The notes below the pieces were generated by a model, which made no database searches, had not been told where the DNA came from, and worked only from the letters and a program-made list of their open reading frames with translations. From NCBI GenBank assembly GCA_002269645.1, contig NIVC01000254.1, forward strand, positions 186,001-250,000: 64,000 nt of DNA. The letters are read 5' to 3'. Positions 1 to 64,000 of the stretch are shown here, one piece after another. Numbering within the stretch: the first letter of the stretch is position 1; every line of letters starts with the position of its first letter. The stretch comes from Macrostomum lignano. Lineage: Eukaryota. A program made the translations under genes and the position numbers.

Positions 1-1210
1 AGACGGCTCGACGAGCTCAAAAAGGTGCCTAATTAGTCCTCCGATCCTGGTGAACCCGGATTTCACCAAGGAGTTCTCAGTCATCACGGATGCCAGTGGC
101 AGCGGAGTCGGTGCAATTCTGATTAATCAAGGCGAGGCGGTGATCGAGTTCTCAAGCCGCGCGTTCAATTCAGCTGAGAAGAAATACTCTGCAACAGAAA
201 AGGAGTGCCTGTCCATTCTGCACGTATTCAAAGTTTTTCGCCACTATCTTCTCGGCAAGCATTTCACGGTGCACACGGATCACTACATCGATTCACAGAG
301 AGTTGACAGCTACGGCAGGCTAGAACGATGGCGTCTGCTGCTTTAAGAGTTCGACTTCACCGTCAAGTACCGAAGAGGCGTTGAGAACACAGATGCTGAC
401 CCGCTGTCCAGACTGCACGGCCAAGAAGTTGCAGCTACGCAGCCGACTCCGGAAATCGACACTGAAGAGCTCAAAACTGCGCAGCGACAGGACCTGGAGC
501 TCAGCGAGGTGATTCAGCTGGTGATGGACAAGGACGCAGAAATTGCACCCAGATGGCGGGCAGGACCACTGCAGCAACTTGGCAGAATCTGGAAGAAGCT
601 GAAGCTGGATGATGACGGTGTTCTACTGCGCAAGTTCAATAACCCGGACGGCCTGCGGGAAGTTCCAGTGGTGCCAGCAAGGCTTCGACAACAGTTTTTG
701 ACCATACGCTCACGAAGGTCTGGGAGGTCATTTCGGAGCCGAGAAATGCTACCGCACACTGAAACTGACCGCGTACTGGCCCGGCATGGCTGAAGACATC
801 GTGCAACACTGCCAGAGTTGTTCTGTCTGTCAGGAGAAGAAAGCGGGCTCGCGGACCAGCGCGCCACTCGGAGAACTGCCAATCGGCTCGCCGTGGGATT
901 CTGTGGCTATCGACATCGTCAAGGTGGCGCCATCATCGCGCGGCAACAAATACCTGCTGGTGGCTCAGGATCAGTTTTCCAAGTACCTGACGGCCGTGGC
1001 GATTCCTGACCAGACTGCTGAGACTACTGCTCGCGCCTTCCTCTCCATCGGCTCCCAGACTGGACTTCCCCGAGTCATCCACTCCGCTCAAGGACCGAAT
1101 TTCGAGTCTCAGCTTTTTCAAGACACTCTGCGAGGCCTGGGAGTCACGAAGACAAGAACAACGGCTTACAATCCCAAAGGCAATGGATTAGCAGAGTCGG
1201 GCAACAATTC
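1..1210 (+). pseudogene. Degenerate Ty3/gypsy pol fragment (RNase H, integrase zinc finger and core), running off the window start
   Basis: RNase H motifs TDASGSGVGAIL and EKECLSI..FRHYLLGKHFTVHTDH (50-346); in-frame stop at 344-346; frameshift before the C..C of the HHCC finger; integrase core WDSVAIDIV..IHSAQGPNFES..YNPKGNGLAE (786-1200), truncated near 1200. Confidence 0.9.
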
Positions 1211-2836
1211 AGTGCAGTCAGTCGTATCTCTCTGCCTTGGTCTACATAAGTACCCGACGCTTAGTAAAAATACGTGAAAAGACGAAAGAATTACAAAGCA
1301 TAAATTCTTTTGCGCACCGCATCGCGAGATCTGAGAGTAATGGAGGTAAAAGGTGAAAGAGAGTAGCTAGAAAGAATTTAGAGAGCTCGAACCATCAGGC
1401 CGCATTGCGTTTGTGAAGTTTCAAAGGACCTAAGGGCCAGAGAGCCTGGGAGGCTTCGCGAGCAGAAGTTTGCTGTCCCCTGGTGAACAATTACACCATG
1501 TACAAGATAAAATTCCGCGTGCTTTTTATATTTTATTCATAAACCAAAATACAAATTATTATTGATCTCTAAATAATACTTATACTACGAGTACTTACTA
1601 CTAGGGGGGCAGCGCCAACCCAACAGTAGAATCAGGGGGATGGGTGCAAAGACTGCGGCCATCCTGACCACTAGCCAGCGACAAAACCCGAGTGTGCACG
1701 CGCAAAAAGATACTCCAGCCAGGCATCCAGAGTCCCCATGTCTCGGAAGAGGGCTTCCATGTTGGAGCGAGTCTTGGCAGCTAATTTACCAGGGGCGAGT
1801 CTCGTATCAAAGAACTTGCAAAGGGCTGCAAGCCACAAGGCTTTTTCACTACCCAGCTCTATTGAGCCCAAGTCAAGGGGTTGGAGAGCTGGGAGCAGCA
1901 CAGAGCGGAGACACCGCGGACTCAGCCGGTATTCCCCGATTCGGGACGAACTCTTCCCCAGGACACCAATTCACTGTCAGTGATGAGAGCCAGAGACACA
2001 ATAATCAGGGAGACAACCAGAAGAGCCAGGAGATGGCCAAGGGAGTAGATGGAATTCTCAGAGGTGAGATCGTAACTCCAAATTTCTGGAATGGCTCATG
2101 ACCAAAAGCTAAAAGCAAGGGATAAAAACATGGAGGAGTATCACACAACCTCTGGGGCTCCGCCTCCCATGGCTGGCATCAACTGGGCTCTACCGAACAC
2201 TTTTGTGAATGGTCGTCTTTCCTTTGCGGTGCGACCAGGGGGCTCAAGCCTCGATCTAGTAGCCACTCCACAGTTCAGAGTCACAATCACTCCAGGTACA
2301 CCCCCCCCCCCTAAACCAAGGCAGGGCCGAAAAAAACAGATGAGGGCACTTAGAGATTAAGCTACCCGAAGGGCAGGTCAATTGGATTGCGCACAGCCCG
2401 AGAAATGCCGGTGTCACGTCTTTAAAAAAATTCTGCCTTGTTTTATTCGCTAGATGAAAGAAGACGACAAACGTATTTGGCCAAATACTTTTCAGTTATT
2501 CAAACTCATTCGGTCATCTTGAATTCTCTCACAGAGCAGAAACTATCTTAATACCTTATTTTATTTGTCTTGAAATATTCCGACAACATTGCGAGTAGAC
2601 AATAAATTATTACTGCAAAGTACATTGCAACTAAAAGACAACAACAATCCAGAACTGAATGAAGTACTCGTACACAAAATCAGTCAAATGCACTTTATAA
2701 TACTATAAGGCTTGATGTGAAAAATAAATTAACCGTAGATAGCTAATTTCTAATTCTCTAATTTTCTAATTAAATTATTTTAATTAGAAGCCTGAAACTA
2801 CTGTCAAATAATAGAAATTTAAATTCTTTAAATCAC

Positions 2837-3367
2837 CTATTTGTGGTGGTATTTCTTCAGGTGGCGGCCATTGATCGCTGTAGATCGCCCCTCGAGTCTG
2901 TACAGGTTGCTGCTTAGAACACGTTCGACCATGTAAACCTTGGCGCACCATGGTGTCTTCAGTTTGCCGCCTTTCCGATCGTCGCGGACAAAGTTCCGCA
3001 GCAGCACCTTGTCTCCGACTTTGAAGCTGAGGCTGCTAGCAGACGCCAGACGCTGCTGATGGTACTGCTGCATAGCTTGCTGCGCCCGACGGATGCGTCG
3101 ACGCATCAACTCAATGGTCCGTCCACGTTCTTCTGACTTTCTCTCTACATGACGAATCGTGACGTCACCGACCATGGCAGCGTCTGCTGGTCCGATGCTG
3201 TCATTGGGAAGTCGTAGTTCATTGCCGAACACAGCCTCCCAAGCAAGGCAGTACGTCGCCTCGACGTCGCTATGAAGTCGCCATTGGTCGCCATCGTCGC
3301 GGGCAAATATTGGTTGCACTGTTTTAGTCGGGGCGACGTCATCTTGCGACGTAGGCTTTTTTTTCAA
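2837..3367 (-). pseudogene. Gypsy-type integrase C-terminal remnant
   Basis: FGNELRLP..FKVGDKVLLRN..KLKTPW..Y.V..Y.L...HLKKY matches the pattern of the integrase C-terminal GPY/F-like domain. No catalytic core nearby and no ATG start. Confidence 0.6.
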
Positions 3368-4822
3368 AAATTATTTCATATGCTATAGAGGATCTTATAT
3401 CCTTACTTAAATCGGAATAACTTTTTTATGAATTTTTAAACTAGTTGAGCTGAACTATCCTTTATTTCTACACGAAGGTTATTTGTTCGTTTGTTATACG
3501 ATGGATAGTAAAATTTTCTTGATCGAAGTAGCAAAATACGAACTGTTTCTTTTGACAATAAGTAAATTTACTGATTAATAGTGACAGAAGTAGTAGCTAA
3601 ATAATTAATTCTGGATTCGATCTCTGTACCTTGTGTGGTATAATATTGTATGATCTTATATTTATAAGATGATAGAGGTCTTTGGTCAACTGTCTTTAAC
3701 GATTATTCAAATTTACCATTTTCTTTGTGCTGTCTACATCTTAACAAGCTAACCTAATTATGCCTACCTACCTTGTGTTGTGTTGTGTTGTGTTGTGTTT
3801 TTGGCCAAACCAAAAGGCTTGTCAAATCAAGTTCATAAAGTGGAGCCTGTTCCTTAGTAACCTATGATGCTATGTACACAAATGATATCATTCTGCTTAC
3901 AATGACATTAGAAAGCTGGGTTTGGAAAAAAGCAATAAAAATTGGACTTTAAATAGGGGAAAACAAGCAAGGGGATAATAGAGACTTTATTTTATAAGCT
4001 TAAGTTGGCCTTTTATATTGTTAGGCCTTTATTTAATAATGTAGACTATTGACTAGACCTAGGCTATCTAATAAGATATGATTTAAAAAAATTATTTATA
4101 TTTATAATGACTGATACATATTAATGTTAATAGTTAGGCCCTAACTTTATTTAATCTAATCTTTGGCCAAAATTCATATTTTGAAAATTAGTCTAATGTA
4201 CTATTAATTAGGAATTTAAGAGGTTAGTCTATAGATTTTTTATGCATTTTTTAGGCCTATACTTTTATAATGACTATATATTGGGATTGCCATTAGCATA
4301 CCATTGATTAGGCCCTATTTTGTCTATTTATTTTAAATTGCTTTATAATTTATGCTTTGAAAACTTAACCAATTTCTATGTCTAACTTGGCTTTTAGGTA
4401 AGCCTATTATTTTTTGCCTTTTATCCTTTAATTTATTGATAGAAATTAAAAAAATTCTAATAAAATCTAATAAAATTATTTAAATATCTAATAAATTAAT
4501 AATTAAATTAATGTAACTAACTAAAAAGGCCTAGGCCCTATAAATCTTTACATTAAATAATAGCTACCTATAGATTATTTAAAATTGATTTTTATAAGCT
4601 TTTATTCTATGTATTTCCTTGAAAAAATATTCATTTTTTGTTTCTTATATACAGATAATATATTTTTATCAAATTTTGCATTTCAGATGGCATACTTTGC
4701 CCAAGAAGTTACATAATGTCATGCTCCCATCATGTGCATCAGATAAGGCAATTGCAGCTAATTACAGCAGAATACCAAAGAGATTATGTCAACACAAAGC
4801 CTGAGGAACATTCATGAGCATT

Positions 4823-6256
4823 TAGGGGGCGACCCAGTCCCGGGCCCGGGCCCGAAAAGTCGGGAATCCCGACCAAAATCGTGGCCCGACCCGGGCCCGG
4901 GCCCGAACCTAAAAAAGTCGGGAAATCGGGACAAGTCTTTTTTCCCTAAAGGCACTAACCGAGTGCGAATAAGAAAAAAATATTTTTCAACACATTCATA
5001 TTTAGATGATATGATGTGAAGTAGCAATATCATTGATTCGTAGTAGGCTCTTAGCGTGAGCGTCTGTGACCGTGAGCGTCAGCCACAGCCAGTTTCCACT
5101 TTCCAGGAAGATCGGATTTTTTTCCAGGAAGATAAAATTAAAACATAGTTTTGCAATACTTTTTTGCAATATTGATTCCACTTTACACGCTGCAGGCTGC
5201 AGCCTGAAAGCAAAAATATGATTCTTTAAAAAGTTTATTTGTCATTTTTAAGCTTTTGTAAATAACATTTCCTATTTACATTCCAAGAAGGCTACGAGTA
5301 CCATTTTTCCAAGAAGTTTGCTATCTATTAGAGTTTGTAATCGTGTTCATATTTGTATCGTAGGTAGTCGTAGTCGTAGACTTGTAGTATTGTATTCGTA
5401 ATCATATTCGTTTAAGAAGGTAGGTGAGCAGGTAGGCAGGTATCAGCTAATTACTTGTATTTCCATTGTCTGTTTGCCTGTTCTGTTGAGACAGTTGAGT
5501 GTTGTGTTGTGTTGTCACTTCACTTGTGTTCTGTTCTGTTGTCTTGTCTTGTTGTCTTACTGAATACTGACTGTGTACATGGCTCTTTACATTGAATCTA
5601 TGTAAAGGAACTAAAAATTCAAATAAAAGAATCAATCAATTGATTTGGTTCTTACTTCCTTACTGCTTCCAATGCCAAGTGCCTTACACTTAATGCTTCA
5701 GCTTTTCTTCTTTTGCTTACTGCCACTGCCAGTGCCAGCCGCACTGCCGCAGTGACTGCTTGCCTACCTCACTGCTTGTTAGTATCACTGTCACTGGCAC
5801 ACACACAGTACTTGTGCCACACACTCACACAGTGACATTGAATTTGAACTATTGAGTATATTGATATTTGAGTATTAAGTCTTTTAATGTAATTCTTATC
5901 TTATTCTGAAGTCTTAACTAATGTATTAAATAATAATAATATTTATTGTATATTTATTATATTTAAATTTAAATATTTATTATATTTAATATAATATATT
6001 ATATTTATTATATTTATATATTATTATATATTTAATATATTTATATATTATAATATATTTAATGTTTATCATATATTTATTATATATTTAATAGTAATCC
6101 GCATATGCTAAAAGTATTAAGATTTATTATGATTTTTTTCCAATTATTGAGCTGTCCTAAAGATCTTGTCCCGAATTCCCGAGGCCCGACCCGGGCCCGA
6201 GTCCTCATTCCCGGGCCCGACCCGGGCCCGACTTTGGCCGTCCCGGTCGCCCCCTA
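4823..6256. mobile_element. Non-autonomous hAT DNA transposon, 1434 bp
   Basis: Perfect 12-bp TIR TAGGGGGCGACC (4823-4834) / GGTCGCCCCCTA (6245-6256); 8-bp TSD TGAGCATT at 4815-4822 and 6257-6264; subterminal CCCGGGCCCG clusters at both ends; no transposase ORF. Confidence 0.9.
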
Positions 6257-7227
6257 TGAGCATTAAGCAGGTCCATCAGGACATCAGCAAGACAATAACT
6301 GGACAAGTGCAAGAACTTCTATTTCTGTATTTCCTGATGCATCTGAGTCATGATGTGGAGGACCATGGCGAAGTTGGCTGCTTTCAGTGTCCCACCATTT
6401 CCTTTTAAGAATATTGAGTATGCTTAATGCTTAAAGTCAGATATTTCAAGTTAGAAAAATGAAACTTAATATATTTTTGCATTCGTTTTCTTTAAAGATG
6501 TCAGCAAAATTCAGAAACTGTTAAAAGATGCTTGCTTTGTCGCTTTGTGGCATCAATTTCTCAACAGCAGGATTTTGTTGGCAGTTTACCATCTAAGCCC
6601 CAAAGGTTAGTTATTCTGTCACGGTGCATATTTTTGTTAACTAATATTTCTTTCCTGTTGTAAAATAATAATGTTCAGCATTGTAGTCCAATTGTCACTA
6701 ATGTACTGATAAATTTCATTGCAGCATAATTGCTTTGTCCACAAGCTGTGCATGCAGTGCAGTTCTGTCGCCGGCTCCAGGACCTAGTTCTCTGCAGTCT
6801 GAATCGAGGGGGACTTGATGAGAAGGAAATGGTTCGATTTAAGTAATAATTATGCTGCCAACATGTTGTAAGGTTTAACTGTAAAATCTGGAGCAATTTC
6901 GTTTGCCACTTTTTATTGTCCCTTTGACCCTTCTCAGTGAGTAAAATATCTGCACTTCAAAATGCATTTGTAAATTCAAAATCATTTGTCTTTGAGTGTA
7001 ACTGTGTAAAAATTACTTTTCTGATAATAATAAATAAATTAACCAACAAAAAACCTTTTTTAATTGAATTATATTGAATAATTTATAAATTCAATCAAGA
7101 TATTTAACCAGAGCAAGGTAGCTTATTAATCTTCGTTTAATTTCATCTATAATCTTAGTAAAAATTAATTGAATTATGATTTCGAGATTCGCACTATATT
7201 GAAGGTGCTAAGCAATCTGTAATAGAT

Positions 7228-7375
7228 GGTCGCCGTTTGGTCGCCAGTACGTGAAATTCTGACGTCGCCTGGGGTCGTAATGGCGACGTCGCCGCGCGCG
7301 ACAAAATGGCTGGTTTGGCGACGTTATTTTGCGACGTGTTAGCGACGTCGAGGCAACGGCATTGCTTTGACTGGG
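7228..7375. mobile_element. Probable single terminus of a CACTA/EnSpm-like DNA transposon
   Basis: Ends in GCTTTGACTGGG (CCCAGTCAAAGC on the other strand), with dense subterminal GCGACGT/GACGTCGC repeats. No partner end found. Confidence 0.4.
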
Positions 7376-8046
7376 CTTGTAAGGCCAGACTTTAAAATCT
7401 TGTCAACAGACTTGCGGACGAGAATGCGCGGCTAAAATATCTTCGGCAGTGTTCATGTAGGTGATATCAGATCACGGCTTAAACTGTAATTATTGACAGG
7501 TTTTTAATCTCGTAAACCCCAGGCAGAAATCAGCCTAGGAGTGCGCTTGGCATGACTTACGTCGTGCCGTATTTAATCTGGGCCCAGATAAAATAACGCA
7601 TCCAAAGTTATCAGCCGAATACTTTTCTGCCTAGTATAATGGTTGGCATAACACCGGGGCAAAAACAGTCAGAGACCGTCTTTACGACTCATTACAGCAT
7701 ATAAACTTTTGCACCAAATTTGCCAAATCATTTTTAAAACTATAGTCAGAGCACGTTCATGTATATTTTTTCGTGCCCTCTGTCGATCAAAATACCGAAT
7801 TTAAATTTACGAGAATAAATTTATTTGATATCAAAATAATAAAAATACTGACAGAATGTCGATCATACCTATGTATACAATACATTTAGCAAATAAGTAC
7901 ACACTTTTATCATTGCTGTTTGGTTGGTTGCAAGTCAAACAAATTATATTAGCAAAAGTAAAATATTTTGGAATTATACCGCACGCAGCGTTGTATGTAC
8001 AGTCCTGGGTTCATGTAGAGTCAGAAATTAAATGTAATTACATTCA

Positions 8047-11000
8047 CTACTGATGAATGTACTTAGGTCGAACAACGAAGTTAACAAGAGTCTCTTTGTA
8101 AGCGTCCCAGTTGTAGTAGGACTGCAGCTTCTCGTTCAGACTCTCCAGAGTAGGGAACATTTGAATCTGCAGAGGAGGACGTTATATTTGGATATTATGG
8201 ATAAGGTGAATTATGAAGGAATTTGCCTGTCAGGGGAGTGGGGAAGGGTCCTTGGGAGGCGTCGGCGCCGGACAACAACGCAGGGCACCAGTGCCAGAGG
8301 CTCCACCATCGGGGGGGGGGTCGTCATCGGCCGGGGGCACCATAATTCAAAAGGCAGGCTATCAGCTATCACCAAAAAAGGGCGCCAGCACCAGGGGCGC
8401 CAGCACCAGGGGCTTTAGCACCAGGGGCGCCAGCACCAGGGGCGCCAGCACCAGGGGCTTTAGCACCAGGGGCGCCAGCACCAGGGGCGCCAGCACCAGG
8501 GGCTTTAGCACCAGGGGCGCCAGCACCAGGGGCGCCAGCACCAGGGGCTTTAGCACCAGGGGCGCCAGCACCAGGGGCGCCAGCACCAGGGGCTTTAGCA
8601 CCAGGGACTTTAGCACCAGGGACTTTAGCACCAGGGACTTTAGCACCAGGGGCTTTAGCACCAGGGGCTTTAGCACCAGGGGCTTTAGCACCAGGGACTT
8701 TAGCACCAGGGGCTTTAGCACCAGGGGCTTTAGCACCAGGGACTTTAGCACCAGGGGCTTTAGCACCAGGGACTTTAGCACCAGGGGCGCGAGCACCAGG
8801 GGCGCCAGCACCAGAGGCGCCAGCACCAGGGGCGCCAGCACCAGGGGCGCCAGCACCAGGGGCGCCAGCACCAGGGGCGCCAGCACCAGGGGCGCCAGCA
8901 CCAGGGGCGCCAGCACCAGGGGCGCCAGCACCAGGGACGCCAGCACCAGCAGGGGCACCAGTGGCGGGGGCAGCAAGCAATTAAATGGGTCACATCTAGT
9001 TTTACCATGTAGTGGGCACGCCCCCTTTCCCCCATCTGGCTACAACCGGTCACCTAGATAGTGTCACCTAGATGTATTCATCCTTTAGAACTGCAAATGC
9101 AACTGACAATTTAATTTCTCGTTTGAGAATACATCTTGATGTATTATTTAGTTCCTATGCTCACCTCGCGTCGAAGCAGCTGATAGTACTTCTCAGTCAT
9201 GTGCTTCAGGAAGAATTCTTTGTTAATGAGGATGCACTCGGCTCCCATGGATACGAGTGTTACTCCCGTGGTGCCGCCGAACACGCGAAATGCGATGGGT
9301 TCCAGGCCCTGCAGGAGTTTGTTTTAAATTTTGCCCAGATTTTTTAAAAAAAGTTTACCGCTTTAAACCGCTGCCCAAGTGCTCAACCGGCCGTTCTTAG
9401 CCTTACTTATAGACTGTGTACAGTCTTAGTCATAGATTGTGTACAGTCTGAGTCATAGATTGTGTACAGTCTGAGTCATAGATTGTGTACAGTCTCAGTC
9501 ATAGATTGTGTACAGTCTGAGTCATAGATTGTGTACAGTTTGAGTCATAGATTGTGTACAGTCTGAGTCATAGATTGTGTACAGTCTGAGTCATAGATTG
9601 TGTACAGTCTGAGTCATAGATTGTGTACAGTCTGAGTCATAGATTGTGTACAGTCTGAGTCATAGATTGTGTACAGTCTCAGTCATAGATTGTGTACAGT
9701 CTGAGTCATAGATTGTGTACAGTCTGAGTCATAGATTGTGTACAGTCTGAGTCATAGATTGTGTACAGTCTGAGTCATAGATTGTGTACAGTCTGAGTAA
9801 TAGATTGTGTACAGTCTGAGTCATAGATTGTGTACAGTCTGAGTTATAGATTGTGTACAGTCTGAGTAATAGATTGTGTACAGTTTGAGTCATAGATTGT
9901 GTACAGTCTGAGTTATAGATTGTGTACAGTCTGAGTCATAGATTGTGTACAGTCTGAATCATAGATTGTGTACAGTCTGAGTCATAGATTGTGTACAGTC
10001 TGAGTCATAGATTGTGTACATACTGAGTCATAGATTGTGTACAGTTTGAGTCATAGATTGTGTAAATTCTGAGTCATAGATTGTTTACAGTCTCAGTCAT
10101 AGATTGTGTACATTCTGAGTCATAGATTGTTTACAGTCTCAGTCATAGATTGTATACATTCTGAGTCATAGATTGTGTACAGTCTCAGTCATAGATTGTG
10201 TACAGTCTCAGTCATAGATTGTGTACAGTATTGGCGCACTTGCATGTGCTTAGGAGTCAGCGCAGTCATTGCCATCCTGCAATTATGGTTATTAGTGCCA
10301 GCACCAGCGCATGCTTAAAGACAATTCACCGCGAACTCACAAAGGTATCCCGACGTTGCAGCACTTTCAGCTGAATGTACAGCTTGCCAGAAGGTCGGGC
10401 AACAACCCGCGGCAGTGACTGGCCGACACCACCCCTGTCACCGCTTTTCGGCTCGGGCAGACAGTCCCGTTGCATGAACTCCAGGTAGCGCTGATCATCC
10501 GTGTCCTGCTCAACTGGGTAGCTGTCGCACATTCTCTGCCTGCTGCGCAGTCGCGGTATTGTTGAAGCGCACGGCTGCAGGTCCTTCATCACCAGGCAGT
10601 GTCCGGATTTCACAATCAGGACGGAATCGGCCGAGTTGCTGTCCCGGCAGAGCACGATGCCTTTTCTGCGAGTTCAAATGATAAGCTTTGGGGAATAAAC
10701 CATGTAGAGTTCTTATCCCCCTGATATTTGCTGCTCCTCAGTTTCTTGCTGTGCTCACGACGTCCTTTAGGGGCATCTAGTATGGGATACATTTTAGCAA
10801 ACTAGCAAACATTTTAGCATCTTATGACCTTTGTGAGGGCTTTTAAGAGGTTGTGGATGCATTATCAATTTTAATATTTATATGTACTCCGGTCTTAATG
10901 TGCATCTTTTGCTGAGGTTATTTGGGGGCTTTAGCACCAGGGACTTTAGCACCAGGGGCTTTAGCACCAGGGGCTTTAGCACCAGTGGCTTTAGCACCAG

Positions 11001-14000
11001 GGACTTTAGCACCAGGGGCTCTAGCACCAAGGGGCTTTAGCACCAGGGGCTCTAGCACCAAGGGGCTTTAGCACCAAGGGGCTTTAGCACCAGTGGCTTT
11101 AGCACCAGGGACTTTAGCACCAGGGGCTTTAGCACCAGGGGCTCTAGCACCAAGGGGCTTTAGCACCAGGGGCTTTAGCACCAGTGGCTTTAGCACCAGG
11201 GACTTTAGCACCAGGGGCTCTAGCACCAAGGGGCTTTAGCACCAGTGGCTTTAGCACCAAGGGACTTTAGCACCAGTGGCTTTAGCACCAAGGGGCTTTA
11301 GCACCAGGGGCTCTAGCACCAAGGGGCTTTAGCACCAGGGGCTTTAGCACCAGGGGCTTTAGCACCAGGGGCTTTAGCACCAGGGGCTTTAGCACCAGGG
11401 GCTTTAGCACCAGGGGCTTTAGCACCAAGGGGCTTTAGCACCAGGGGTTTAGCATCAAGGGGCTTCAGCACCAGGGGCTTTAGCCAACCTACTTCAAACC
11501 ACACGCTTACACTCACTACTCACCTAAAGTAGGCAAACATGCACACTTTCGGATTGTCGTATGGCAGCTGGTCAATCGGCCAGCCATTCAGGGTTGGTAT
11601 GTCGCGAAGGAAGCTGATGTGCTCTGGCTCGTCCTCGGATTCCAGATTCATAAATATGTCGATAAAGTCTTCGCGACTCACGGCGAGCAGTTCCACCTCG
11701 TCTTTGCAATAAACGGTTGCGCTGCGTTTTCCGCCGTAGAGAAGCGCCAGCTCCTGGTTGGGTTGTGTCAGGTTTTACATTGATGCAGCTGTCTGCGATC
11801 TAAGCTGAGAAATTTTTACAATCTATCTGAGATCTATCCAAGATCTATCTAAGATGTATATGGGATCTATCTACAATCTCTCTGAGAACTCTTGAAGATA
11901 TATCGATTTTTTGCTGGGGGGACAAAGTACATGTACTTTCAACATGTACATGTACATGAGTAAGTTCCTAAATTCCTAAATTCCAGTATTTTCGGTGTTG
12001 TCTGCGCTCATTTTAGCGCCGCAGGCACTCATTTTAGCGCCGCAGACACTCATTTTAGCGCCGCAGGCACTCATTTTAGCGCCGCAGACACTCATTTTAG
12101 CGCCGCAGACACTCATTTTAGCGCCGCAGGCACTCATTTTAGCGCCGCAGGCACTCATTTTAGCGCCGCAGACACTCATTTTAGCGCCGCAGACACTCAT
12201 TTTAGCGCCGCAGACACTCATTTTAGCGCCGCAGGCACTCATTTTAGCACTCATTTTAGCGCCGCAGACACTCATTTTAGCGCCGCAGGCACTTTTTTGG
12301 CGCCCTGAAGATAAATCATTGATTTTCATAACGGGTCACAAGGTGGAATGGAGTGGACAAAGCATTGGCATGTCCCCCATAGCTTTTACTATGGTAAAAG
12401 CCGGTGGCAACACGCCCCTGCTAAAATCTATTTAAGTGTATGAAAATCTATCTAAGATCTATCCTAAATCTATTTACGATGCATGTAAGATGTGTCCAAA
12501 AACTAGCAAAAACGACTTACGCCGAAACTTTCGCCTTTTCTAAGAAATGCCACAGTTTTATTAAACGGTTCGCCTGTTGGCTTCTTGAGAGCGACAGATA
12601 CCGCGGCTAAAATATTTGATTTATTAATATCGGTTGCTGTGGAAACACAAAACATTAAATACGAGCGTATTATCAAATAAACTTACTCGTTCCGGATATT
12701 ATGAAATAAAAGTTAAGAGCGTTGTGTCCTTGACGAATGATGACCTGATTTGCGTTGAACCTGCAAGTAGGGGAAGTTCGAATTTTTTGTGCAACCGACA
12801 GCTCAGCCGCAGCTATTGCGCGGCGCATCTGAAGGCTGCGTACGGCTGTTCAGTCCAAGGACTGGGGGGGGGGTCGCCACACACACCCTCAATTGCCCCA
12901 GCTAATGCTGGCACCCATTTTACAGCTGGGTGAACTGAAGCAATGCAGAGTTAAGTGACCTGCTTGAGGACACAAATTTGTTGTGGATGTACATGTAATG
13001 TAACTCCGGTCTTGATGCGCATTTTTTGCTAAGGTTCTTCACATGGGCTTTAGCACCAGAGGCTTTAGCACCAGGGGCTTTAGCACCAGGGGCTTTAGCA
13101 CCAGGGGCTTTAGCACCAGGGGCTTTAGCACCAGGGGCTTTAGCACCAGGGGCTTTAGCACCAGGGGCTTTAGCACCAGGGGCTTTAGCACCAGGGACTT
13201 CAGCACCAGGGGCGCCAGCACCAGGGGCGCCAGCACCAGGGGCTTTAGCACCAGGGACTTTAGCACCAGGGGCTTTAGCACCAGTGGCTTTAGCACCAGG
13301 GACTTTAGCACCAGGGGCTCTAGCACCAAGGGGCTTTAGCACCAGGGGCTCTAGCACCAAGGGGCTTTAGCACCAGGGGCTTTAGCACCAGGGGCTTTAG
13401 CACCAGGGGCGCCAGCACCAGGGGCTTTAGTACCAGGGGCTTTAGCACCAGGGGCTTTAGCACCAGGGGCTTTAGCACCAGGGGCTTTAGCACCAGGGGC
13501 TTTAGCACCAGGGGCTTTAGCACCAGGGGCTTTAGCACCAGGGGCTTTAGCACCAGGGGCTTTAGCACCAGGGGCTTTAGCACCAGGGGCTTTAGCACCA
13601 GGGGCTTTAGCACCAGGGGCTTTAGCACCAGGGGCTTTAGCACCAGGGGCTTTAGCACCAGGGGCTTTAGCACCAGGGGCTTTAGCACCAGGGGCTTTAG
13701 CACCAGGGGCTTTAGCACCAGGGGCTTTAGCACCAGGGGCTTTAGCACCAGGGGCTTTAGCACCAGGGGCTTTAGCACCAGGGGCTTTAGCACCAGGGGC
13801 TTTAGCACCAGGGGCTTTAGCACCAGGGGCTTTAGCACCAGGGGCTTTAGCACCAGGGGCTTTAGCACCAGGGGCTTTAGCACCAGGGGCTTTAGCACCA
13901 GGGGCGCCAGCACCAGGGGCGCCAGCACCAGGGGCGCCAGCACCAGGGGCGCCAGCACCAGGGGCGCCAGCACCAGGGACTTTAGCACCAGGGGCTTTAG

Positions 14001-17000
14001 CACCAGGGGCTTTAGCACCAGGGGCTTTAGCACCAGGGGCGCCAGCACCAGGGACTTTAGCACCAGGGGCTTTAGCACCAGGGGCTTTAGCACCAGGGGC
14101 TTTAGCACCAGGGGCGCCAGCACCAGGGACTTTAGCACCAGGGGCTTTAGCACCAGGGGCTTTAGCACCAGGGGCCTTAGCACCAGGGGCTTTAGCACCA
14201 GGGGCTTTAGCACCAGGGGCTTTAGCACCAGGGGCTTTAGCACCAGGGGCTTTAGCACCAGGGGCTTTAGCACCAGGGGCTTTAGCACCAGGGGCTTTAG
14301 CACCAGGGACTTCAGCACCAGGGGCGCCAGCACCAGGGGCTTTAGCACCAGGGACTTTAGCACCAGGGGCTTTAGCACCAGGGACTTTAGCACCAGGGGC
14401 GCCAGCACCAGGGGCGCCAGCACCAGGGGCGCCAGCACCAGGGGCGCCAGCACCAGGGGCGCCAGCACCAGGGACTTTAGCACCAGGGGCGCCAGCACCA
14501 GGGGCGCCAGCACCAGGGGCGCCAGCACCAGGGGCGCCAGCACCAGGGGCGCCAGCACCAGGGGCGCCAGCACCAGGGGCGCCAGCACCAGGGGCGCCAG
14601 CACCAGGGGCGCCAGCACCAGGGGCGCCAGCACCAGGGGCGCCAGCACCAGGGGCGCCAGCACCAGGGGCGCCAGCACCAGGGGCGCCAGCACCAGGGGC
14701 GCCAGCACCAGGGGCGCCAGCACCAGGGGCGCCAGCACCAGGGGCGCCAGCACCAGGGGCGCCAGCACCAGGGGCGCCAGCACCAGGGGCGCCAGCACCA
14801 GGGGCGCCAGCACCAGGGGCGCCAGCACCAGGGGCGCCAGCACCAGGGGCGCCAGCACCAGGGGCTTTAGCACCAGGGGCTTTAGCACCAGGGGCTTTAG
14901 CACCAGGGGCTTTAGCACCAGGGGCTTCAGCACCAGGGATATTGTTCCAGTAGGGTCGGGAGTCCGACGCTCCAACCACTTGGCTGCAACCCCCTAGGCT
15001 TCTGAAGTACTAATAAAAATAAACGAAAATGAAACTCACTTCTCATACCAACCCACTTTGACTAGGGACTGCTTCATATTGGTTGGAAACTCCGAGAATG
15101 CTTCAACTGCAGTCTGCAGACTGACCATGGCGGTGTGCAGCATCTCCTTGGTGCGCAGGAACGGATGCAGACGGAGAATCTCCTGAGCCTCTGGGCTGAG
15201 CGTCATCTCTTTCTTAGCCTTGTAGTAGGACAGCTGGAAGTTCAGCTCATCGCTTTGGGAGTCTTGGGCCAAGCTGCTGGCGATGTCTGAGAATGTCATC
15301 ATGCGCTGTTGGTTCTTGCGAGTCTGCTCTCTGCAAAGATGTTTAGTTCCAATTGAAATTCGCCCTATTTATGAGTGCCTAGCAACCAGTTTTGTCTGAT
15401 CAGTTCTATATTCGCCAAATTTTTTTCACGGAAAGTCAAGACAAGGTTGAGACGAATTAACAAATAGGCAGATACAACATGTAGGTAAAATTTACTGATT
15501 CATATCCAGGGGCGTCGCCATGGATTTTATGGTGGGGGACTAAGCCAAGAATTCTACATGTACATGACTAAATTTCTACATGTACATTATTTTCTGAATC
15601 GGTGTTGTCGGCGATCATTTTAGCGCCGCAGGAACTCATTTTAGCGCCGCAGGTACTCATTTTAGCGCCGCAGGCACTCATTTTAGCGCCGCAGGCACTC
15701 ATTTTAGCTCCGCAGGCACTCATTTTGGCTCCGCAGGCACTCATTTTAGCACCGCAGGCACTCATTTTAGCGCCGCAGGCACTCTTTTTCGCACCGCAGG
15801 CACTCATTTTGGCTCCGCAGGCACTCATTTTAGCACCGCAGGCACTCATTTTGGCTCCGCAGGCACTCATTTTAGCACCGCAGGCACTCATTTTAGCGCC
15901 GCAGGCACTCATTTTAGCTCCGCAGGCACTCATTTTGGCTCCGCAGGCACTCATTTTAGCACCGCAGGCACTCATTTTAGCGCTGCAGGCACTCATTTTA
16001 GCGCCGCAGGCACTCATTTTAGCGCCGCAGGCACTCATTTTAGCACCGCAGGCACTCATTTTAGCACCGCAGGCACTCATTTTAGCACCGCTGGCACTCA
16101 TTTTAGCACCGCAGGCACTCATTTTAGCACCGCAGGCACCCATTTTAGCGCCGCTGGCACTCATTTTAGCACCGCAGGCACCCATTTTAGCGCCGCTGGC
16201 ACTCATTTTAGCACCGCAGGCACTCATTTTAGCACCGCAGGCACCCATTTTAGCGCCGCAGGCACTCATAAGAGAATACCATCATGGTCACTGATCTACT
16301 CACTCCTTTGTTGTGCAAGCCTTGATGAGAAGGTTCACCGTCTTCACTGCTCGTCGCATCCGGTTCAGCGGCTGCAGAAAAGAGCAAATGCCGAATTTCA
16401 AACTGCTACGCGGATTCAGAATCGCTGTGCAACAAAAACTTACCGTCATGTTTTTGTACTTCTTCTTGTGCTGGTGCAGCTGCTTGGCCGCCTGTCGGAG
16501 CGACTCGCGCGACAAGTCGATTGGCGCGCCGAAGGCGGGAGCTCCAACATCGGCAGCGGAGTCCTGCCCGACTTCCTCTTCCTCATCTGGAGCCGGTTTG
16601 TCTTTCTCGCCCAGGAAGGAGAAAGTGGAAATCTCCGTGCCCTCATTGTCCTCGATTTTCCTTGTGAAATCCGCCATCGCCATCTTCAGCCCCGGCTTCT
16701 TGCCGCCGGCCGGACCTGCCGCCGCCTGCGGCTTCTCAACGCCCGCTCGCTGCGCGGTGACCATCTCCAAGCAGCTGCGGCAGCTGGAGCCGGAGTCCGA
16801 GTCTTCGGCGCCTTCATCCGTTGCCGCTGGTTTGCTCTCGGCTGCTTCAGCAGTGGGGGATGCCGCACTCGACTGCGGCTGGTCGGAGTTTCTGCGAGCT
16901 GCCGCTTTCTCGCTGGCGCTGACTTCGTCGCCGCTGTCAAGATCCTCGTCGCCGAATGAGGACCCGGAGATGTTGCCGCCGACGCCGCCACCTGTCACCG

Positions 17001-17589
17001 TCAGCAGCTGCATGCCGGTCGCGGAGCCCCTGGCTGCCGATGCGTTCGCCGTCTGCATTCTCAGTCGAGCTCTGGCGCTCTTGGCCTGGAAGTTTCGCGC
17101 TGCCCGGGCCGCCAGGATGCGCTGAAACTCCAGAGCCGACTGCGGACGCTGCTGCTGCAGAGGTCGCTGGAAGAACGGAGCCTCGGCCTCGGCTGTGGCC
17201 GCTCGCACCCGCTCGAGGCGTTGCAGCGTCTCCGAGCTGGTGACGAGTCGCGAGAACAGGCGTCCCTCGACGACACGCGCGCTCTGAGCCCGCTCGCGCG
17301 GGTCGCTCGGCTTGCCGTCTTCATTGTAGAAAATGGCCGGCGTGTCAGTTCTCGCAGCAGATGATGACGGCAGAAGAGGCGACTCTGCTCCGGACAATGT
17401 CGTGCGATGAACCAAAGCGGTGCGCGGCCGCCTCCTGCGAGTCTCGCCAGCTCCAACCAGATGATAGTCTTCATTGCCGCTGTCGTCGCTGCTAGAAACT
17501 CTGTTTGGTTTTGCTTGGCGGCGTTTGACAAACAGGCGTCGTTCGACGTGTCTTGGCCGACGACTGGCCCGCGTTGCGATGGCGCTCAT
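8047..17589 (-). CDS. Cyclic nucleotide-binding domain protein (CNBD2-like), 9 coding exons, about 827 aa
   Basis: Exons 17589-16444, 16371-16304, 15330-15040, 12760-12687, 12606-12521, 11753-11524, 10665-10341, 9308-9165, 8166-8047. All introns are GT-AG, phases are consistent and the total is 2484 nt. CNB motifs [36 protein letters not shown]; second CNB region ..[19 protein letters not shown] on the minus strand at 7820-7825. Confidence 0.85.
8385..8955 (+). repeat. 15-bp satellite array GGGGC(TTT/GCC)AGCACCA, in the last CNBD2-like intron
   Basis: About 38 direct tandem units. Confidence 0.95.
9410..10228. repeat. 23-bp minisatellite CAGTCTGAGTCATAGATTGTGTA
   Basis: Tandem units in the intron between exons 10341 and 9308; same family as 27055-27952. 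Confidence 0.95.
10925..11484 (+). repeat. 15/16-bp satellite array of the GCACCAGGGG family
   Basis: Tandem units with GCACCAAGGGG and GCACCAGTGG variants. Confidence 0.95.
11905..12420. mobile_element. MITE-like element carrying a 21-bp array CTCATTTTAGCGCCGCAGGCA (right end present)
   Basis: Array at about 12008-12292; ends in GTGGCAACACGCCCCTG (12404-12420); left portion homologous to about 15525-15615. Confidence 0.6.
12790..12973 (-). mobile_element. CORE-SINE body
   Basis: Minus strand TGTGTCCTCAAGCAGGTCACTTAACTCTGCATTGCTTCAGTTCACCCAGCTGTAAAATGGG resembles the MIR-type CORE domain (..CAAGTCACTTAAC..CAGTTTCC.CATCTGTAAAATGGG), compared from memory. Confidence 0.6.
13045..14938 (+). repeat. 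1.9-kb 15-bp satellite array with block structure of TTT and GCC variants
   Basis: About 125 units; source of the spurious 13320/13351 ORFs. Confidence 0.97.
14955..14994 (-). mobile_element. tRNA-derived SINE 5' head (A box only)
   Basis: GGGGGTTGCAGCCAAGTGGTTGGAGCGTCGGACTCCCGAC has an A-box and a D-arm-like and anticodon-arm-like layout; no B box follows. Confidence 0.45.
15507..16268. mobile_element. MITE-like element carrying the 21-bp array (left end present)
   Basis: Starts CAGGGGCGTCGCCA (15507-15520), an imperfect inverted match to the right end at 12404-12420; array at about 15615-16268. Confidence 0.6.
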
Positions 17590-18502
17590 TGCGGCTCGTT
17601 GTTGCTAGAGAGAGCAGAGCCAGGTAATTGTAGACAACAGCTCATAAAAAGCTCGTTGCCTGACCATCTTTTTATTAATTTCTCTATACGTTGCCTACTC
17701 ATGCCCCAACCCTTCCCTCTCCATCGCTTCGGTCTCAATTGCTTGTGCTGCAGTCTGTGGCTGTCTAAAATGCAACAAATGTTTTTCTGTTATTGTCTCT
17801 TTTCTTCTCTCCGGTAATTTTCTTGTGCGCAAGTAAGCGATCTAAATACTCGTAGCTTTGCTCCTTTAGACTGTGCCGGCAAGCCCGGGTTTACCTCAAT
17901 TTCCAACCCCTCTCTGCTCGGTGCTTTTTTTCTAAATAGAAATTAACCAACTCAACCCGTACTCAACTTTGAAGCACCGGCGGCGGGGTGATGTGGCGCT
18001 CACTATTCTAGCATTCCTAAAGCGTAGCAACGAGATGAATATGTTAGTATGAGCCTATTGTCTCACTATTGCCATGCATTTGCTGAAAAACATCTCCATT
18101 TTACTACTTCAATAACCCTTTGAAAAGTAGTATAATGAAAAAACGTTTTTAGCTACGATTCTACTACTAATTATAACTGCATGCGTTGTCAATGGCAACC
18201 GTTGCACCTGCTTTCAATTTAATTGCTGCTGGCTTCCAGAAGCAGAGACAGAGACAGCAATGTCACTTCAGCTGGCCTGACTCATGAGAGGTTCTCAGAG
18301 CATTTTAATTTACTCATATAAACTCTTTAATAATAACCGGTTCAGGAAAAGTTCCTTATTGAGCTGGGCCAGAAATTTTTGTCTTATCTATAGATTGACT
18401 GGTGCAAAATGCAGGAAATTAGTCTGACCCTTCTAATACTTCTTACACGTACCTTAAATGTCAGTGAACACATAATGCTACATGTTATTCCCGTCCCATC
18501 CA

Positions 18503-18835
18503 TCAGTGGGTACCTGACTCCCCAACACTCAGTGGGTACCTGACTCCCCAACACTCAGTGGGTACCTGACTCCCCAACACTCAGTAGGTACCTGACTCCC
18601 CAACACTCAGTGGGTACCTGACTCCCCAACACTCAGTAGGTACCTGATTCCCCAACACTCAGTGGGTACCTGACTCCACAACACTCAGTGGGTACCTGAC
18701 TCCACAACACTCAGTGGGTACCTGACTCCACAACACTCAGTGGGTACCTGACTTCCAACCATCAGTGGGTACCTGACTCCCCAACACTCAGTGGGTACCT
18801 GACTTCCAACCATCAGTGGGTACCTGACTTCCAGT
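18503..18835. repeat. 26-bp minisatellite CAGTGGGTACCTGACTCCCCAACACT
   Basis: About 12 tandem units. Confidence 0.9.
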
Positions 18836-19209
18836 GACACCTCTACAGTAACCTTCCTTGCTCACCAAAGAAGGTTGCAATGCATTTGAAAATTTATTAA
18901 CCTCAATATAAAATCATGGGATTTAGCTCACTCTATATCTTTCTGTCTATGCGTAACCCTGAAACTCAAAAAAATCAAAATAGACTTTGTAAATCAAACA
19001 CAGACAGGTAGTCCATTAAGCGATCCCCAGGGGCTTAAAGGGCTTGACTTTTTCACCATTCTGTAGTTGGGCATTACCACTCACTACAACTGACGGAGTA
19101 ATTTTAGACTCAATTATATATATAGCTAGACATTGTCTTTGAGAACCGATTCAAGCTACAGATCAAGACTGTCTAACCTGGCAGATTTTACAGGTCTCTC
19201 TTAACAGAC

Positions 19210-20689
19210 ATGACACTTCCTCGAAGGCGATGCAGCAGGGCCTCTCGAGCCAGCCTTCGCAGCGCCGCAAAGGCCGCGGCAATGGCCCTGAACACCACTG
19301 CGGCGTTCTTTGCCGTGGTGGTTCTGTCAGCTGGTGCCCTGGTTGGCAGCTCGGATCCCAGCACAGTGACGGCGCACATCTGGACGAAGGTGAAGCAGCT
19401 GCCGAAGTGAGTTGACTGGGAGTGAGAACAGGTGACAACTCGGGTTTAAGAAGCTCCAGAGAGTGACAACTCGGGTTTAAGAAGCTCCAGAGAGTGACAA
19501 CTCGAGTGTAAGAAGCTCCAGAGAGTGCTAACTTGGGTTTAAGAATCTCCAGAGAGTGCCAACTTGGGTTTAAGAGGCTCCAGAGTGTTTCAACTCGGGT
19601 TTAAGGGGCTCCAGAGAGTGACAACTCGGGTTTAAGAAGCTTCAGCGAGTGACAACTCGGGTTTAAGAGGCTCCAGAGAGTGACAACTCGGGTTTAAGAA
19701 GCTTCAGAGAGTGACAACTCGGGTTTAAGAAGCTTCAGAGAGTGACAACTCGGGTTTAAGAAGCTTCAGAGAGTGACAACTCGGGTTTAAGAGGCTCCAG
19801 AGAGTGACAACTCGGGTTTAAGAAGCTTCAGAGAGTGAAAACTCGGTTTGAGAAGCTGAGGAAGTGACTAAGCAAGGGTTCAAGACTCTGGGAGTACCGA
19901 ATTGGGTTTTAAAAACTCATGGGTGGATGAGTTATTAAAATGTTCAAAAATTGCCGCTAAAAGCCGGCTCCATTAAACGAATTCCTTCATCACACCAACA
20001 GATACTCGGTCTACAGCGGACTGCACTTCACCGCCGACACAGCCTATCACACCTGCTTCTCCCTGCCGGCCAACAGCCTCGCCCTATTGGGCTTCGGCGG
20101 CCTCGTGCTGTCCTGCTCGGCGGTGGCCGCGGCCGCTTGCGGAAGTCGTCGAGCTCTGCAAGCTCACTCGCTGGCCTCAGCTGTCTGCCTGCTGGCTCTG
20201 CTGGGCCTTCTCGTTGCTTTATTCGCCACAGACTTGCAGAGTCGAGCTCGGAGCAGCTTGCAAATCGAGGTGCTCAGTTGGACAGCCGCTTACACGGCTG
20301 GCGGATCGTCTGCAGTCGTCAACTCCACGACCGCGCCATTCGGCAGCGCCCTGCTGGACTATCTGCAGATGACTCAGAAGTGCTGCGGGTGGACCAACCA
20401 TTCAGACTATCCAGCTAGCGTTGTTGTGCCCGTTACCTGCTGCCAGCTCGATCTGGACCTGATGATACCTACTACGGTTGCCTGTCAGCTCGGCACCAAT
20501 TCTACTCACGGCTGGTACAATACCGGCTGCAGTAAGCTGTTTGACGATCTGCTGGTTCGGTACCTACCGCAGGCGGTCGCCGCTGCCGCCATGCTGCTGA
20601 TATCCTCGTTGCTGGTTGGCCTCATGGCCTGCCTGACGGTGGCTAGTCGGGACTTTGTGCGAGAGCTTCGCGAGGCGGCACTGGAGTGA
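19210..20689 (+). CDS. Tetraspanin-family protein, 2 exons, about 294 aa
   Basis: Exons 19210-19406 and 20002-20689 (GT-AG, phase 2, 885 nt). Four hydrophobic segments; EC2 loop with QKCCGW, PVTCC and a terminal GC. Confidence 0.85.
19432..19860. repeat. 31-bp minisatellite CGGGTTTAAGAAGCTCCAGAGAGTGACAACT, in the tetraspanin intron
   Basis: About 14 tandem units. Confidence 0.9.
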
Positions 20690-20849
20690 AGAGGACTGTC
20701 CAGTTACAGACACAGATGCTGTAGATGGAGACAGAGAATTCACTTGGTAGCGGAACCCAGACTTTTATATAAATGCTGAACTGCAGTGAACGACTCATTG
20801 TAGATTTATAGGTGATAGCGTCACTGCGTGACTAATTGTTGATGACCAG

Positions 20850-21375
20850 GTAATCATGTGTCTTATTATAGATCACATGTGATCGTGCACATTGTGAATC
20901 ACATGTGATCACGTGACTCATTGTGGATCACATAGGATCGTGCGTGACTCATTGTGGATCACATAGGATCGTGCGTGACTCATTGTGGATCACATAGGAT
21001 CGTGCGTGACTCATTGTGGATCACATAGGATCGTGCGTGACTCATTGTGGATCACATAGGATCGTGCGTGACTCATTGTGGATCACATAGGATCGTGCGT
21101 GACTCATTGTGGATCACATAGGATCGTTGTGGCTCATTGTAAATCACAGGTGATCATGTGACTCATTATTGGTCACAGCTAGATAATCGTGACACATTGT
21201 GAATCATAGGTGATCATATGACTCATTGTGGATCACATGTGATCTTGCATGACTCATTGTGGATCACATGTGATCATACTTGGCTCACTGTGAATCAGAT
21301 TAGGACCGTGTGTGACTCACTATGAATCACATAGGATCATGCATGACTCATTGTGGATCACAGGTGGATCATGCG
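20850..21375. repeat. 31-bp minisatellite TGCGTGACTCATTGTGGATCACATAGGATCG
   Basis: Perfect core units at 20925-21125 with degenerate flanking units. Confidence 0.9.
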
Positions 21376-22121
21376 ACTAATGATAGATGACAGTCTATAA
21401 CAAATCGGGCTCGCGAAAATTTATAGAAAACATGTGTTAAATTGATGTGTCATAAAATTTGATATTTTTTGTTTCTTGCAACTCTAATTTTATTACTTTG
21501 TATGAAATTTGTAAATCGCTGGCCCACAAATTCAAGCTAAATTTTCTGACGATGCTACTTATACTAAATATAATAGTAGCATTGTAAATACATTCAAAAC
21601 TGTATTCCTCATAAAAAATCTTACAAAACTATCGGCTTTGCTCGCCCAGCCTTTTCAAACCTTTATCTTCGAGTTTGAAACAAAACGCAAGTGCCAACGG
21701 AGTACTATCTAAGTTCGAGTGTACTAAACCAAAGTTCTCCCACAATCTTACTCAAAATACGCGGCCACTAGCTTGAGCATTGCTCAAGTAAAAAGATAGA
21801 AAGTCAAATCGAAGCGAGTGTGTGCTTCTATTAAATTAATGCAATTCCAACCAACTATATGCGGCATTTATCGAGCAAAAGAACTGCAGAATTTCCAAAC
21901 ACCAATATTTTCACAAATAAGAAATAATTCATTGCGCCATTCAGCATTGAAGCGAATAGATAGATTGGTTATTAATGTGATAAAACAATGAAAAAATGTA
22001 CTATGAAGCGAAATAGACTTGATCAGTTACTCGGGAGAACTACAATACAGATAGTATGAAGGCCACGGTTAATGTGCGGTCAAGATATTGAATTCGCAAT
22101 CCGTAAAGATTGATTACTGAC

Positions 22122-23507
22122 TCAAGCGGTCTCAGTAACGGCCTGAGCAGCAGCAACTAGATCAGCCTCCTTCTTGGTTTCCTGATGATGCTGACAGCAG
22201 GCCGTCTTCAGCTTGTCTTTTATACCACGGACCAGATCCTCCTCCTCAGTGGTGGTCTCATGCGCGTGCTGCACCAGCATCTCGTTGCCGCGGGTGACGC
22301 CCCAGTTGTCCGGCTTGCTCATGGCGGACGAGTACGGCCGACCGCTGGCCGGGTTGAGGTTCTCCCAGTACTCGCGGTTGGCCCGGGCTCGAACCCACGG
22401 CTTCGTGTGCATCTTGAGGCCGCCGCCCCAGACAACGTGCTTCTCAGAGCCGGCTGGGAATCGCCCCCGCTCGGCGGCGAGCTCCTCTGCAACGGCGCGG
22501 ATGTGGTAGGGCTCGAAGCCGCAGCAGCCGCCGATGAAGCGGACGCCAAGGTCGTAGGCCTCCCTGGCGTAGCGGTGCATGTCCCAGCGGTTGCAGATCC
22601 TACTCTCCAGAGCGAATGGGAACTCGGGCAGGTCGATGAAGCCCTGCTTCCCAGCATCCGGAGTCATGTAGGCCAACGGCTGGCACATCAGGTAGGCCTT
22701 GAGATTCTCGCGTTCCAGAGCTTCCTTCATCAGCTTGATCGCTTCCAGGCTGACGAACGGATCGTAGTGGCAGTTGACGCCCACGATTTTGGCACCAGCG
22801 CGAGCCATACGGATGGCACAGTGGCCCGCGGAGTTGCCGTGCATGTCGCCTTGCGGTCCGATGCACATGCTGCAGGCCACGGGCATTCCGGTCTCCAGCC
22901 CGACCTCGATGGCCCACTCCGCCTCTTCGACGTGCTCAAAGTACTCACACAGAATGAAGTCGACGCCTTCGTCTTTGAAAGCGCGCATCTGGCCTCGGAA
23001 AATCTCCTTGGTGTCCTCCTTGCTGGCGCCGCTCAGGTAGGTCGGGGTCTGGCAGACACCGCCGAGGAACAGGGCGCCGCCCTCCTGGGCCACCTCGCGG
23101 GCCACCCGACAAGCGGCAGCGTTGATGTTTGTGCACTGGCAAAATTAAAAATGAAATTTCGGTATTCCAACGCTCACGAGAGGATTGCTGAGATGGCAAG
23201 GTTCAAGTGGGATGCTGGTGTCTTCTGCACTTACCCCGTACTTCTGCGATGCAGTGTTGCCCCGATTAGAAAGCTTGTCATCGCTGGCGTAGAAGGTGAA
23301 CGCCTGCATCACATCAGAGCCGGCTCTGAGAAACTCGCGATGAAGCTGACGCACAGCTTCCGGATGCTCGACAACCGCTTCCGGTGTCCACGGCCCCGCC
23401 TTGACGTAGCCGCGCTTCTCCAGGGCGAACACGAAGCCGCCGTCTCCGATGACAACCTCGCCGTTGTCAAGCCGCTCCATAATGCCGCGTCGCTCGATGG
23501 TGCCCAT
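22122..23507 (-). CDS. BHMT: Betaine-homocysteine S-methyltransferase, copy 1 (2 exons, 428 aa)
   Basis: Exons 23507-23235 and 23135-22122 with a 99-bp GT-AG intron. Motifs [33 protein letters not shown], Zn ligands GVNC and [25 protein letters not shown]. Confidence 0.97.
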
Positions 23508-23615
23508 GGCTGCCGTTGGTAGAATTCCGCTAGAGAATGCTTCGTGGAAATGGGAAATTGCTTCTTCTTTCCAAGTTTTTGGTTATGGAATTTTTAGAGC
23601 GCGTTGGAATTTTCC

Positions 23616-23623
23616 TATTTATA
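23616..23623 (-). promoter_or_regulatory. TATA box of BHMT-1
   Basis: TATAAATA on the minus strand about 110 nt upstream of the ATG. Confidence 0.6.
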
Positions 23624-24101
23624 GACGCGGTCATTTCCGGCGACCTTGGCGGCTGGGGGTGGGGAAACCCCCGATTAAAAGCCGGTTTTTGCCGAAACCG
23701 GTCCAGTGACATTCCAGACCGGCAACCGGTTTTGCCTTTCCAGGACGATCTGATAATTATTGCGAAATCGCGTGCACCAAGGTCGCAGATGCGTTGCTGT
23801 TTTTGTCACACCGCCCGGTTGGGTTGGGCAGGCGTTCTGGATTGGCCAGCTATTTCTATTGAGAAAAGGCTCAGGCGGAGAGGTCACGAGGGTCACGTGA
23901 TTGCAAGAGGCAGCTAAAATCGAGGGGTGGAGCTCGGAAGAGGCGAAACTTGAAGTTGCAAATAAAGTTCTGTCGGATTGTTAATTCAGACAGTAGAAAA
24001 TGTCACGTGACCTAATGTACGTTGAAATAGGCTACGCCCTTATCAGCAGTTTCTTGTCTCTCGAACAGTAACTTAGTTTATTTGTCAACAAAGGTAGTTA
24101 A

Positions 24102-24119
24102 ACCTGGTTAGAACCAGTT
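24102..24119. promoter_or_regulatory. CNRG-N6-CNRG (Grainyhead/CP2-type) double site upstream of BHMT-1
   Basis: ACCTGGTTAGAACCAGTT: CTGG (24104-24107), 6 nt, CCAG (24114-24117). A single AACCGGTT also lies at 23724-23731. Confidence 0.5.
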
Positions 24120-24499
24120 AAAGCCACTTGTGTTCTCGCAATTACGAAACTTTTGCTAAATTGGAATTTTCCTTAAAACATAAAATATCATTTTCATTCA
24201 ACTGGAAAATCTACCGAGGTTAGAAAATTCCGCTTGAATTGTTTTCTTCTATAGGAATTTTCTGCAGGCTTCATCTGAGCCTGTCCTGCAGCCCAATAAA
24301 TAGGTCAAGATGCTTAGTTGTTCGAAGATTAACAAATCTTTAGCTTGGGCGACTAAGGCTGGAAGATTAACATCTTCTTGGCCTGCATCTGTCAGGTGAG
24401 AATATTGAGAATTATGAACTTCGATTTTATGCCTCTCTTTTAAAGTTTGTGTCATAAATTTGTAGTTAGGGTAGTGTGCAGCAGTGTGTTTCAGAGCCA

Positions 24500-25085
24500 C
24501 TCATCACGGTGACCCCATGATGGTGACCCGTCACGTTGACTCCCTCGCGGTGACTCAATCACAGTGGTTTTATCACGGGGACTCCCATCATGTTGACTCA
24601 ATCACGGTGAGTCTATGATGTTGACCCATTCACGGTGACTCCATCACGGTGACTCCATCATGGTGACTCCATCACGGTGACTCCATCACGGTGACTCCAT
24701 CACCTTGACTCAATCACGGTGACTCATTCACGGTGACTCCATCTCCTTGACTCAATCACGGTGACTCATTCACGGTGACTCCATCACCTTGACTCAATCA
24801 CGGTGACTCAATCTCGGTGTTTCAATCACAGTGACTCCAAGATGTTGACCCATCACGGTGACTTCATCACGGTGACTCCATCACGGTGACTCCATCACGG
24901 TGACTCCATCACGGTGACTCCATCACAATGACTCCATCACGGTGACTCCATCACAATGACTCCATCACGGTGACTTCATCACGGTGACTTCCATCACAAT
25001 GACTTCATCACGGTGACTCCATCACGGTGACTCCATCACGGTGACTTCCATCACGGCGACTCCATCATTTTGACCCAATCACGGC
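24500..25085. repeat. 14-bp minisatellite TGACTCCATCACGG
   Basis: Degenerate tandem units in the BHMT-1/DMGDH intergenic region. Confidence 0.9.
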
Positions 25086-25339
25086 ACCTCAGCACTACTA
25101 CATGAACCTGTAGTTTGAGATGAGAACCATACACAATTCATTGAAATTTCATTGCCTATTAATTTTATGAACAGAAATTGAAAATGATTACAGGTGAAAT
25201 ATTCTTTTCAAAAGGTGAATTAGGTAAACAGAGACGCCACCTCATTCTGTTTGGCGCCTTCCATTTCAGCCTGTTTGCAATGCATTGAGTCATTCGGTGC
25301 CCCTTGAGTCATTTGGCGCTTTTAGGGGTTGGCGTCCCC

Positions 25340-26235
25340 AATGAATCCGCCATTTGGCGCCCCCCATCGTATATTTTTGGCGCCCCTATTGGATCTATTT
25401 GGCGCCCCTATTGGATCTATTTGGCGCCTCTATTGGATCTATTTGGTGCCTCCATTGGATCAATTTGGCGCCCCCATTGGATCTATTTGGCACCCCTATT
25501 GGATCTATTTGGCGCCCATATTGAACCTATTTGGCGCCACCATTTGATCTATTTGGCGCCCCCATTGAATCTATTTGGCGCCCCCATTGGATCTATTTGG
25601 CGCCCATATTGAATCTATTTGGCGCCACCATTTGATCTATTTGGCGCCCCCATTGGATCAATTTGGCGCCCCTATTGGATCTATTTGGCGCCCCCATTGG
25701 ATCTATTTGGCGCCCCCATTGAATCAATTTCGTGCCCCTATTGGATCTATTTGGCGCCCCCATTGGATCTATTTGGCGCCCCCATTGGATCTATTTGACG
25801 CCCCCATTGCATCAATTTGGCGCCCCTATTGAATCTATTTGGCGCCCCCATTGAGTCAATTTGGCGCCCCTATTGGATCTATTTGGCGCCCCCATTGAGT
25901 CAATTTGGCGCCCCTATTGGATCTATTTGGCGCCCCCATTGAATCTATTTGGCGCCCCCATTGGATCTATTTGGCGCCCCCATTGGATCTATTTGGCGCC
26001 CCCATTGGATCAATTTGGCGCCCCTATTGAATCTATTTGGCGCTCCTATTGGATCTATTTGGCGCCCCCATTGAATCTATTTGGCGCCCCCATTGGATCT
26101 ATTTGGCGCCCCCATTGGATCTATTTGGCGCCCCCATTGGATCAATTTGGCGCCCCTATTGAATCTATTTGGCGCTCCTATTGGATCTATTTGGCGCCCC
26201 CATTGAATCTATTTGGCGCCCCCATTGAATCTATT
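25340..26235. repeat. 22-bp minisatellite ATTTGGCGCCCCCATTGGATCT
   Basis: About 40 tandem units. Confidence 0.93.
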
Positions 26236-26701
26236 TTAAGCGCACAAATTTCGGTTATTGCATGCTGATTCAGATCTGAACTTCACATAAACATTAACTT
26301 GGTCACAGTCACAATCTTGAATATGCTTGAAATTATAATAGCGATATTTTTCCAGGCACGTATGTTAGTGTTTACACCCAGCTGTGCAACAAACTGTGCG
26401 TGTGTGTTGACAGCCCCCGCATGAGCTGTGCTTGTTATGAACTTTTCGGGTGCAATCCGTATTTTCCCTTGTTTCTTTTTTTAAGTTCTAACAGAAAAAT
26501 GGCATATACTATTTTCTCAAGTATGGGTAGTCTCACTTTCCTAGAGTGACTCACATTTAACCTTGGCGAGCAACTTCATTTAAACAAGATTTAATAACTT
26601 TGCCATTACGGCTATAATTTTCGTTTTGGTTCTATCAAGTTGTGTCCAGTTTGTTCAAGTTTACTTGAACCGAAATGACTGAATTGAGTAAACACACGGA
26701 A

Positions 26702-26719
26702 AACCGGTTTAAACCGGTT
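26702..26719. promoter_or_regulatory. Perfect 18-bp palindrome AACCGGTTTAAACCGGTT upstream of DMGDH
   Basis: Two AACCGGTT sites at 10-bp pitch; identical copy at 43808-43825. Confidence 0.6.
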
Positions 26720-26863
26720 CTTCTGCTGTCTGCCGCAGCAAACTCTTGCCCCTGTCTAGTGGGTTGCTGACTTGTACAGGTTTGAGATTAGTCAGAGTGG
26801 CCTTGAAGTTCTGGGGGGTGTGGACGCGCAGGTCATGTGATCTGTCTTTTTTGCTTTCTTCAG

Positions 26864-26883
26864 AATACTACTGTGTAATCTAG
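26864..26883 (+). other. Probable 20-nt non-coding 5' exon of DMGDH
   Basis: Pyrimidine tract plus CAG acceptor (26861-26863) and GTAAG donor (26884); next acceptor at 27993-27994, just upstream of the ATG. Confidence 0.5.
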
Positions 26884-27054
26884 GTAAGAGTAGTATAGTG
26901 CTTGAAATCCAAATATTTTAAGCTATTTTATTTCTTCTCTTAGTTTCTCCTGTAGCTCAACTTGGCATACCTACTCAAAGCTGCAAGTGTTGATTAAAAA
27001 ATTGTGTTGCGTAGTGTTGAGTAAAAATAATAAGTGTAAAATTTATAGCCTGTG

Positions 27055-27952
27055 CTCAGTCTCAGTCATAGATTGTTTACAGTCTCAGTCATAGATTGTG
27101 TACAGTCTCAGTCATAGATTGTTTACAGTCTCAGTCATAGATTGTTTACAGTCTCAGTCATAGATTGTGTACAACAGTCTCTGTCATAGATCGTTTACGG
27201 TCTCAGTCATAGACTGTTTACAGTCTCAGTCATAGATTGTGTACAACAGTCTCAGTCATAGATTGTGTACAACAGTCTCAGTCATAGATTGTGTACAACA
27301 GTCTCAGTCATAGATTGTGTACAACAGTCTCTGTCATAGATTGTTTACGGTCTCAGTCATAGATTGTGCACAGTCTCAACCATAGACTGTGTACAACAGT
27401 CTCAGTTATAGATTGTGTACAACAGTCTCAGTCATAGACTGTTTACAGTCTCAGTCATAGATTGTGTACACTCTCAGTCATAGATTGTGTACAACAGTCT
27501 CAGTCATAGATTGTGTACAACAGTCTCAGTCATAGATTGTGTACACTCTCAGTCATAGATTGTGTACAACAGTCTCAGTCATAGATTGTTTACAGTCTCA
27601 GTCATAGATTGTGTACAACAGTCTCAGTCATAGATTGTGTACACTCTCAGTCATAGATTGTGTACAACAGTCTCAGTCATAGATTGTTTACACTCTCAGT
27701 CATAGATTGTGTACAACAGTCTCAGTCATAGATTGTGTACAACAGTCTCAGTCACAGATTGTGTACACTCTCAGTCATAGATTGTGTACAACAGTCTCAG
27801 TCATAGATTGTTTACAGTCTCAGTCATAGATTGTGTACAACAGTCTCAGTCATAGATTGTGTACACTCTCAGTCATAGATTGTGTACAACAGTCTCAGTC
27901 ATAGATTGTTTACACTCTCAGTCATAGATTGTGTACAACAGTCTCAGTCATA
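27055..27952. repeat. 23/26-bp minisatellite CAGTCTCAGTCATAGATTGTGTA(CAA)
   Basis: Tandem units; same family as 9410-10228. Confidence 0.95.
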
Positions 27953-28011
27953 GAGATTGCAGTCAGCGCTGGTCGTTAGACGATGTCACGGCAGGTTGTA
28001 AAGAATATTTA

Positions 28012-31000
28012 ATGGAAATGTTCATTCTCAGTAGTGTCAAAAGCATCAGTTGTTCTGCATTATCCTACCCTCGCAGGGCTCTCTCGTCTTCCACAGCGCA
28101 CCAGCGCCAGCACCCTCTGTCCAAGCGATCGAGCAATGAAGCCGAAGTTGTAATCATTGGCGGTGGCATTGTGGGCGTCAGCACTGCTTACCATTTGGCT
28201 AAGGCCGGAGTTAAGGATGTTGTACTGTTGGAGAAATCTGAACTTACCGCCGGTTCTACTTGGCACGCTGTGAGTAGCGTGTTTAGCGTATGGTTGATAA
28301 AATTGCTGACAAAATGTTAAATAAAATATTGAATTTTTGTTACTTTTATCTCTGTGAATAATTTTACTTCAAAAAAAGACAGTTATGTTGATTTTATCTC
28401 GCAGTTAAGTGTTCCATTCCTTTGTAACAGTTCAGTGCCATTCCTTTGTAACAGTTCAGTGCCATTCTTTTGTAACAGTTCAGTGCCATTTCTGTCTAAC
28501 AGTTTAGTGCCATTCCTGTCTAACAGTTCAGTGCCATTCCTGTGTAACAGTTCAGTGCCATTCCTGTCTGACAGTTCAGTGCCATTCCTGTGTAACAGTT
28601 CAGTGCCATTCCTGTGTAATAGTTCAGTTCCATTCCTGTGTAACAGTTCAGTGCCATTCCTGTGTAACAGTTCAGTGCCATTCCTGTGTAATAGTTCAGT
28701 GCCATTCCTGTCTAACAGTTCAGTGCCATTCCTGTCTGACAGTTCAGTGCCATTCCTGTCTAACAGTTCAGTGCCATTCCACTGTAACAGTTCAGTGCCA
28801 TTCCTGTGTAACAGTTCAGTGCCATTCCTGTGTAACAGTTCAGTGCCATTCCTGTGTAACAGTTCAGTGCCATTCCTGTGTAACAGTTCAGTGCCATTCC
28901 TGTGTAACAGTTCAGTGCCATTCCTGTGTAACAGTTCAGTGCCATTCCTGTCTAACAGTTCAGTACCAGTTCTGTCTAACAGTTTAGTGCCATTCCTGTG
29001 TAACAGTTCAGTGCCATTCCACTGTAACAGTTCAGTGCCATTCCTGTGTAACAGTTCAGTGACATTCCACTGTAACAGTTCAGTGCCATTCCACTGTAAC
29101 AGTTCAGTGCCATTCCTGTGTAACAGTTCAGTGCCATTCCTGTGTAATAGTTCAGTGCCATTCCTGTGTAATAGTTCAGTGCCATTTCTGTTTAACAGTT
29201 CAGTGCCATTCCTGTGTAACAGTTCAGTGCCATTCCTGTGTAACAGTTCAGTGCCATTCCTGTGTAATAGTTCAGTGCCATTCCTGTGTAATAGTTCAGT
29301 GCCATTCCTGTGTAACAGTTCAGTGCCATTCCTGTGTAATAGTTCAGTGCCATTCCACTGTAACAGTTCAGTGCCATTCCTGTGTAACAGTTCAGTGCCA
29401 TTCCTGTGTAATAGTTCAGTTCCATTCCTGTGTAACAGTTCAGTGCCATTCCTGTGTAACAGTTCAGTGCCATTCCTGTGTAATAGTTCAGTGCCATTCC
29501 TGTCTAACAGTTCAGTGCCATTCCTGTCTGACAGTTCAGTGCCATTCCTGTCTAACAGTTCAGTGCCATTCCACTGTAACAGTTCAGTGCCATTCCTGTG
29601 TAACAGTTCAGTGCCATTCCTGTGTAACAGTTCAGTGCCATTCCTGTGTAACAGTTCAGTGCCATTCCTGTGTAACAGTTCAGTGCCATTCCTGTGTAAC
29701 AGTTCAGTGCCATTCCTGTGTAACAGTTCAGTGCCATTCCACTGTAACAGTTCAGTGCCATTCCTGTGTAACAGTTCAGTGACATTCCACTGTAACAGTT
29801 CAGTGCCATTCCACTGTAACAGTTCAGTGCCATTCCTGTGTAACAGTTCAGTGCCATTCCTGTGTAATAGTTCAGTGCCATTCCTGTGTAATAGTTCAGT
29901 GCCATTTCTGTTTAACAGTTCAGTGCCATTCCTGTGTAATAGTTCAGTGCCATTCCTGTGTAATAGTTCAGTGCCATTTCTGTTTAACAGTTCAGTGCCA
30001 TTCCTGTGTAACAGTTCAGTGCCATTCCTGTGTAACAGTTCAGTGCCATTCCTGTGTAATAGTTCAGTGCCATTCCTGTGTAATAGTTCAGTGCCATTCC
30101 TGTGTAACAGTTCAGTGCCATTCCTGTGTAATAGTTCAGTGCCATTCCTGTGTAATAGTTCAGTGCCATTCCTGTGTAATAGTTCAGTGCCATTCCTGTG
30201 TAACAGTTCAGTGCCATTCCTGTCTAACACACAGAAAATGTTCTATCAAAACTGTGTCCCAACACGCAGGCCGGCCTCACCACATTCTTCCACCCGGGCA
30301 TTAACGTGCGCCGCGTCCATTACTACAGCATGCAGCTGTACTCTCAGCTCGAGGCGGAGACTGACCAACCAGTGGGTCTGCACACTCCAGGCTCCCTGCG
30401 CCTCATCACTACGCCGACTCGCATGGACGAGGCCCGATATCAGATGTCCCGGGCAGCCTGGTGCCAAGCCGAACAGCACCTAGTCGGACCGGAGAAATGC
30501 TTGGAATTGTGTCCACTGCTCAACATGAGCACAGTGCTGGGTGGGATCTACAACCCTGGAGATGGTCACATCGATCCCTACTCGGTCACAATGGCGCTAG
30601 CCGCCGGGGCGCGTAAGTATGGCGCCGAGCTGTACCAGAACAGCCAGGTACGCGCCACTAGCCAGGACTCAAAAGGTATCTGGACAATAGTGACTGATCA
30701 CGGCGAACTCAAATCCAAGCATCTGGTCAACGCGGCTGGATTTCACGCTCGTGACGTTGGAAAACTGTCGGGATTGGACCTGCCAATCATTCCGGTGCAT
30801 CATCAGTACGTCATCACCAAAGCTGTGCCTGAGGTGGTCGAACTGAAGCGAGAGCTTCCTGTACTGCGTGACTTGGAAGCCTCCTACTATCTTCGCCAGG
30901 AGAAGCAGGGCCTCTTAGTTGGGCCGTACGAGTCTGCGGAGAACATGATGCTCTGCACTGACTGGTACGATAACGGGGTGCCGGACTCGTTCGGTAGGGA

Positions 31001-34000
31001 GCTGTTTGAGCCGGACCTTGGCCGAATCATGCCTCACCTGGAGCGCGCCATGGAGATGGTGCCGGCGATGCAGAACGCCGAGATTCAATCCGTCATATCC
31101 GGGCCGATCACCTACAATGCGGAGAATGCCGGACTGATTGGCCCGGTGGAGGGGCCGCTGAATTATTGGTTGCTAGGCGGCCTTGGTTACGGCATAATCC
31201 ACGGTGGCGGCGTTGGCAAATACGTGGCGGACTGGATTCGTACTGGCGAACCGCCGTACGATTTGATTGAGCTGGACGCTAACAGGTATGGCAGAGTTTG
31301 GGGTCGGCAATTGTGTGTTTAGACTGGGAAACCGTGTGTTTAGATTGGGGCAACCGTTTCTTCGGAGTGGGACAATTTAAAAGTCAGGGCCGCTATACGT
31401 ACACCTTGTGTGACCGCTTACCTTTTTACGCATCCGTGTGCGTGCTCCGGGATGAGCGGATCGATCATCGAGCTGCTTGACTTTTCGCTTTTGCCCCAAA
31501 GCGAGCCAACTACCCAACTAACCATCCGACAGGTACGGCTGGTGGGCCGACCGGAGCTACACGCACGCGAAGAGCCGCGAGACCTACGGGCTGAATAACG
31601 CTGTCGGCTATCCCAAGGAGGAGCGATTCGCCGGCAGGCCAACGAAACGCGCTGCTCAGACCAGCGCCCTGTACGACGAGTTGAAATCGGCCGGTGCCGA
31701 GTTCGGCTTTCACAACGGCTGGGAGCAGCCGCACTGGTTCGGCTTGACCGAGGAGGAGCGACGCTACGAGCCTTCTTTCCGACGAGGGAACTGGTTCCCA
31801 GCGATGCAGCGGGAATGCGAGGGAGTGCTCAACCGGGCTGGCGTTATGGATATTACGCCATTTTCAAAGTTCGAGATTTCTGGTATGTGGCGTTAGGGTT
31901 TGAACTAGTGTCACTCTGAATCTGCCAATGTGTCACTCTGAATCTGCCAATGTGTCACTCTGAATCTGCCAATGTGTCACTCTGAATCTGCCAATGTGTC
32001 ACTCTGAATCTGCCAATGTGTCACTCTGAATCTGCTAATGTGTCACTCTGAATCAGCCAATGTGTCACTCTGAATCTGCTAATGCGTCACTCTAAATCAG
32101 CCAATGTGTCACTTTGAATCTGCCAATGTGTCACTCTGAATCAGCCAATGTGTCACTTTGAATCTGCCAATGTGTCACTCTGAATCAGCCAATGTGTCAC
32201 TCTGAATCAGCCAATGTGTCACTCTGAATCAGCCGATGTGTTGTCACTCTGAATCTGCCAATGTGTCACTCTGAATTAGCCAATGTGTCACTCTGAATCA
32301 GCCAATGTGTCACTCCGAATCTGCCAATGTGTCACTCTGAATCAGCCAATGTGTCACTCCGAATCTGCCAATGTGTCACTCTGAATCAGCCAATGTGTCA
32401 CTCCGAATCTGCCAATGTGTCACTCTGAATCAGCCAATGTGTCACTCCGAATCTGCCAATGTGTCACTCTGAATCAGCGAATGTGTCACTCCGAATCTGC
32501 CAATGTGTCACTCTGAATCAGCCAATGTGTCACTCTAAATCTATCATTGTCACTTTGAATGTCTGAATGTCACTCGTTAGATGCAGGAGGCTGTGTGCAC
32601 CCTGGCGCACCTTAAGCGACATTGTCACACAACCGGCCAGAGACATTGCTGCCCGTTTCGCCGACTCCCCTAAGCAGACACACAAGCGCGCGGATACGTA
32701 CGCAGTCATACGCACAGGCACACAGTCACACAGGAGTGTACAGCGGCCCTTTTATCGTTAGGCATGTACGCTTTACCGTGCCTTGGGGGTTGGCCCTCAA
32801 AGGCGTTAATTGCACGAGCAGAGCCAAGCCGAGATTCCAATTCAGCCCTAAATTAATGTGACTGCACTTGGAATCGAGCCTGGGCCGCTGGCACATCAGA
32901 GCCTGCGCTGGACCGCTGGGCTCCGGCCTCAGTTCTGAATCTGACAGTTGTCCAATGGCCAGTCATTAGAATCCATAACCATAATCCAAGAAATATTGTT
33001 TTTCACTGGGTTTTCTCATTGCATTCAAAATATCAAGGTTTCCAAGCAGAATGCATCTAACAAGACCAACCCTCAAAAATTCTCAACAAGGCCCTCGAGC
33101 CGGTGAATTCCTGGACCTGGTGACTGCAAACCGACTGCCCAAAGTGAACCGCACCTGCATCACGCACATGCTCACGCCAAGGGGCCGAGTGTTCTCTGAG
33201 ATGACTCTGACTTGCTTGCCAGCCGATGATGGCCAACAGAAGTTCCTGGCCCTGACCGGTTCCGGCTCCGAGATGCACGACCTCATCTGGCTGAAGGACT
33301 GGCGACACAAACTCCGCTTCCAGGACGGCGTCAAGATCGACAACGTCACGGATTCGATCGGCTGCCTGTCTGTAGCCGGTCCGCTGTCCCGCGAAATTCT
33401 TCAGTCGTTGACCTCGGAGAGCCTCGATGCGGGGTCTTATCCGTTTCTGCAGGCTAAGCAGCTGCAAATTGATGGAGTCGACTGCTTGGCCATCAGAATA
33501 TCCTACACAGGAGAGCTGGGCTGGGAGCTCTACTGCGGGATCGGAGAGCTGCCCAGGCTGTACAAATCCATCTGGCGGTCTGGACAGCCGCGCGGTCTGG
33601 TGAACTTCGGCTCGTACGCGATGAACTCGCTCCGGCTGGAGAAAGGGTTCGCCATGTGGGGAGCCGAGATGAACTGCGACACTGGCCCATTGGAGGCTGG
33701 CCTCGGCGGCTTCATCAGGCTGGGAAAGTCTGCAGATTTTGTTGGGAAAGCTGCCGTGGCGGAGGCGAAGCTGAAACTGCAACAGGATGGAGCCCGTCAG
33801 TTGAGGATGCTGCGAGTTGACAGTGTTGACGTGGATCCTGAAGGCAACGAATCAGTCTGGTTGGACGGCAAGGTGAGCAAACCGTACCTGGTTTTACTTA
33901 TTTCATAGATTATCGAACAGTTTATAGTAAAATATGAAAGCGAGTTAACCTACTCGCTTATAAAATCATTTTATAAAATCAAATAAAATCAAAATCATTA

Positions 34001-35935
34001 TCCCTAAACAAACAAACAAGTATGATAATTACAGACAGATTAAAAAGTAGGGTTTCCTTGGTTGCTCAGAATCGTGCGTTCGTTTGATGTGGCATTGTTA
34101 TTAACGGAGTACAGTGGTCTATTGTTCCATAGCTAACTAATTTCCGGGCATTAATCAAATCATTTAACTGAGTGGTTAGAACAGAGCAACTAAACAAAAT
34201 GCTATTGTATTTGTACCAGTATTCCATTCTTCATGCGGTACAATGCAGAATTCCCTAAGCTAATCTATTCTTCCTACTTTAGTAAAGATTATTAAAAGCT
34301 CCTCCAATTCATCTGACTTCCTCATAGAGGCATTAATCTTGTATTTGCATCATATATACCGGTAGATTTGTACTTTAGTGTACGGTAATATAGAGATATA
34401 ATGAGTTGGAAATTTTGGCTAAATCGTTCAACCTTAGCAAGGGCCTTGATACATGAATGATGTGTAACTTTTACATGTACGTTTAAATCGTGAAACTTTT
34501 TATGCAAAACCTTGAGTTTAAATCTCACCGAATCTAGATCTATCCACCAAATCTCTATTCTTCTGCCTAAATCAACCTAAATCTAGATTCATCTACCTAA
34601 AGCTGGACTCATCAACCTAAATCTAGACCTATCTACCTGAATTTAGATTCATCTAACTAAATCTAGATTCATCTACCTAAATCTAGACCCATCAACCTAA
34701 ATCTAGACCCATCAACTTAAATCTAGATTCATCTATCTAAAGCTAGACTCATCAACCTAAATCTAGACCTATCTACCTGAATTTAGATTCATCTAACTAA
34801 ATCTGGATTCATCTACTTAAATCTAGATTCATCTACCTAAATCTGGATTCATCTACTTAAATCTAGATTTATCTAACTAAATCTGGATTCATCTACCTAA
34901 ATCTAGATTCATCTACCTAAATCTAGATTCATCTACCTAAATCTAGATTCATCTACCTAAATCTGGATTCATCTACCTAAATCTAGATTCATCTAACTAA
35001 AGCTAGATTCATCTACCTAAATCTAGACCTATCTACCTGAATTTAGATTCATCTAACTAAAGCTAGATTCATCTACCTAAATCTAGATTCATCTAACTAA
35101 AGCTAGATTCATCTACCTAAATCTAGACCCATCAAACTAAATCTAGACCCATCAAACTAAATCTAGACCCATCAAACTAAATCTAGACCCATCAAACTAA
35201 ATCTAGACCCATCAACCTAAATCTAGACCCATCAAACTAAATCTAGACCAATCAACCTAAATCTAGACCCATCAAACTAAATCTAGACCCATCAAACTAA
35301 ATCTAGACCCATCAAACTAAATCTAGACCCATCAAACTAAATCTAGACCCATCAAACTAAATCTAGACCCATCAAACTAAATCTAGACCCATCAACCTAA
35401 ATCTAGACCCATCAAACTAAATCTAGACCAATCAACCTAAATCTAGACCCATCAAACTAAATCTAGACCCATCAAACTAAATCTAGACCCATCAACCTAA
35501 ATCTAGACCCATCAACCTAAATCTAGACCCATCAAACTAAATCTAGACCCATCAAACTAAATCTAGACCCATCAAACTAAATCTAGACCCATCAAACTAA
35601 ATCTAGACCCATCAAACTAAATCTAGACCCATCAAACTAAATCTAGACCCATCAAACTAAATCTAGATATATCTACCTAAACCTTCGCAATAAACCACCA
35701 CTCAAACCCCTAAAAGGTGGTCGGCAACACGACATCCGGTAGCTACAGTTTCAGCCGCGGTCACGGACTCGCCTTTGCATACGTGCCCGCCAGCCTGGGC
35801 GCCGGCACCCAGCTGGAGGTGGATCTTCTCGGTCGTCGCGTCCCGGCAGTGGTGCTGTCGAAACCACCGTTGCTGCCGGAGCAGGCGAGAAAGAAGAAAC
35901 CCGAAGCGGCATCCGTTGGTTCGAGTCAGCAATGA
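28012..35935 (+). CDS. DMGDH: Dimethylglycine dehydrogenase, mitochondrial (5 coding exons, about 874 aa)
   Basis: Exons 28012-28269 (alternative start 28018), 30270-31285, 31533-31882, 33091-33872, 35717-35935; 2625 nt with consistent phases. Transit-peptide-like N-terminus; FAD motif VIIGGGIVG; [18 protein letters not shown] (flavinylated His context); [12 protein letters not shown]; LRLEKGF; [10 protein letters not shown]. The TTFFHPGIN and EERFAGRP motifs favour DMGDH over SARDH. Confidence 0.95.
28410..30228. repeat. 24-bp minisatellite GTAACAGTTCAGTGCCATTCCTGT, in a DMGDH intron
   Basis: About 75 units; source of the 709-aa and 615-aa repeat ORFs. Confidence 0.97.
31910..32545. repeat. 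22-bp minisatellite TGTCACTCTGAATCTGCCAATG
   Basis: About 28 units in a DMGDH intron. Confidence 0.95.
32690..32930 (-). mobile_element. tRNA-derived SINE
   Basis: Minus strand GAGGCCGGAGCCCAGCGGTCCAGCGC..GGCTCGATTCC gives A-box-like and B-box-like (32870-32880) elements without a complete cloverleaf. The 3' boundary is a guess. Confidence 0.5.
34540..35680. repeat. 20-bp minisatellite ATCTAGACCCATCAAACTAA / ATCTAGATTCATCTACCTAA
   Basis: Two variant zones within the last DMGDH intron. Confidence 0.95.
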
Positions 35936-37296
35936 TCTGGATCACGATAGTCATTGTGGTTCATGATGACGATTAGAAAATTGATTGTGTACAGATAGAG
36001 ATAGATTCGTGATTAGATTGGGATATAAACATGATTAGATTGGAATACAATCGTGATTATATTGGGATAATCGTTATTAAATTTGTATATAATCGTGATT
36101 TATATTGGGATAATCGTTATTAGATTTCGATATAATCGTGATTAGATTGAGATAGAATCGCGATTAGTTTTAGATAGAACCGTCATTAGTTCGCTGTTAT
36201 TAGGATTCATTGTAGATATTGACAGGGATATGTTATAATGTCACTTCGTTAAGTACGACCTTTTTGATTGATTTATTTCCTTTAACAAATGTTTGTTTCC
36301 TAATTATAATGTAAATCTTCCATCGGACTCAGTCCGGAAATTCTCGTCACAAAATATGTTCGTTCAATAGTTTATCTATAAGATCTATATATAAAAATAG
36401 ATTTGTGGGTTAATGTATTTATTAGGGTAAAATTCTGTCATTAAATGCCCTTGACAGAAACTGGTGCAGATTTGATTTATTTTTTGTTTACTTTATTATA
36501 CTTCTAAAATTGTTTATAAAATTTGGATTTTGCTTAATCTTGTTCTCATTTTTCAGATCTCTCAGTAATTTCGGTTGCTGCCACGTAGTGCGAGAAATCA
36601 TTGATTTAGTAAATTTTTATGCTGTCTTTATTAATTAATAAATATTATGTTATAAGCAATCTTTTGTAAAATGATCCTGATTAGTAATGCGCATTCTAAT
36701 AAATTAAATTTACATACCAATAGCTACAGTTCTCGTCGTAAATACCTTTTTTTTTTAAATACATCCTTATTTATTGCCGGTGTGTGTTCGTAAAACTGTG
36801 CTTTTTCCGGCTTGAGAATAATTTAACACATTTTCTAATGTTAGTTAAAGGTTTGAAAAAAATAAATTTAAAATAAGGGCAAAGTTTTCAATGTGGACGA
36901 AACAAACAGGGTTTTTTTAAATTTCAGTATATTTATTTTGCTGTGGGGTGGCAGCCGTACAGTCTAAAATTTCACTTAGCTTATACTAGACGTCTATAGA
37001 CCTAGTAATGCTCGCTAAAACAATTTAATGTTGACTGGAGTAAATTGAAAGCAATAATGAATAAGTTTTTTATAGCTAATGTCTAAGAAATGATGAAAAA
37101 ATTAAAACTGTCAGAAACGTTTTAGCTTACTGCGTTTTAATTTGCAAAATTATTCTTGTAGAGTAGAATGACCTTTCTCGAAACTTTTTATCATCGATTT
37201 ACTAAGACTTCGTGTATGAATTTCGCAGCAGCCATAATTATCAATGAGGAAGATGACAATGAAACAAATAAAAAGCAAATGGTTGATTTATTTTTT

Positions 37297-40200
37297 CTAT
37301 TTCTTCCTCATCTGCTGGCCCAGCTGCTTCACTCGATTGTCTTCCTCTTCGGTGGTCTCGTGCGCGTGCTGCACCAGCATCTCGCTGCCGCGGGTAACGC
37401 CCCAGTTGTCCGGCCTGCTCATGGCGGCCGAGTATGGCCGACCGCTGGCCGGGTTCAGGTTCTCCCAGTAGTCCCGGCCAGACCGGGCTCGAATCCACGG
37501 TTTAGTGCTCATTTTCATTCCGCCGCCCCAGGCGATGTGCTTCTCGGAGCCGGCTGGGAATCGGCCTCTTTCGGCGGCGAGCTCCTCGGCGATGGCGCGG
37601 ATGTGATAGGCCTCGAAGCCGCAGCAGCCGCCAATGTAGCGGACGCCAAGGTCGTAGGCAGCCCTGCCAGATTTAAAATATACCGATTTTACTACTTATT
37701 ATACTACTGCTGATTCTAATATAGACTTGCGAAATCGCTTCTGTTGCACTGCATGCTGGTTTAAAACAATTGACAATTTTAATTCAACAATTTGAAGCTT
37801 CAAAAAGTATGAATTAGACTAATGGTGAATTGATTAGACTAATAGTGAATTGATTAGACTAATGGTGAATTGATTAGACTAATGGTGAATTGATTAGACT
37901 AATGGTGAATTTATTAGACTATTGGGGCATGGTTTAGACTAATAACGCATGAATTAGACTAATAAGGCGTGGATTAGACTAATAACGTATGAATTAGACT
38001 AATAAGGCATGGATTAGACTAATAAGGCATGGATTAGACTAATAAAGCATGGATTAGACTAATAAAGCATGGATTAGACTAATAAAGCATGTATTAGACT
38101 AATAAAGCATGGATTAGACTAATAAGGCATGGATTAGACTAATAAGGCATGGATTAGACTAATAAAGCATGGGTTAGACTAGTAAGGCATGGATTAGACT
38201 AATAAAGCATGGATTAGACTACTAAAGCATGGGTTAGACTAGTAAGGCATGGATTAGACTAATAAGGCATGGATTAGACTAATAAGGCATGAATTAGACT
38301 AATAAGGTATGGATTAGACTAATAAGGCATGGATTAGACTAATAAGGCATGGATTAGACTAACAAGGCATGGATTAGACTAATAAGGCATGGATTAGACT
38401 AATAAAGCATGGATTAGACTAATAAAGCATGGATTAGACTAATAAAGCATGGATTAGACTAATAAAGCATGTATTAGACTAATAAGGCATGGATTAGACT
38501 AATAAGGCATGGATTAGACTAATAAGGCATGGATTAGACCAAAGGACAATAAATGTAGATTCAACCTGTCTCACCTAGCGAAGCGGTGCATGTCCCAGCG
38601 GGTGCACAATCGACTCTCCATGGCCAAAGGAAACTCGGGCAGGTCGATGCAGCCCTGCTTCTCAGCATCCGGAGTCATATAGGCCACGGGCTGGCACATC
38701 AGGTAGGCCTTGAGATTCTCGCGCTCCAAACCAGCCTTCATCAGCTTGATCGCTTCCAGGGTGACAAACGGATCGAAGTGGCAGTTGACGCCCACGAGTT
38801 TCGCACCAGCGCGAGCCATACGGACGGCGCAGTCGCCCGCGGAGTTGCCGTGCATGTCGCCTTGCGGTCCGATGCACATCGTGCAGGCCACGGGCAGCCC
38901 GGTCTCCAGCCCGACCTGCGGCGGGGGGGGCGTTGTTGGTTGGCTAGATTAGCAATCCATTATCACGTACTTTAATTTCCTGATTTGGCTAGATTAGCAA
39001 TCCATCATCGTGTACTTTAATTTCCTGATTTGGCAAGATTAGCAATCCATCATCGTGTACTTTAATTTCCTGATTTGGCTAGATTAGCAATCCATCATCG
39101 TGTACTTTAATTTCCTGATTTGGCTAGATTAGCAATCCATCATCGTGTACTTTAATTTCCTGATTTGGCTAGATTAGCAATCCATCATCGTGTACTTTAA
39201 TTTCCTGATTTGGCTAGATTAGCAATCCATCATCGTGTACTTTAATTTCCTGATTTGGCTAGATTAGCAATCCATCATCGTGTACTTTAATTTCCTGATT
39301 TGGCTAGATTAGCAATCCATCATCGTGTACTTTAATTTCCTGATTTGCCTAGATTAGCAATCCATCATCGTGTACTTTAATTTCCTGATTTGGCAAGATT
39401 AGCAATCCATCATCGTGTACTTTAATTTCCTGATTTGGCTAGATTAGCAATCCATCATCGTGTACTTTAATTTCCTGATTTGCCTAGATTAGCAATCCAT
39501 CGTGTACTTTTATTCCTTATTTGGCTAAATTAGCTATATATCGTGTACTTTTATTTTCTGATTTGGCTAGATTAGCAATCCATCATCGTGTACTTTAATT
39601 TCCTGATTTGGCTAGATTAGCAATCCATCATCGTGTACTTTTATTCTCTGATTTGGCTAGATTAGCAATCCATCGTGTACTTTTATTTCTTATTTGGCTA
39701 AATTAGCTATATATCGTGTACTTTTATTTCTTATTTGGCTAAATTAGCTATATATCGTGTACTTTTATTTTCTGATTTGGCTAGATTAGCAATCCAATAC
39801 AGCCTGCAATTTTATTAATAATTTGGATCAGTTTGTGGATAATTTGAAAATGCTAGTCCATGGTCGAAACCAATGCCAAAAATGAGGTCTGTTCGAACTG
39901 TTTCGACCATAGACTAACATATTCTTTGCAATTTTTTTAACACCGAGTCGAGTATCTTACCTCAATGGCCCACTCTGCCTCCTCAACATGCTCAAAGTAC
40001 TCGCACAGCACCAAGTCGGCTCCTTCGGCCTTGAAAGTCTGCATCTGGCCACGGAAGATGGCCTGGATTGAAGCTTTGTCACCGCCGCTCAGGTAGGTCG
40101 GAGTCTGGCACACTCCGCCTAGAAACAGGGCGTCACCTTCTTGAGCGACCTCACGAGCAATGCGACACGCGGCGGTGTTGATGGCGGTGCACTGAAATTC

Positions 40201-41358
40201 AAGGGGGGTTGACTATATATTAGCAATCCATTCTATGGGTTTGATAGATTAGCAATCCATTCTATGGGTTTGATAGATTAGCAATCCATTCTATGGGTTT
40301 GATAGATTAGCAATCCATTCTATAGGTTTGGCTATAGATTAGCAATCCATTCTATAGGTTTGCTAGATTAGCAATCCATTCTATAGGTTTGATAGATTAG
40401 CAATCCATTCTATAGGTTTGATAGATTAGCAATCCATTCTATAGGTTTGATAGATTAGCAATCCATTCTATAGGTTTGGCTATAGATTAGCAATCCATTC
40501 TATAGGTTTTGCTATAGATGAGCAATCCATTCTATGGTTTGGCTATAGATTAGCAATCCATTCTATGGTTTGGCTATGATTTAGCAATCTGTTCTATGGT
40601 TTAGCTATAGATTAGCAATCCATTCTATGGTTTAGCTATAGATTAGCAATCCATTCTATGGTTAGGCTATAGATTAGCAATCCATTCTATGGTTTGGCTA
40701 CAGATTTGCAATCCATTCTATAGGTTTGGCTATAGATTAGCAATCCATTCTATGGTCTGGCTATAGATTAGCAATCCATTCTATGGTTTGGCTATAGATT
40801 AGCAATCCATTTGGGTCACTTGGGTCACTTAATATAAGAAGGATCATACAGAATTTTCAGCGTTGTGAAATTTCGATCTTATGAATCCCCTCCCATCCAT
40901 TTTATTAATATGAACGCCAGTTTGAGCTAAATTACTAACGATCTGAAAAAAGTTTTACAAACAGTTTAGTAGAAAGAGTCGAATCAAAAAGTGTGAGGCG
41001 AAATCAAAGAGCTGTTTTTGTATCTCTCCAGATGAAGCGTCGAAGCAGATTGCTCAAGCGTTCTCATGTGCTCAAACTCTAAGTCTCACCCCATACTTTT
41101 CCTGAGCCGTGTTGCCTCTATTGGAAAGCTTGTCCTCGCTGGCATAGTAAGTGAACGCCTGCATCACATCAGAGCCGGCTCTGAGAAACTCGCGATGCAG
41201 CTGCTTCACAGCTTCTGGGTACTCGACCACCGCTTCCGGTGTCCACGGCCCCGCCTTGACGTAGCCGCGCTTCTCCAGGGCGAACACGAAGCCGCCGTCT
41301 CCAATGACAACCTCGCCGTTGTCAAGCCGCTCCAGAATGCCGCGTCTTTTGTTTGACA

Positions 41359-41359
<1 letters not shown>
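37297..41359 (-). CDS. BHMT: Betaine-homocysteine S-methyltransferase, copy 2 (4 exons, 402 aa)
   Basis: Exons 41359-41090, 40191-39961, 38915-38575, 37663-37297; 1209 nt, GT-AG introns with consistent phases; GVNC and GGCCG Zn ligands intact. Confidence 0.93.
37810..38540. repeat. 20-bp minisatellite GGATTAGACTAATAAGGCAT, BHMT-2 intron 3
   Basis: About 36 units. Confidence 0.95.
38940..39795. repeat. 45-bp minisatellite GGCTAGATTAGCAATCCATCATCGTGTACTTTAATTTCCTGATTT, BHMT-2 intron 2
   Basis: About 19 units. Confidence 0.95.
40218..40812. repeat. 28-32-bp minisatellite with core AGATTAGCAATCCATTCTAT, BHMT-2 intron 1
   Basis: Shares AGATTAGCAATCCAT with the 45-bp unit. Confidence 0.92.
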
Positions 41360-41360
<1 letters not shown>

Positions 41361-41422
<62 letters not shown>

Positions 41423-41423
41423 G

Positions 41424-41506
<83 letters not shown>

Positions 41507-41527
41507 GTGTCTGTCTGTGTGTCTGTG

Positions 41528-41612
<85 letters not shown>

Positions 41613-41624
41613 GCCTGTCTGTCT
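41361..41624. repeat. (GTCT)n microsatellite, read as (CAGA)n in the BHMT-2 5' UTR
   Basis: About 66 units ending one base before the ATG at 41359. Confidence 0.97.
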
Positions 41625-41659
41625 GCTGATTTTCCGCACTATCAGTCGCAGCTGTTGCA

Positions 41660-41710
41660 TATATATACCCACAGCTACTCCGTCCAAATGAAAACCAGTT
41701 CCAGCTGGTT
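41660..41710 (-). promoter_or_regulatory. Proximal BHMT-2 promoter: TATA-like box plus CNRG-N6-CNRG site
   Basis: TATATATA at 41667-41660; CCAG-TTCCAG-CTGG at 41695-41708. Confidence 0.5.
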
Positions 41711-42324
41711 TTACAATCAAACTTATCGATTCGAAACTTTTTCTTAAGTTGACCCAAGAAGTCTGAGCATTGGAAAAGATTCGAGATTTCTGAGAGCAGC
41801 TTATCGTGAAACCTAGTAAACATGGCTTCCTACCCTCGTCAAACCCGCAATTCAGGTTCCACATTTCTCTAGTCCAAGGAGTTCCGAAATTTTGCATCGG
41901 AATCAAAATTAATTTTTTTCATTGAAAATAAAACAACTCTTTCTTTTAATAAGCTGTATTCAAACTCACTGTCTCTTTACATCGCGAGATTTTAAATTAA
42001 TCAATCTAATTTTCAAGTATTTCTGTAGATTTACATTCCAGATCTGTTAGTTAACGCAGTCCTTGTTCAGCTTTAGTCTAGATAGTAAAACAATTTTGAG
42101 ACTTGGTCATTATCTGTGAGTAAGCTGCTAGGGGGTAAACTAGGGGGGGGGGGTACGTATTAAACACCTGAGGAATTCTCACGCAGTTCCTCAGCTCACG
42201 TTTTCGATACGTTGCGCCACGAAACTCGCTTTGGCTCAGTTTGGGGCGTTCACAGACAATTTCTGTGTTTGTGTTATATGAATTGAGGGCAGATTTAATG
42301 ATACAGTAGTTTATAAAACTGCTT

Positions 42325-43295
42325 TCTGGGTGCTGAGGTCACTGGGTGCTGAGGACACTGGGTGCTGAAGTCACTGGGTGCTGAGGACACTGGGTGCTGA
42401 GGACACTGGGTGCTGAGGACACTGGCTGCTGAGGTCACTGGCTGCTGAGGTCACTGGGTGCTGAGGACACTGGGTGCTGAGGACACTGGGTGCTGAGGAC
42501 ACTGGGTGCTGAGGACACTGGGTGCTGAGGTCACTGGCTGCTGAGGTCACTGGGTGCTGAGGACACTGGGTGCTGAGGACACTGGGTGCTGAGGACACTG
42601 GGTGCTGAGGACACTGGGTACTGAGGACACTGGGTGCTGAGGACACTGGTTGCTGAGGACACTGGGTGCTGAGGTCACTGGGTGCTGAGGACACTGGGTG
42701 CTGAGGTCACTGGGTGCTGAGGACACTGGGTGCTGAGGACACTGGCTGCTGAGGTCTCTGGGTGCTGAGGACACTGGGTGCTGAGGATACTGGGTGCTGA
42801 AGTCACTGGGTGCTGAGGACACTGGGTGCTGAGGACACTGGGTGCTGAAGTCACTGGGTGCTGAGGACACTGGGTGCTGAGGACACTGGGTGCTGAGGAC
42901 ACTGGGTGCTGAGGTCACTATCTGCTGAGGTCACTGGGTGCTGAGGACACTGGGTGCTGAGGACACTGGGTGCTGAGGACACTGGGTGCTGAGGATACTG
43001 GGTGCTGAAGTCACTGGGTGCTGAGGACACTGGGTGCTGAGGACACTGGGTGCTGAAGTCACTGGCTGCTGAGGACACTGGGTGCTGAGGACACTGGGTG
43101 CTGAGGACACTGGGTGCTGAGGTCACTGGCTGCTGAGGACACTGGGTGCTGAGGACACTGGGTGCTGAGGACACTGGGTGCTGAGGACACTGGGTGCTGA
43201 GGTCACTGGCTGCTGAGGTCACTGGGTGCTGAGGTCACTGGGTGCTGAGGACACTGGGTGCTGAGGACACTGGGTGCTGAGGTCACTGGTTGCTA
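42325..43295. repeat. 16-bp minisatellite GACACTGGGTGCTGAG
   Basis: About 60 units. Confidence 0.95.
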
Positions 43296-43392
43296 AGGAG
43301 CTCCATTTTGAGGATATTCTGCAGCTGAAGATTTAAGGAGAAAGACAGAAAACCAAAATAATTTCAAAAGCCACTATCAGCCACAAACTCAC

Positions 43393-43662
43393 CCCGAATT
43401 TCTGCGATGCAGTGTTGCCCCGGTTGGAAAGCTTGTCCTCGCTGGCATAGTAAGTGAACGCCTGCATCACATCAGAGCCGGCTCTGAGAAACTCGCGATG
43501 AAGCTGCTTTACAGCTTCCGGGTATTCGACCACCGCTTCCGGTGTCCACGGCCCCGCCTTGACGTAGCCGCGCTTCTCCAGGGCGAACACGAAGCCGCCG
43601 TCTCCAATGACAACCTCGCCGTTGTCAAGCCGCTCCATAATGCCGCCTCTTTTGTTCGACAT
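43393..43662 (-). CDS. BHMT: Duplicated BHMT first coding exon; probable alternative first exon of BHMT-2 (90 codons)
   Basis: Intact ATG-initiated 270-nt exon, GTGAGT donor in phase 0, 85/90 aa identical to exon 41359-41090. No exon-2 sequence between 43392 and 41360. Confidence 0.75.
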
Positions 43663-43747
43663 GGTAAATGATGAGGCCGTGGCTGGTGCTGGGACTCTCT
43701 GGTGGATTCTGAACTTTTCGAGTAGCGCGGATTGTTTGAAATCGGGC

Positions 43748-43825
43748 TATTTATATCCACTTACAGCCGAGATTTGCGCCTGTCTCTCTCTCACCCCTCG
43801 GTCTCGGAACCGGTTTAAACCGGTT
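43748..43825 (-). promoter_or_regulatory. Distal BHMT promoter: TATA box plus 18-bp palindrome
   Basis: TATAAATA at 43755-43748; AACCGGTTTAAACCGGTT at 43808-43825. Confidence 0.6.
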
Positions 43826-44194
43826 CTGTTTAACTATTTTATTGACCGATAAAGTCAAACGCTCCTGACCTAGATAGTGCCACGTACCACCGACTCAGTT
43901 GGCCATGGAGATCTGCAAGAATTGACAATATATGAGACTGCAACACAGCATCGATTGGTTAAATAAAGCTTGGTTTTCAGCAAACCAATTGCTAGACTCA
44001 GACCTCCATGATGACTCTCTCTGGAGACTTTGACATGCCGCTGGACTTGCTGCAATATCTATGTTGTCAATGGAAATACCTGGCGAGGTAACTCGCCGCT
44101 AAAAATGTAACTCAGGAAATGGAAAATTCTAATAATTGCAACCGTAAACATAAAGGTCAAATCTTAGATTCCGTTCTTTAATAACAAATAATTA

Positions 44195-44524
44195 GCACCA
44201 GGGGCTTTAGCACCAAGGGGCTTTAGCACCAGGGACTTTAGCACCAGGGACTTTAGCACCAGGGACTTTAGCACCAGGGTCTTTAGCACCAGGGGCTTTA
44301 GCACCAGGGGCTTTAGCACCAGGGACTTTAGCACCAGGGGCTTTAGCACCAGGGGCTTTAGCACCAGGGACTTTAACACCAGGGGCTTTAGCACCAGGGG
44401 CTTTAGCACCAGGGACTTTAGCACCAGGGGCTTTAGCACCAGGGGCTTTAGCACCAGGGGCTTTAGCACCAGGGGCTTTAGCACCAGGGGCTTTAGCACC
44501 AGGGGCTTTAGCACCAGGGGCTTT
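44195..44524 (+). repeat. 15-bp satellite, left part (interrupted by the LTR element)
   Basis: TTTAGCACCAGGGGC units continue at 48940. Confidence 0.95.
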
Positions 44525-47500
44525 TGTTGTATTTTGTGCTTTGACTCTGTGCTGAGCCGAAAGCTGTTATAACGAGAGCGTAGCTTAAGTTGAATGTATA
44601 TTTCATTTAACGAAATAAGTAACGGCAAGCCTTTATAGAGTCAGAGTCAGTCGGTAGCTGTTTGGGACAAAGACAAATAAATTAACGCTGGGGCAACGAC
44701 TGAAAATAAAAGTACATTGGATTCGGATCGGTATACAACATGTCCGCCTTCGAGGGAATGAGAACTGCAACAGAAAAGCGTTGGTGGTTATTTATTAGTG
44801 GGTTTGAGTATGAACGGGTGAGCTTAGGGAGCTTGGTGCTTAACAAAGTAACGGCGAATTCGTTGAAAGTTTGGAATTTAATCAGCGTCTATGCTGTTCA
44901 GCAATTACGGCACGAATCGATCAGGGGCCCGACGATTTCGCGAGCTTCGGCGCATCGGGTTGTCATTCGGTTGCTCTGGGGCATCCTGCTCATGGGTCGT
45001 TGGTGCCTGCTCTTCTCCGGCCGCCATTTGCATCGGGGGCTGTTGCACAGGCAGATTGTCATTCGCTTCCTCTTCGTCCGCTGTAAGGGCGTCCTGCTGT
45101 GGCATTGATGGGGCCAACTGATTGGTGCTGGCCAGCTTCAGGCTCTCATCTTCTAAAATCCATGCCGTATTGTGTCCAGCAGTCATTAGAAATGTAGCCT
45201 GGCTTCCCTGAGTTGATTTCTGCGGCTGGTAGATGACGTTGTCTCCTTGCTCGAACTGTGAGACGACCGGTACACGAAGGCGTCTACCAAGCACCAACTC
45301 GGCTGGGCACTGGCCGCGGCTTCTTGAGGAGTTGCGATGGTGCATGAGCACTTTTTGCAGGTAGAATGGGAAATCCATGTGAGTTATTCTCTCCGACCAT
45401 GCACGCAGCGCAGATTTAACGGTCTGCACTGCCCTTTCTGCGAGGCCGTTTGCCTGAGGATAGTAGGCGGGTGACTCCATTTTCTTCACTCCATGTGCGC
45501 GCAGCCATGCGTTGAGGCTATCGGCCACAAATTCGGGTGCGTTGTCCGACACAACCAGCTCCGGCATACCAAAGCGTGCAAAGATGGCGCAGAGGCACCG
45601 CTGGACAGTGCTGGCCACTCTGTTTTGGCAGGGAAACACTTCTATCCAGCCAGAATGAGCGTCAACGATAATCAGTATGTCGCCAGCTCCTCTTACATGC
45701 GCCCAGTCCATGTGAATGCGTTGGAATGGATAGTCCGGGGCGGGCCATCGATCCCTGTCGTGGCCGACACGCGGTCGTAGGCGGCTGCAGACCGGGCAGC
45801 GTTGGACAAATCGTGACACATCCTGTTGCATCCCAGGCCCCCAGCAAGACGCTGAAAGCAGGTTGTATGAGGACTGAATTCCAGAGTGGGTGTCATGGAT
45901 CGCGTCAAAGGCAGCCCGGCGCAACCGTGGGGGGATGTAAACCCTCCTCTGCATGTAAAGAAGTCCGTTTTCCAGCGTTAGCTTTTCGGAAACGGCTTTG
46001 AAGCTTGACTCTGCCTGCGAGCAACCTTGCCAATTTCCATTGCGTACTCTCATTAAAATCTTCTGGGTGAACGGGTCTGCGTCCATTTCTGCCAAAATTC
46101 TTCCGGCCTCGATCACCGGCGATTCAAATACCACGACGTTGATAGCATCAAACGTTTCCTTGTCGTCTGCTGAAGGGTGATCAAAGCGGAGCCGAGATAA
46201 AGCGTCAGCGTGTGGAATATCGCGGCCTCGCACGTACTCGATGTTGAAGTCAAATTGCATGAGATGCATAGCCCAGCGCCCGATTCTCGCCGATGTGTTC
46301 AGAGGGATGCCACCGCGGAAAAGGCGAGTCAGTGGCTGATGATCTGTCTTGATTGTGAAGTGACGGCCATGAAGGAAGTGCTTCAGTCGAGCGACGGCCC
46401 AGAAGATGGCGAGGGCCTCGCGCTCAATATTTGAATAATTTGATTCGGCGGATGACAGCGTCCTTGATACAAATATTACGGGATGCCCTTCCTGAGTCAC
46501 TACAGCAGCTATTGAGCTCTTTGAGGCATCCGTTGTTAGAGTCAGCTCCTTTGATAGGCTATAGGGCTGCACTATTGGCGCAGAGGCGATTTCGGCTTTG
46601 AGGTTATTAAAAGCTCGAGAGCACTCGTCGGTCCAGTCAAAGTTGACGTTGGATTTTCGCAGATGGTTAAGAGGAGCGGTCTTTCGAGCGATGTTCGGAA
46701 TCAGTCTCCCAAAGAAGTTGACTAGTCCCAGAAAGCTCGCGAGCTCAGATTTGTTAGTCGGTGCAGAAACTTGTCTGACTTTTTCAACAAGCCGATCGTC
46801 TGGATGGATTCCGGCGGCAGAGATCTTGAATCCAAAAAAAGAGATGGAATCGGTGTAGTTGATGCACTTTGACTCGTTGATGGTGACGCGCTTTTCTTGT
46901 AGTCGGGTGCGCACCGCGGCAAGGCGCTTTTCTAGAGTAGCCGCATCTGGTGCGTGCACCAGGATGTCGTCTTGATAAATCAGCAGTCCTTTGATGTCTG
47001 ACAAAATCGATTCCATAGTTCTCTGGAAGATGAACGAGGCGTTTTTCATCCCCATTTGCAGTCTGTTTACTCGGTACAGTCCACGCGACGTGTTGATGAT
47101 AGAGAGATCTCTGGCCGCTTCATCCAGTTCAATTTGCCAGTAGGCCGAGCGGAGGTCGACGGTGGCGAAGACTTTTGCGTTTTTCAAGCGTGAGAAAAGA
47201 ATTTCTACATTGGGGATCGGATGAGAGTCGGACTTTATTTTCTCATTCACGTGTACACTGTAATCGGCACACATGCGCAAGGTGCCATCTTTCTTTTTCA
47301 CCCACACCACGGGCGACGCATTGCTCACGGGTCCCTCGATGGGTTCAATTATTCCTAGCTGTTGCAAGCGGTCAAGTTCGGCGTTAATCTGCCCCTCAAT
47401 TGCAATAGGCACGGATCGAGCACGGCAGAATCTTGGTCTGGCACCGTCAACAACCTCCATGCGAGCTTTCACGCCTTTTATGGTAGGCAGTGGCTCAACT

Positions 47501-48939
47501 ACGCGGGTGTTGTTCTGGGGCACACTTGTGGTGTGAAAGAGGTCCTCCGCGTCCAACAGATCGCGACCAAGTAAGCCATATGGTTTGCTCGAGTTGACCA
47601 CAATGAGCTCTGCAGGGTGCAGATGACCTCGTAGTTCAACCGTGGTTGCCAGCTTTCCGAGTGATTTCATCACGTGACCATCAAAGGCTTCTAGCCGCCG
47701 AAAACACTTCTGCAGCGAGGGTCGACCCAGTCGTTCCCATTGCGAACTGGAGAGCACGGAGACGGAGGCGCCTGTATCGATCTGCATGTGGACGGTCTTG
47801 CCATCGATAATAAGTGGCTCGGTGGCCACGTTGACAGCGTGGACGGTGCCCACGTCGCTGAGATGCATCAGAGAAGTCTTCTCATGTGGCTCATTGTCTA
47901 TTTCATGAGCTGATGGGTCAGTGACTTGGTGCACAGGCCGTGCAGATGATGAGCGACATACACTGGCGAAGTGATTTTTCTTACCACATTTTGAACAGAG
48001 CTTGCCAAAAGCCGGGCATTTTCCTTCCGAATGTGCTTTGCCGCAGTAACGACAGTCCTTGACACTCCGATGTCCATTATGTCGCTGCGAGTAATGCACA
48101 GAGGCTTCGTGTGTTTGGATTGAAGGAGCTGGCTGAGTCAAAGTCGCTTGAAAGTCGCTTGATTTTATGGACACAAAAGCTGTCACCTGCTCTAGGTCGC
48201 GAATAAAGTCGACAATTTCGGGAACCGACTTGAATGATTTGATTTGAGTGGCATCCAGAACGCGTTGTTGTTGGTTTACATTGCTGAGCCCAGAAATTAG
48301 CGCCATTTGGAGCAGTTCCTCGAGAGGACTGGTGGATGTCTTCAAATCATCAAACTTACAGTCCTTAGCGGCACGACGAAGTCGGCTAACGAAGTCAGAA
48401 ATTGATTCATTTGGTGCTTGCCGCATGGCGAAGAAACGAACGCGTTCAGCGATGACCAGCTTTTCCTTTGGCTTTAGGTACGCTTGCACGGCAGTGTTGA
48501 TTTCATCAAAAGTCAGGTCGGTCACGGATTTGGGGGCGATTATGCTTTGTATCTTCTCCAAGGCTGTGAGCCCGCAGTGCGCCAAAAAGTTGTCTGCGAT
48601 GGTCTTCTTTCCATCACTATCAGTCCAGTCCTTTGCTCGGGCCAGCGCTTGAAAGGCAGTCATCCAGGTTTGAGCTCGATCGGGCTTCTCCAGCGGCAGT
48701 TCGCCAAGTGACTGCGACGCCATTGTTGTATTTTGTGCTTTGACTCTGTGCTGAGCCGAAAGCTGTTATAACGAGAGCGTAGCTTAAGTTGAATGTATAT
48801 TTTATTTAACGAAATAAGTAACGGCAAGCCTTTATAGAGTCAGAGTCAGTCGGTAGCTGCTTGGGACACAGACAAATAAATTAACGCTGGGGCAACGACT
48901 GAAAATAAAAGTACATTGGATTCGGATCGGTATACAACA
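44525..48939 (-). mobile_element. Full-length Ty3/gypsy LTR retrotransposon, 4415 bp, Mag-like
   Basis: 216-bp LTRs at 44525-44740 and 48724-48939 with 3 mismatches; termini TGTTGTAT..ATACAACA; 5-bp TSD GCTTT (44520-44524 and 48940-48944); single intact gag-pol ORF. Confidence 0.97.
44905..48723 (-). CDS. Gag-Pol polyprotein, 1272 aa
   Basis: Two CCHC knuckles (CRYCGKAH..C and CSKCGKKNH..C), protease IDTGAS, RT YQDD, RNase H TDAS..EREALA, integrase HHCC and D-D-E, in gypsy domain order. Confidence 0.97.
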   Translation of the reverse strand: MASQSLGELPLEKPDRAQTWMTAFQALARAKDWTDSDGKKTIADNFLAHCGLTALEKIQSIIAPKSVTDLTFDEINTAVQAYLKPKEKLVIAERVRFFAMRQAPNESISDFVSRLRRAAKDCKFDDLKTSTSPLEELLQMALISGLSNVNQQQRVLDATQIKSFKSVPEIVDFIRDLEQVTAFVSIKSSDFQATLTQPAPSIQTHEASVHYSQRHNGHRSVKDCRYCGKAHSEGKCPAFGKLCSKCGKKNHFASVCRSSSARPVHQVTDPSAHEIDNEPHEKTSLMHLSDVGTVHAVNVATEPLIIDGKTVHMQIDTGASVSVLSSSQWERLGRPSLQKCFRRLEAFDGHVMKSLGKLATTVELRGHLHPAELIVVNSSKPYGLLGRDLLDAEDLFHTTSVPQNNTRVVEPLPTIKGVKARMEVVDGARPRFCRARSVPIAIEGQINAELDRLQQLGIIEPIEGPVSNASPVVWVKKKDGTLRMCADYSVHVNEKIKSDSHPIPNVEILFSRLKNAKVFATVDLRSAYWQIELDEAARDLSIINTSRGLYRVNRLQMGMKNASFIFQRTMESILSDIKGLLIYQDDILVHAPDAATLEKRLAAVRTRLQEKRVTINESKCINYTDSISFFGFKISAAGIHPDDRLVEKVRQVSAPTNKSELASFLGLVNFFGRLIPNIARKTAPLNHLRKSNVNFDWTDECSRAFNNLKAEIASAPIVQPYSLSKELTLTTDASKSSIAAVVTQEGHPVIFVSRTLSSAESNYSNIEREALAIFWAVARLKHFLHGRHFTIKTDHQPLTRLFRGGIPLNTSARIGRWAMHLMQFDFNIEYVRGRDIPHADALSRLRFDHPSADDKETFDAINVVVFESPVIEAGRILAEMDADPFTQKILMRVRNGNWQGCSQAESSFKAVSEKLTLENGLLYMQRRVYIPPRLRRAAFDAIHDTHSGIQSSYNLLSASCWGPGMQQDVSRFVQRCPVCSRLRPRVGHDRDRWPAPDYPFQRIHMDWAHVRGAGDILIIVDAHSGWIEVFPCQNRVASTVQRCLCAIFARFGMPELVVSDNAPEFVADSLNAWLRAHGVKKMESPAYYPQANGLAERAVQTVKSALRAWSERITHMDFPFYLQKVLMHHRNSSRSRGQCPAELVLGRRLRVPVVSQFEQGDNVIYQPQKSTQGSQATFLMTAGHNTAWILEDESLKLASTNQLAPSMPQQDALTADEEEANDNLPVQQPPMQMAAGEEQAPTTHEQDAPEQPNDNPMRRSSRNRRAPDRFVP

Positions 48940-49115
48940 GCTTTAGCACCAGGGGCTTTAGCACCAGGGTCTTTAGCACCAGGGGCTTTAGCACCAGGGT
49001 CTTTAGCACCAGGGGCTTTAGCACCAGGGTCTTTAGCACCAGGGGCTTTAGCACCAGGGGCTTTAGCACCAGGGGCTTTAGCACCAGGGGCTTTAGCACC
49101 AGGGGCTTTAGTACC
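48940..49115 (+). repeat. 15-bp satellite, right part
   Basis: Resumes in register after the TSD. Confidence 0.95.
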
Positions 49116-49654
49116 TGGAGCGCCAGCATTAGGGTTGTCATTGCTTAGTCCAGCCTATTATGGAAGTCAGCAGCCGCCACTGGAAAAAACAATGAAGAGG
49201 AGAGATGAGAGGGCAGAGGAACACGGCTGAGGGAACGGGAGTGAGGGCTGCAGGACCGAGAAAGATAAAAGAGGGAAAAAGTGCATGAGGAAAGAAAACT
49301 TGGCGATAAAAGCGATGCCGGCTGCACCAATTTATAGGAAATCAGTTTGGTGAGAATTTCAGGCTATCAAGACAGTCAGCACACAGTATACTTCAAAAAG
49401 TACAACACTGGCATCAGAACGGTATCATGAAAATTTCATTTTTTAGTTCTAGTCTATCAGGTACTCAGCTGTTTTAGCACTCTGCCACAACTGCACTAAA
49501 GGGAATGGAATTTTAATGCATTACCTGTGACCAAAGTCCAAATTTTTATGTGCTCCTGTGCATGTATGCTCGTATGATGATAACATCTCTCTCAAGCATC
49601 TTGACAAATGAGGGACTAGTAAAAGTATATGGCTTCCACTTCTGCTGGCCATTC

Positions 49655-50396
49655 TGGTGCTGGCGCCCCTTGGTGCTGGCGCCCCTTGGTGCTGGCGCCC
49701 CTTGGTGCTGGCGCCCCTTGGTGCTGGCGCCCCTTGGTGCTGGCGCCCCTTGGTGCTAAAGCCCCTTGGTGCTAAAGCCCCTTGGTGCTGGCGCCCCTTG
49801 GTGCTGGCGCCCCTTGGTGCTGGCGCCCCTTGGTGCTGGCGCCCCTTGGTGCTGGCGCCCCTTGGTGCTGGCGCCCCTTGGTGCTGGCGCCCCTTGGTGC
49901 TGGCGCCCCTTGGTGCTGGCGCCCCTTGGTGCTAAAGCCCCTTGGTGCTGGCGCCCCTTGGTGCTGGCGCCCCTTGGTGCTAAAGCCCCTTGGTGCTAAA
50001 GCCCTTGGTGCTGGCGCCCCTTGGTGCTAAAGCCCCTTGGTGCTAAAGCCCCTTGGTGCTAAAGCCCCTTGGTGCTAAAGCCCCTTGGTGCTAAAGCCCC
50101 TTGGTGCTGGCGCCCCTTGGTGCTGGCGCCCCTTGGTGCTGGCGCCCCTTGGTGCTAAAGCCCCTTGGTGCTGGCGCCCCTTGGTGCTGGCGCCCCTTGG
50201 TGCTAAAGCCCCTTGGTGCTAAAGCCCCTTGGTGCTAAAGCCCCTTGGTGCTGGCGCCCCTTGGTGCTAAAGCCCCTTGGTGCTAAAGCCCCTTGGTGCT
50301 AAAGCCCCTTGGTGCTAAAGCCCCTTGGTGCTAAAGCCCCTTGGTGCTAAAGCCCCTTGGTGCTAAAGCCCCTTGGTGCTAAAGCCCCTTGGTGTT
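49655..50396 (-). repeat. 16-bp derivative of the satellite, CCTTGGTGCT(GGC/AAA)GCC, in opposite orientation
   Basis: Reverse complement GGGGC(GCC/TTT)AGCACCAA is the 15-mer plus one A, with the same two variants. Confidence 0.95.
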
Positions 50397-50757
50397 AAAA
50401 CCTCTTTTTGCTGGTGTCCTATAGGCTCACAATCGCACTTGAAGTGGCGCCCTACCGCTGGCACTCTTAACCGTTTGAGCACACTGTCGTCCCAAGGTGA
50501 AGCCTTAGCAGTTCTGAATTCCGCAAAATGAGTTGCCTGCTATAGACAGAACTCAGTTCTAGCTTGCAGTCAGGCAGGCAGAAAGATGAGACTTCCTGAC
50601 AGTATCGATCCATTTTTTTATGCCAAGTAGACACTGCAAGCTTGCGTACCGGCTGCAAGATACCTTAGCTCTCATTAAAAGCTGGAATTTATGAGATACT
50701 TGATACCTGTCAGTCATAGTCACGCAATCCGCTTCGGTAGCACTTTTAGTTTGTTTA

Positions 50758-52423
<1,666 letters not shown>

Positions 52424-52604
52424 GCAGCAATTGTGCACAACAACATCATAATCAGGAAGGTGCTAGATGAATGCAGCAAAAGTACAATGCAAGCTGACTA
52501 ACTTTAATTAAAGTATCATTTTACGAAACAAAGAAAAGCAAGTAACTATAGAGCGCAATAGTAAGATGGAGTCTTTGTTCGATGCCTGATAGTCTTTGTC
52601 TTAT

Positions 52605-53213
52605 TCACTGGTCACCCACGCTGGAGCCAAACAGCTGCCCGAAGACGCTTTCCCGGTCCTCTGTAAAGAAATAGTCGTTCATGCTGGCTATGTAGGATCG
52701 CCTGTCCAGGGTCTCCTCGAATTCATCGCAGAGCAGCTCGAACAGAGGCTCGGAGAACTCCAAGGGCACATTGAAAGCCAGCAGAAGAGTCTGAGCTTCA
52801 TCCAAAACCAAGCGATTGTCCCTATTCGAGTCGCAGGCGGTGAACATGTCAGACCAACAGGACAGCCAGTCTTTCCTCAGTTGAGCCGCAGAGGCTTCGT
52901 CTTTGAGTTTGGCTTCAAATTCTGACACGAAAACTTCCGGAACAATTTTCCCGTCACGCTGCATCATGCCGAGCAATCTCGTCAGGGCGTCTTTGAACAG
53001 CGCCTTGCTCTCCTCACTCAGCTTGTCTCGCATGAACTTCAGCCAGCCGTTGAAGGTGGCCAAAATCTTCTCCTGATCGCTCTTTGTTCCATTGTGCGTC
53101 AGTTTCTTCACGAACTCGACACACTTGGCTTTCTGCAACGGCCCGACAGCCGGCTTTGGAAGGCTGTTGAGTATGGAGTCAAAGTCTTGCTGCTGCGGCT
53201 TCTGGGCGTCCAT
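52605..53213 (-). CDS. Sarcoplasmic calcium-binding protein / calexcitin-like EF-hand protein, single exon, 202 aa
   Basis: One canonical EF loop DSNRDNRLVLDE; C-terminal MNDYFFTED..LFG is typical of SCPs; the other loops are degenerate. Confidence 0.75.
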   Translation of the reverse strand: MDAQKPQQQDFDSILNSLPKPAVGPLQKAKCVEFVKKLTHNGTKSDQEKILATFNGWLKFMRDKLSEESKALFKDALTRLLGMMQRDGKIVPEVFVSEFEAKLKDEASAAQLRKDWLSCWSDMFTACDSNRDNRLVLDEAQTLLLAFNVPLEFSEPLFELLCDEFEETLDRRSYIASMNDYFFTEDRESVFGQLFGSSVGDQ

Positions 53214-53934
53214 CTGCTTAGAATTGGCTCAGTCGCGGGTTTGGCGGTGAATTTTAGCAACTAGGCATCGCCGTTAACTGCAGAGCCTGTGTACTATAAG
53301 AACAGCATGACGGGGTTGCTGCACTGCGTTGGGCTGAATCGATCTACCCCCAGTTAATATGCTGCAGCCAACCATCAACCCTTTGCTTTCTCTCTCTCTC
53401 TCTCTCTGGGTGTCCCTCTTCTCGCCCTGACGCCTGAGACTCAACTGTACAGTAGGTGAGGCACAATACAAATAATCTGGACTTTATAATTTTATCTAAC
53501 TCAGAGTTCAACTCATGCGGCTACTGAGTTAATCTACATTGACGAAGATTTGTGTGAAAGAAAAGAATGAAAGATCAAATGCAACGTTCTGTCTCGTGTC
53601 AGGTCACTCAACCATCAACTGAACGAAGTGGACGAAAAGTTTTTCTTTTCTGTCCATTTATTTTATTTTAAAAAGTCATTGAGTACATGAAGGGTAGAGG
53701 TAGGGGCTTTGAGTGCTGGCTGGTCCAAGGGGGTTGAGTCGTTGCCCCTAGCAACCAGATAGAGCGGATCGGTGAAGGGTGGGAGACAGCTCTGCGAACG
53801 CACTATGCCAACAATAGATAGACTCGGAGCTGTGACATGAGGCCTGAGAGACACTGTGGGGAGGGAGGCAAGAGACCGCACGGAGAAGACAAACCCCAAC
53901 CCCTTTTTACTCAGTCTGTACCCTCCCCCAAAAG

Positions 53935-54858
53935 GTGTACGTACACTTGCCTGTCAAATTGCAGAAAATTTGCAGAAAGACATTCATTTCTGGACGAATG
54001 TTAAGAACTGTTATTGCTTTTTGCAAGGCGAAATTGGCGTTGATACCGATGTACACATCATGGAGAAAGTGGAAGAATTCTTCAGAGAAACATCAGCATA
54101 GCGAAAGCAGCAATCAGTGCAGCACACTGATCGTCCCTGCAACGGTGCCTCGATGGAGTTTCCCAGCCGAGCTCATTCAACAGCAGCCTGCAGTTTCTAA
54201 GGACTCTTCGACACCGAAATGCCGTCAAGTAAAGCCGGCTTGGCCAGATGCTGCGGCAGTTCAAAAACGTCTCGCTGACGGATTTGAACGTCTACTGAAC
54301 ACCCTGCTGATGCTTTTGAAGCCAACATTACGCACCTGTGAGGCGCCTGCGGCGCTCACCCGAGACGATCTGCTGTCGGTTGCGGAGCTTTCGTCCACCC
54401 AACTCGGCCTGACGAGGATCCGACGACGTCAGCTGAGCCGCCTTGCCGACGAGCTGTGGACTCTGCTGGTGAGCCTCACTGACGTGTCGGACTTGGAGGC
54501 GTCGAAGAGACCGACTGCTCCACTGCCCATCACTGCTGCATCGTTGCGCTCGGGTCTGAGCAGGCGAGTTCAAACCCGACTGGACTTTTTCACTCTGCGA
54601 CGAAGTCTGTTGCGTCTGGCCGCCGACCTGTTCACGCTGCTGTCCGAGCCAGGCGTGCCCGCGAATTGGCCGGCAAGGCTGCTTGAGGCTGTGGAGTTCT
54701 CGCAGTCGGCAAGCCCAGCCAGCGGTCTGCAGTTCGTCGAAGTTCGAACGGCTCTGGTCGATGCTTCTCGGTCAGAGGGAAACAGAGCGGGCACTCAGTT
54801 TGATGGCAGGTGGCAACGGGACACCTGGATGAGACTGGTGCACGCTCAGTTCTTCTAA
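53935..54858 (+). CDS. Hypothetical Leu-rich helical protein; 5' end uncertain
   Basis: 307-codon ORF whose 3' two-thirds is GC-rich like the real exons here; possible acceptor TTTTTGCAAG near 54027; no motif recognised. Confidence 0.4.
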   Translation: MYVHLPVKLQKICRKTFISGRMLRTVIAFCKAKLALIPMYTSWRKWKNSSEKHQHSESSNQCSTLIVPATVPRWSFPAELIQQQPAVSKDSSTPKCRQVKPAWPDAAAVQKRLADGFERLLNTLLMLLKPTLRTCEAPAALTRDDLLSVAELSSTQLGLTRIRRRQLSRLADELWTLLVSLTDVSDLEASKRPTAPLPITAASLRSGLSRRVQTRLDFFTLRRSLLRLAADLFTLLSEPGVPANWPARLLEAVEFSQSASPASGLQFVEVRTALVDASRSEGNRAGTQFDGRWQRDTWMRLVHAQFF

Positions 54859-56184
54859 CCCGTGACAAGAATCGCTAAAGGGTCATTGCAAACAACTTAG
54901 TAGTGACTCTAGCGACTCTGGGCGACTCGTCTGACTTTTTAACGACTCAAAAGATTTTTAATGCGACTGAGAGGTGACCTCTGAGTCAAGGTCGTATCAC
55001 GCGAGTTTCAGAATTGTAAGAGTCGAAAAAAAGTCGTCTAAAAGTTGTTGTATTAGCGCTTGACTTTCTACTCAAGTGGACTACATAGTAGAGGTGCTAA
55101 AACTGACTTTTAGATGACTTTTACCGTGACATCCTTTTAGTTATAGTCAGCTAATTCGTTTTTTCCTATTTTACCTATGGTACCTGCAACGACTCTGATG
55201 GCTACCGTTTTCATCGGGTACCTTCTGGACTAAGCAATCATAATCAAAGTTCTGTTTAAAAATCCAACGAGCTGATCAAACGGAGCCGGTCTTAGTATTC
55301 GTTTTAAATGTGCCTTTAAAATGCTTTCAGTTCCAACTCGTGGCTCTGTATTGGTCTGTATTTGCACCTGTAGCTCTGTCCTGTAACCGAGAACTGTGCA
55401 TTTTATTGAAAGAAATATTGAATTTTATATACGCTAATAGGGTTGTGTTTCATCGCTGTTCATAGTAGGTTGATGTACAATTTTTTACTTGATAACCAAG
55501 TAAACTTATAAGCGTTCTATTATATATACTTTGGTCTCTGAAAATTTTGTCAATTTCTTTGAATTTGTTATTATGACTAATTGATGCCATTGATTATGAC
55601 TTTAGCTTGTAGGAAAAAACGTTAAGAGTACGTTAAAATTGAGTTTAATAGAAACAAAAGCCAAAAAAGACCGAGAAAGTCAACAGCCCCAACTTTTTCA
55701 GGTAGTTAAAAATGAAAGATACAGGTATAGAACACTTTTTTTGCATTTCCGTTACTCTAGGGAGTCTAGCTGCATCTAACTACTTACTTCAGTAGCTAAA
55801 AGTGACTTTTTGTCACTTTTTCAAGATTTTTACCGTAAAAACTATAAGGCTAAGTTAAAAGTTACACAAAACATGTAAAAAAAACTTCTGACCTGCCTAT
55901 AAAAAATCTTGAGCTCTCATTTTGAATGGAAGCTGGCGAAGAAAAAGTCTAAAAACTGCATAGAAGTGACATCGATGGAAGCCAAAGCTTTAAAAAATTC
56001 ACGATCCATAATCTGCTTTTCGTGTATAGTGTACTTTGAATAAAATTCACAAATGGCTACTTATCAAAGTAGCCATACAATAGCGTGGCAGCTTTCGTTT
56101 TACCGAGAGTTCAGTTCCCAAACTATGGAAATTTCCAAAATTTAAATGAAGTAAGCAAATGATTTCCTAAACCGTAACTTTCTA

Positions 56185-59100
56185 ACTGTCTAGTTTGTGA
56201 AGGGTCTAGTTTGTGAAGGTTCTAGTTTGTGAAGGTTCTAGTTTGTGAAGGTTCTAGTTTGTGAAGGGTCTAGTTTGTGAAGGGTCCAGTTTGTGAAGGG
56301 TCTAGTTTGTGAAGGGTCTAGTTTGTGAAGGGTCTAGTTTGTGAAGGGTCTAGTTTGTGAAGGGTCTAGTTTGTGAAGGGTCTAGTTTGTTAAGGGTCTA
56401 GTTTGTGAAGGGTCTAGTTTGTTAAGGGTCTAGTTTGTGAAGGGTCTAGTTTGTGAAGGGTCTAGTTTGTGAAGGGTCTAGTTTGTGAAGGGTCTAGTTT
56501 GTGAAGGGTCTAGTTTGTGAAGGGTCTAGTTTGTTAAGGGTCTAGTTTGTGAAGGGTCCAGTTTGTGAAGGGTCTAGTTTGTGAAGGGTCTAGTTTGTGA
56601 AGGGTCTAGTTTGTGAAGGGTCTAGTTTGTGAAGGGTCTAGTTTGTGAAGGGTCTAGTTTGTGAAGGGTCTAGTTTGTGAAGGGTCTAGTTTGTGAAGGG
56701 TCTAGTTTGTGAAGGGTCTAGTTTGTGAAGGGTCTAGTTTGTGAAGGGTCTAGTTTGTGAAGGGTCTAGTTTGTGAAGGGTCTAGTTTGTGAAGGGTCTA
56801 GTTTGTGAAGGGTCTAGTTTGTGAAGGGTCTAGTTTGTGAAGAGTCTAGTTTGTGAAGGGTCTAGTTTGTGAAGGGTCTAGTTTGTGAAGGGTCTAGTTT
56901 GTGAAGGGTCTAGTTTGTGAAGGGTCTAGTTTGTTAAGGGTCTAGTTTGTGAAGGGTCTAGTTTGTTAAGGGTCTAGTTTGTTAAGGGTCTAGTTTGTGA
57001 AGGGTCTAGTTTGTGAAGGGTCTAGTTTGTGAAGGGTCTAGTTTGTGAAGGGTCTAGTTTGTTAAGGGTCTAGTTTGTGAAGGGTCTAGTTTGTTAAGGG
57101 TCTAGTTTGTTAAGGGTCTAGTTTGTGAAGGGTCTAGTTTGTGAAGGGTCTAGTTTGTGAAGGGTCTAGTTTGTGAAGGGTCTAGTTTGTGAAGGGTCTA
57201 GTTTGTGAAGGGTCTAGTTTGTTAAGGGTCTAGTTTGTGAAGGGTCTAGTTTGTTAAGGGTCTAGTTTGTGAAGGGTCTAGTTTGTGAAGGGTCTAGTTT
57301 GTGAAGGGTCTAGTTTGTGAAGGTTCTAGTTTGTGAAGGGTCTAGTTTGTGAAGGGTCTAGTTTGTGAAGGGTCTAGTTTGTGAAGGGTCTAGTTTGTGA
57401 AGGGTCTAGTTTGTTAAGGGTCTAGTTTGTGAAGGGTCTAGTTTGTTAAGGGTCTAGTTTGTGAAGGGTCTAGTTTGTGAAGGGTCTAGTTTGTGAAGGG
57501 TCTAGTTTGTGAAGGTTCTAGTTTGTGAAGGGTCTAGTTTGTGAAGGTTCTAGTTTGTGAAGGGTCTAGTTTGTGAAGGGTCTAGTTTGTGAAGGGTCTA
57601 GTTTGTTAAGGGTCTAGTTTGTGAAGGGTCTAGTTTGTTAAGGGTCTAGTTTGTTAAGGGTCTAGTTTGTGAAGGGTCTAGTTTGTGAAGGGTCTAGTTT
57701 GTGAAGGTTCTAGTTTGTGAAGGGTCTAGTTTGTGAAGGGTCTAGTTTGTAAAGGGTCTAGTTTGTGAAGGGTCTAGTTTGTGAAGGTTCTAGTTTGTGA
57801 AGGTTCTAGTTTGTGAAGGGTCTAGTTTGTGAAGGGTCTAGTTTGTGAAGGGTCTAGTTTGTGAAGGGTCTAGTTTGTTAAGGGTCTAGTTTGTGAAGGG
57901 TCTAGTTTGTTAAGGGTCTAGTTTGTGAAGGGTCTAGTTTGTGAAGGGTCTAGTTTGTGAAGGGTCTAGTTTGTGAAGGTTCTAGTTTGTGAAGGGTCTA
58001 GTTTGTGAAGGGTCTAGTTTGTGAAGGGTCTAGTTTGTGAAGGGTCTAGTTTGTGAAGGGTCTAGTTTGTGAAGGGTCTAGTTTAAGAAGGGTCTAGTTT
58101 TTAAAGGGTCTAGTGTGTGAAGGGTCCAGTTTGTGAAGGGTCTAGTTTGTGAAGGGTCTAGTTTGTGAAGGGTCTAGTTTGTGAAGGGTCTAGTTTGTGA
58201 AGGGTCTAGTTTGTGAAGGGTATAGTTTGTGAAGGGTCTAGTTTGTGAAGGGTCTAGTTTGTTAAGGGTCTAGTTTGTGAAGGGTCTAGTTTGTGAAGGG
58301 TCTAGTTTGTGAAGGGTCTAGTTTGTGAAGGGTCTAGTTTGTGAAGGGTCTAGTTTGTGAAGAGTCTAGTTTGTGAAGGGTCTAGTTTGTGAAGGGTCTA
58401 GTTTGTGAAGGGTCTAGTTTGTTAAGGGTCTAGTTTGTGAAGGGTCTAGTTTGTGAAGGGTCTAGTTTGTGAAGGGTCTAGTTTGTGAAGGGTCTAGTTT
58501 GTGAAGGGTCTAGTTTGTGAAGGGTCTAGTTTGTTAAGGGTCTAGTTTGTGAAGGGTCTAGTTTGTTAAGGGTCTAGTTTGTGAAGGGTCTAGTTTGTGA
58601 AGGGTCTAGTTTGTGAAGGGTCTAGTTTGTGAAGGTTCTAGTTTGTGAAGGGTCTAGTTTGTGAAGGGTCTAGTTTGTGAAGGGTCTAGTTTGTGAAGGG
58701 TCTAGTTTGTGAAGGGTCTAGTTTGTTAAGGGTCTAGTTTGTGAAGGGTCTAGTTTGTTAAGGGTCTAGTTTGTGAAGGGTCTAGTTTGTGAAGGGTCTA
58801 GTTTGTGAAGGGTCTAGTTTGTGAAGGTACTAGTTTGTGAAGGGTCTAGTTTGTGAAGGGTCTAGTTTGTGAAGGGTCTAGTTTGTGAAGGGTCTAGTTT
58901 GTGAAGGTTCTAGTTTGTGAAGGGTCTAGTTTGTGAAGGGTCTAGTTTGTGAAGGGTCTAGTTTGTGAAGGGTCTAGTTTGTGAAGGGTCTAGTTTGTTA
59001 AGGGTCTAGTTTGTGAAGGGTCTAGTTTGTTAAGGGTCTAGTTTGTGAAGGGTCTAGTTTGTGAAGGGTCTAGTTTGTGAAGGGTCTAGTTTGTGAAGGG

Positions 59101-59705
59101 TCTAGTTTGTGAAGGGTCTAGTTTGTGAAGGGTATAGTTTGTGAAGGGTCTAGTTTGTGAAGGGTCTAGTTTGTGAAGGGTCTAGTTTGTGAAGGGTCTA
59201 GTTTAAGAAGGGTCTAGTTTGTGAAGAGTCTAGTTTGTGAAGGGTCTAGTTTGTGAAGGGTCTAGTTTTTGAAGGGTCTAGTCTGTAAAAGGTCTAGTTT
59301 GTGAAGGGTTTAGTCTGTGAAGGGTCTAGTTTGTGAAGCGTCTAATTTTTGAAGGGTATAGTCTGTGAAGGGTCTAATTTTTGAAGGGTATTGTCTGTGA
59401 AGGGTCTAGTTTGTGAAGAGTCTAGTTTGCGAAGGGTCTAGTTTGTGAAGAGTCTAGTTTGTGAAGGGTCTAGTTTGTGAAGGGTCTAGTTTGTGAAGGG
59501 TCTAGTTTGTGAAGGGTCTAGTCTGTAAAAGGTCTAGTTTGTGAAGGGTCTAGTCTGTGAAGGGTCTAGTTTGTGAAGAGTCTAGTTTGTGAAGGGTATA
59601 GTTTGTGAAGGGTCTAGTCTGTGAAGGGTCTAGTTTGTGAAGAGTCTAGTTTGTGAAGGGTATAGTTTGTGAAGGGTCTAGTCTGTGAAGGGTCTAGTTT
59701 GTAAA
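56185..59705. repeat. 3.5-kb 16-bp satellite TCTAGTTTGTGAAGGG
   Basis: About 220 units, homogeneous in the centre and degenerate at the right end. Confidence 0.98.
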
Positions 59706-59762
59706 TTTTTCAGGTTGTGAACTGCATAGTTTGTGAAGCTCGAAAACAACAAAGAACAGTTC

Positions 59763-63702
<3,940 letters not shown>

Positions 63703-64000
63703 GTCTGACTAAACAGAATTTCATTATTTGCATCCCCATAATGCATGAAAATGATCATTTATGCAACTCAAAATGAGCCCTATATCTCGGACTCAAAATC
63801 CCCCCGCAAATGCAGCAATAACAGTATGATTCCCGGATTTTTTACAAGGAGTTGGTCTTTAATGACAGGTAGTTATTAAAGGCTTCTACTCAAGTCTGTG
63901 TTGAATTAAGAACTGAGGTGAGAGAAGAATGCAGCAGACCATGCAAAACATTGCAGTGCCATTGTTCATTGTCTTCATGGACTAACAAACAATACCGCCA

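Follow-up and report, generated by a model that had tools for sequence, protein, structure and literature searches.

We propose that in the flatworm Macrostomum lignano the genes BHMT-1 and DMGDH form an ancestral 5'-5' pair that has been kept for the regulatory spacer between them, and that a second BHMT gene at the locus, BHMT-2, is a functional duplicate that arose in the Macrostomum lineage. We put the probability of this reading at about 70%. The three genes occupy positions 22122..43825 of the window (the whole stretch of 64,000 nucleotides of nuclear DNA analysed here), with BHMT-1 and BHMT-2 on the minus strand, DMGDH on the plus strand, and canonical splice sites throughout. The gene models thus reproduce the genes, strands and order BHMT <- -> DMGDH -> <- BHMT of an earlier note on this DNA, and are as follows.

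22122..23135, minus strand: BHMT-1 exon 2 including the stop codon (open reading frame, AG acceptor at 23136-23137, tblastn and Pfam PF02574 match)
23235..23507, minus strand: BHMT-1 exon 1 (ATG at 23507, GT donor at 23234-23233, phase 0)
23508..24309, no strand: start-codon spacer between BHMT-1 and DMGDH, 802 bp, non-repeat; candidate shared divergent promoter
23892..23900 and 24002..24011, no strand: a pair of GTCACGTGA(C) E-box palindromes lying 110 bp apart within the spacer
24310..24395, plus strand: DMGDH exon 1 (ATG, MLSCSKINKSLAWATKAGRLTSSWPASV, GT donor; 27/29 match to the first 29 aa of public P0001)
28077..28269, plus strand: DMGDH exon 2 (FAD-binding GGGIVG motif, STWHA)
30270..31285, plus strand: DMGDH exon 3 (remainder of the DAO domain)
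31533..31882, plus strand: DMGDH exon 4 (FAO_M, start of GCV_T)
33091..33872, plus strand: DMGDH exon 5 (GCV_T folate-binding domain)
35717..35935, plus strand: DMGDH exon 6 including the stop codon (GCV_T_C)
37297..37663, minus strand: BHMT-2 exon 4 including the stop codon
38575..38915, minus strand: BHMT-2 exon 3
39961..40191, minus strand: BHMT-2 exon 2
41090..41359, minus strand: BHMT-2 exon 1b (E1b), a second intact exon 1 (ATG, 90 codons, GT donor)
43393..43662, minus strand: BHMT-2 exon 1a (E1a), the first exon in the public annotation (P0123)

BHMT-2 converges on the 3' end of DMGDH, as had been claimed, with 1.36 kb between the DMGDH stop at 35935 and the end of the BHMT-2 stop codon at 37297. 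The figure of 3.3 kb given earlier for the distance between BHMT-1 and DMGDH has to be replaced: it is 803 bp from ATG to ATG, assuming the upstream DMGDH exon 1, as publicly annotated at the sister locus, or 4505 bp from an alternative in-frame ATG at 28012, just upstream of exon 2. Exon 1 splices in frame to 28077 and is a candidate start on the basis of one public annotation and sequence logic; were translation to begin at 28012 instead, the spacer would be 4.5 kb long and mostly minisatellite. The description of the locus as a metabolic gene cluster stands insofar as two consecutive-step enzymes and a paralogue are present, but the term overstates such a pair, since a cluster in the strict sense joins at least three non-homologous enzyme types of one pathway and there are two here. 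No sarcosine dehydrogenase-like gene was found in the window, and the other large open reading frames scanned gave no match to a pathway enzyme, choline dehydrogenase and betaine-aldehyde dehydrogenase not being specific targets of that scan.

The BHMT-1 product (2 exons, 428 aa) carries the homocysteine S-methyltransferase domain PF02574 at residues 19-309 (E=7.6e-48), and its residues 5-401 align with residues 9-404 of the solved rat BHMT1 chain 1UMY (E=2.9e-187), a full-length similarity that takes in the C-terminal region past the barrel. Exon 2 matches the public M. lignano protein P0121 at 99% identity, the best database matches of BHMT are animal BHMT at 67-74% identity, and the intron position is common to Owenia, Actinia, Rhopilema, Priapulus and Liolophura. 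The zinc-ligand motifs, VNCHYDP and a 10-aa motif, agree column for column with those of 1UMY (VNCHFDP and a 10-aa motif), and BHMT-2 likewise keeps VNCHFDP and the 10-aa motif. Both flatworm proteins hence have the three zinc-ligand cysteines, which we take to be Cys217, Cys299 and Cys300 in the mammalian enzyme. By these matches, BHMT-1 is predicted to be a betaine-homocysteine S-methyltransferase (EC 2.1.1.5).

The DMGDH product (6 exons, 881 aa, introns all GT-AG) has the complete four-domain architecture, with PF01266 (DAO), PF16350 (FAO_M), PF01571 (GCV_T) and PF08669 (GCV_T_C) all above cut-offs. Its match to human DMGDH (5L46) scores 1055 bits, whereas bacterial DMG oxidase reaches 316 bits, and wherever a function is named among its best 120 database matches, at 54-58% identity, that function is DMGDH; the best of all are animal DMGDH at 55-58% identity, and one long ostracod model among the 120 stands at 49% identity. 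Read across the exon 2/3 junction, the protein contains GSTWHAAGL; the His of the S-T-W-H-A-A-G motif is presumably the covalent FAD attachment site in mammalian DMGDH. As to a possible mitochondrial targeting peptide, both candidate N-termini (the start codon is model-dependent) are basic, with almost no acidic residues. No second DAO/GCV_T gene was found in the window. We accordingly assign the gene, from its sequence, as a probable dimethylglycine dehydrogenase (EC 1.5.8.4), an ortholog of DMGDH and not of sarcosine dehydrogenase or DMG oxidase.

The proteins match the solved structures of BHMT1 and DMGDH very strongly, which bears out the view that the pair encodes consecutive steps. BHMT, a cytosolic, zinc-dependent enzyme, transfers a methyl group from betaine to homocysteine, yielding dimethylglycine and methionine, and DMGDH, a mitochondrial flavoenzyme, turns dimethylglycine into sarcosine plus a one-carbon unit bound to folate; dimethylglycine is also a product inhibitor of BHMT. 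We posit that BHMT-1 and DMGDH would be transcribed divergently out of the 0.8-kb unique spacer, and that the likeliest reason for the persistence of their pairing is that regulatory sequence in this short spacer serves both genes. Breaking up this spacer would disconnect the production of dimethylglycine from its removal, which may be the selective reason for the linkage.

Several properties of the spacer are consistent with its being a promoter shared by the two genes, which would then be co-expressed. It contains no tandem array, and with its counterpart on NIVC01000293.1, a second M. lignano contig in public databases, it shares 98% identity, compared with about 94-95% over the whole locus; no other non-coding stretch is as well conserved between the public copies. 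The E-box motif has 5 matches in the whole window where 0.22 are expected; three of the five lie inside the spacer (at two sites, one of them palindromic), and the spacer palindromes are kept in the NIVC01000293.1 copy. In the liver of mice on a high-fat diet, Bhmt and Dmgdh mRNAs go up together (PMC3589430). The tie to osmolyte metabolism that the earlier note suggested is a conjecture.

The survey of gene neighbourhoods that the earlier note had called for has been run, and BHMT and DMGDH were found adjacent and divergent in eight species from seven phyla, including a cnidarian:

M. lignano (flatworm): divergent, spacer 0.8 kb
Patiria (starfish): divergent, spacer 4.1 kb
Owenia (annelid): divergent, spacer 1.7 kb
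Lingula (brachiopod): divergent, spacer 0.57 kb
Capitella (annelid): divergent, spacer 3.8 kb
Rhopilema (jellyfish): divergent, spacer 2.3 kb
Priapulus (priapulid): divergent, spacer 0.93 kb
Tubulanus (nemertean): divergent, spacer 0.70 kb

The spacers span 571-4108 bp, the neighbours located by starting from BHMT are DMGDH-like (54-60% identity), and the genes flanking the pair vary from species to species. Because the divergent pair is also present in a cnidarian, it is older than Bilateria, and the 5'-5' pairing would have been inherited at least from the cnidarian-bilaterian ancestor; the earlier description of an ancient bilaterian head-to-head pair was right and even conservative. The linkage has exceptions. 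DMGDH is absent beside the one BHMT examined in the sea anemone Actinia; in the acorn worm Glandiceps, the two genes are on different-sized chromosomes and the pair has probably been split; and in the chiton Liolophura the pair is re-oriented, the DAO/GCV_T-type neighbour of BHMT lying at a distance of 9.4 kb on the same strand.

It may be asked whether the ancestral pair has persisted only because rearrangement breakpoints seldom fall within so short a spacer, without shared regulation or selection on the linkage. The spacers are indeed short everywhere (0.57-4.1 kb), the lineages just named lack the linkage or have it re-oriented, and the E-box palindrome, the one motif family compared, is not shared with the spacers of other phyla. 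Against such neutral retention, the 5'-5' arrangement is kept in all eight adjacent cases, in lineages whose separation dates back over half a billion years and whose flanking genes differ, and in M. lignano the pair survives even though minisatellites fill 44% of the locus. Consecutive metabolic steps are, moreover, not what one would expect random survivors to encode, and Irimia et al. (2012, PMC3514665) found co-expression to be enriched among conserved 5'-5' pairs. We consider neutral retention unlikely, if still worth weighing, and favour retention through a regulatory spacer.

The other alternatives concern BHMT-2, which we suggest is a recent Macrostomum-lineage duplicate, tail-to-tail with DMGDH, functional, and possibly using two alternative first coding exons. 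If BHMT-2 or its extra exon 1 were instead a decaying pseudogene fragment, only BHMT-1 and DMGDH would matter. Nothing like the BHMT-1 promoter is seen upstream of E1a or E1b, E1b has a (GACA)n microsatellite directly upstream and no obvious 5' UTR, and an LTR retrotransposon ORF is found 1.2 kb upstream of E1a, all of which would suit such decay. Nevertheless, the product from E1a (4 exons, 402 aa), which the public annotation also models, has a complete frame, GT-AG splice sites throughout and the zinc ligands; both exon-1 copies are intact in NIVC01000293.1 also; and dN/dS is 0.235 between BHMT-1 and BHMT-2 and 0.12 between E1a and E1b (P=0.003 against neutral drift of one copy). These ratios indicate purifying selection on both BHMT copies, and we find it improbable that the expansion is dead DNA. 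That haplotigs or collapsed repeats made a false second BHMT beside DMGDH might be imagined in so extremely repeat-rich a genome, the more so as the window and the public contig are ~5% different, as alleles or homeologues would be. The BHMT copies, however, differ far beyond alleles, given a 17% protein difference (83% identity), a dS of 0.43 and unequal intron numbers. Furthermore, NIVC01000293.1, an independent assembly that is collinear with the window and shares about 94-95% of its nucleotides, carries the same three genes in matching order and strands, together with the two copies of exon 1 and the minisatellites seen in the window, so that the three-gene order is due neither to chance nor to misassembly, and an artefact of this kind is very hard to credit.

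The claim of a local expansion therefore fares well, BHMT-1 and BHMT-2 forming a Macrostomum-only clade in 200/200 bootstraps of the BHMT gene tree; as Macrostomum-specific paralogues, they duplicated independently of mammalian BHMT/BHMT2. The locus is already in public annotation: BOX15_Mlig031806g1, BOX15_Mlig007960g1 and BOX15_Mlig026652g1 in the Mlig_3_7 annotation of NIVC01000293.1 are the same three genes, each labelled 'hypothetical protein' by NCBI, and the window proteins are 97-100% identical to public M. lignano entries. The window itself would be a ~5% diverged copy of that locus, either an allele or a homeologue.

Among known systems, the BHMT/DMGDH pair is a clean, good but ordinary example of the conserved ancestral 5'-5' microsyntenic pairs described by Irimia et al. 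(2012, PMC3514665), such as HSPE1-HSPD1 and HADHA-HADHB, for which named examples co-expression is documented. Like those pairs, it joins non-homologous, functionally coupled genes that are adjacent across distant phyla, divergent and closely spaced, with the orientation kept across many phyla, the chiton excepted; BHMT-DMGDH is not named in the main text of that paper. A more tentative reading, to which we would give rather less than even odds, is that the pair belongs to the few purely metabolic head-to-head linkages selected since before the cnidarian-bilaterian split, and has so far not been singled out in the literature; on this reading, selection for one regulatory switch over the producer and the consumer of dimethylglycine would stem from the inhibition of BHMT by that compound. 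Bolder still would be to see the coupling as older yet, an echo of a bacterial betaine-catabolism neighbourhood. In Roseobacter, a BHMT-like gene stands beside DMGDH and SARDH (PMC3141670), co-locating the same two enzyme families and consecutive steps as in the flatworm, but that arrangement is operon-like and prokaryotic, and the identity between the bacterial BHMT-like protein and animal BHMT is low, at about 26%. A single scan of bacterial genomes turned up nothing beyond a 19-aa fragment, and descent of the animal linkage from the bacterial neighbourhood would be pure conjecture.

Our understanding of the betaine pathway itself is unchanged by these results. Deeply conserved animal gene neighbourhoods mostly hold developmental regulators and bystander genes; to our knowledge, conserved pairs of consecutive-step metabolic enzymes are few, and they are easy to test. 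M. lignano is a flatworm capable of transgenesis. With such a host, a compact spacer in many phyla and a human counterpart at 5q14.1 that GWAS connect with serum betaine, dimethylglycine and their ratios (PMC12389381), the pair could serve as a tractable model in which to ask if metabolic genes really are held together by shared promoters.

In that human region (DMGDH - BHMT2 - BHMT - JMY), DMGDH is likewise divergent from a BHMT-family gene across a very short spacer, SNPs there being annotated 'DMGDH intron; BHMT2 2KB upstream' (PMC12389381), and there is likewise an extra BHMT paralogue. JMY adjoins the pair in Lingula as it does in human, and none was seen in the window. Human BHMT2 arose by tandem duplication in mammals and sits to the BHMT side of DMGDH, whereas the independently arisen flatworm BHMT-2 lies on the opposite side, tail-to-tail with DMGDH, and has kept a full-length BHMT-like sequence. 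Mammalian BHMT2 has a shifted substrate, and by analogy that of flatworm BHMT-2 could have shifted too; the independent duplications in mammals and Macrostomum allow the use of the extra copies to be compared.

We find that the arrangement described in the earlier note, with a betaine-homocysteine S-methyltransferase gene (BHMT-1) transcribed leftward, a dimethylglycine dehydrogenase gene (DMGDH) rightward and a second methyltransferase gene (BHMT-2) leftward to converge on the DMGDH 3' end, is real save for its head-to-head distance, and that the evolutionary reading attached to it survives the check that the note itself had proposed. The coding features that matter here are as follows.

23507..23235 and 23135..22122, minus strand: BHMT-1, two exons, 428 aa
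24310..24395, plus strand: DMGDH first exon, encoding the 29 residues that open P0001 (the public M. lignano DMGDH protein), with a GT donor joining in frame to the acceptor at 28077
43662..43393, 40191..39961, 38915..38575 and 37663..37297, minus strand: BHMT-2, 402 aa, matching P0123 (the public M. lignano BHMT-2 protein)
41359..41090, minus strand: E1b, a second intact BHMT-2 coding exon 1, inside the first intron of BHMT-2

The resulting six-exon DMGDH model encodes 881 aa and is identical to P0001 at 870 of these 881 residues. It supersedes a five-exon model built from the sequence alone (ATG at 28012, 874 aa), whose start is kept as an alternative. The head-to-head distance, put at 3.3 kb in the earlier note, is instead 803 bp in the annotation-supported model, or 4505 bp if the internal ATG is taken as the start. 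The stop codons of DMGDH and BHMT-2 are 1.36 kb apart, and the introns of all three genes are GT-AG without exception. Another public model, P0002 (UniProt A0A1I8IES6, 1124 aa), is a chimera in which the C-terminal part (half) of DMGDH continues into antisense translations of repeats and of the BHMT-2 exons, including both copies of exon 1; each of these pieces is a plus-strand ORF in the window.

The BHMT-1 protein contains the Hcy S-methyltransferase domain, and its residues 5-401 can be aligned to rat BHMT1 (1UMY; E=2.9e-187), the cysteine ligand motifs of the two proteins falling in the same columns. DMGDH carries the DAO, FAO_M, GCV_T and GCV_T_C domains and the STWHAAG motif, and matches human DMGDH (5L46) with 1055 bits, compared with 316 bits for bacterial dimethylglycine oxidase. 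BHMT-1 and DMGDH are true orthologues of the enzymes that catalyse two successive steps of an established pathway, in which betaine is converted to dimethylglycine and dimethylglycine to sarcosine.

The divergent pair had been regarded as ancient, and the proposed microsynteny check, a survey of the neighbourhoods in which orthologues of DMGDH or BHMT lie in other animal genomes, bears this out. In eight species the two genes are direct neighbours and are transcribed divergently: the starfish Patiria, the annelids Owenia and Capitella, the brachiopod Lingula, the nemertean Tubulanus, Priapulus, the jellyfish Rhopilema and M. lignano itself. Their spacers measure 571-4108 bp, and neighbours reached from the BHMT side share 54-60% identity with the DMGDH of the window, which is the level of named DMGDH orthologues. 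The divergent human DMGDH/BHMT2 arrangement invoked in the earlier note fits a GWAS table in which SNPs are annotated both as “DMGDH intron” and as “BHMT2 2KB upstream” (PMC12389381). There are exceptions. No DMGDH occurs within 10 kb of the Actinia BHMT that was examined; in Glandiceps the two genes are on sequences of different length, and hence probably on different chromosomes; and the chiton Liolophura has a same-strand DAO/GCV_T gene 9.4 kb upstream, whose assignment to DMGDH (44% over 64 aa) is uncertain. Taken together with these exceptions, the eight-species distribution dates the linkage to the cnidarian-bilaterian ancestor at least, with a few breakages since, which makes the dating originally offered, if anything, conservative.

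Flanking genes vary between species, with the exception of Lingula, where JMY is two genes away. On Lingula anatina LFEI02000265.1 (1..9429), JMY and a KxDL gene stand beside BHMT-DMGDH; this echoes the human order DMGDH-BHMT2-BHMT-JMY, in which JMY flanks BHMT, and the conserved block may hence be larger than the pair. In Tubulanus polymorphus (OZ123230.1, 1..9302) it is the pair's other member that has undergone lineage-specific duplication: two DMGDH genes, each of 868 aa, stand in tandem upstream of BHMT.

Irimia et al. 2012 (PMC3514665) described conserved ancestral microsyntenic pairs, several hundred in number, among which 5'-5' orientation, short spacers and co-expression are enriched. 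As characterized there, the class is matched feature by feature by BHMT-DMGDH, with co-expression as a prediction. The pair goes unnamed in the main text of that paper, and a literature search on BHMT/DMGDH linkage found no paper describing it animal-wide. We see the pair as a new and clear-cut case of a known class, at a locus that was itself already annotated publicly; “metabolic gene cluster”, the term used previously, claims too much for just two types of enzyme. In Roseobacter, a BHMT-like gene adjoins DMGDH and SARDH (PMC3141670), a functional parallel to the animal pair. A BHMT-1 scan of 185,579 prokaryotic genomes gave no evidence of common descent, and so none for a bacterial ancestry of the linkage, returning a single 19-aa fragment in one MAG and no DMGDH. 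This isolated stretch, in the Hyphomonadaceae MAG JALOSP010000188.1 (4586..4642), is 84% identical to animal BHMT, is accompanied by no other part of the gene and may be eukaryotic DNA that strayed into the bin.

Among the long non-coding stretches of the locus, only the spacer between the BHMT-1 and DMGDH start codons (23508..24309, 802 bp) is free of tandem arrays, and the two public copies share 98% identity across it. We suggest that this spacer is a candidate shared divergent promoter, through which a single spacer would drive BHMT-1 and DMGDH together and couple the making of dimethylglycine to its removal. Dimethylglycine inhibits BHMT, which would provide a reason to keep producer and consumer on one switch. 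In mouse liver, Bhmt and Dmgdh are induced jointly (PMC3589430). The spacer holds two GTCACGTGA(C) E-box-type palindromes, 110 bp apart (23892..23900 and 24002..24011), an over-representation given 0.22 matches expected across the whole window, and the sister copy (contig NIVC01000293.1 of the M. lignano assembly Mlig_3_7, with the same three genes) keeps both, each as the full GTCACGTGAC. A pan-metazoan role for the GTCACGTGA palindrome as a cis-element is rejected, since it is missing from the Owenia, Lingula, Capitella, Priapulus and Tubulanus spacers.

The local expansion proposed in the earlier note is likewise upheld. In a neighbour-joining tree built from 20 BHMT proteins or genes, those of Macrostomum all group in a single clade (200/200 bootstraps), and BHMT-1 and BHMT-2 are 83% identical (dS 0.43, dN/dS 0.235). 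The exclusive clade and the low ratio mark this as a lineage-specific duplication, unrelated to mammalian BHMT2, with both copies constrained. An origin of BHMT-2 by duplication of the entire pair, followed by loss of one DMGDH, is unsupported: the regions upstream of E1b and of E1a, the outer copy of BHMT-2 exon 1, have no homology to the BHMT-1/DMGDH spacer, leaving no trace of a duplicated promoter, and no DMGDH remnant was found elsewhere in the window.

Within BHMT-2, the constrained second copy, homology between E1a (the first exon in the public annotation) and E1b ends precisely at the ATG and just beyond the GT donor, and a (GACA)n microsatellite directly precedes E1b. The two differ by 13 synonymous and 6 non-synonymous changes (dN/dS 0.12), a pattern unlikely with one copy drifting (P=0.003), and both are intact in NIVC01000293.1. 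On the simplest reading, they are probably alternative first exons. BHMT-2 introns 3 and 2 (37664..38574 and 38916..39960) and DMGDH introns 3 and 4 (31286..31532 and 31883..33090) occupy sites that are uninterrupted in outgroup loci where the alignment spans them, and BHMT-1 is without the two BHMT-2-specific introns. Introns common to other phyla fall after aa 90 in BHMT, and between STWHA and AGL and between DGK and VVGN in DMGDH. This pattern suggests lineage-specific intron gain against a background of heavy intron loss.

Spliced genes and abundant minisatellites (44 TRF rows) mark the window as eukaryotic, and its DMGDH and BHMT proteins share 97-99% identity with entries from Macrostomum lignano. 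Between 18 and 44.4 kb the window is collinear with NIVC01000293.1 at ~94-95% nucleotide identity, tandem arrays included, from which we infer that it is a second allele or homeologue of the publicly annotated flatworm locus. Between BHMT-1 and the upstream repeats, a 200-aa plus-strand ORF (20087..20689) has a tetraspanin-family match (E=1.6e-13); the NIVC01000293.1 annotation calls no gene at the matching place.

“Repeat-riddled” was an accurate description, given that tandem arrays make up 44% of 22122..43825; they account for 59% of the non-coding DNA there, and nearly all long introns of the locus are each filled by their own minisatellite. Those at 38940..39796 (BHMT-2 intron 2) and 40209..40811 (intron 1) have in common a 14-nt core, GATTAGCAATCCAT, with 36 matches versus 0.04 expected, all within these two introns. 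One further satellite family (ATAGATTGTGTACAGTCT...) is present both at 9409..10229 and within the first DMGDH intron (27057..27954), and a 15/16-nt family, GGGCTTTAGCACCAG with its variant GGGCGCCAGCACCAG, forms separate arrays flanking the locus on both sides.

8380..8949, 10925..11484, 13045..14938, 44192..44524, 48940..49115 and 49655..50394: GGGCTTTAGCACCAG/GGGCGCCAGCACCAG satellite arrays

An integrase fragment lies near the window start (786..1277). Separately, 1.2 kb upstream of BHMT-2 exon 1a, an uninterrupted 1272-aa minus-strand ORF (44905..48723) encodes an LTR-retrotransposon polyprotein with aspartyl protease, reverse transcriptase, RNase H and integrase domains.

Follow-up and report, generated by a model that had tools for sequence, protein, structure and literature searches.

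A duplicated palindromic element, probably of Grainyhead/CP2 type, in the BHMT-DMGDH gene cluster of Macrostomum

Gene organization of the locus

The window, which is the whole 64-kb stretch of DNA that was analyzed, is a Macrostomum lignano-type BHMT-DMGDH-BHMT cluster with the following features.

22125–23507, minus strand: BHMT paralogue, ATG at 23507, interrupted by one short intron
23616–23623, minus strand: TATAAATA box of the BHMT paralogue promoter, read directly
24310–24395, plus strand: DMGDH exon 1, 28 codons, mitochondrial-presequence-like, annotated start codon at 24310
28077–35911, plus strand: DMGDH exons 2 onward (28077–28269, ~30270–31295, 31528–31884, 33066–33875, 35714–35911)
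37300–40200, minus strand: rest of the BHMT exons (40200–39946, 38918–38574, 37665–37300)
41087–41359, minus strand: BHMT exon 1b, duplicate first exon whose ATG and splice donor are intact
41659–41667, minus strand: TATATATAT box 5′ of BHMT exon 1b
43387–43662, minus strand: BHMT exon 1a, the distal first exon, ATG at 43662
43748–43755, minus strand: TATAAATA box of the BHMT exon 1a promoter, read directly
44524–48939, minus strand: Ty3/gypsy LTR retrotransposon, its 217-nt LTRs 99% identical to each other

Exon 1a is the first exon used in M. lignano protein P0104 (96.7% identity), and its similarity to exon 1b begins at the ATG and stops at the donor. A (GACA)n microsatellite at 41360–41625 stands between the TATATATAT box and the ATG of exon 1b. 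Over the 327-aa query ORF the BHMT paralogue, which is positioned head-to-head with DMGDH, reached 98% identity with Mlig031806g1 (P0102); with the whole P0102 protein, identity by tblastn spanning the short intron was 92%. The phase of DMGDH exon 1 matches exon 2, and its position is the same as that of the end of the NCBI gene call. What the earlier note on this DNA called four transcription units are actually the BHMT paralogue, DMGDH and the two duplicated alternative first exons of one BHMT gene. The Ty3/gypsy element borders the BHMT upstream region; it is not present in the M. lignano reference copy of the locus and is separate from the candidate regulatory element described below.

The 20-mer and related sites in the window

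A 20-mer, AACCGGTTTAAACCGGTTCT, occurs exactly at two positions in the 64-kb window, and sites that resemble it to varying degrees were found at three others; all five are listed without strand.

23680–23731: three single Grainyhead-type octamers (AGCCGGTT, AACCGGTC and AACCGGTT) and ACCGGC
24102–24129: degenerate half-sites in 10-bp phase, ACCTGGTT-AG-AACCAGTT-AA-AGCCACTT, 13/18 twice
26702–26721: double site B, exact, the identical 20-mer, in DMGDH intron 1
41693–41710: degenerate double site, 13/18, minus-strand reading AACCAGCT-GG-AACTGGTT
43808–43827: double site A, exact, with the palindrome at 43808–43825

In shuffled sequence only 0.01 matches to the 20-mer were expected even when three mismatches were tolerated, so two exact copies cannot be due to chance. 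The flanks shared no further sequence when ±400 bp were compared, and neither copy falls inside a tandem repeat or the LTR element. The earlier description of an exact duplicate in unrelated surroundings was thus borne out, and within the window the motif was neither common by chance nor part of a repeat. The 20-mer contains a perfect 18-bp palindrome, AACCGGTTTAAACCGGTT, in which two Grainyhead decamers, (R)AACCGGTTT and AAACCGGTT(C), abut with their centers 10 bp apart on one face of the helix. Because the decamers abut, the resulting CCGG-N6-CCGG arrangement also fits the CP2 rule. The exact octamer AACCGGTT was observed 6 times in the window against 0.66 expected; four of the occurrences belong to the double sites, and another is at 23724.

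Site A lies 52 bp 5′ of the main BHMT promoter's TATA box and 146–165 bp 5′ of the exon 1a ATG, which confirms its reported place upstream of the distal BHMT exon. The copy at 26702 had been described as upstream of DMGDH. With the start codon at 24310, the end of exon 1 at 24395 and the start of exon 2 at 28077, it is intronic, located in intron 1 within an 820-bp unique island, 2.4 kb past the DMGDH start codon and 1.36 kb before exon 2. The octamer cluster at 23680–23731, absent from the earlier note, is the only group of at least three Grainyhead-type octamers in the 64 kb and stands 57–108 bp 5′ of the BHMT paralogue's TATA box. Both BHMT promoters therefore carry sites 52–108 bp 5′ of their TATAAATA box. 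The strings at 24104–24117 and 41695–41708, for which the same geometry had been proposed, were present exactly as given. The first is part of the half-sites 181–208 bp 5′ of the DMGDH ATG, and the second belongs to the degenerate site 25 bp 5′ of the exon 1b TATATATAT box.

The pattern CNRG-N6-CNRG was found 112 times in the window with 103.7 expected, and since this is chance frequency a shared geometry alone has no statistical weight. What speaks for these two sites is that both match the palindrome at 13 of 18 positions. Such matches (at least 13/18 to the 18-mer) numbered 7 against 1.8 ± 1.4 expected; without the two exact copies the count was 5 against 1.8, modestly above chance. Furthermore, the exon 1b site may not provide independent evidence because it lies 5′ of a duplicated copy of exon 1a.

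There are 152 CCGG cores in the window, of which 13 have at least 3/4 consensus flanks. The latter pair within 60 bp only at 23680–23731, 26702–26719 and 43808–43825, and all three places fall in BHMT/DMGDH regulatory DNA. High-quality Grainyhead-type sites thus cluster only in the regulatory DNA of the three betaine genes, and no such sites accompany five other genes or ORFs of the window. One stray octamer at 18335 is missing from the M. lignano reference copy, in which all five cluster octamers are kept. A high-quality site close to the promoter was not found for every unit: it is present at BHMT exon 1a (43808) and at the BHMT paralogue, there in the form of the 23680–23731 cluster and not of the site noted earlier, whereas DMGDH exon 1 and BHMT exon 1b have 13/18 matches at best. 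On sequence grounds, the proposal that one double site precedes all four units is therefore overstated and the regulon only partly supported; site B is intronic, and two of the four sites follow a pattern of chance frequency.

Site families and BHMT upstream regions in other species

The Grainyhead site is an 8-bp palindrome, AACCGGTT, which is bound by a dimer and whose first C and second G are essential (PMC5829564). Its specificity is conserved from fungi to mammals (PMC5829564 / PMC9223585 / PMC3348937), which makes inference in a flatworm reasonable, and the GRH/CP2 family is reported to be older than the animal radiation (PMC2873413). Each half of the 20-mer is an exact Grainyhead octamer with the critical first C and second G intact, and the placement of the copies, promoter-proximal or intronic, is also as in GRH/GRHL1-3 sites. 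Unlike in those sites, an 18-bp palindrome arises here from the fusion of two perfect copies at a 10-bp spacing. The candidate targets differ as well. Classically, GRH targets are barrier, junction, cuticle and adhesion genes and not metabolic enzymes, whereas those proposed here are metabolic enzymes of betaine catabolism; in one review of GRHL targets BHMT, DMGDH, betaine and one-carbon metabolism are all unmentioned.

Tetramer sites of CP2/LSF have half-sites one helical turn apart, the classical LSF sites being direct CCAG or CTGG repeats, and LSF reportedly does not bind a single GRH site (PMC5829564 / PMC9223585 / PMC3348937). The CCGG-TTTAAA-CCGG half-sites of the 20-mer have the same spacing and face as sites of the LSF/CP2 proteins (TFCP2, TFCP2L1, UBP1), and the degenerate copies use CTGG and CCAG, which are the classical LSF half-sites. 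In contrast to classical LSF sites, each half of the 20-mer is a full GRH palindrome. Half-site orientation in the degenerate copies is inverted (CTGG..CCAG at 24104) or mixed; in the 20-mer it is unreadable because CCGG cores are self-complementary, and the 10-bp spacing fits CP2. All four sites noted earlier fit CNRG-N5/6-CNRG, but at its chance frequency this rule does not discriminate and cannot establish LSF/CP2 membership. The earlier GRH/CP2 assignment, which the exact octamers and the 10-bp phasing favor, is the best available for the 20-mer.

The M. lignano reference copy keeps all sites, which is uninformative because the surrounding DNA is 94–98% identical. In nine other species, the 300 bp 5′ of the BHMT start contained 8 GRH-type octamers against 2.0 expected and the 500 bp contained 12 against 3.3, an about fourfold enrichment with P = 0.0007 by local shuffles under definitions that were partly post hoc. 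The GRH-type family (AAC-YR-GTT) ranked first among 64 control palindrome families, with an overlapping family, GAC, as next best, and 9 neighboring control promoters showed no octamer enrichment. The definitions of these significant broader tests were picked after part of the data had been seen; the narrow cross-species test that was fixed in advance gave 0/2 hits. DMGDH intron 1 of other species was not enriched (8 observed, 9.9 expected), and no site was found within 300 bp of BHMT in Branchiostoma, Liolophura, Diadema and Owenia. The sea anemone Actinia has only one such octamer cluster in 28.6 kb, and it is located at −186 to −83 of BHMT.

Alternative explanations, proposed function and significance

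The 20-mer is a real element, probably a functional one of GRH/CP2 type, judged from its sequence and context. An unlikely alternative is that the palindrome is a functional site of a different symmetric factor, for example of the p53/p63 family or specific to flatworms. The Grhl and p53 DNA-binding domains have a common fold and recognize related sequences (PMC5829564). Like the p53 response element (RRRCWWGYYY x2), the 20-mer consists of two decamers with zero spacer, R-rich and then Y-rich arms and the invariant C4 and G7, a layout that a tetramer binds from one face; that as many as 20 bp are identical points to a large symmetric complex without naming it. The core speaks against p53. It is CG in both decamers, as read directly, instead of the A/T-rich WW, and Grhl1 prefers CG or CC whereas p53 prefers AT or AA (PMC5829564). 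The single octamers at 23680–23731 and the cross-phylum enrichment, both specific to the AAC-YR-GTT family, likewise speak against another factor.

It is similarly improbable that the two 20-mers have a common mutational origin, by short-patch gene conversion, templated insertion or as the relic of an old duplication, with no regulatory role and with the weaker matches due to chance. Identity extends 2 bases past the palindrome, further than binding would strictly require, the exon 1a/1b pair attests to duplication or conversion at the locus, the excess of 13/18 matches is modest, and one 20-mer is intronic. Yet the flanks have no homology to support conversion, a third promoter has an independent cluster of single octamers, and the enrichment upstream of BHMT extends to unrelated phyla. 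Furthermore, the extended GRH consensus sets all 18 palindrome positions, so only 2 identical bases need to be attributed to chance.

That the 20-mer belongs to a short dispersed repeat or to the end of a transposon, common in the genome, and reached this cluster twice by chance is in our view very unlikely. The Macrostomum genome is very rich in repeats, and the window itself contains 46 tandem-repeat rows, a further integrase fragment and, 700 bp away from site A, a young LTR element; palindromic ends are typical of DNA transposons. Sharing nevertheless stops at 20 bp and both copies lie in unique DNA, with no nearby inverted partner or target-site duplication and no third copy in the 64 kb, and the reference copy has the site but not the LTR element. 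A role of the palindrome as a DNA or RNA structure (a cruciform, or a hairpin in pre-mRNA) and not as the target of a sequence-specific protein is scarcely credible: as single strands the copies have folding energies of −9.0 and −8.5 kcal/mol, lower than those of shuffles (z-scores of −4.0 and −3.2), but stable cruciform extrusion needs a stem longer than 8 bp, the BHMT copy is probably not transcribed because it lies 5′ of the TATA box, and structure alone would not require the exact sequence twice.

According to the GRH/CP2 reading, the 20-mer would be a high-affinity site for a transcription factor of this family, occupied by two GRH dimers or one CP2-type tetramer, with the layout of a full p53 response element and the CG core favored by Grainyhead. 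Site A, 52 bp 5′ of the TATA box, could serve as a promoter-proximal activator or chromatin-opening site and site B as an intronic enhancer, while the weaker sites of the same type may serve the bidirectional promoter of the BHMT paralogue and DMGDH and the duplicated BHMT exon 1b. Through these sites, two successive steps of betaine catabolism, the conversion of betaine to dimethylglycine and of the latter to sarcosine, would be coupled. The identity of the binding protein, activation, the tissue (epithelial in the earlier proposal) and co-regulation are predictions, and the regulatory link of GRH/CP2 to BHMT and DMGDH is testable but unproven. For the whole proposal, that GRH/CP2 sites couple BHMT and DMGDH expression, we see the chances as about even.

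In the vertebrate DMGDH-BHMT2-BHMT cluster, at 5q14.1 in human, DMGDH and a BHMT gene likewise stand head-to-head and have a short promoter in common. In contrast, the second BHMT copy of Macrostomum is of independent origin and tail-to-tail with DMGDH. The literature searched contained no report of a GRH/CP2 site in the vertebrate cluster and no paper tying GRH/CP2 to BHMT or DMGDH, in agreement with the earlier remark that no description of the link was known. The Bhmt, Bhmt2 and Dmgdh mRNAs of mouse naive ES cells are jointly up ~30-fold while the CP2-family factor Tfcp2l1 is up, which is a correlation only (PMC7994667). A tentative and rather doubtful extension is that GRH/CP2 control of BHMT and the conserved DMGDH-BHMT head-to-head pair are ancient and animal-wide, with Grainyhead-type sites 80–300 bp 5′ of BHMT in one flatworm, one cnidarian and members of several further phyla, and that the induction in Tfcp2l1-high mouse ES cells reflects the same circuit.

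Betaine is a major osmolyte of marine animals and also a methyl donor, and to our knowledge the control of betaine-catabolic enzyme expression outside vertebrate liver is largely unknown. Ancient control, if true, would tie an epithelial and osmoregulatory factor family to osmolyte (betaine) and methyl-group metabolism. The duplicated perfect GRH/CP2-type site at consecutive enzymes offers a concrete and cheap hypothesis that involves one factor family and three short sequences, in an animal for which RNAi and transgenesis are established (PMC5730564). If a proper survey upholds the cross-phylum enrichment, a family known mainly from epithelial barriers would gain a metabolic and osmoregulatory arm, and there would be a regulatory reason for DMGDH and BHMT remaining head-to-head across bilaterians.

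Gene map and the reference copy

Protein searches assigned the window to a Macrostomum flatworm by BHMT alone, as an initial search with DMGDH gave no Macrostomum protein. They matched the almost intronless BHMT paralogue to M. lignano Mlig031806g1 (98% identity) and the second, four-exon BHMT gene to Mlig026652g1. Both reference genes are located on contig NIVC01000293.1. Its nucleotide identity with the window is 94-98%; the window therefore represents a further copy, haplotype or assembly of this gene cluster.

Features of the window (minus-strand BHMT exons in window coordinates)
22125-23507, minus strand: BHMT paralogue, ATG at 23507
24310-24395, plus strand: DMGDH exon 1, ATG at 24310
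28077-28269, plus strand: DMGDH exon 2
~30270-31295, 31528-31884, 33066-33875 and 35714-35911, plus strand: further DMGDH exons
43387-43662, minus strand: BHMT exon 1a, alternative duplicated first exon, ATG at 43662
41087-41359, minus strand: BHMT exon 1b, alternative duplicated first exon, ATG at 41359
40200-39946, 38918-38574 and 37665-37300, minus strand: remaining BHMT exons
44524-48939: young Ty3/gypsy LTR retrotransposon; its 1272-aa ORF is intact and its 217-nt LTRs are 99% identical
19951-20689: tetraspanin-domain ORF
12000-17589: 5' part of a gene; its counterpart in the reference copy has a cyclic-nucleotide-binding domain
786-1277: integrase fragment of a second retro-element

The introns of the gene cluster are filled by minisatellites. 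Long ORFs with Pfam 'Cornifin' or 'Extensin' matches (28354-30483, 13320-14975, 50691-52451 and others) were rejected as genes; they occur on both strands within introns or intergenic DNA and are stop-free minisatellite artefacts. The Ty3/gypsy element is absent from the reference copy. No Rfam or tRNA matches were found anywhere in the window, including the unique island in DMGDH intron 1.

The NCBI gene call for the reference DMGDH (881 residues) stops ~800 bp short of the BHMT paralogue. The first DMGDH exon, with the ATG at 24310, resembles a presequence, has 28 codons and is in phase with exon 2. A short exon 1 followed by a long intron 1 and an exon 2 with the Rossmann motif was likewise found in five other species. 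Exons 1a and 1b of BHMT lie 2.3 kb apart and are nearly 100% identical over their central 200 nt. Their similarity is limited exactly by the ATG and the splice donor, a pattern suggestive of gene conversion or of mutually exclusive use as first exons. At exon 1b a 265-nt (GACA)n microsatellite separates the TATA-like box from the ATG. In Actinia (locus L008, 10002-10010), Branchiostoma (L003, 10001-10009) and Tubulanus (L012, ~10001-10009) the first coding exon of BHMT has three codons and precedes an intron that Macrostomum has lost.

An exact palindromic 20-mer at two positions

The sequence AACCGGTTTAAACCGGTTCT occurs exactly at 43808-43827 (site A) and at 26702-26721 (site B). Its first 18 bases form a perfect palindrome, each copy with its flanking bases is one mismatch short of a 22-bp palindrome, and the whole can be read as the extended Grainyhead (GRH) decamer AAACCGGTTT twice in immediate succession. 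Since shuffled sequence gives only 0.01 expected matches to the 20-mer, and the exact GRH octamer is found six times in the window against 0.66 expected, chance is excluded. The earlier note had described the flanks of the two copies as otherwise unrelated, and comparison of ±400 bp around both sites bore this out, with no shared sequence beyond the 20-mer. Both sites are in DNA that occurs only once in the window, and together with LTR and inverted-repeat checks this leaves a repeat origin, the objection that the note itself had raised, and a transposon origin without support. The 20-mer is thus real and non-random.

Site A occupies a classical promoter-proximal position in the 528-bp region that precedes BHMT exon 1a (43663-44190). 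It is located 52 bp before a TATAAATA box (43748-43755, minus strand) and 146 bp before the exon 1a ATG. The insertion point of the Ty3/gypsy element, a minisatellite with 15-bp units, is 700 bp upstream of this site.

Site B had been placed upstream of DMGDH. Because the DMGDH ATG is at 24310 and exon 1 joins exon 2 in phase, it is in fact downstream of the start codon, in intron 1, within an 820-bp unique island (26237-27056) flanked by two minisatellites. An internal promoter at 26702 was considered and rejected: no TATA box was seen downstream of the site, and a candidate non-coding exon (~26790-26886), if spliced to exon 2, would give no in-frame start codon. These two features make an intronic enhancer the more likely role for site B. 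A second inverted repeat, GTTCAAGT-TT-ACTTGAAC (26653-26670), is found 32 bp upstream of site B, and an M-box-like TCATGTGA (26833-26840) 115 bp downstream.

Weaker sites and the octamer cluster

The two other promoters had been credited with the same geometry on the basis of the pattern CNRG-N6-CNRG. This pattern occurs 112 times in the window against 104 expected, which is chance frequency, and it carries no weight as evidence for a shared element. Despite this, both promoter sites resemble the whole palindrome. The stretch 24102-24129 reads ACCTGGTT-AG-AACCAGTT-AA-AGCCACTT, three half-sites in 10-bp phase located 181-208 bp upstream of the DMGDH ATG. In gene orientation 41693-41710 reads AACCAGCT-GG-AACTGGTT and is 25 bp upstream of the TATATATAT box that precedes exon 1b. 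Matches to at least 13 of the 18 palindrome positions are in mild excess in the window (7 vs 1.8 expected, or 5 vs 1.8 when the exact copies are left out), and three of the five non-exact matches fall in the DMGDH and exon 1b promoters. Because exon 1b duplicates exon 1a, the site upstream of it may have decayed from a copy of site A and would then be non-independent evidence; the two exons align clearly only in their coding part. Partial matches were also observed away from the betaine genes, between minisatellites: TACCGCTTTAAACCGCTG at 9356-9373 (14/18) and CACCGGACCAAACCGGCT at 62463-62480 (13/18).

A stronger third site, overlooked in the earlier note, is at 23680-23731, where AGCCGGTT, AACCGGTC and AACCGGTT precede the TATAAATA box of the BHMT paralogue by 57-108 bp. 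Consensus flanks at a level of at least 3/4 are found for 13 of the 152 CCGG cores in the window, and among these 13 pairing within 60 bp occurs only at 23680-23731, 26702 and 43808. This amounts to 5 pairs in 3 clusters, whereas we estimate that ~0.15 would be expected by chance. The idea that all four transcription units are preceded by one double site is only partly right: one exact copy is at the main BHMT promoter (exon 1a) and the other in DMGDH intron 1, the DMGDH and exon 1b promoters have 13/18 matches, and the second BHMT promoter has an octamer cluster of its own. The tetraspanin ORF, the cyclic-nucleotide-binding-type gene part and the integrase fragment contain no GRH double site. 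A single octamer at 18335 has no match in the reference copy. The 800-bp bidirectional promoter between the BHMT paralogue and DMGDH further contains two copies of an E-box or CLEAR-like palindrome, GTCACGTGA (23892-23900 and 24002-24010).

Comparison with other species and the candidate binding factor

All sites are kept in the M. lignano reference copy (on NIVC01000293.1, site A at 221342-221359, site B at 204324-204341 and the octamer cluster at 200924-200975), yet this is uninformative about conservation because the surrounding DNA is itself 94-98% identical. In the other species compared the 18-mer was not found in non-coding DNA. Matches in Capitella (17/18) and in Owenia and Tubulanus (15/18) were excluded as deep conservation since they are DMGDH coding sequence for NWFxPV. 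Read in frame, the palindrome at 26702-26719 gives N-R-F-K-P-V, one nucleotide off the conserved DMGDH peptide NWFKPV, which accounts for near-copies of the double site in annelid and nemertean DMGDH exons (loci L006 4350-4367, L011 3494 and L012 4732). We regarded this resemblance as coincidental and as something that generates false positives.

A narrow test, an exact octamer or a 13/18 match within -600 to +200 of BHMT, was fixed before two fresh species were fetched, and neither Owenia nor Tubulanus was positive (0/2). Tubulanus has an exact octamer at -674 of BHMT, 25 bp from the DMGDH start. With a broader GRH-type octamer (C3 and G6 fixed, Y4, R5, at most one flank mismatch) nine species together gave 8 matches vs 2.0 expected in the 300 bp upstream of the BHMT start and 12 vs 3.3 in 500 bp (P = 0.0007 for both, local dinucleotide shuffles). 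Without Actinia, P was 0.03 and 0.005, respectively. The GRH family ranked first among 64 palindromic families of the same design, and nine neighbouring control promoters showed no excess (1 vs 2.2 and 2 vs 3.7 expected). In Actinia the only three-octamer cluster in 28.6 kb, one member of which is a perfect AAACCGGTTT, spans -186 to -83 relative to BHMT. Because the broader definitions were chosen after part of the data had been seen, the enrichment is suggestive, support and not proof. DMGDH intron 1 of other species was not enriched (8 observed vs 9.9 expected). Tubulanus alone among the species compared has an excess there, with five GRH-type octamers vs 1.6 expected in its BHMT-proximal DMGDH intron 1 (L012 8417-8679), one of them an exact AACCGGTT at 8566.

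The comparison of the window with L003, L005, L006, L007, L011 and L012 around position 10001 also revealed the gene order. DMGDH and BHMT are head-to-head and 0.1-3.8 kb apart in Branchiostoma, Lingula, Capitella, Priapulus, Owenia and Tubulanus. In the chiton Liolophura they are tandem neighbours, and in Actinia and Diadema they are non-adjacent. The head-to-head pair shares a short promoter in the flatworm (22125-24395), amphioxus, a brachiopod, two annelids, a priapulid and a nemertean. This microsynteny of two enzymes that act consecutively in one pathway is ancient in bilaterians, and no description of it was found in the literature searched. In Lingula JMY adjoins BHMT, as it does in human, and Tubulanus has two tandem DMGDH copies (L012 1-9302).

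Grhl proteins bind AACCGGTT in dimeric form and require its first C and second G, and CP2/LSF proteins bind CNRG-N5/6-CNRG in tetrameric form, both dimers being on the same helix face (PMC5829564, PMC9223585), in agreement with what the earlier note had taken as established. C-to-T / G-to-A mutation abolishes binding by Grhl1 (PMC5829564). From Neurospora to mammals GRH has kept its specificity (PMC3348937). The double site, RRRC..GYYY twice without spacer, resembles a full p53 element but differs in its CG core, which is favoured by Grhl1 and disfavoured by p53 (PMC5829564). From these binding rules and the core preference, a GRH/CP2-family protein, as two dimers or one tetramer, is the best candidate for the putative binder.

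The proposed GRH/CP2-betaine link was indeed undescribed in the literature searched, where no paper connected these factors with BHMT or DMGDH; no paper there contained the 14-mer core, and the motif goes unmentioned in the Macrostomum promoter and multiome papers. A single-nucleus ATAC+RNA atlas of M. lignano has been published (PMC11398382). One study reports that transcripts of Bhmt, Bhmt2 and Dmgdh increase together ~30-fold in mouse naive ES cells, where Tfcp2l1 is up as well (PMC7994667), a correlation only. The 20-mer is most likely a functional GRH/CP2-type element. The betaine genes would then be a new putative target set for a known transcription factor family, of moderate interest and directly testable in Macrostomum.
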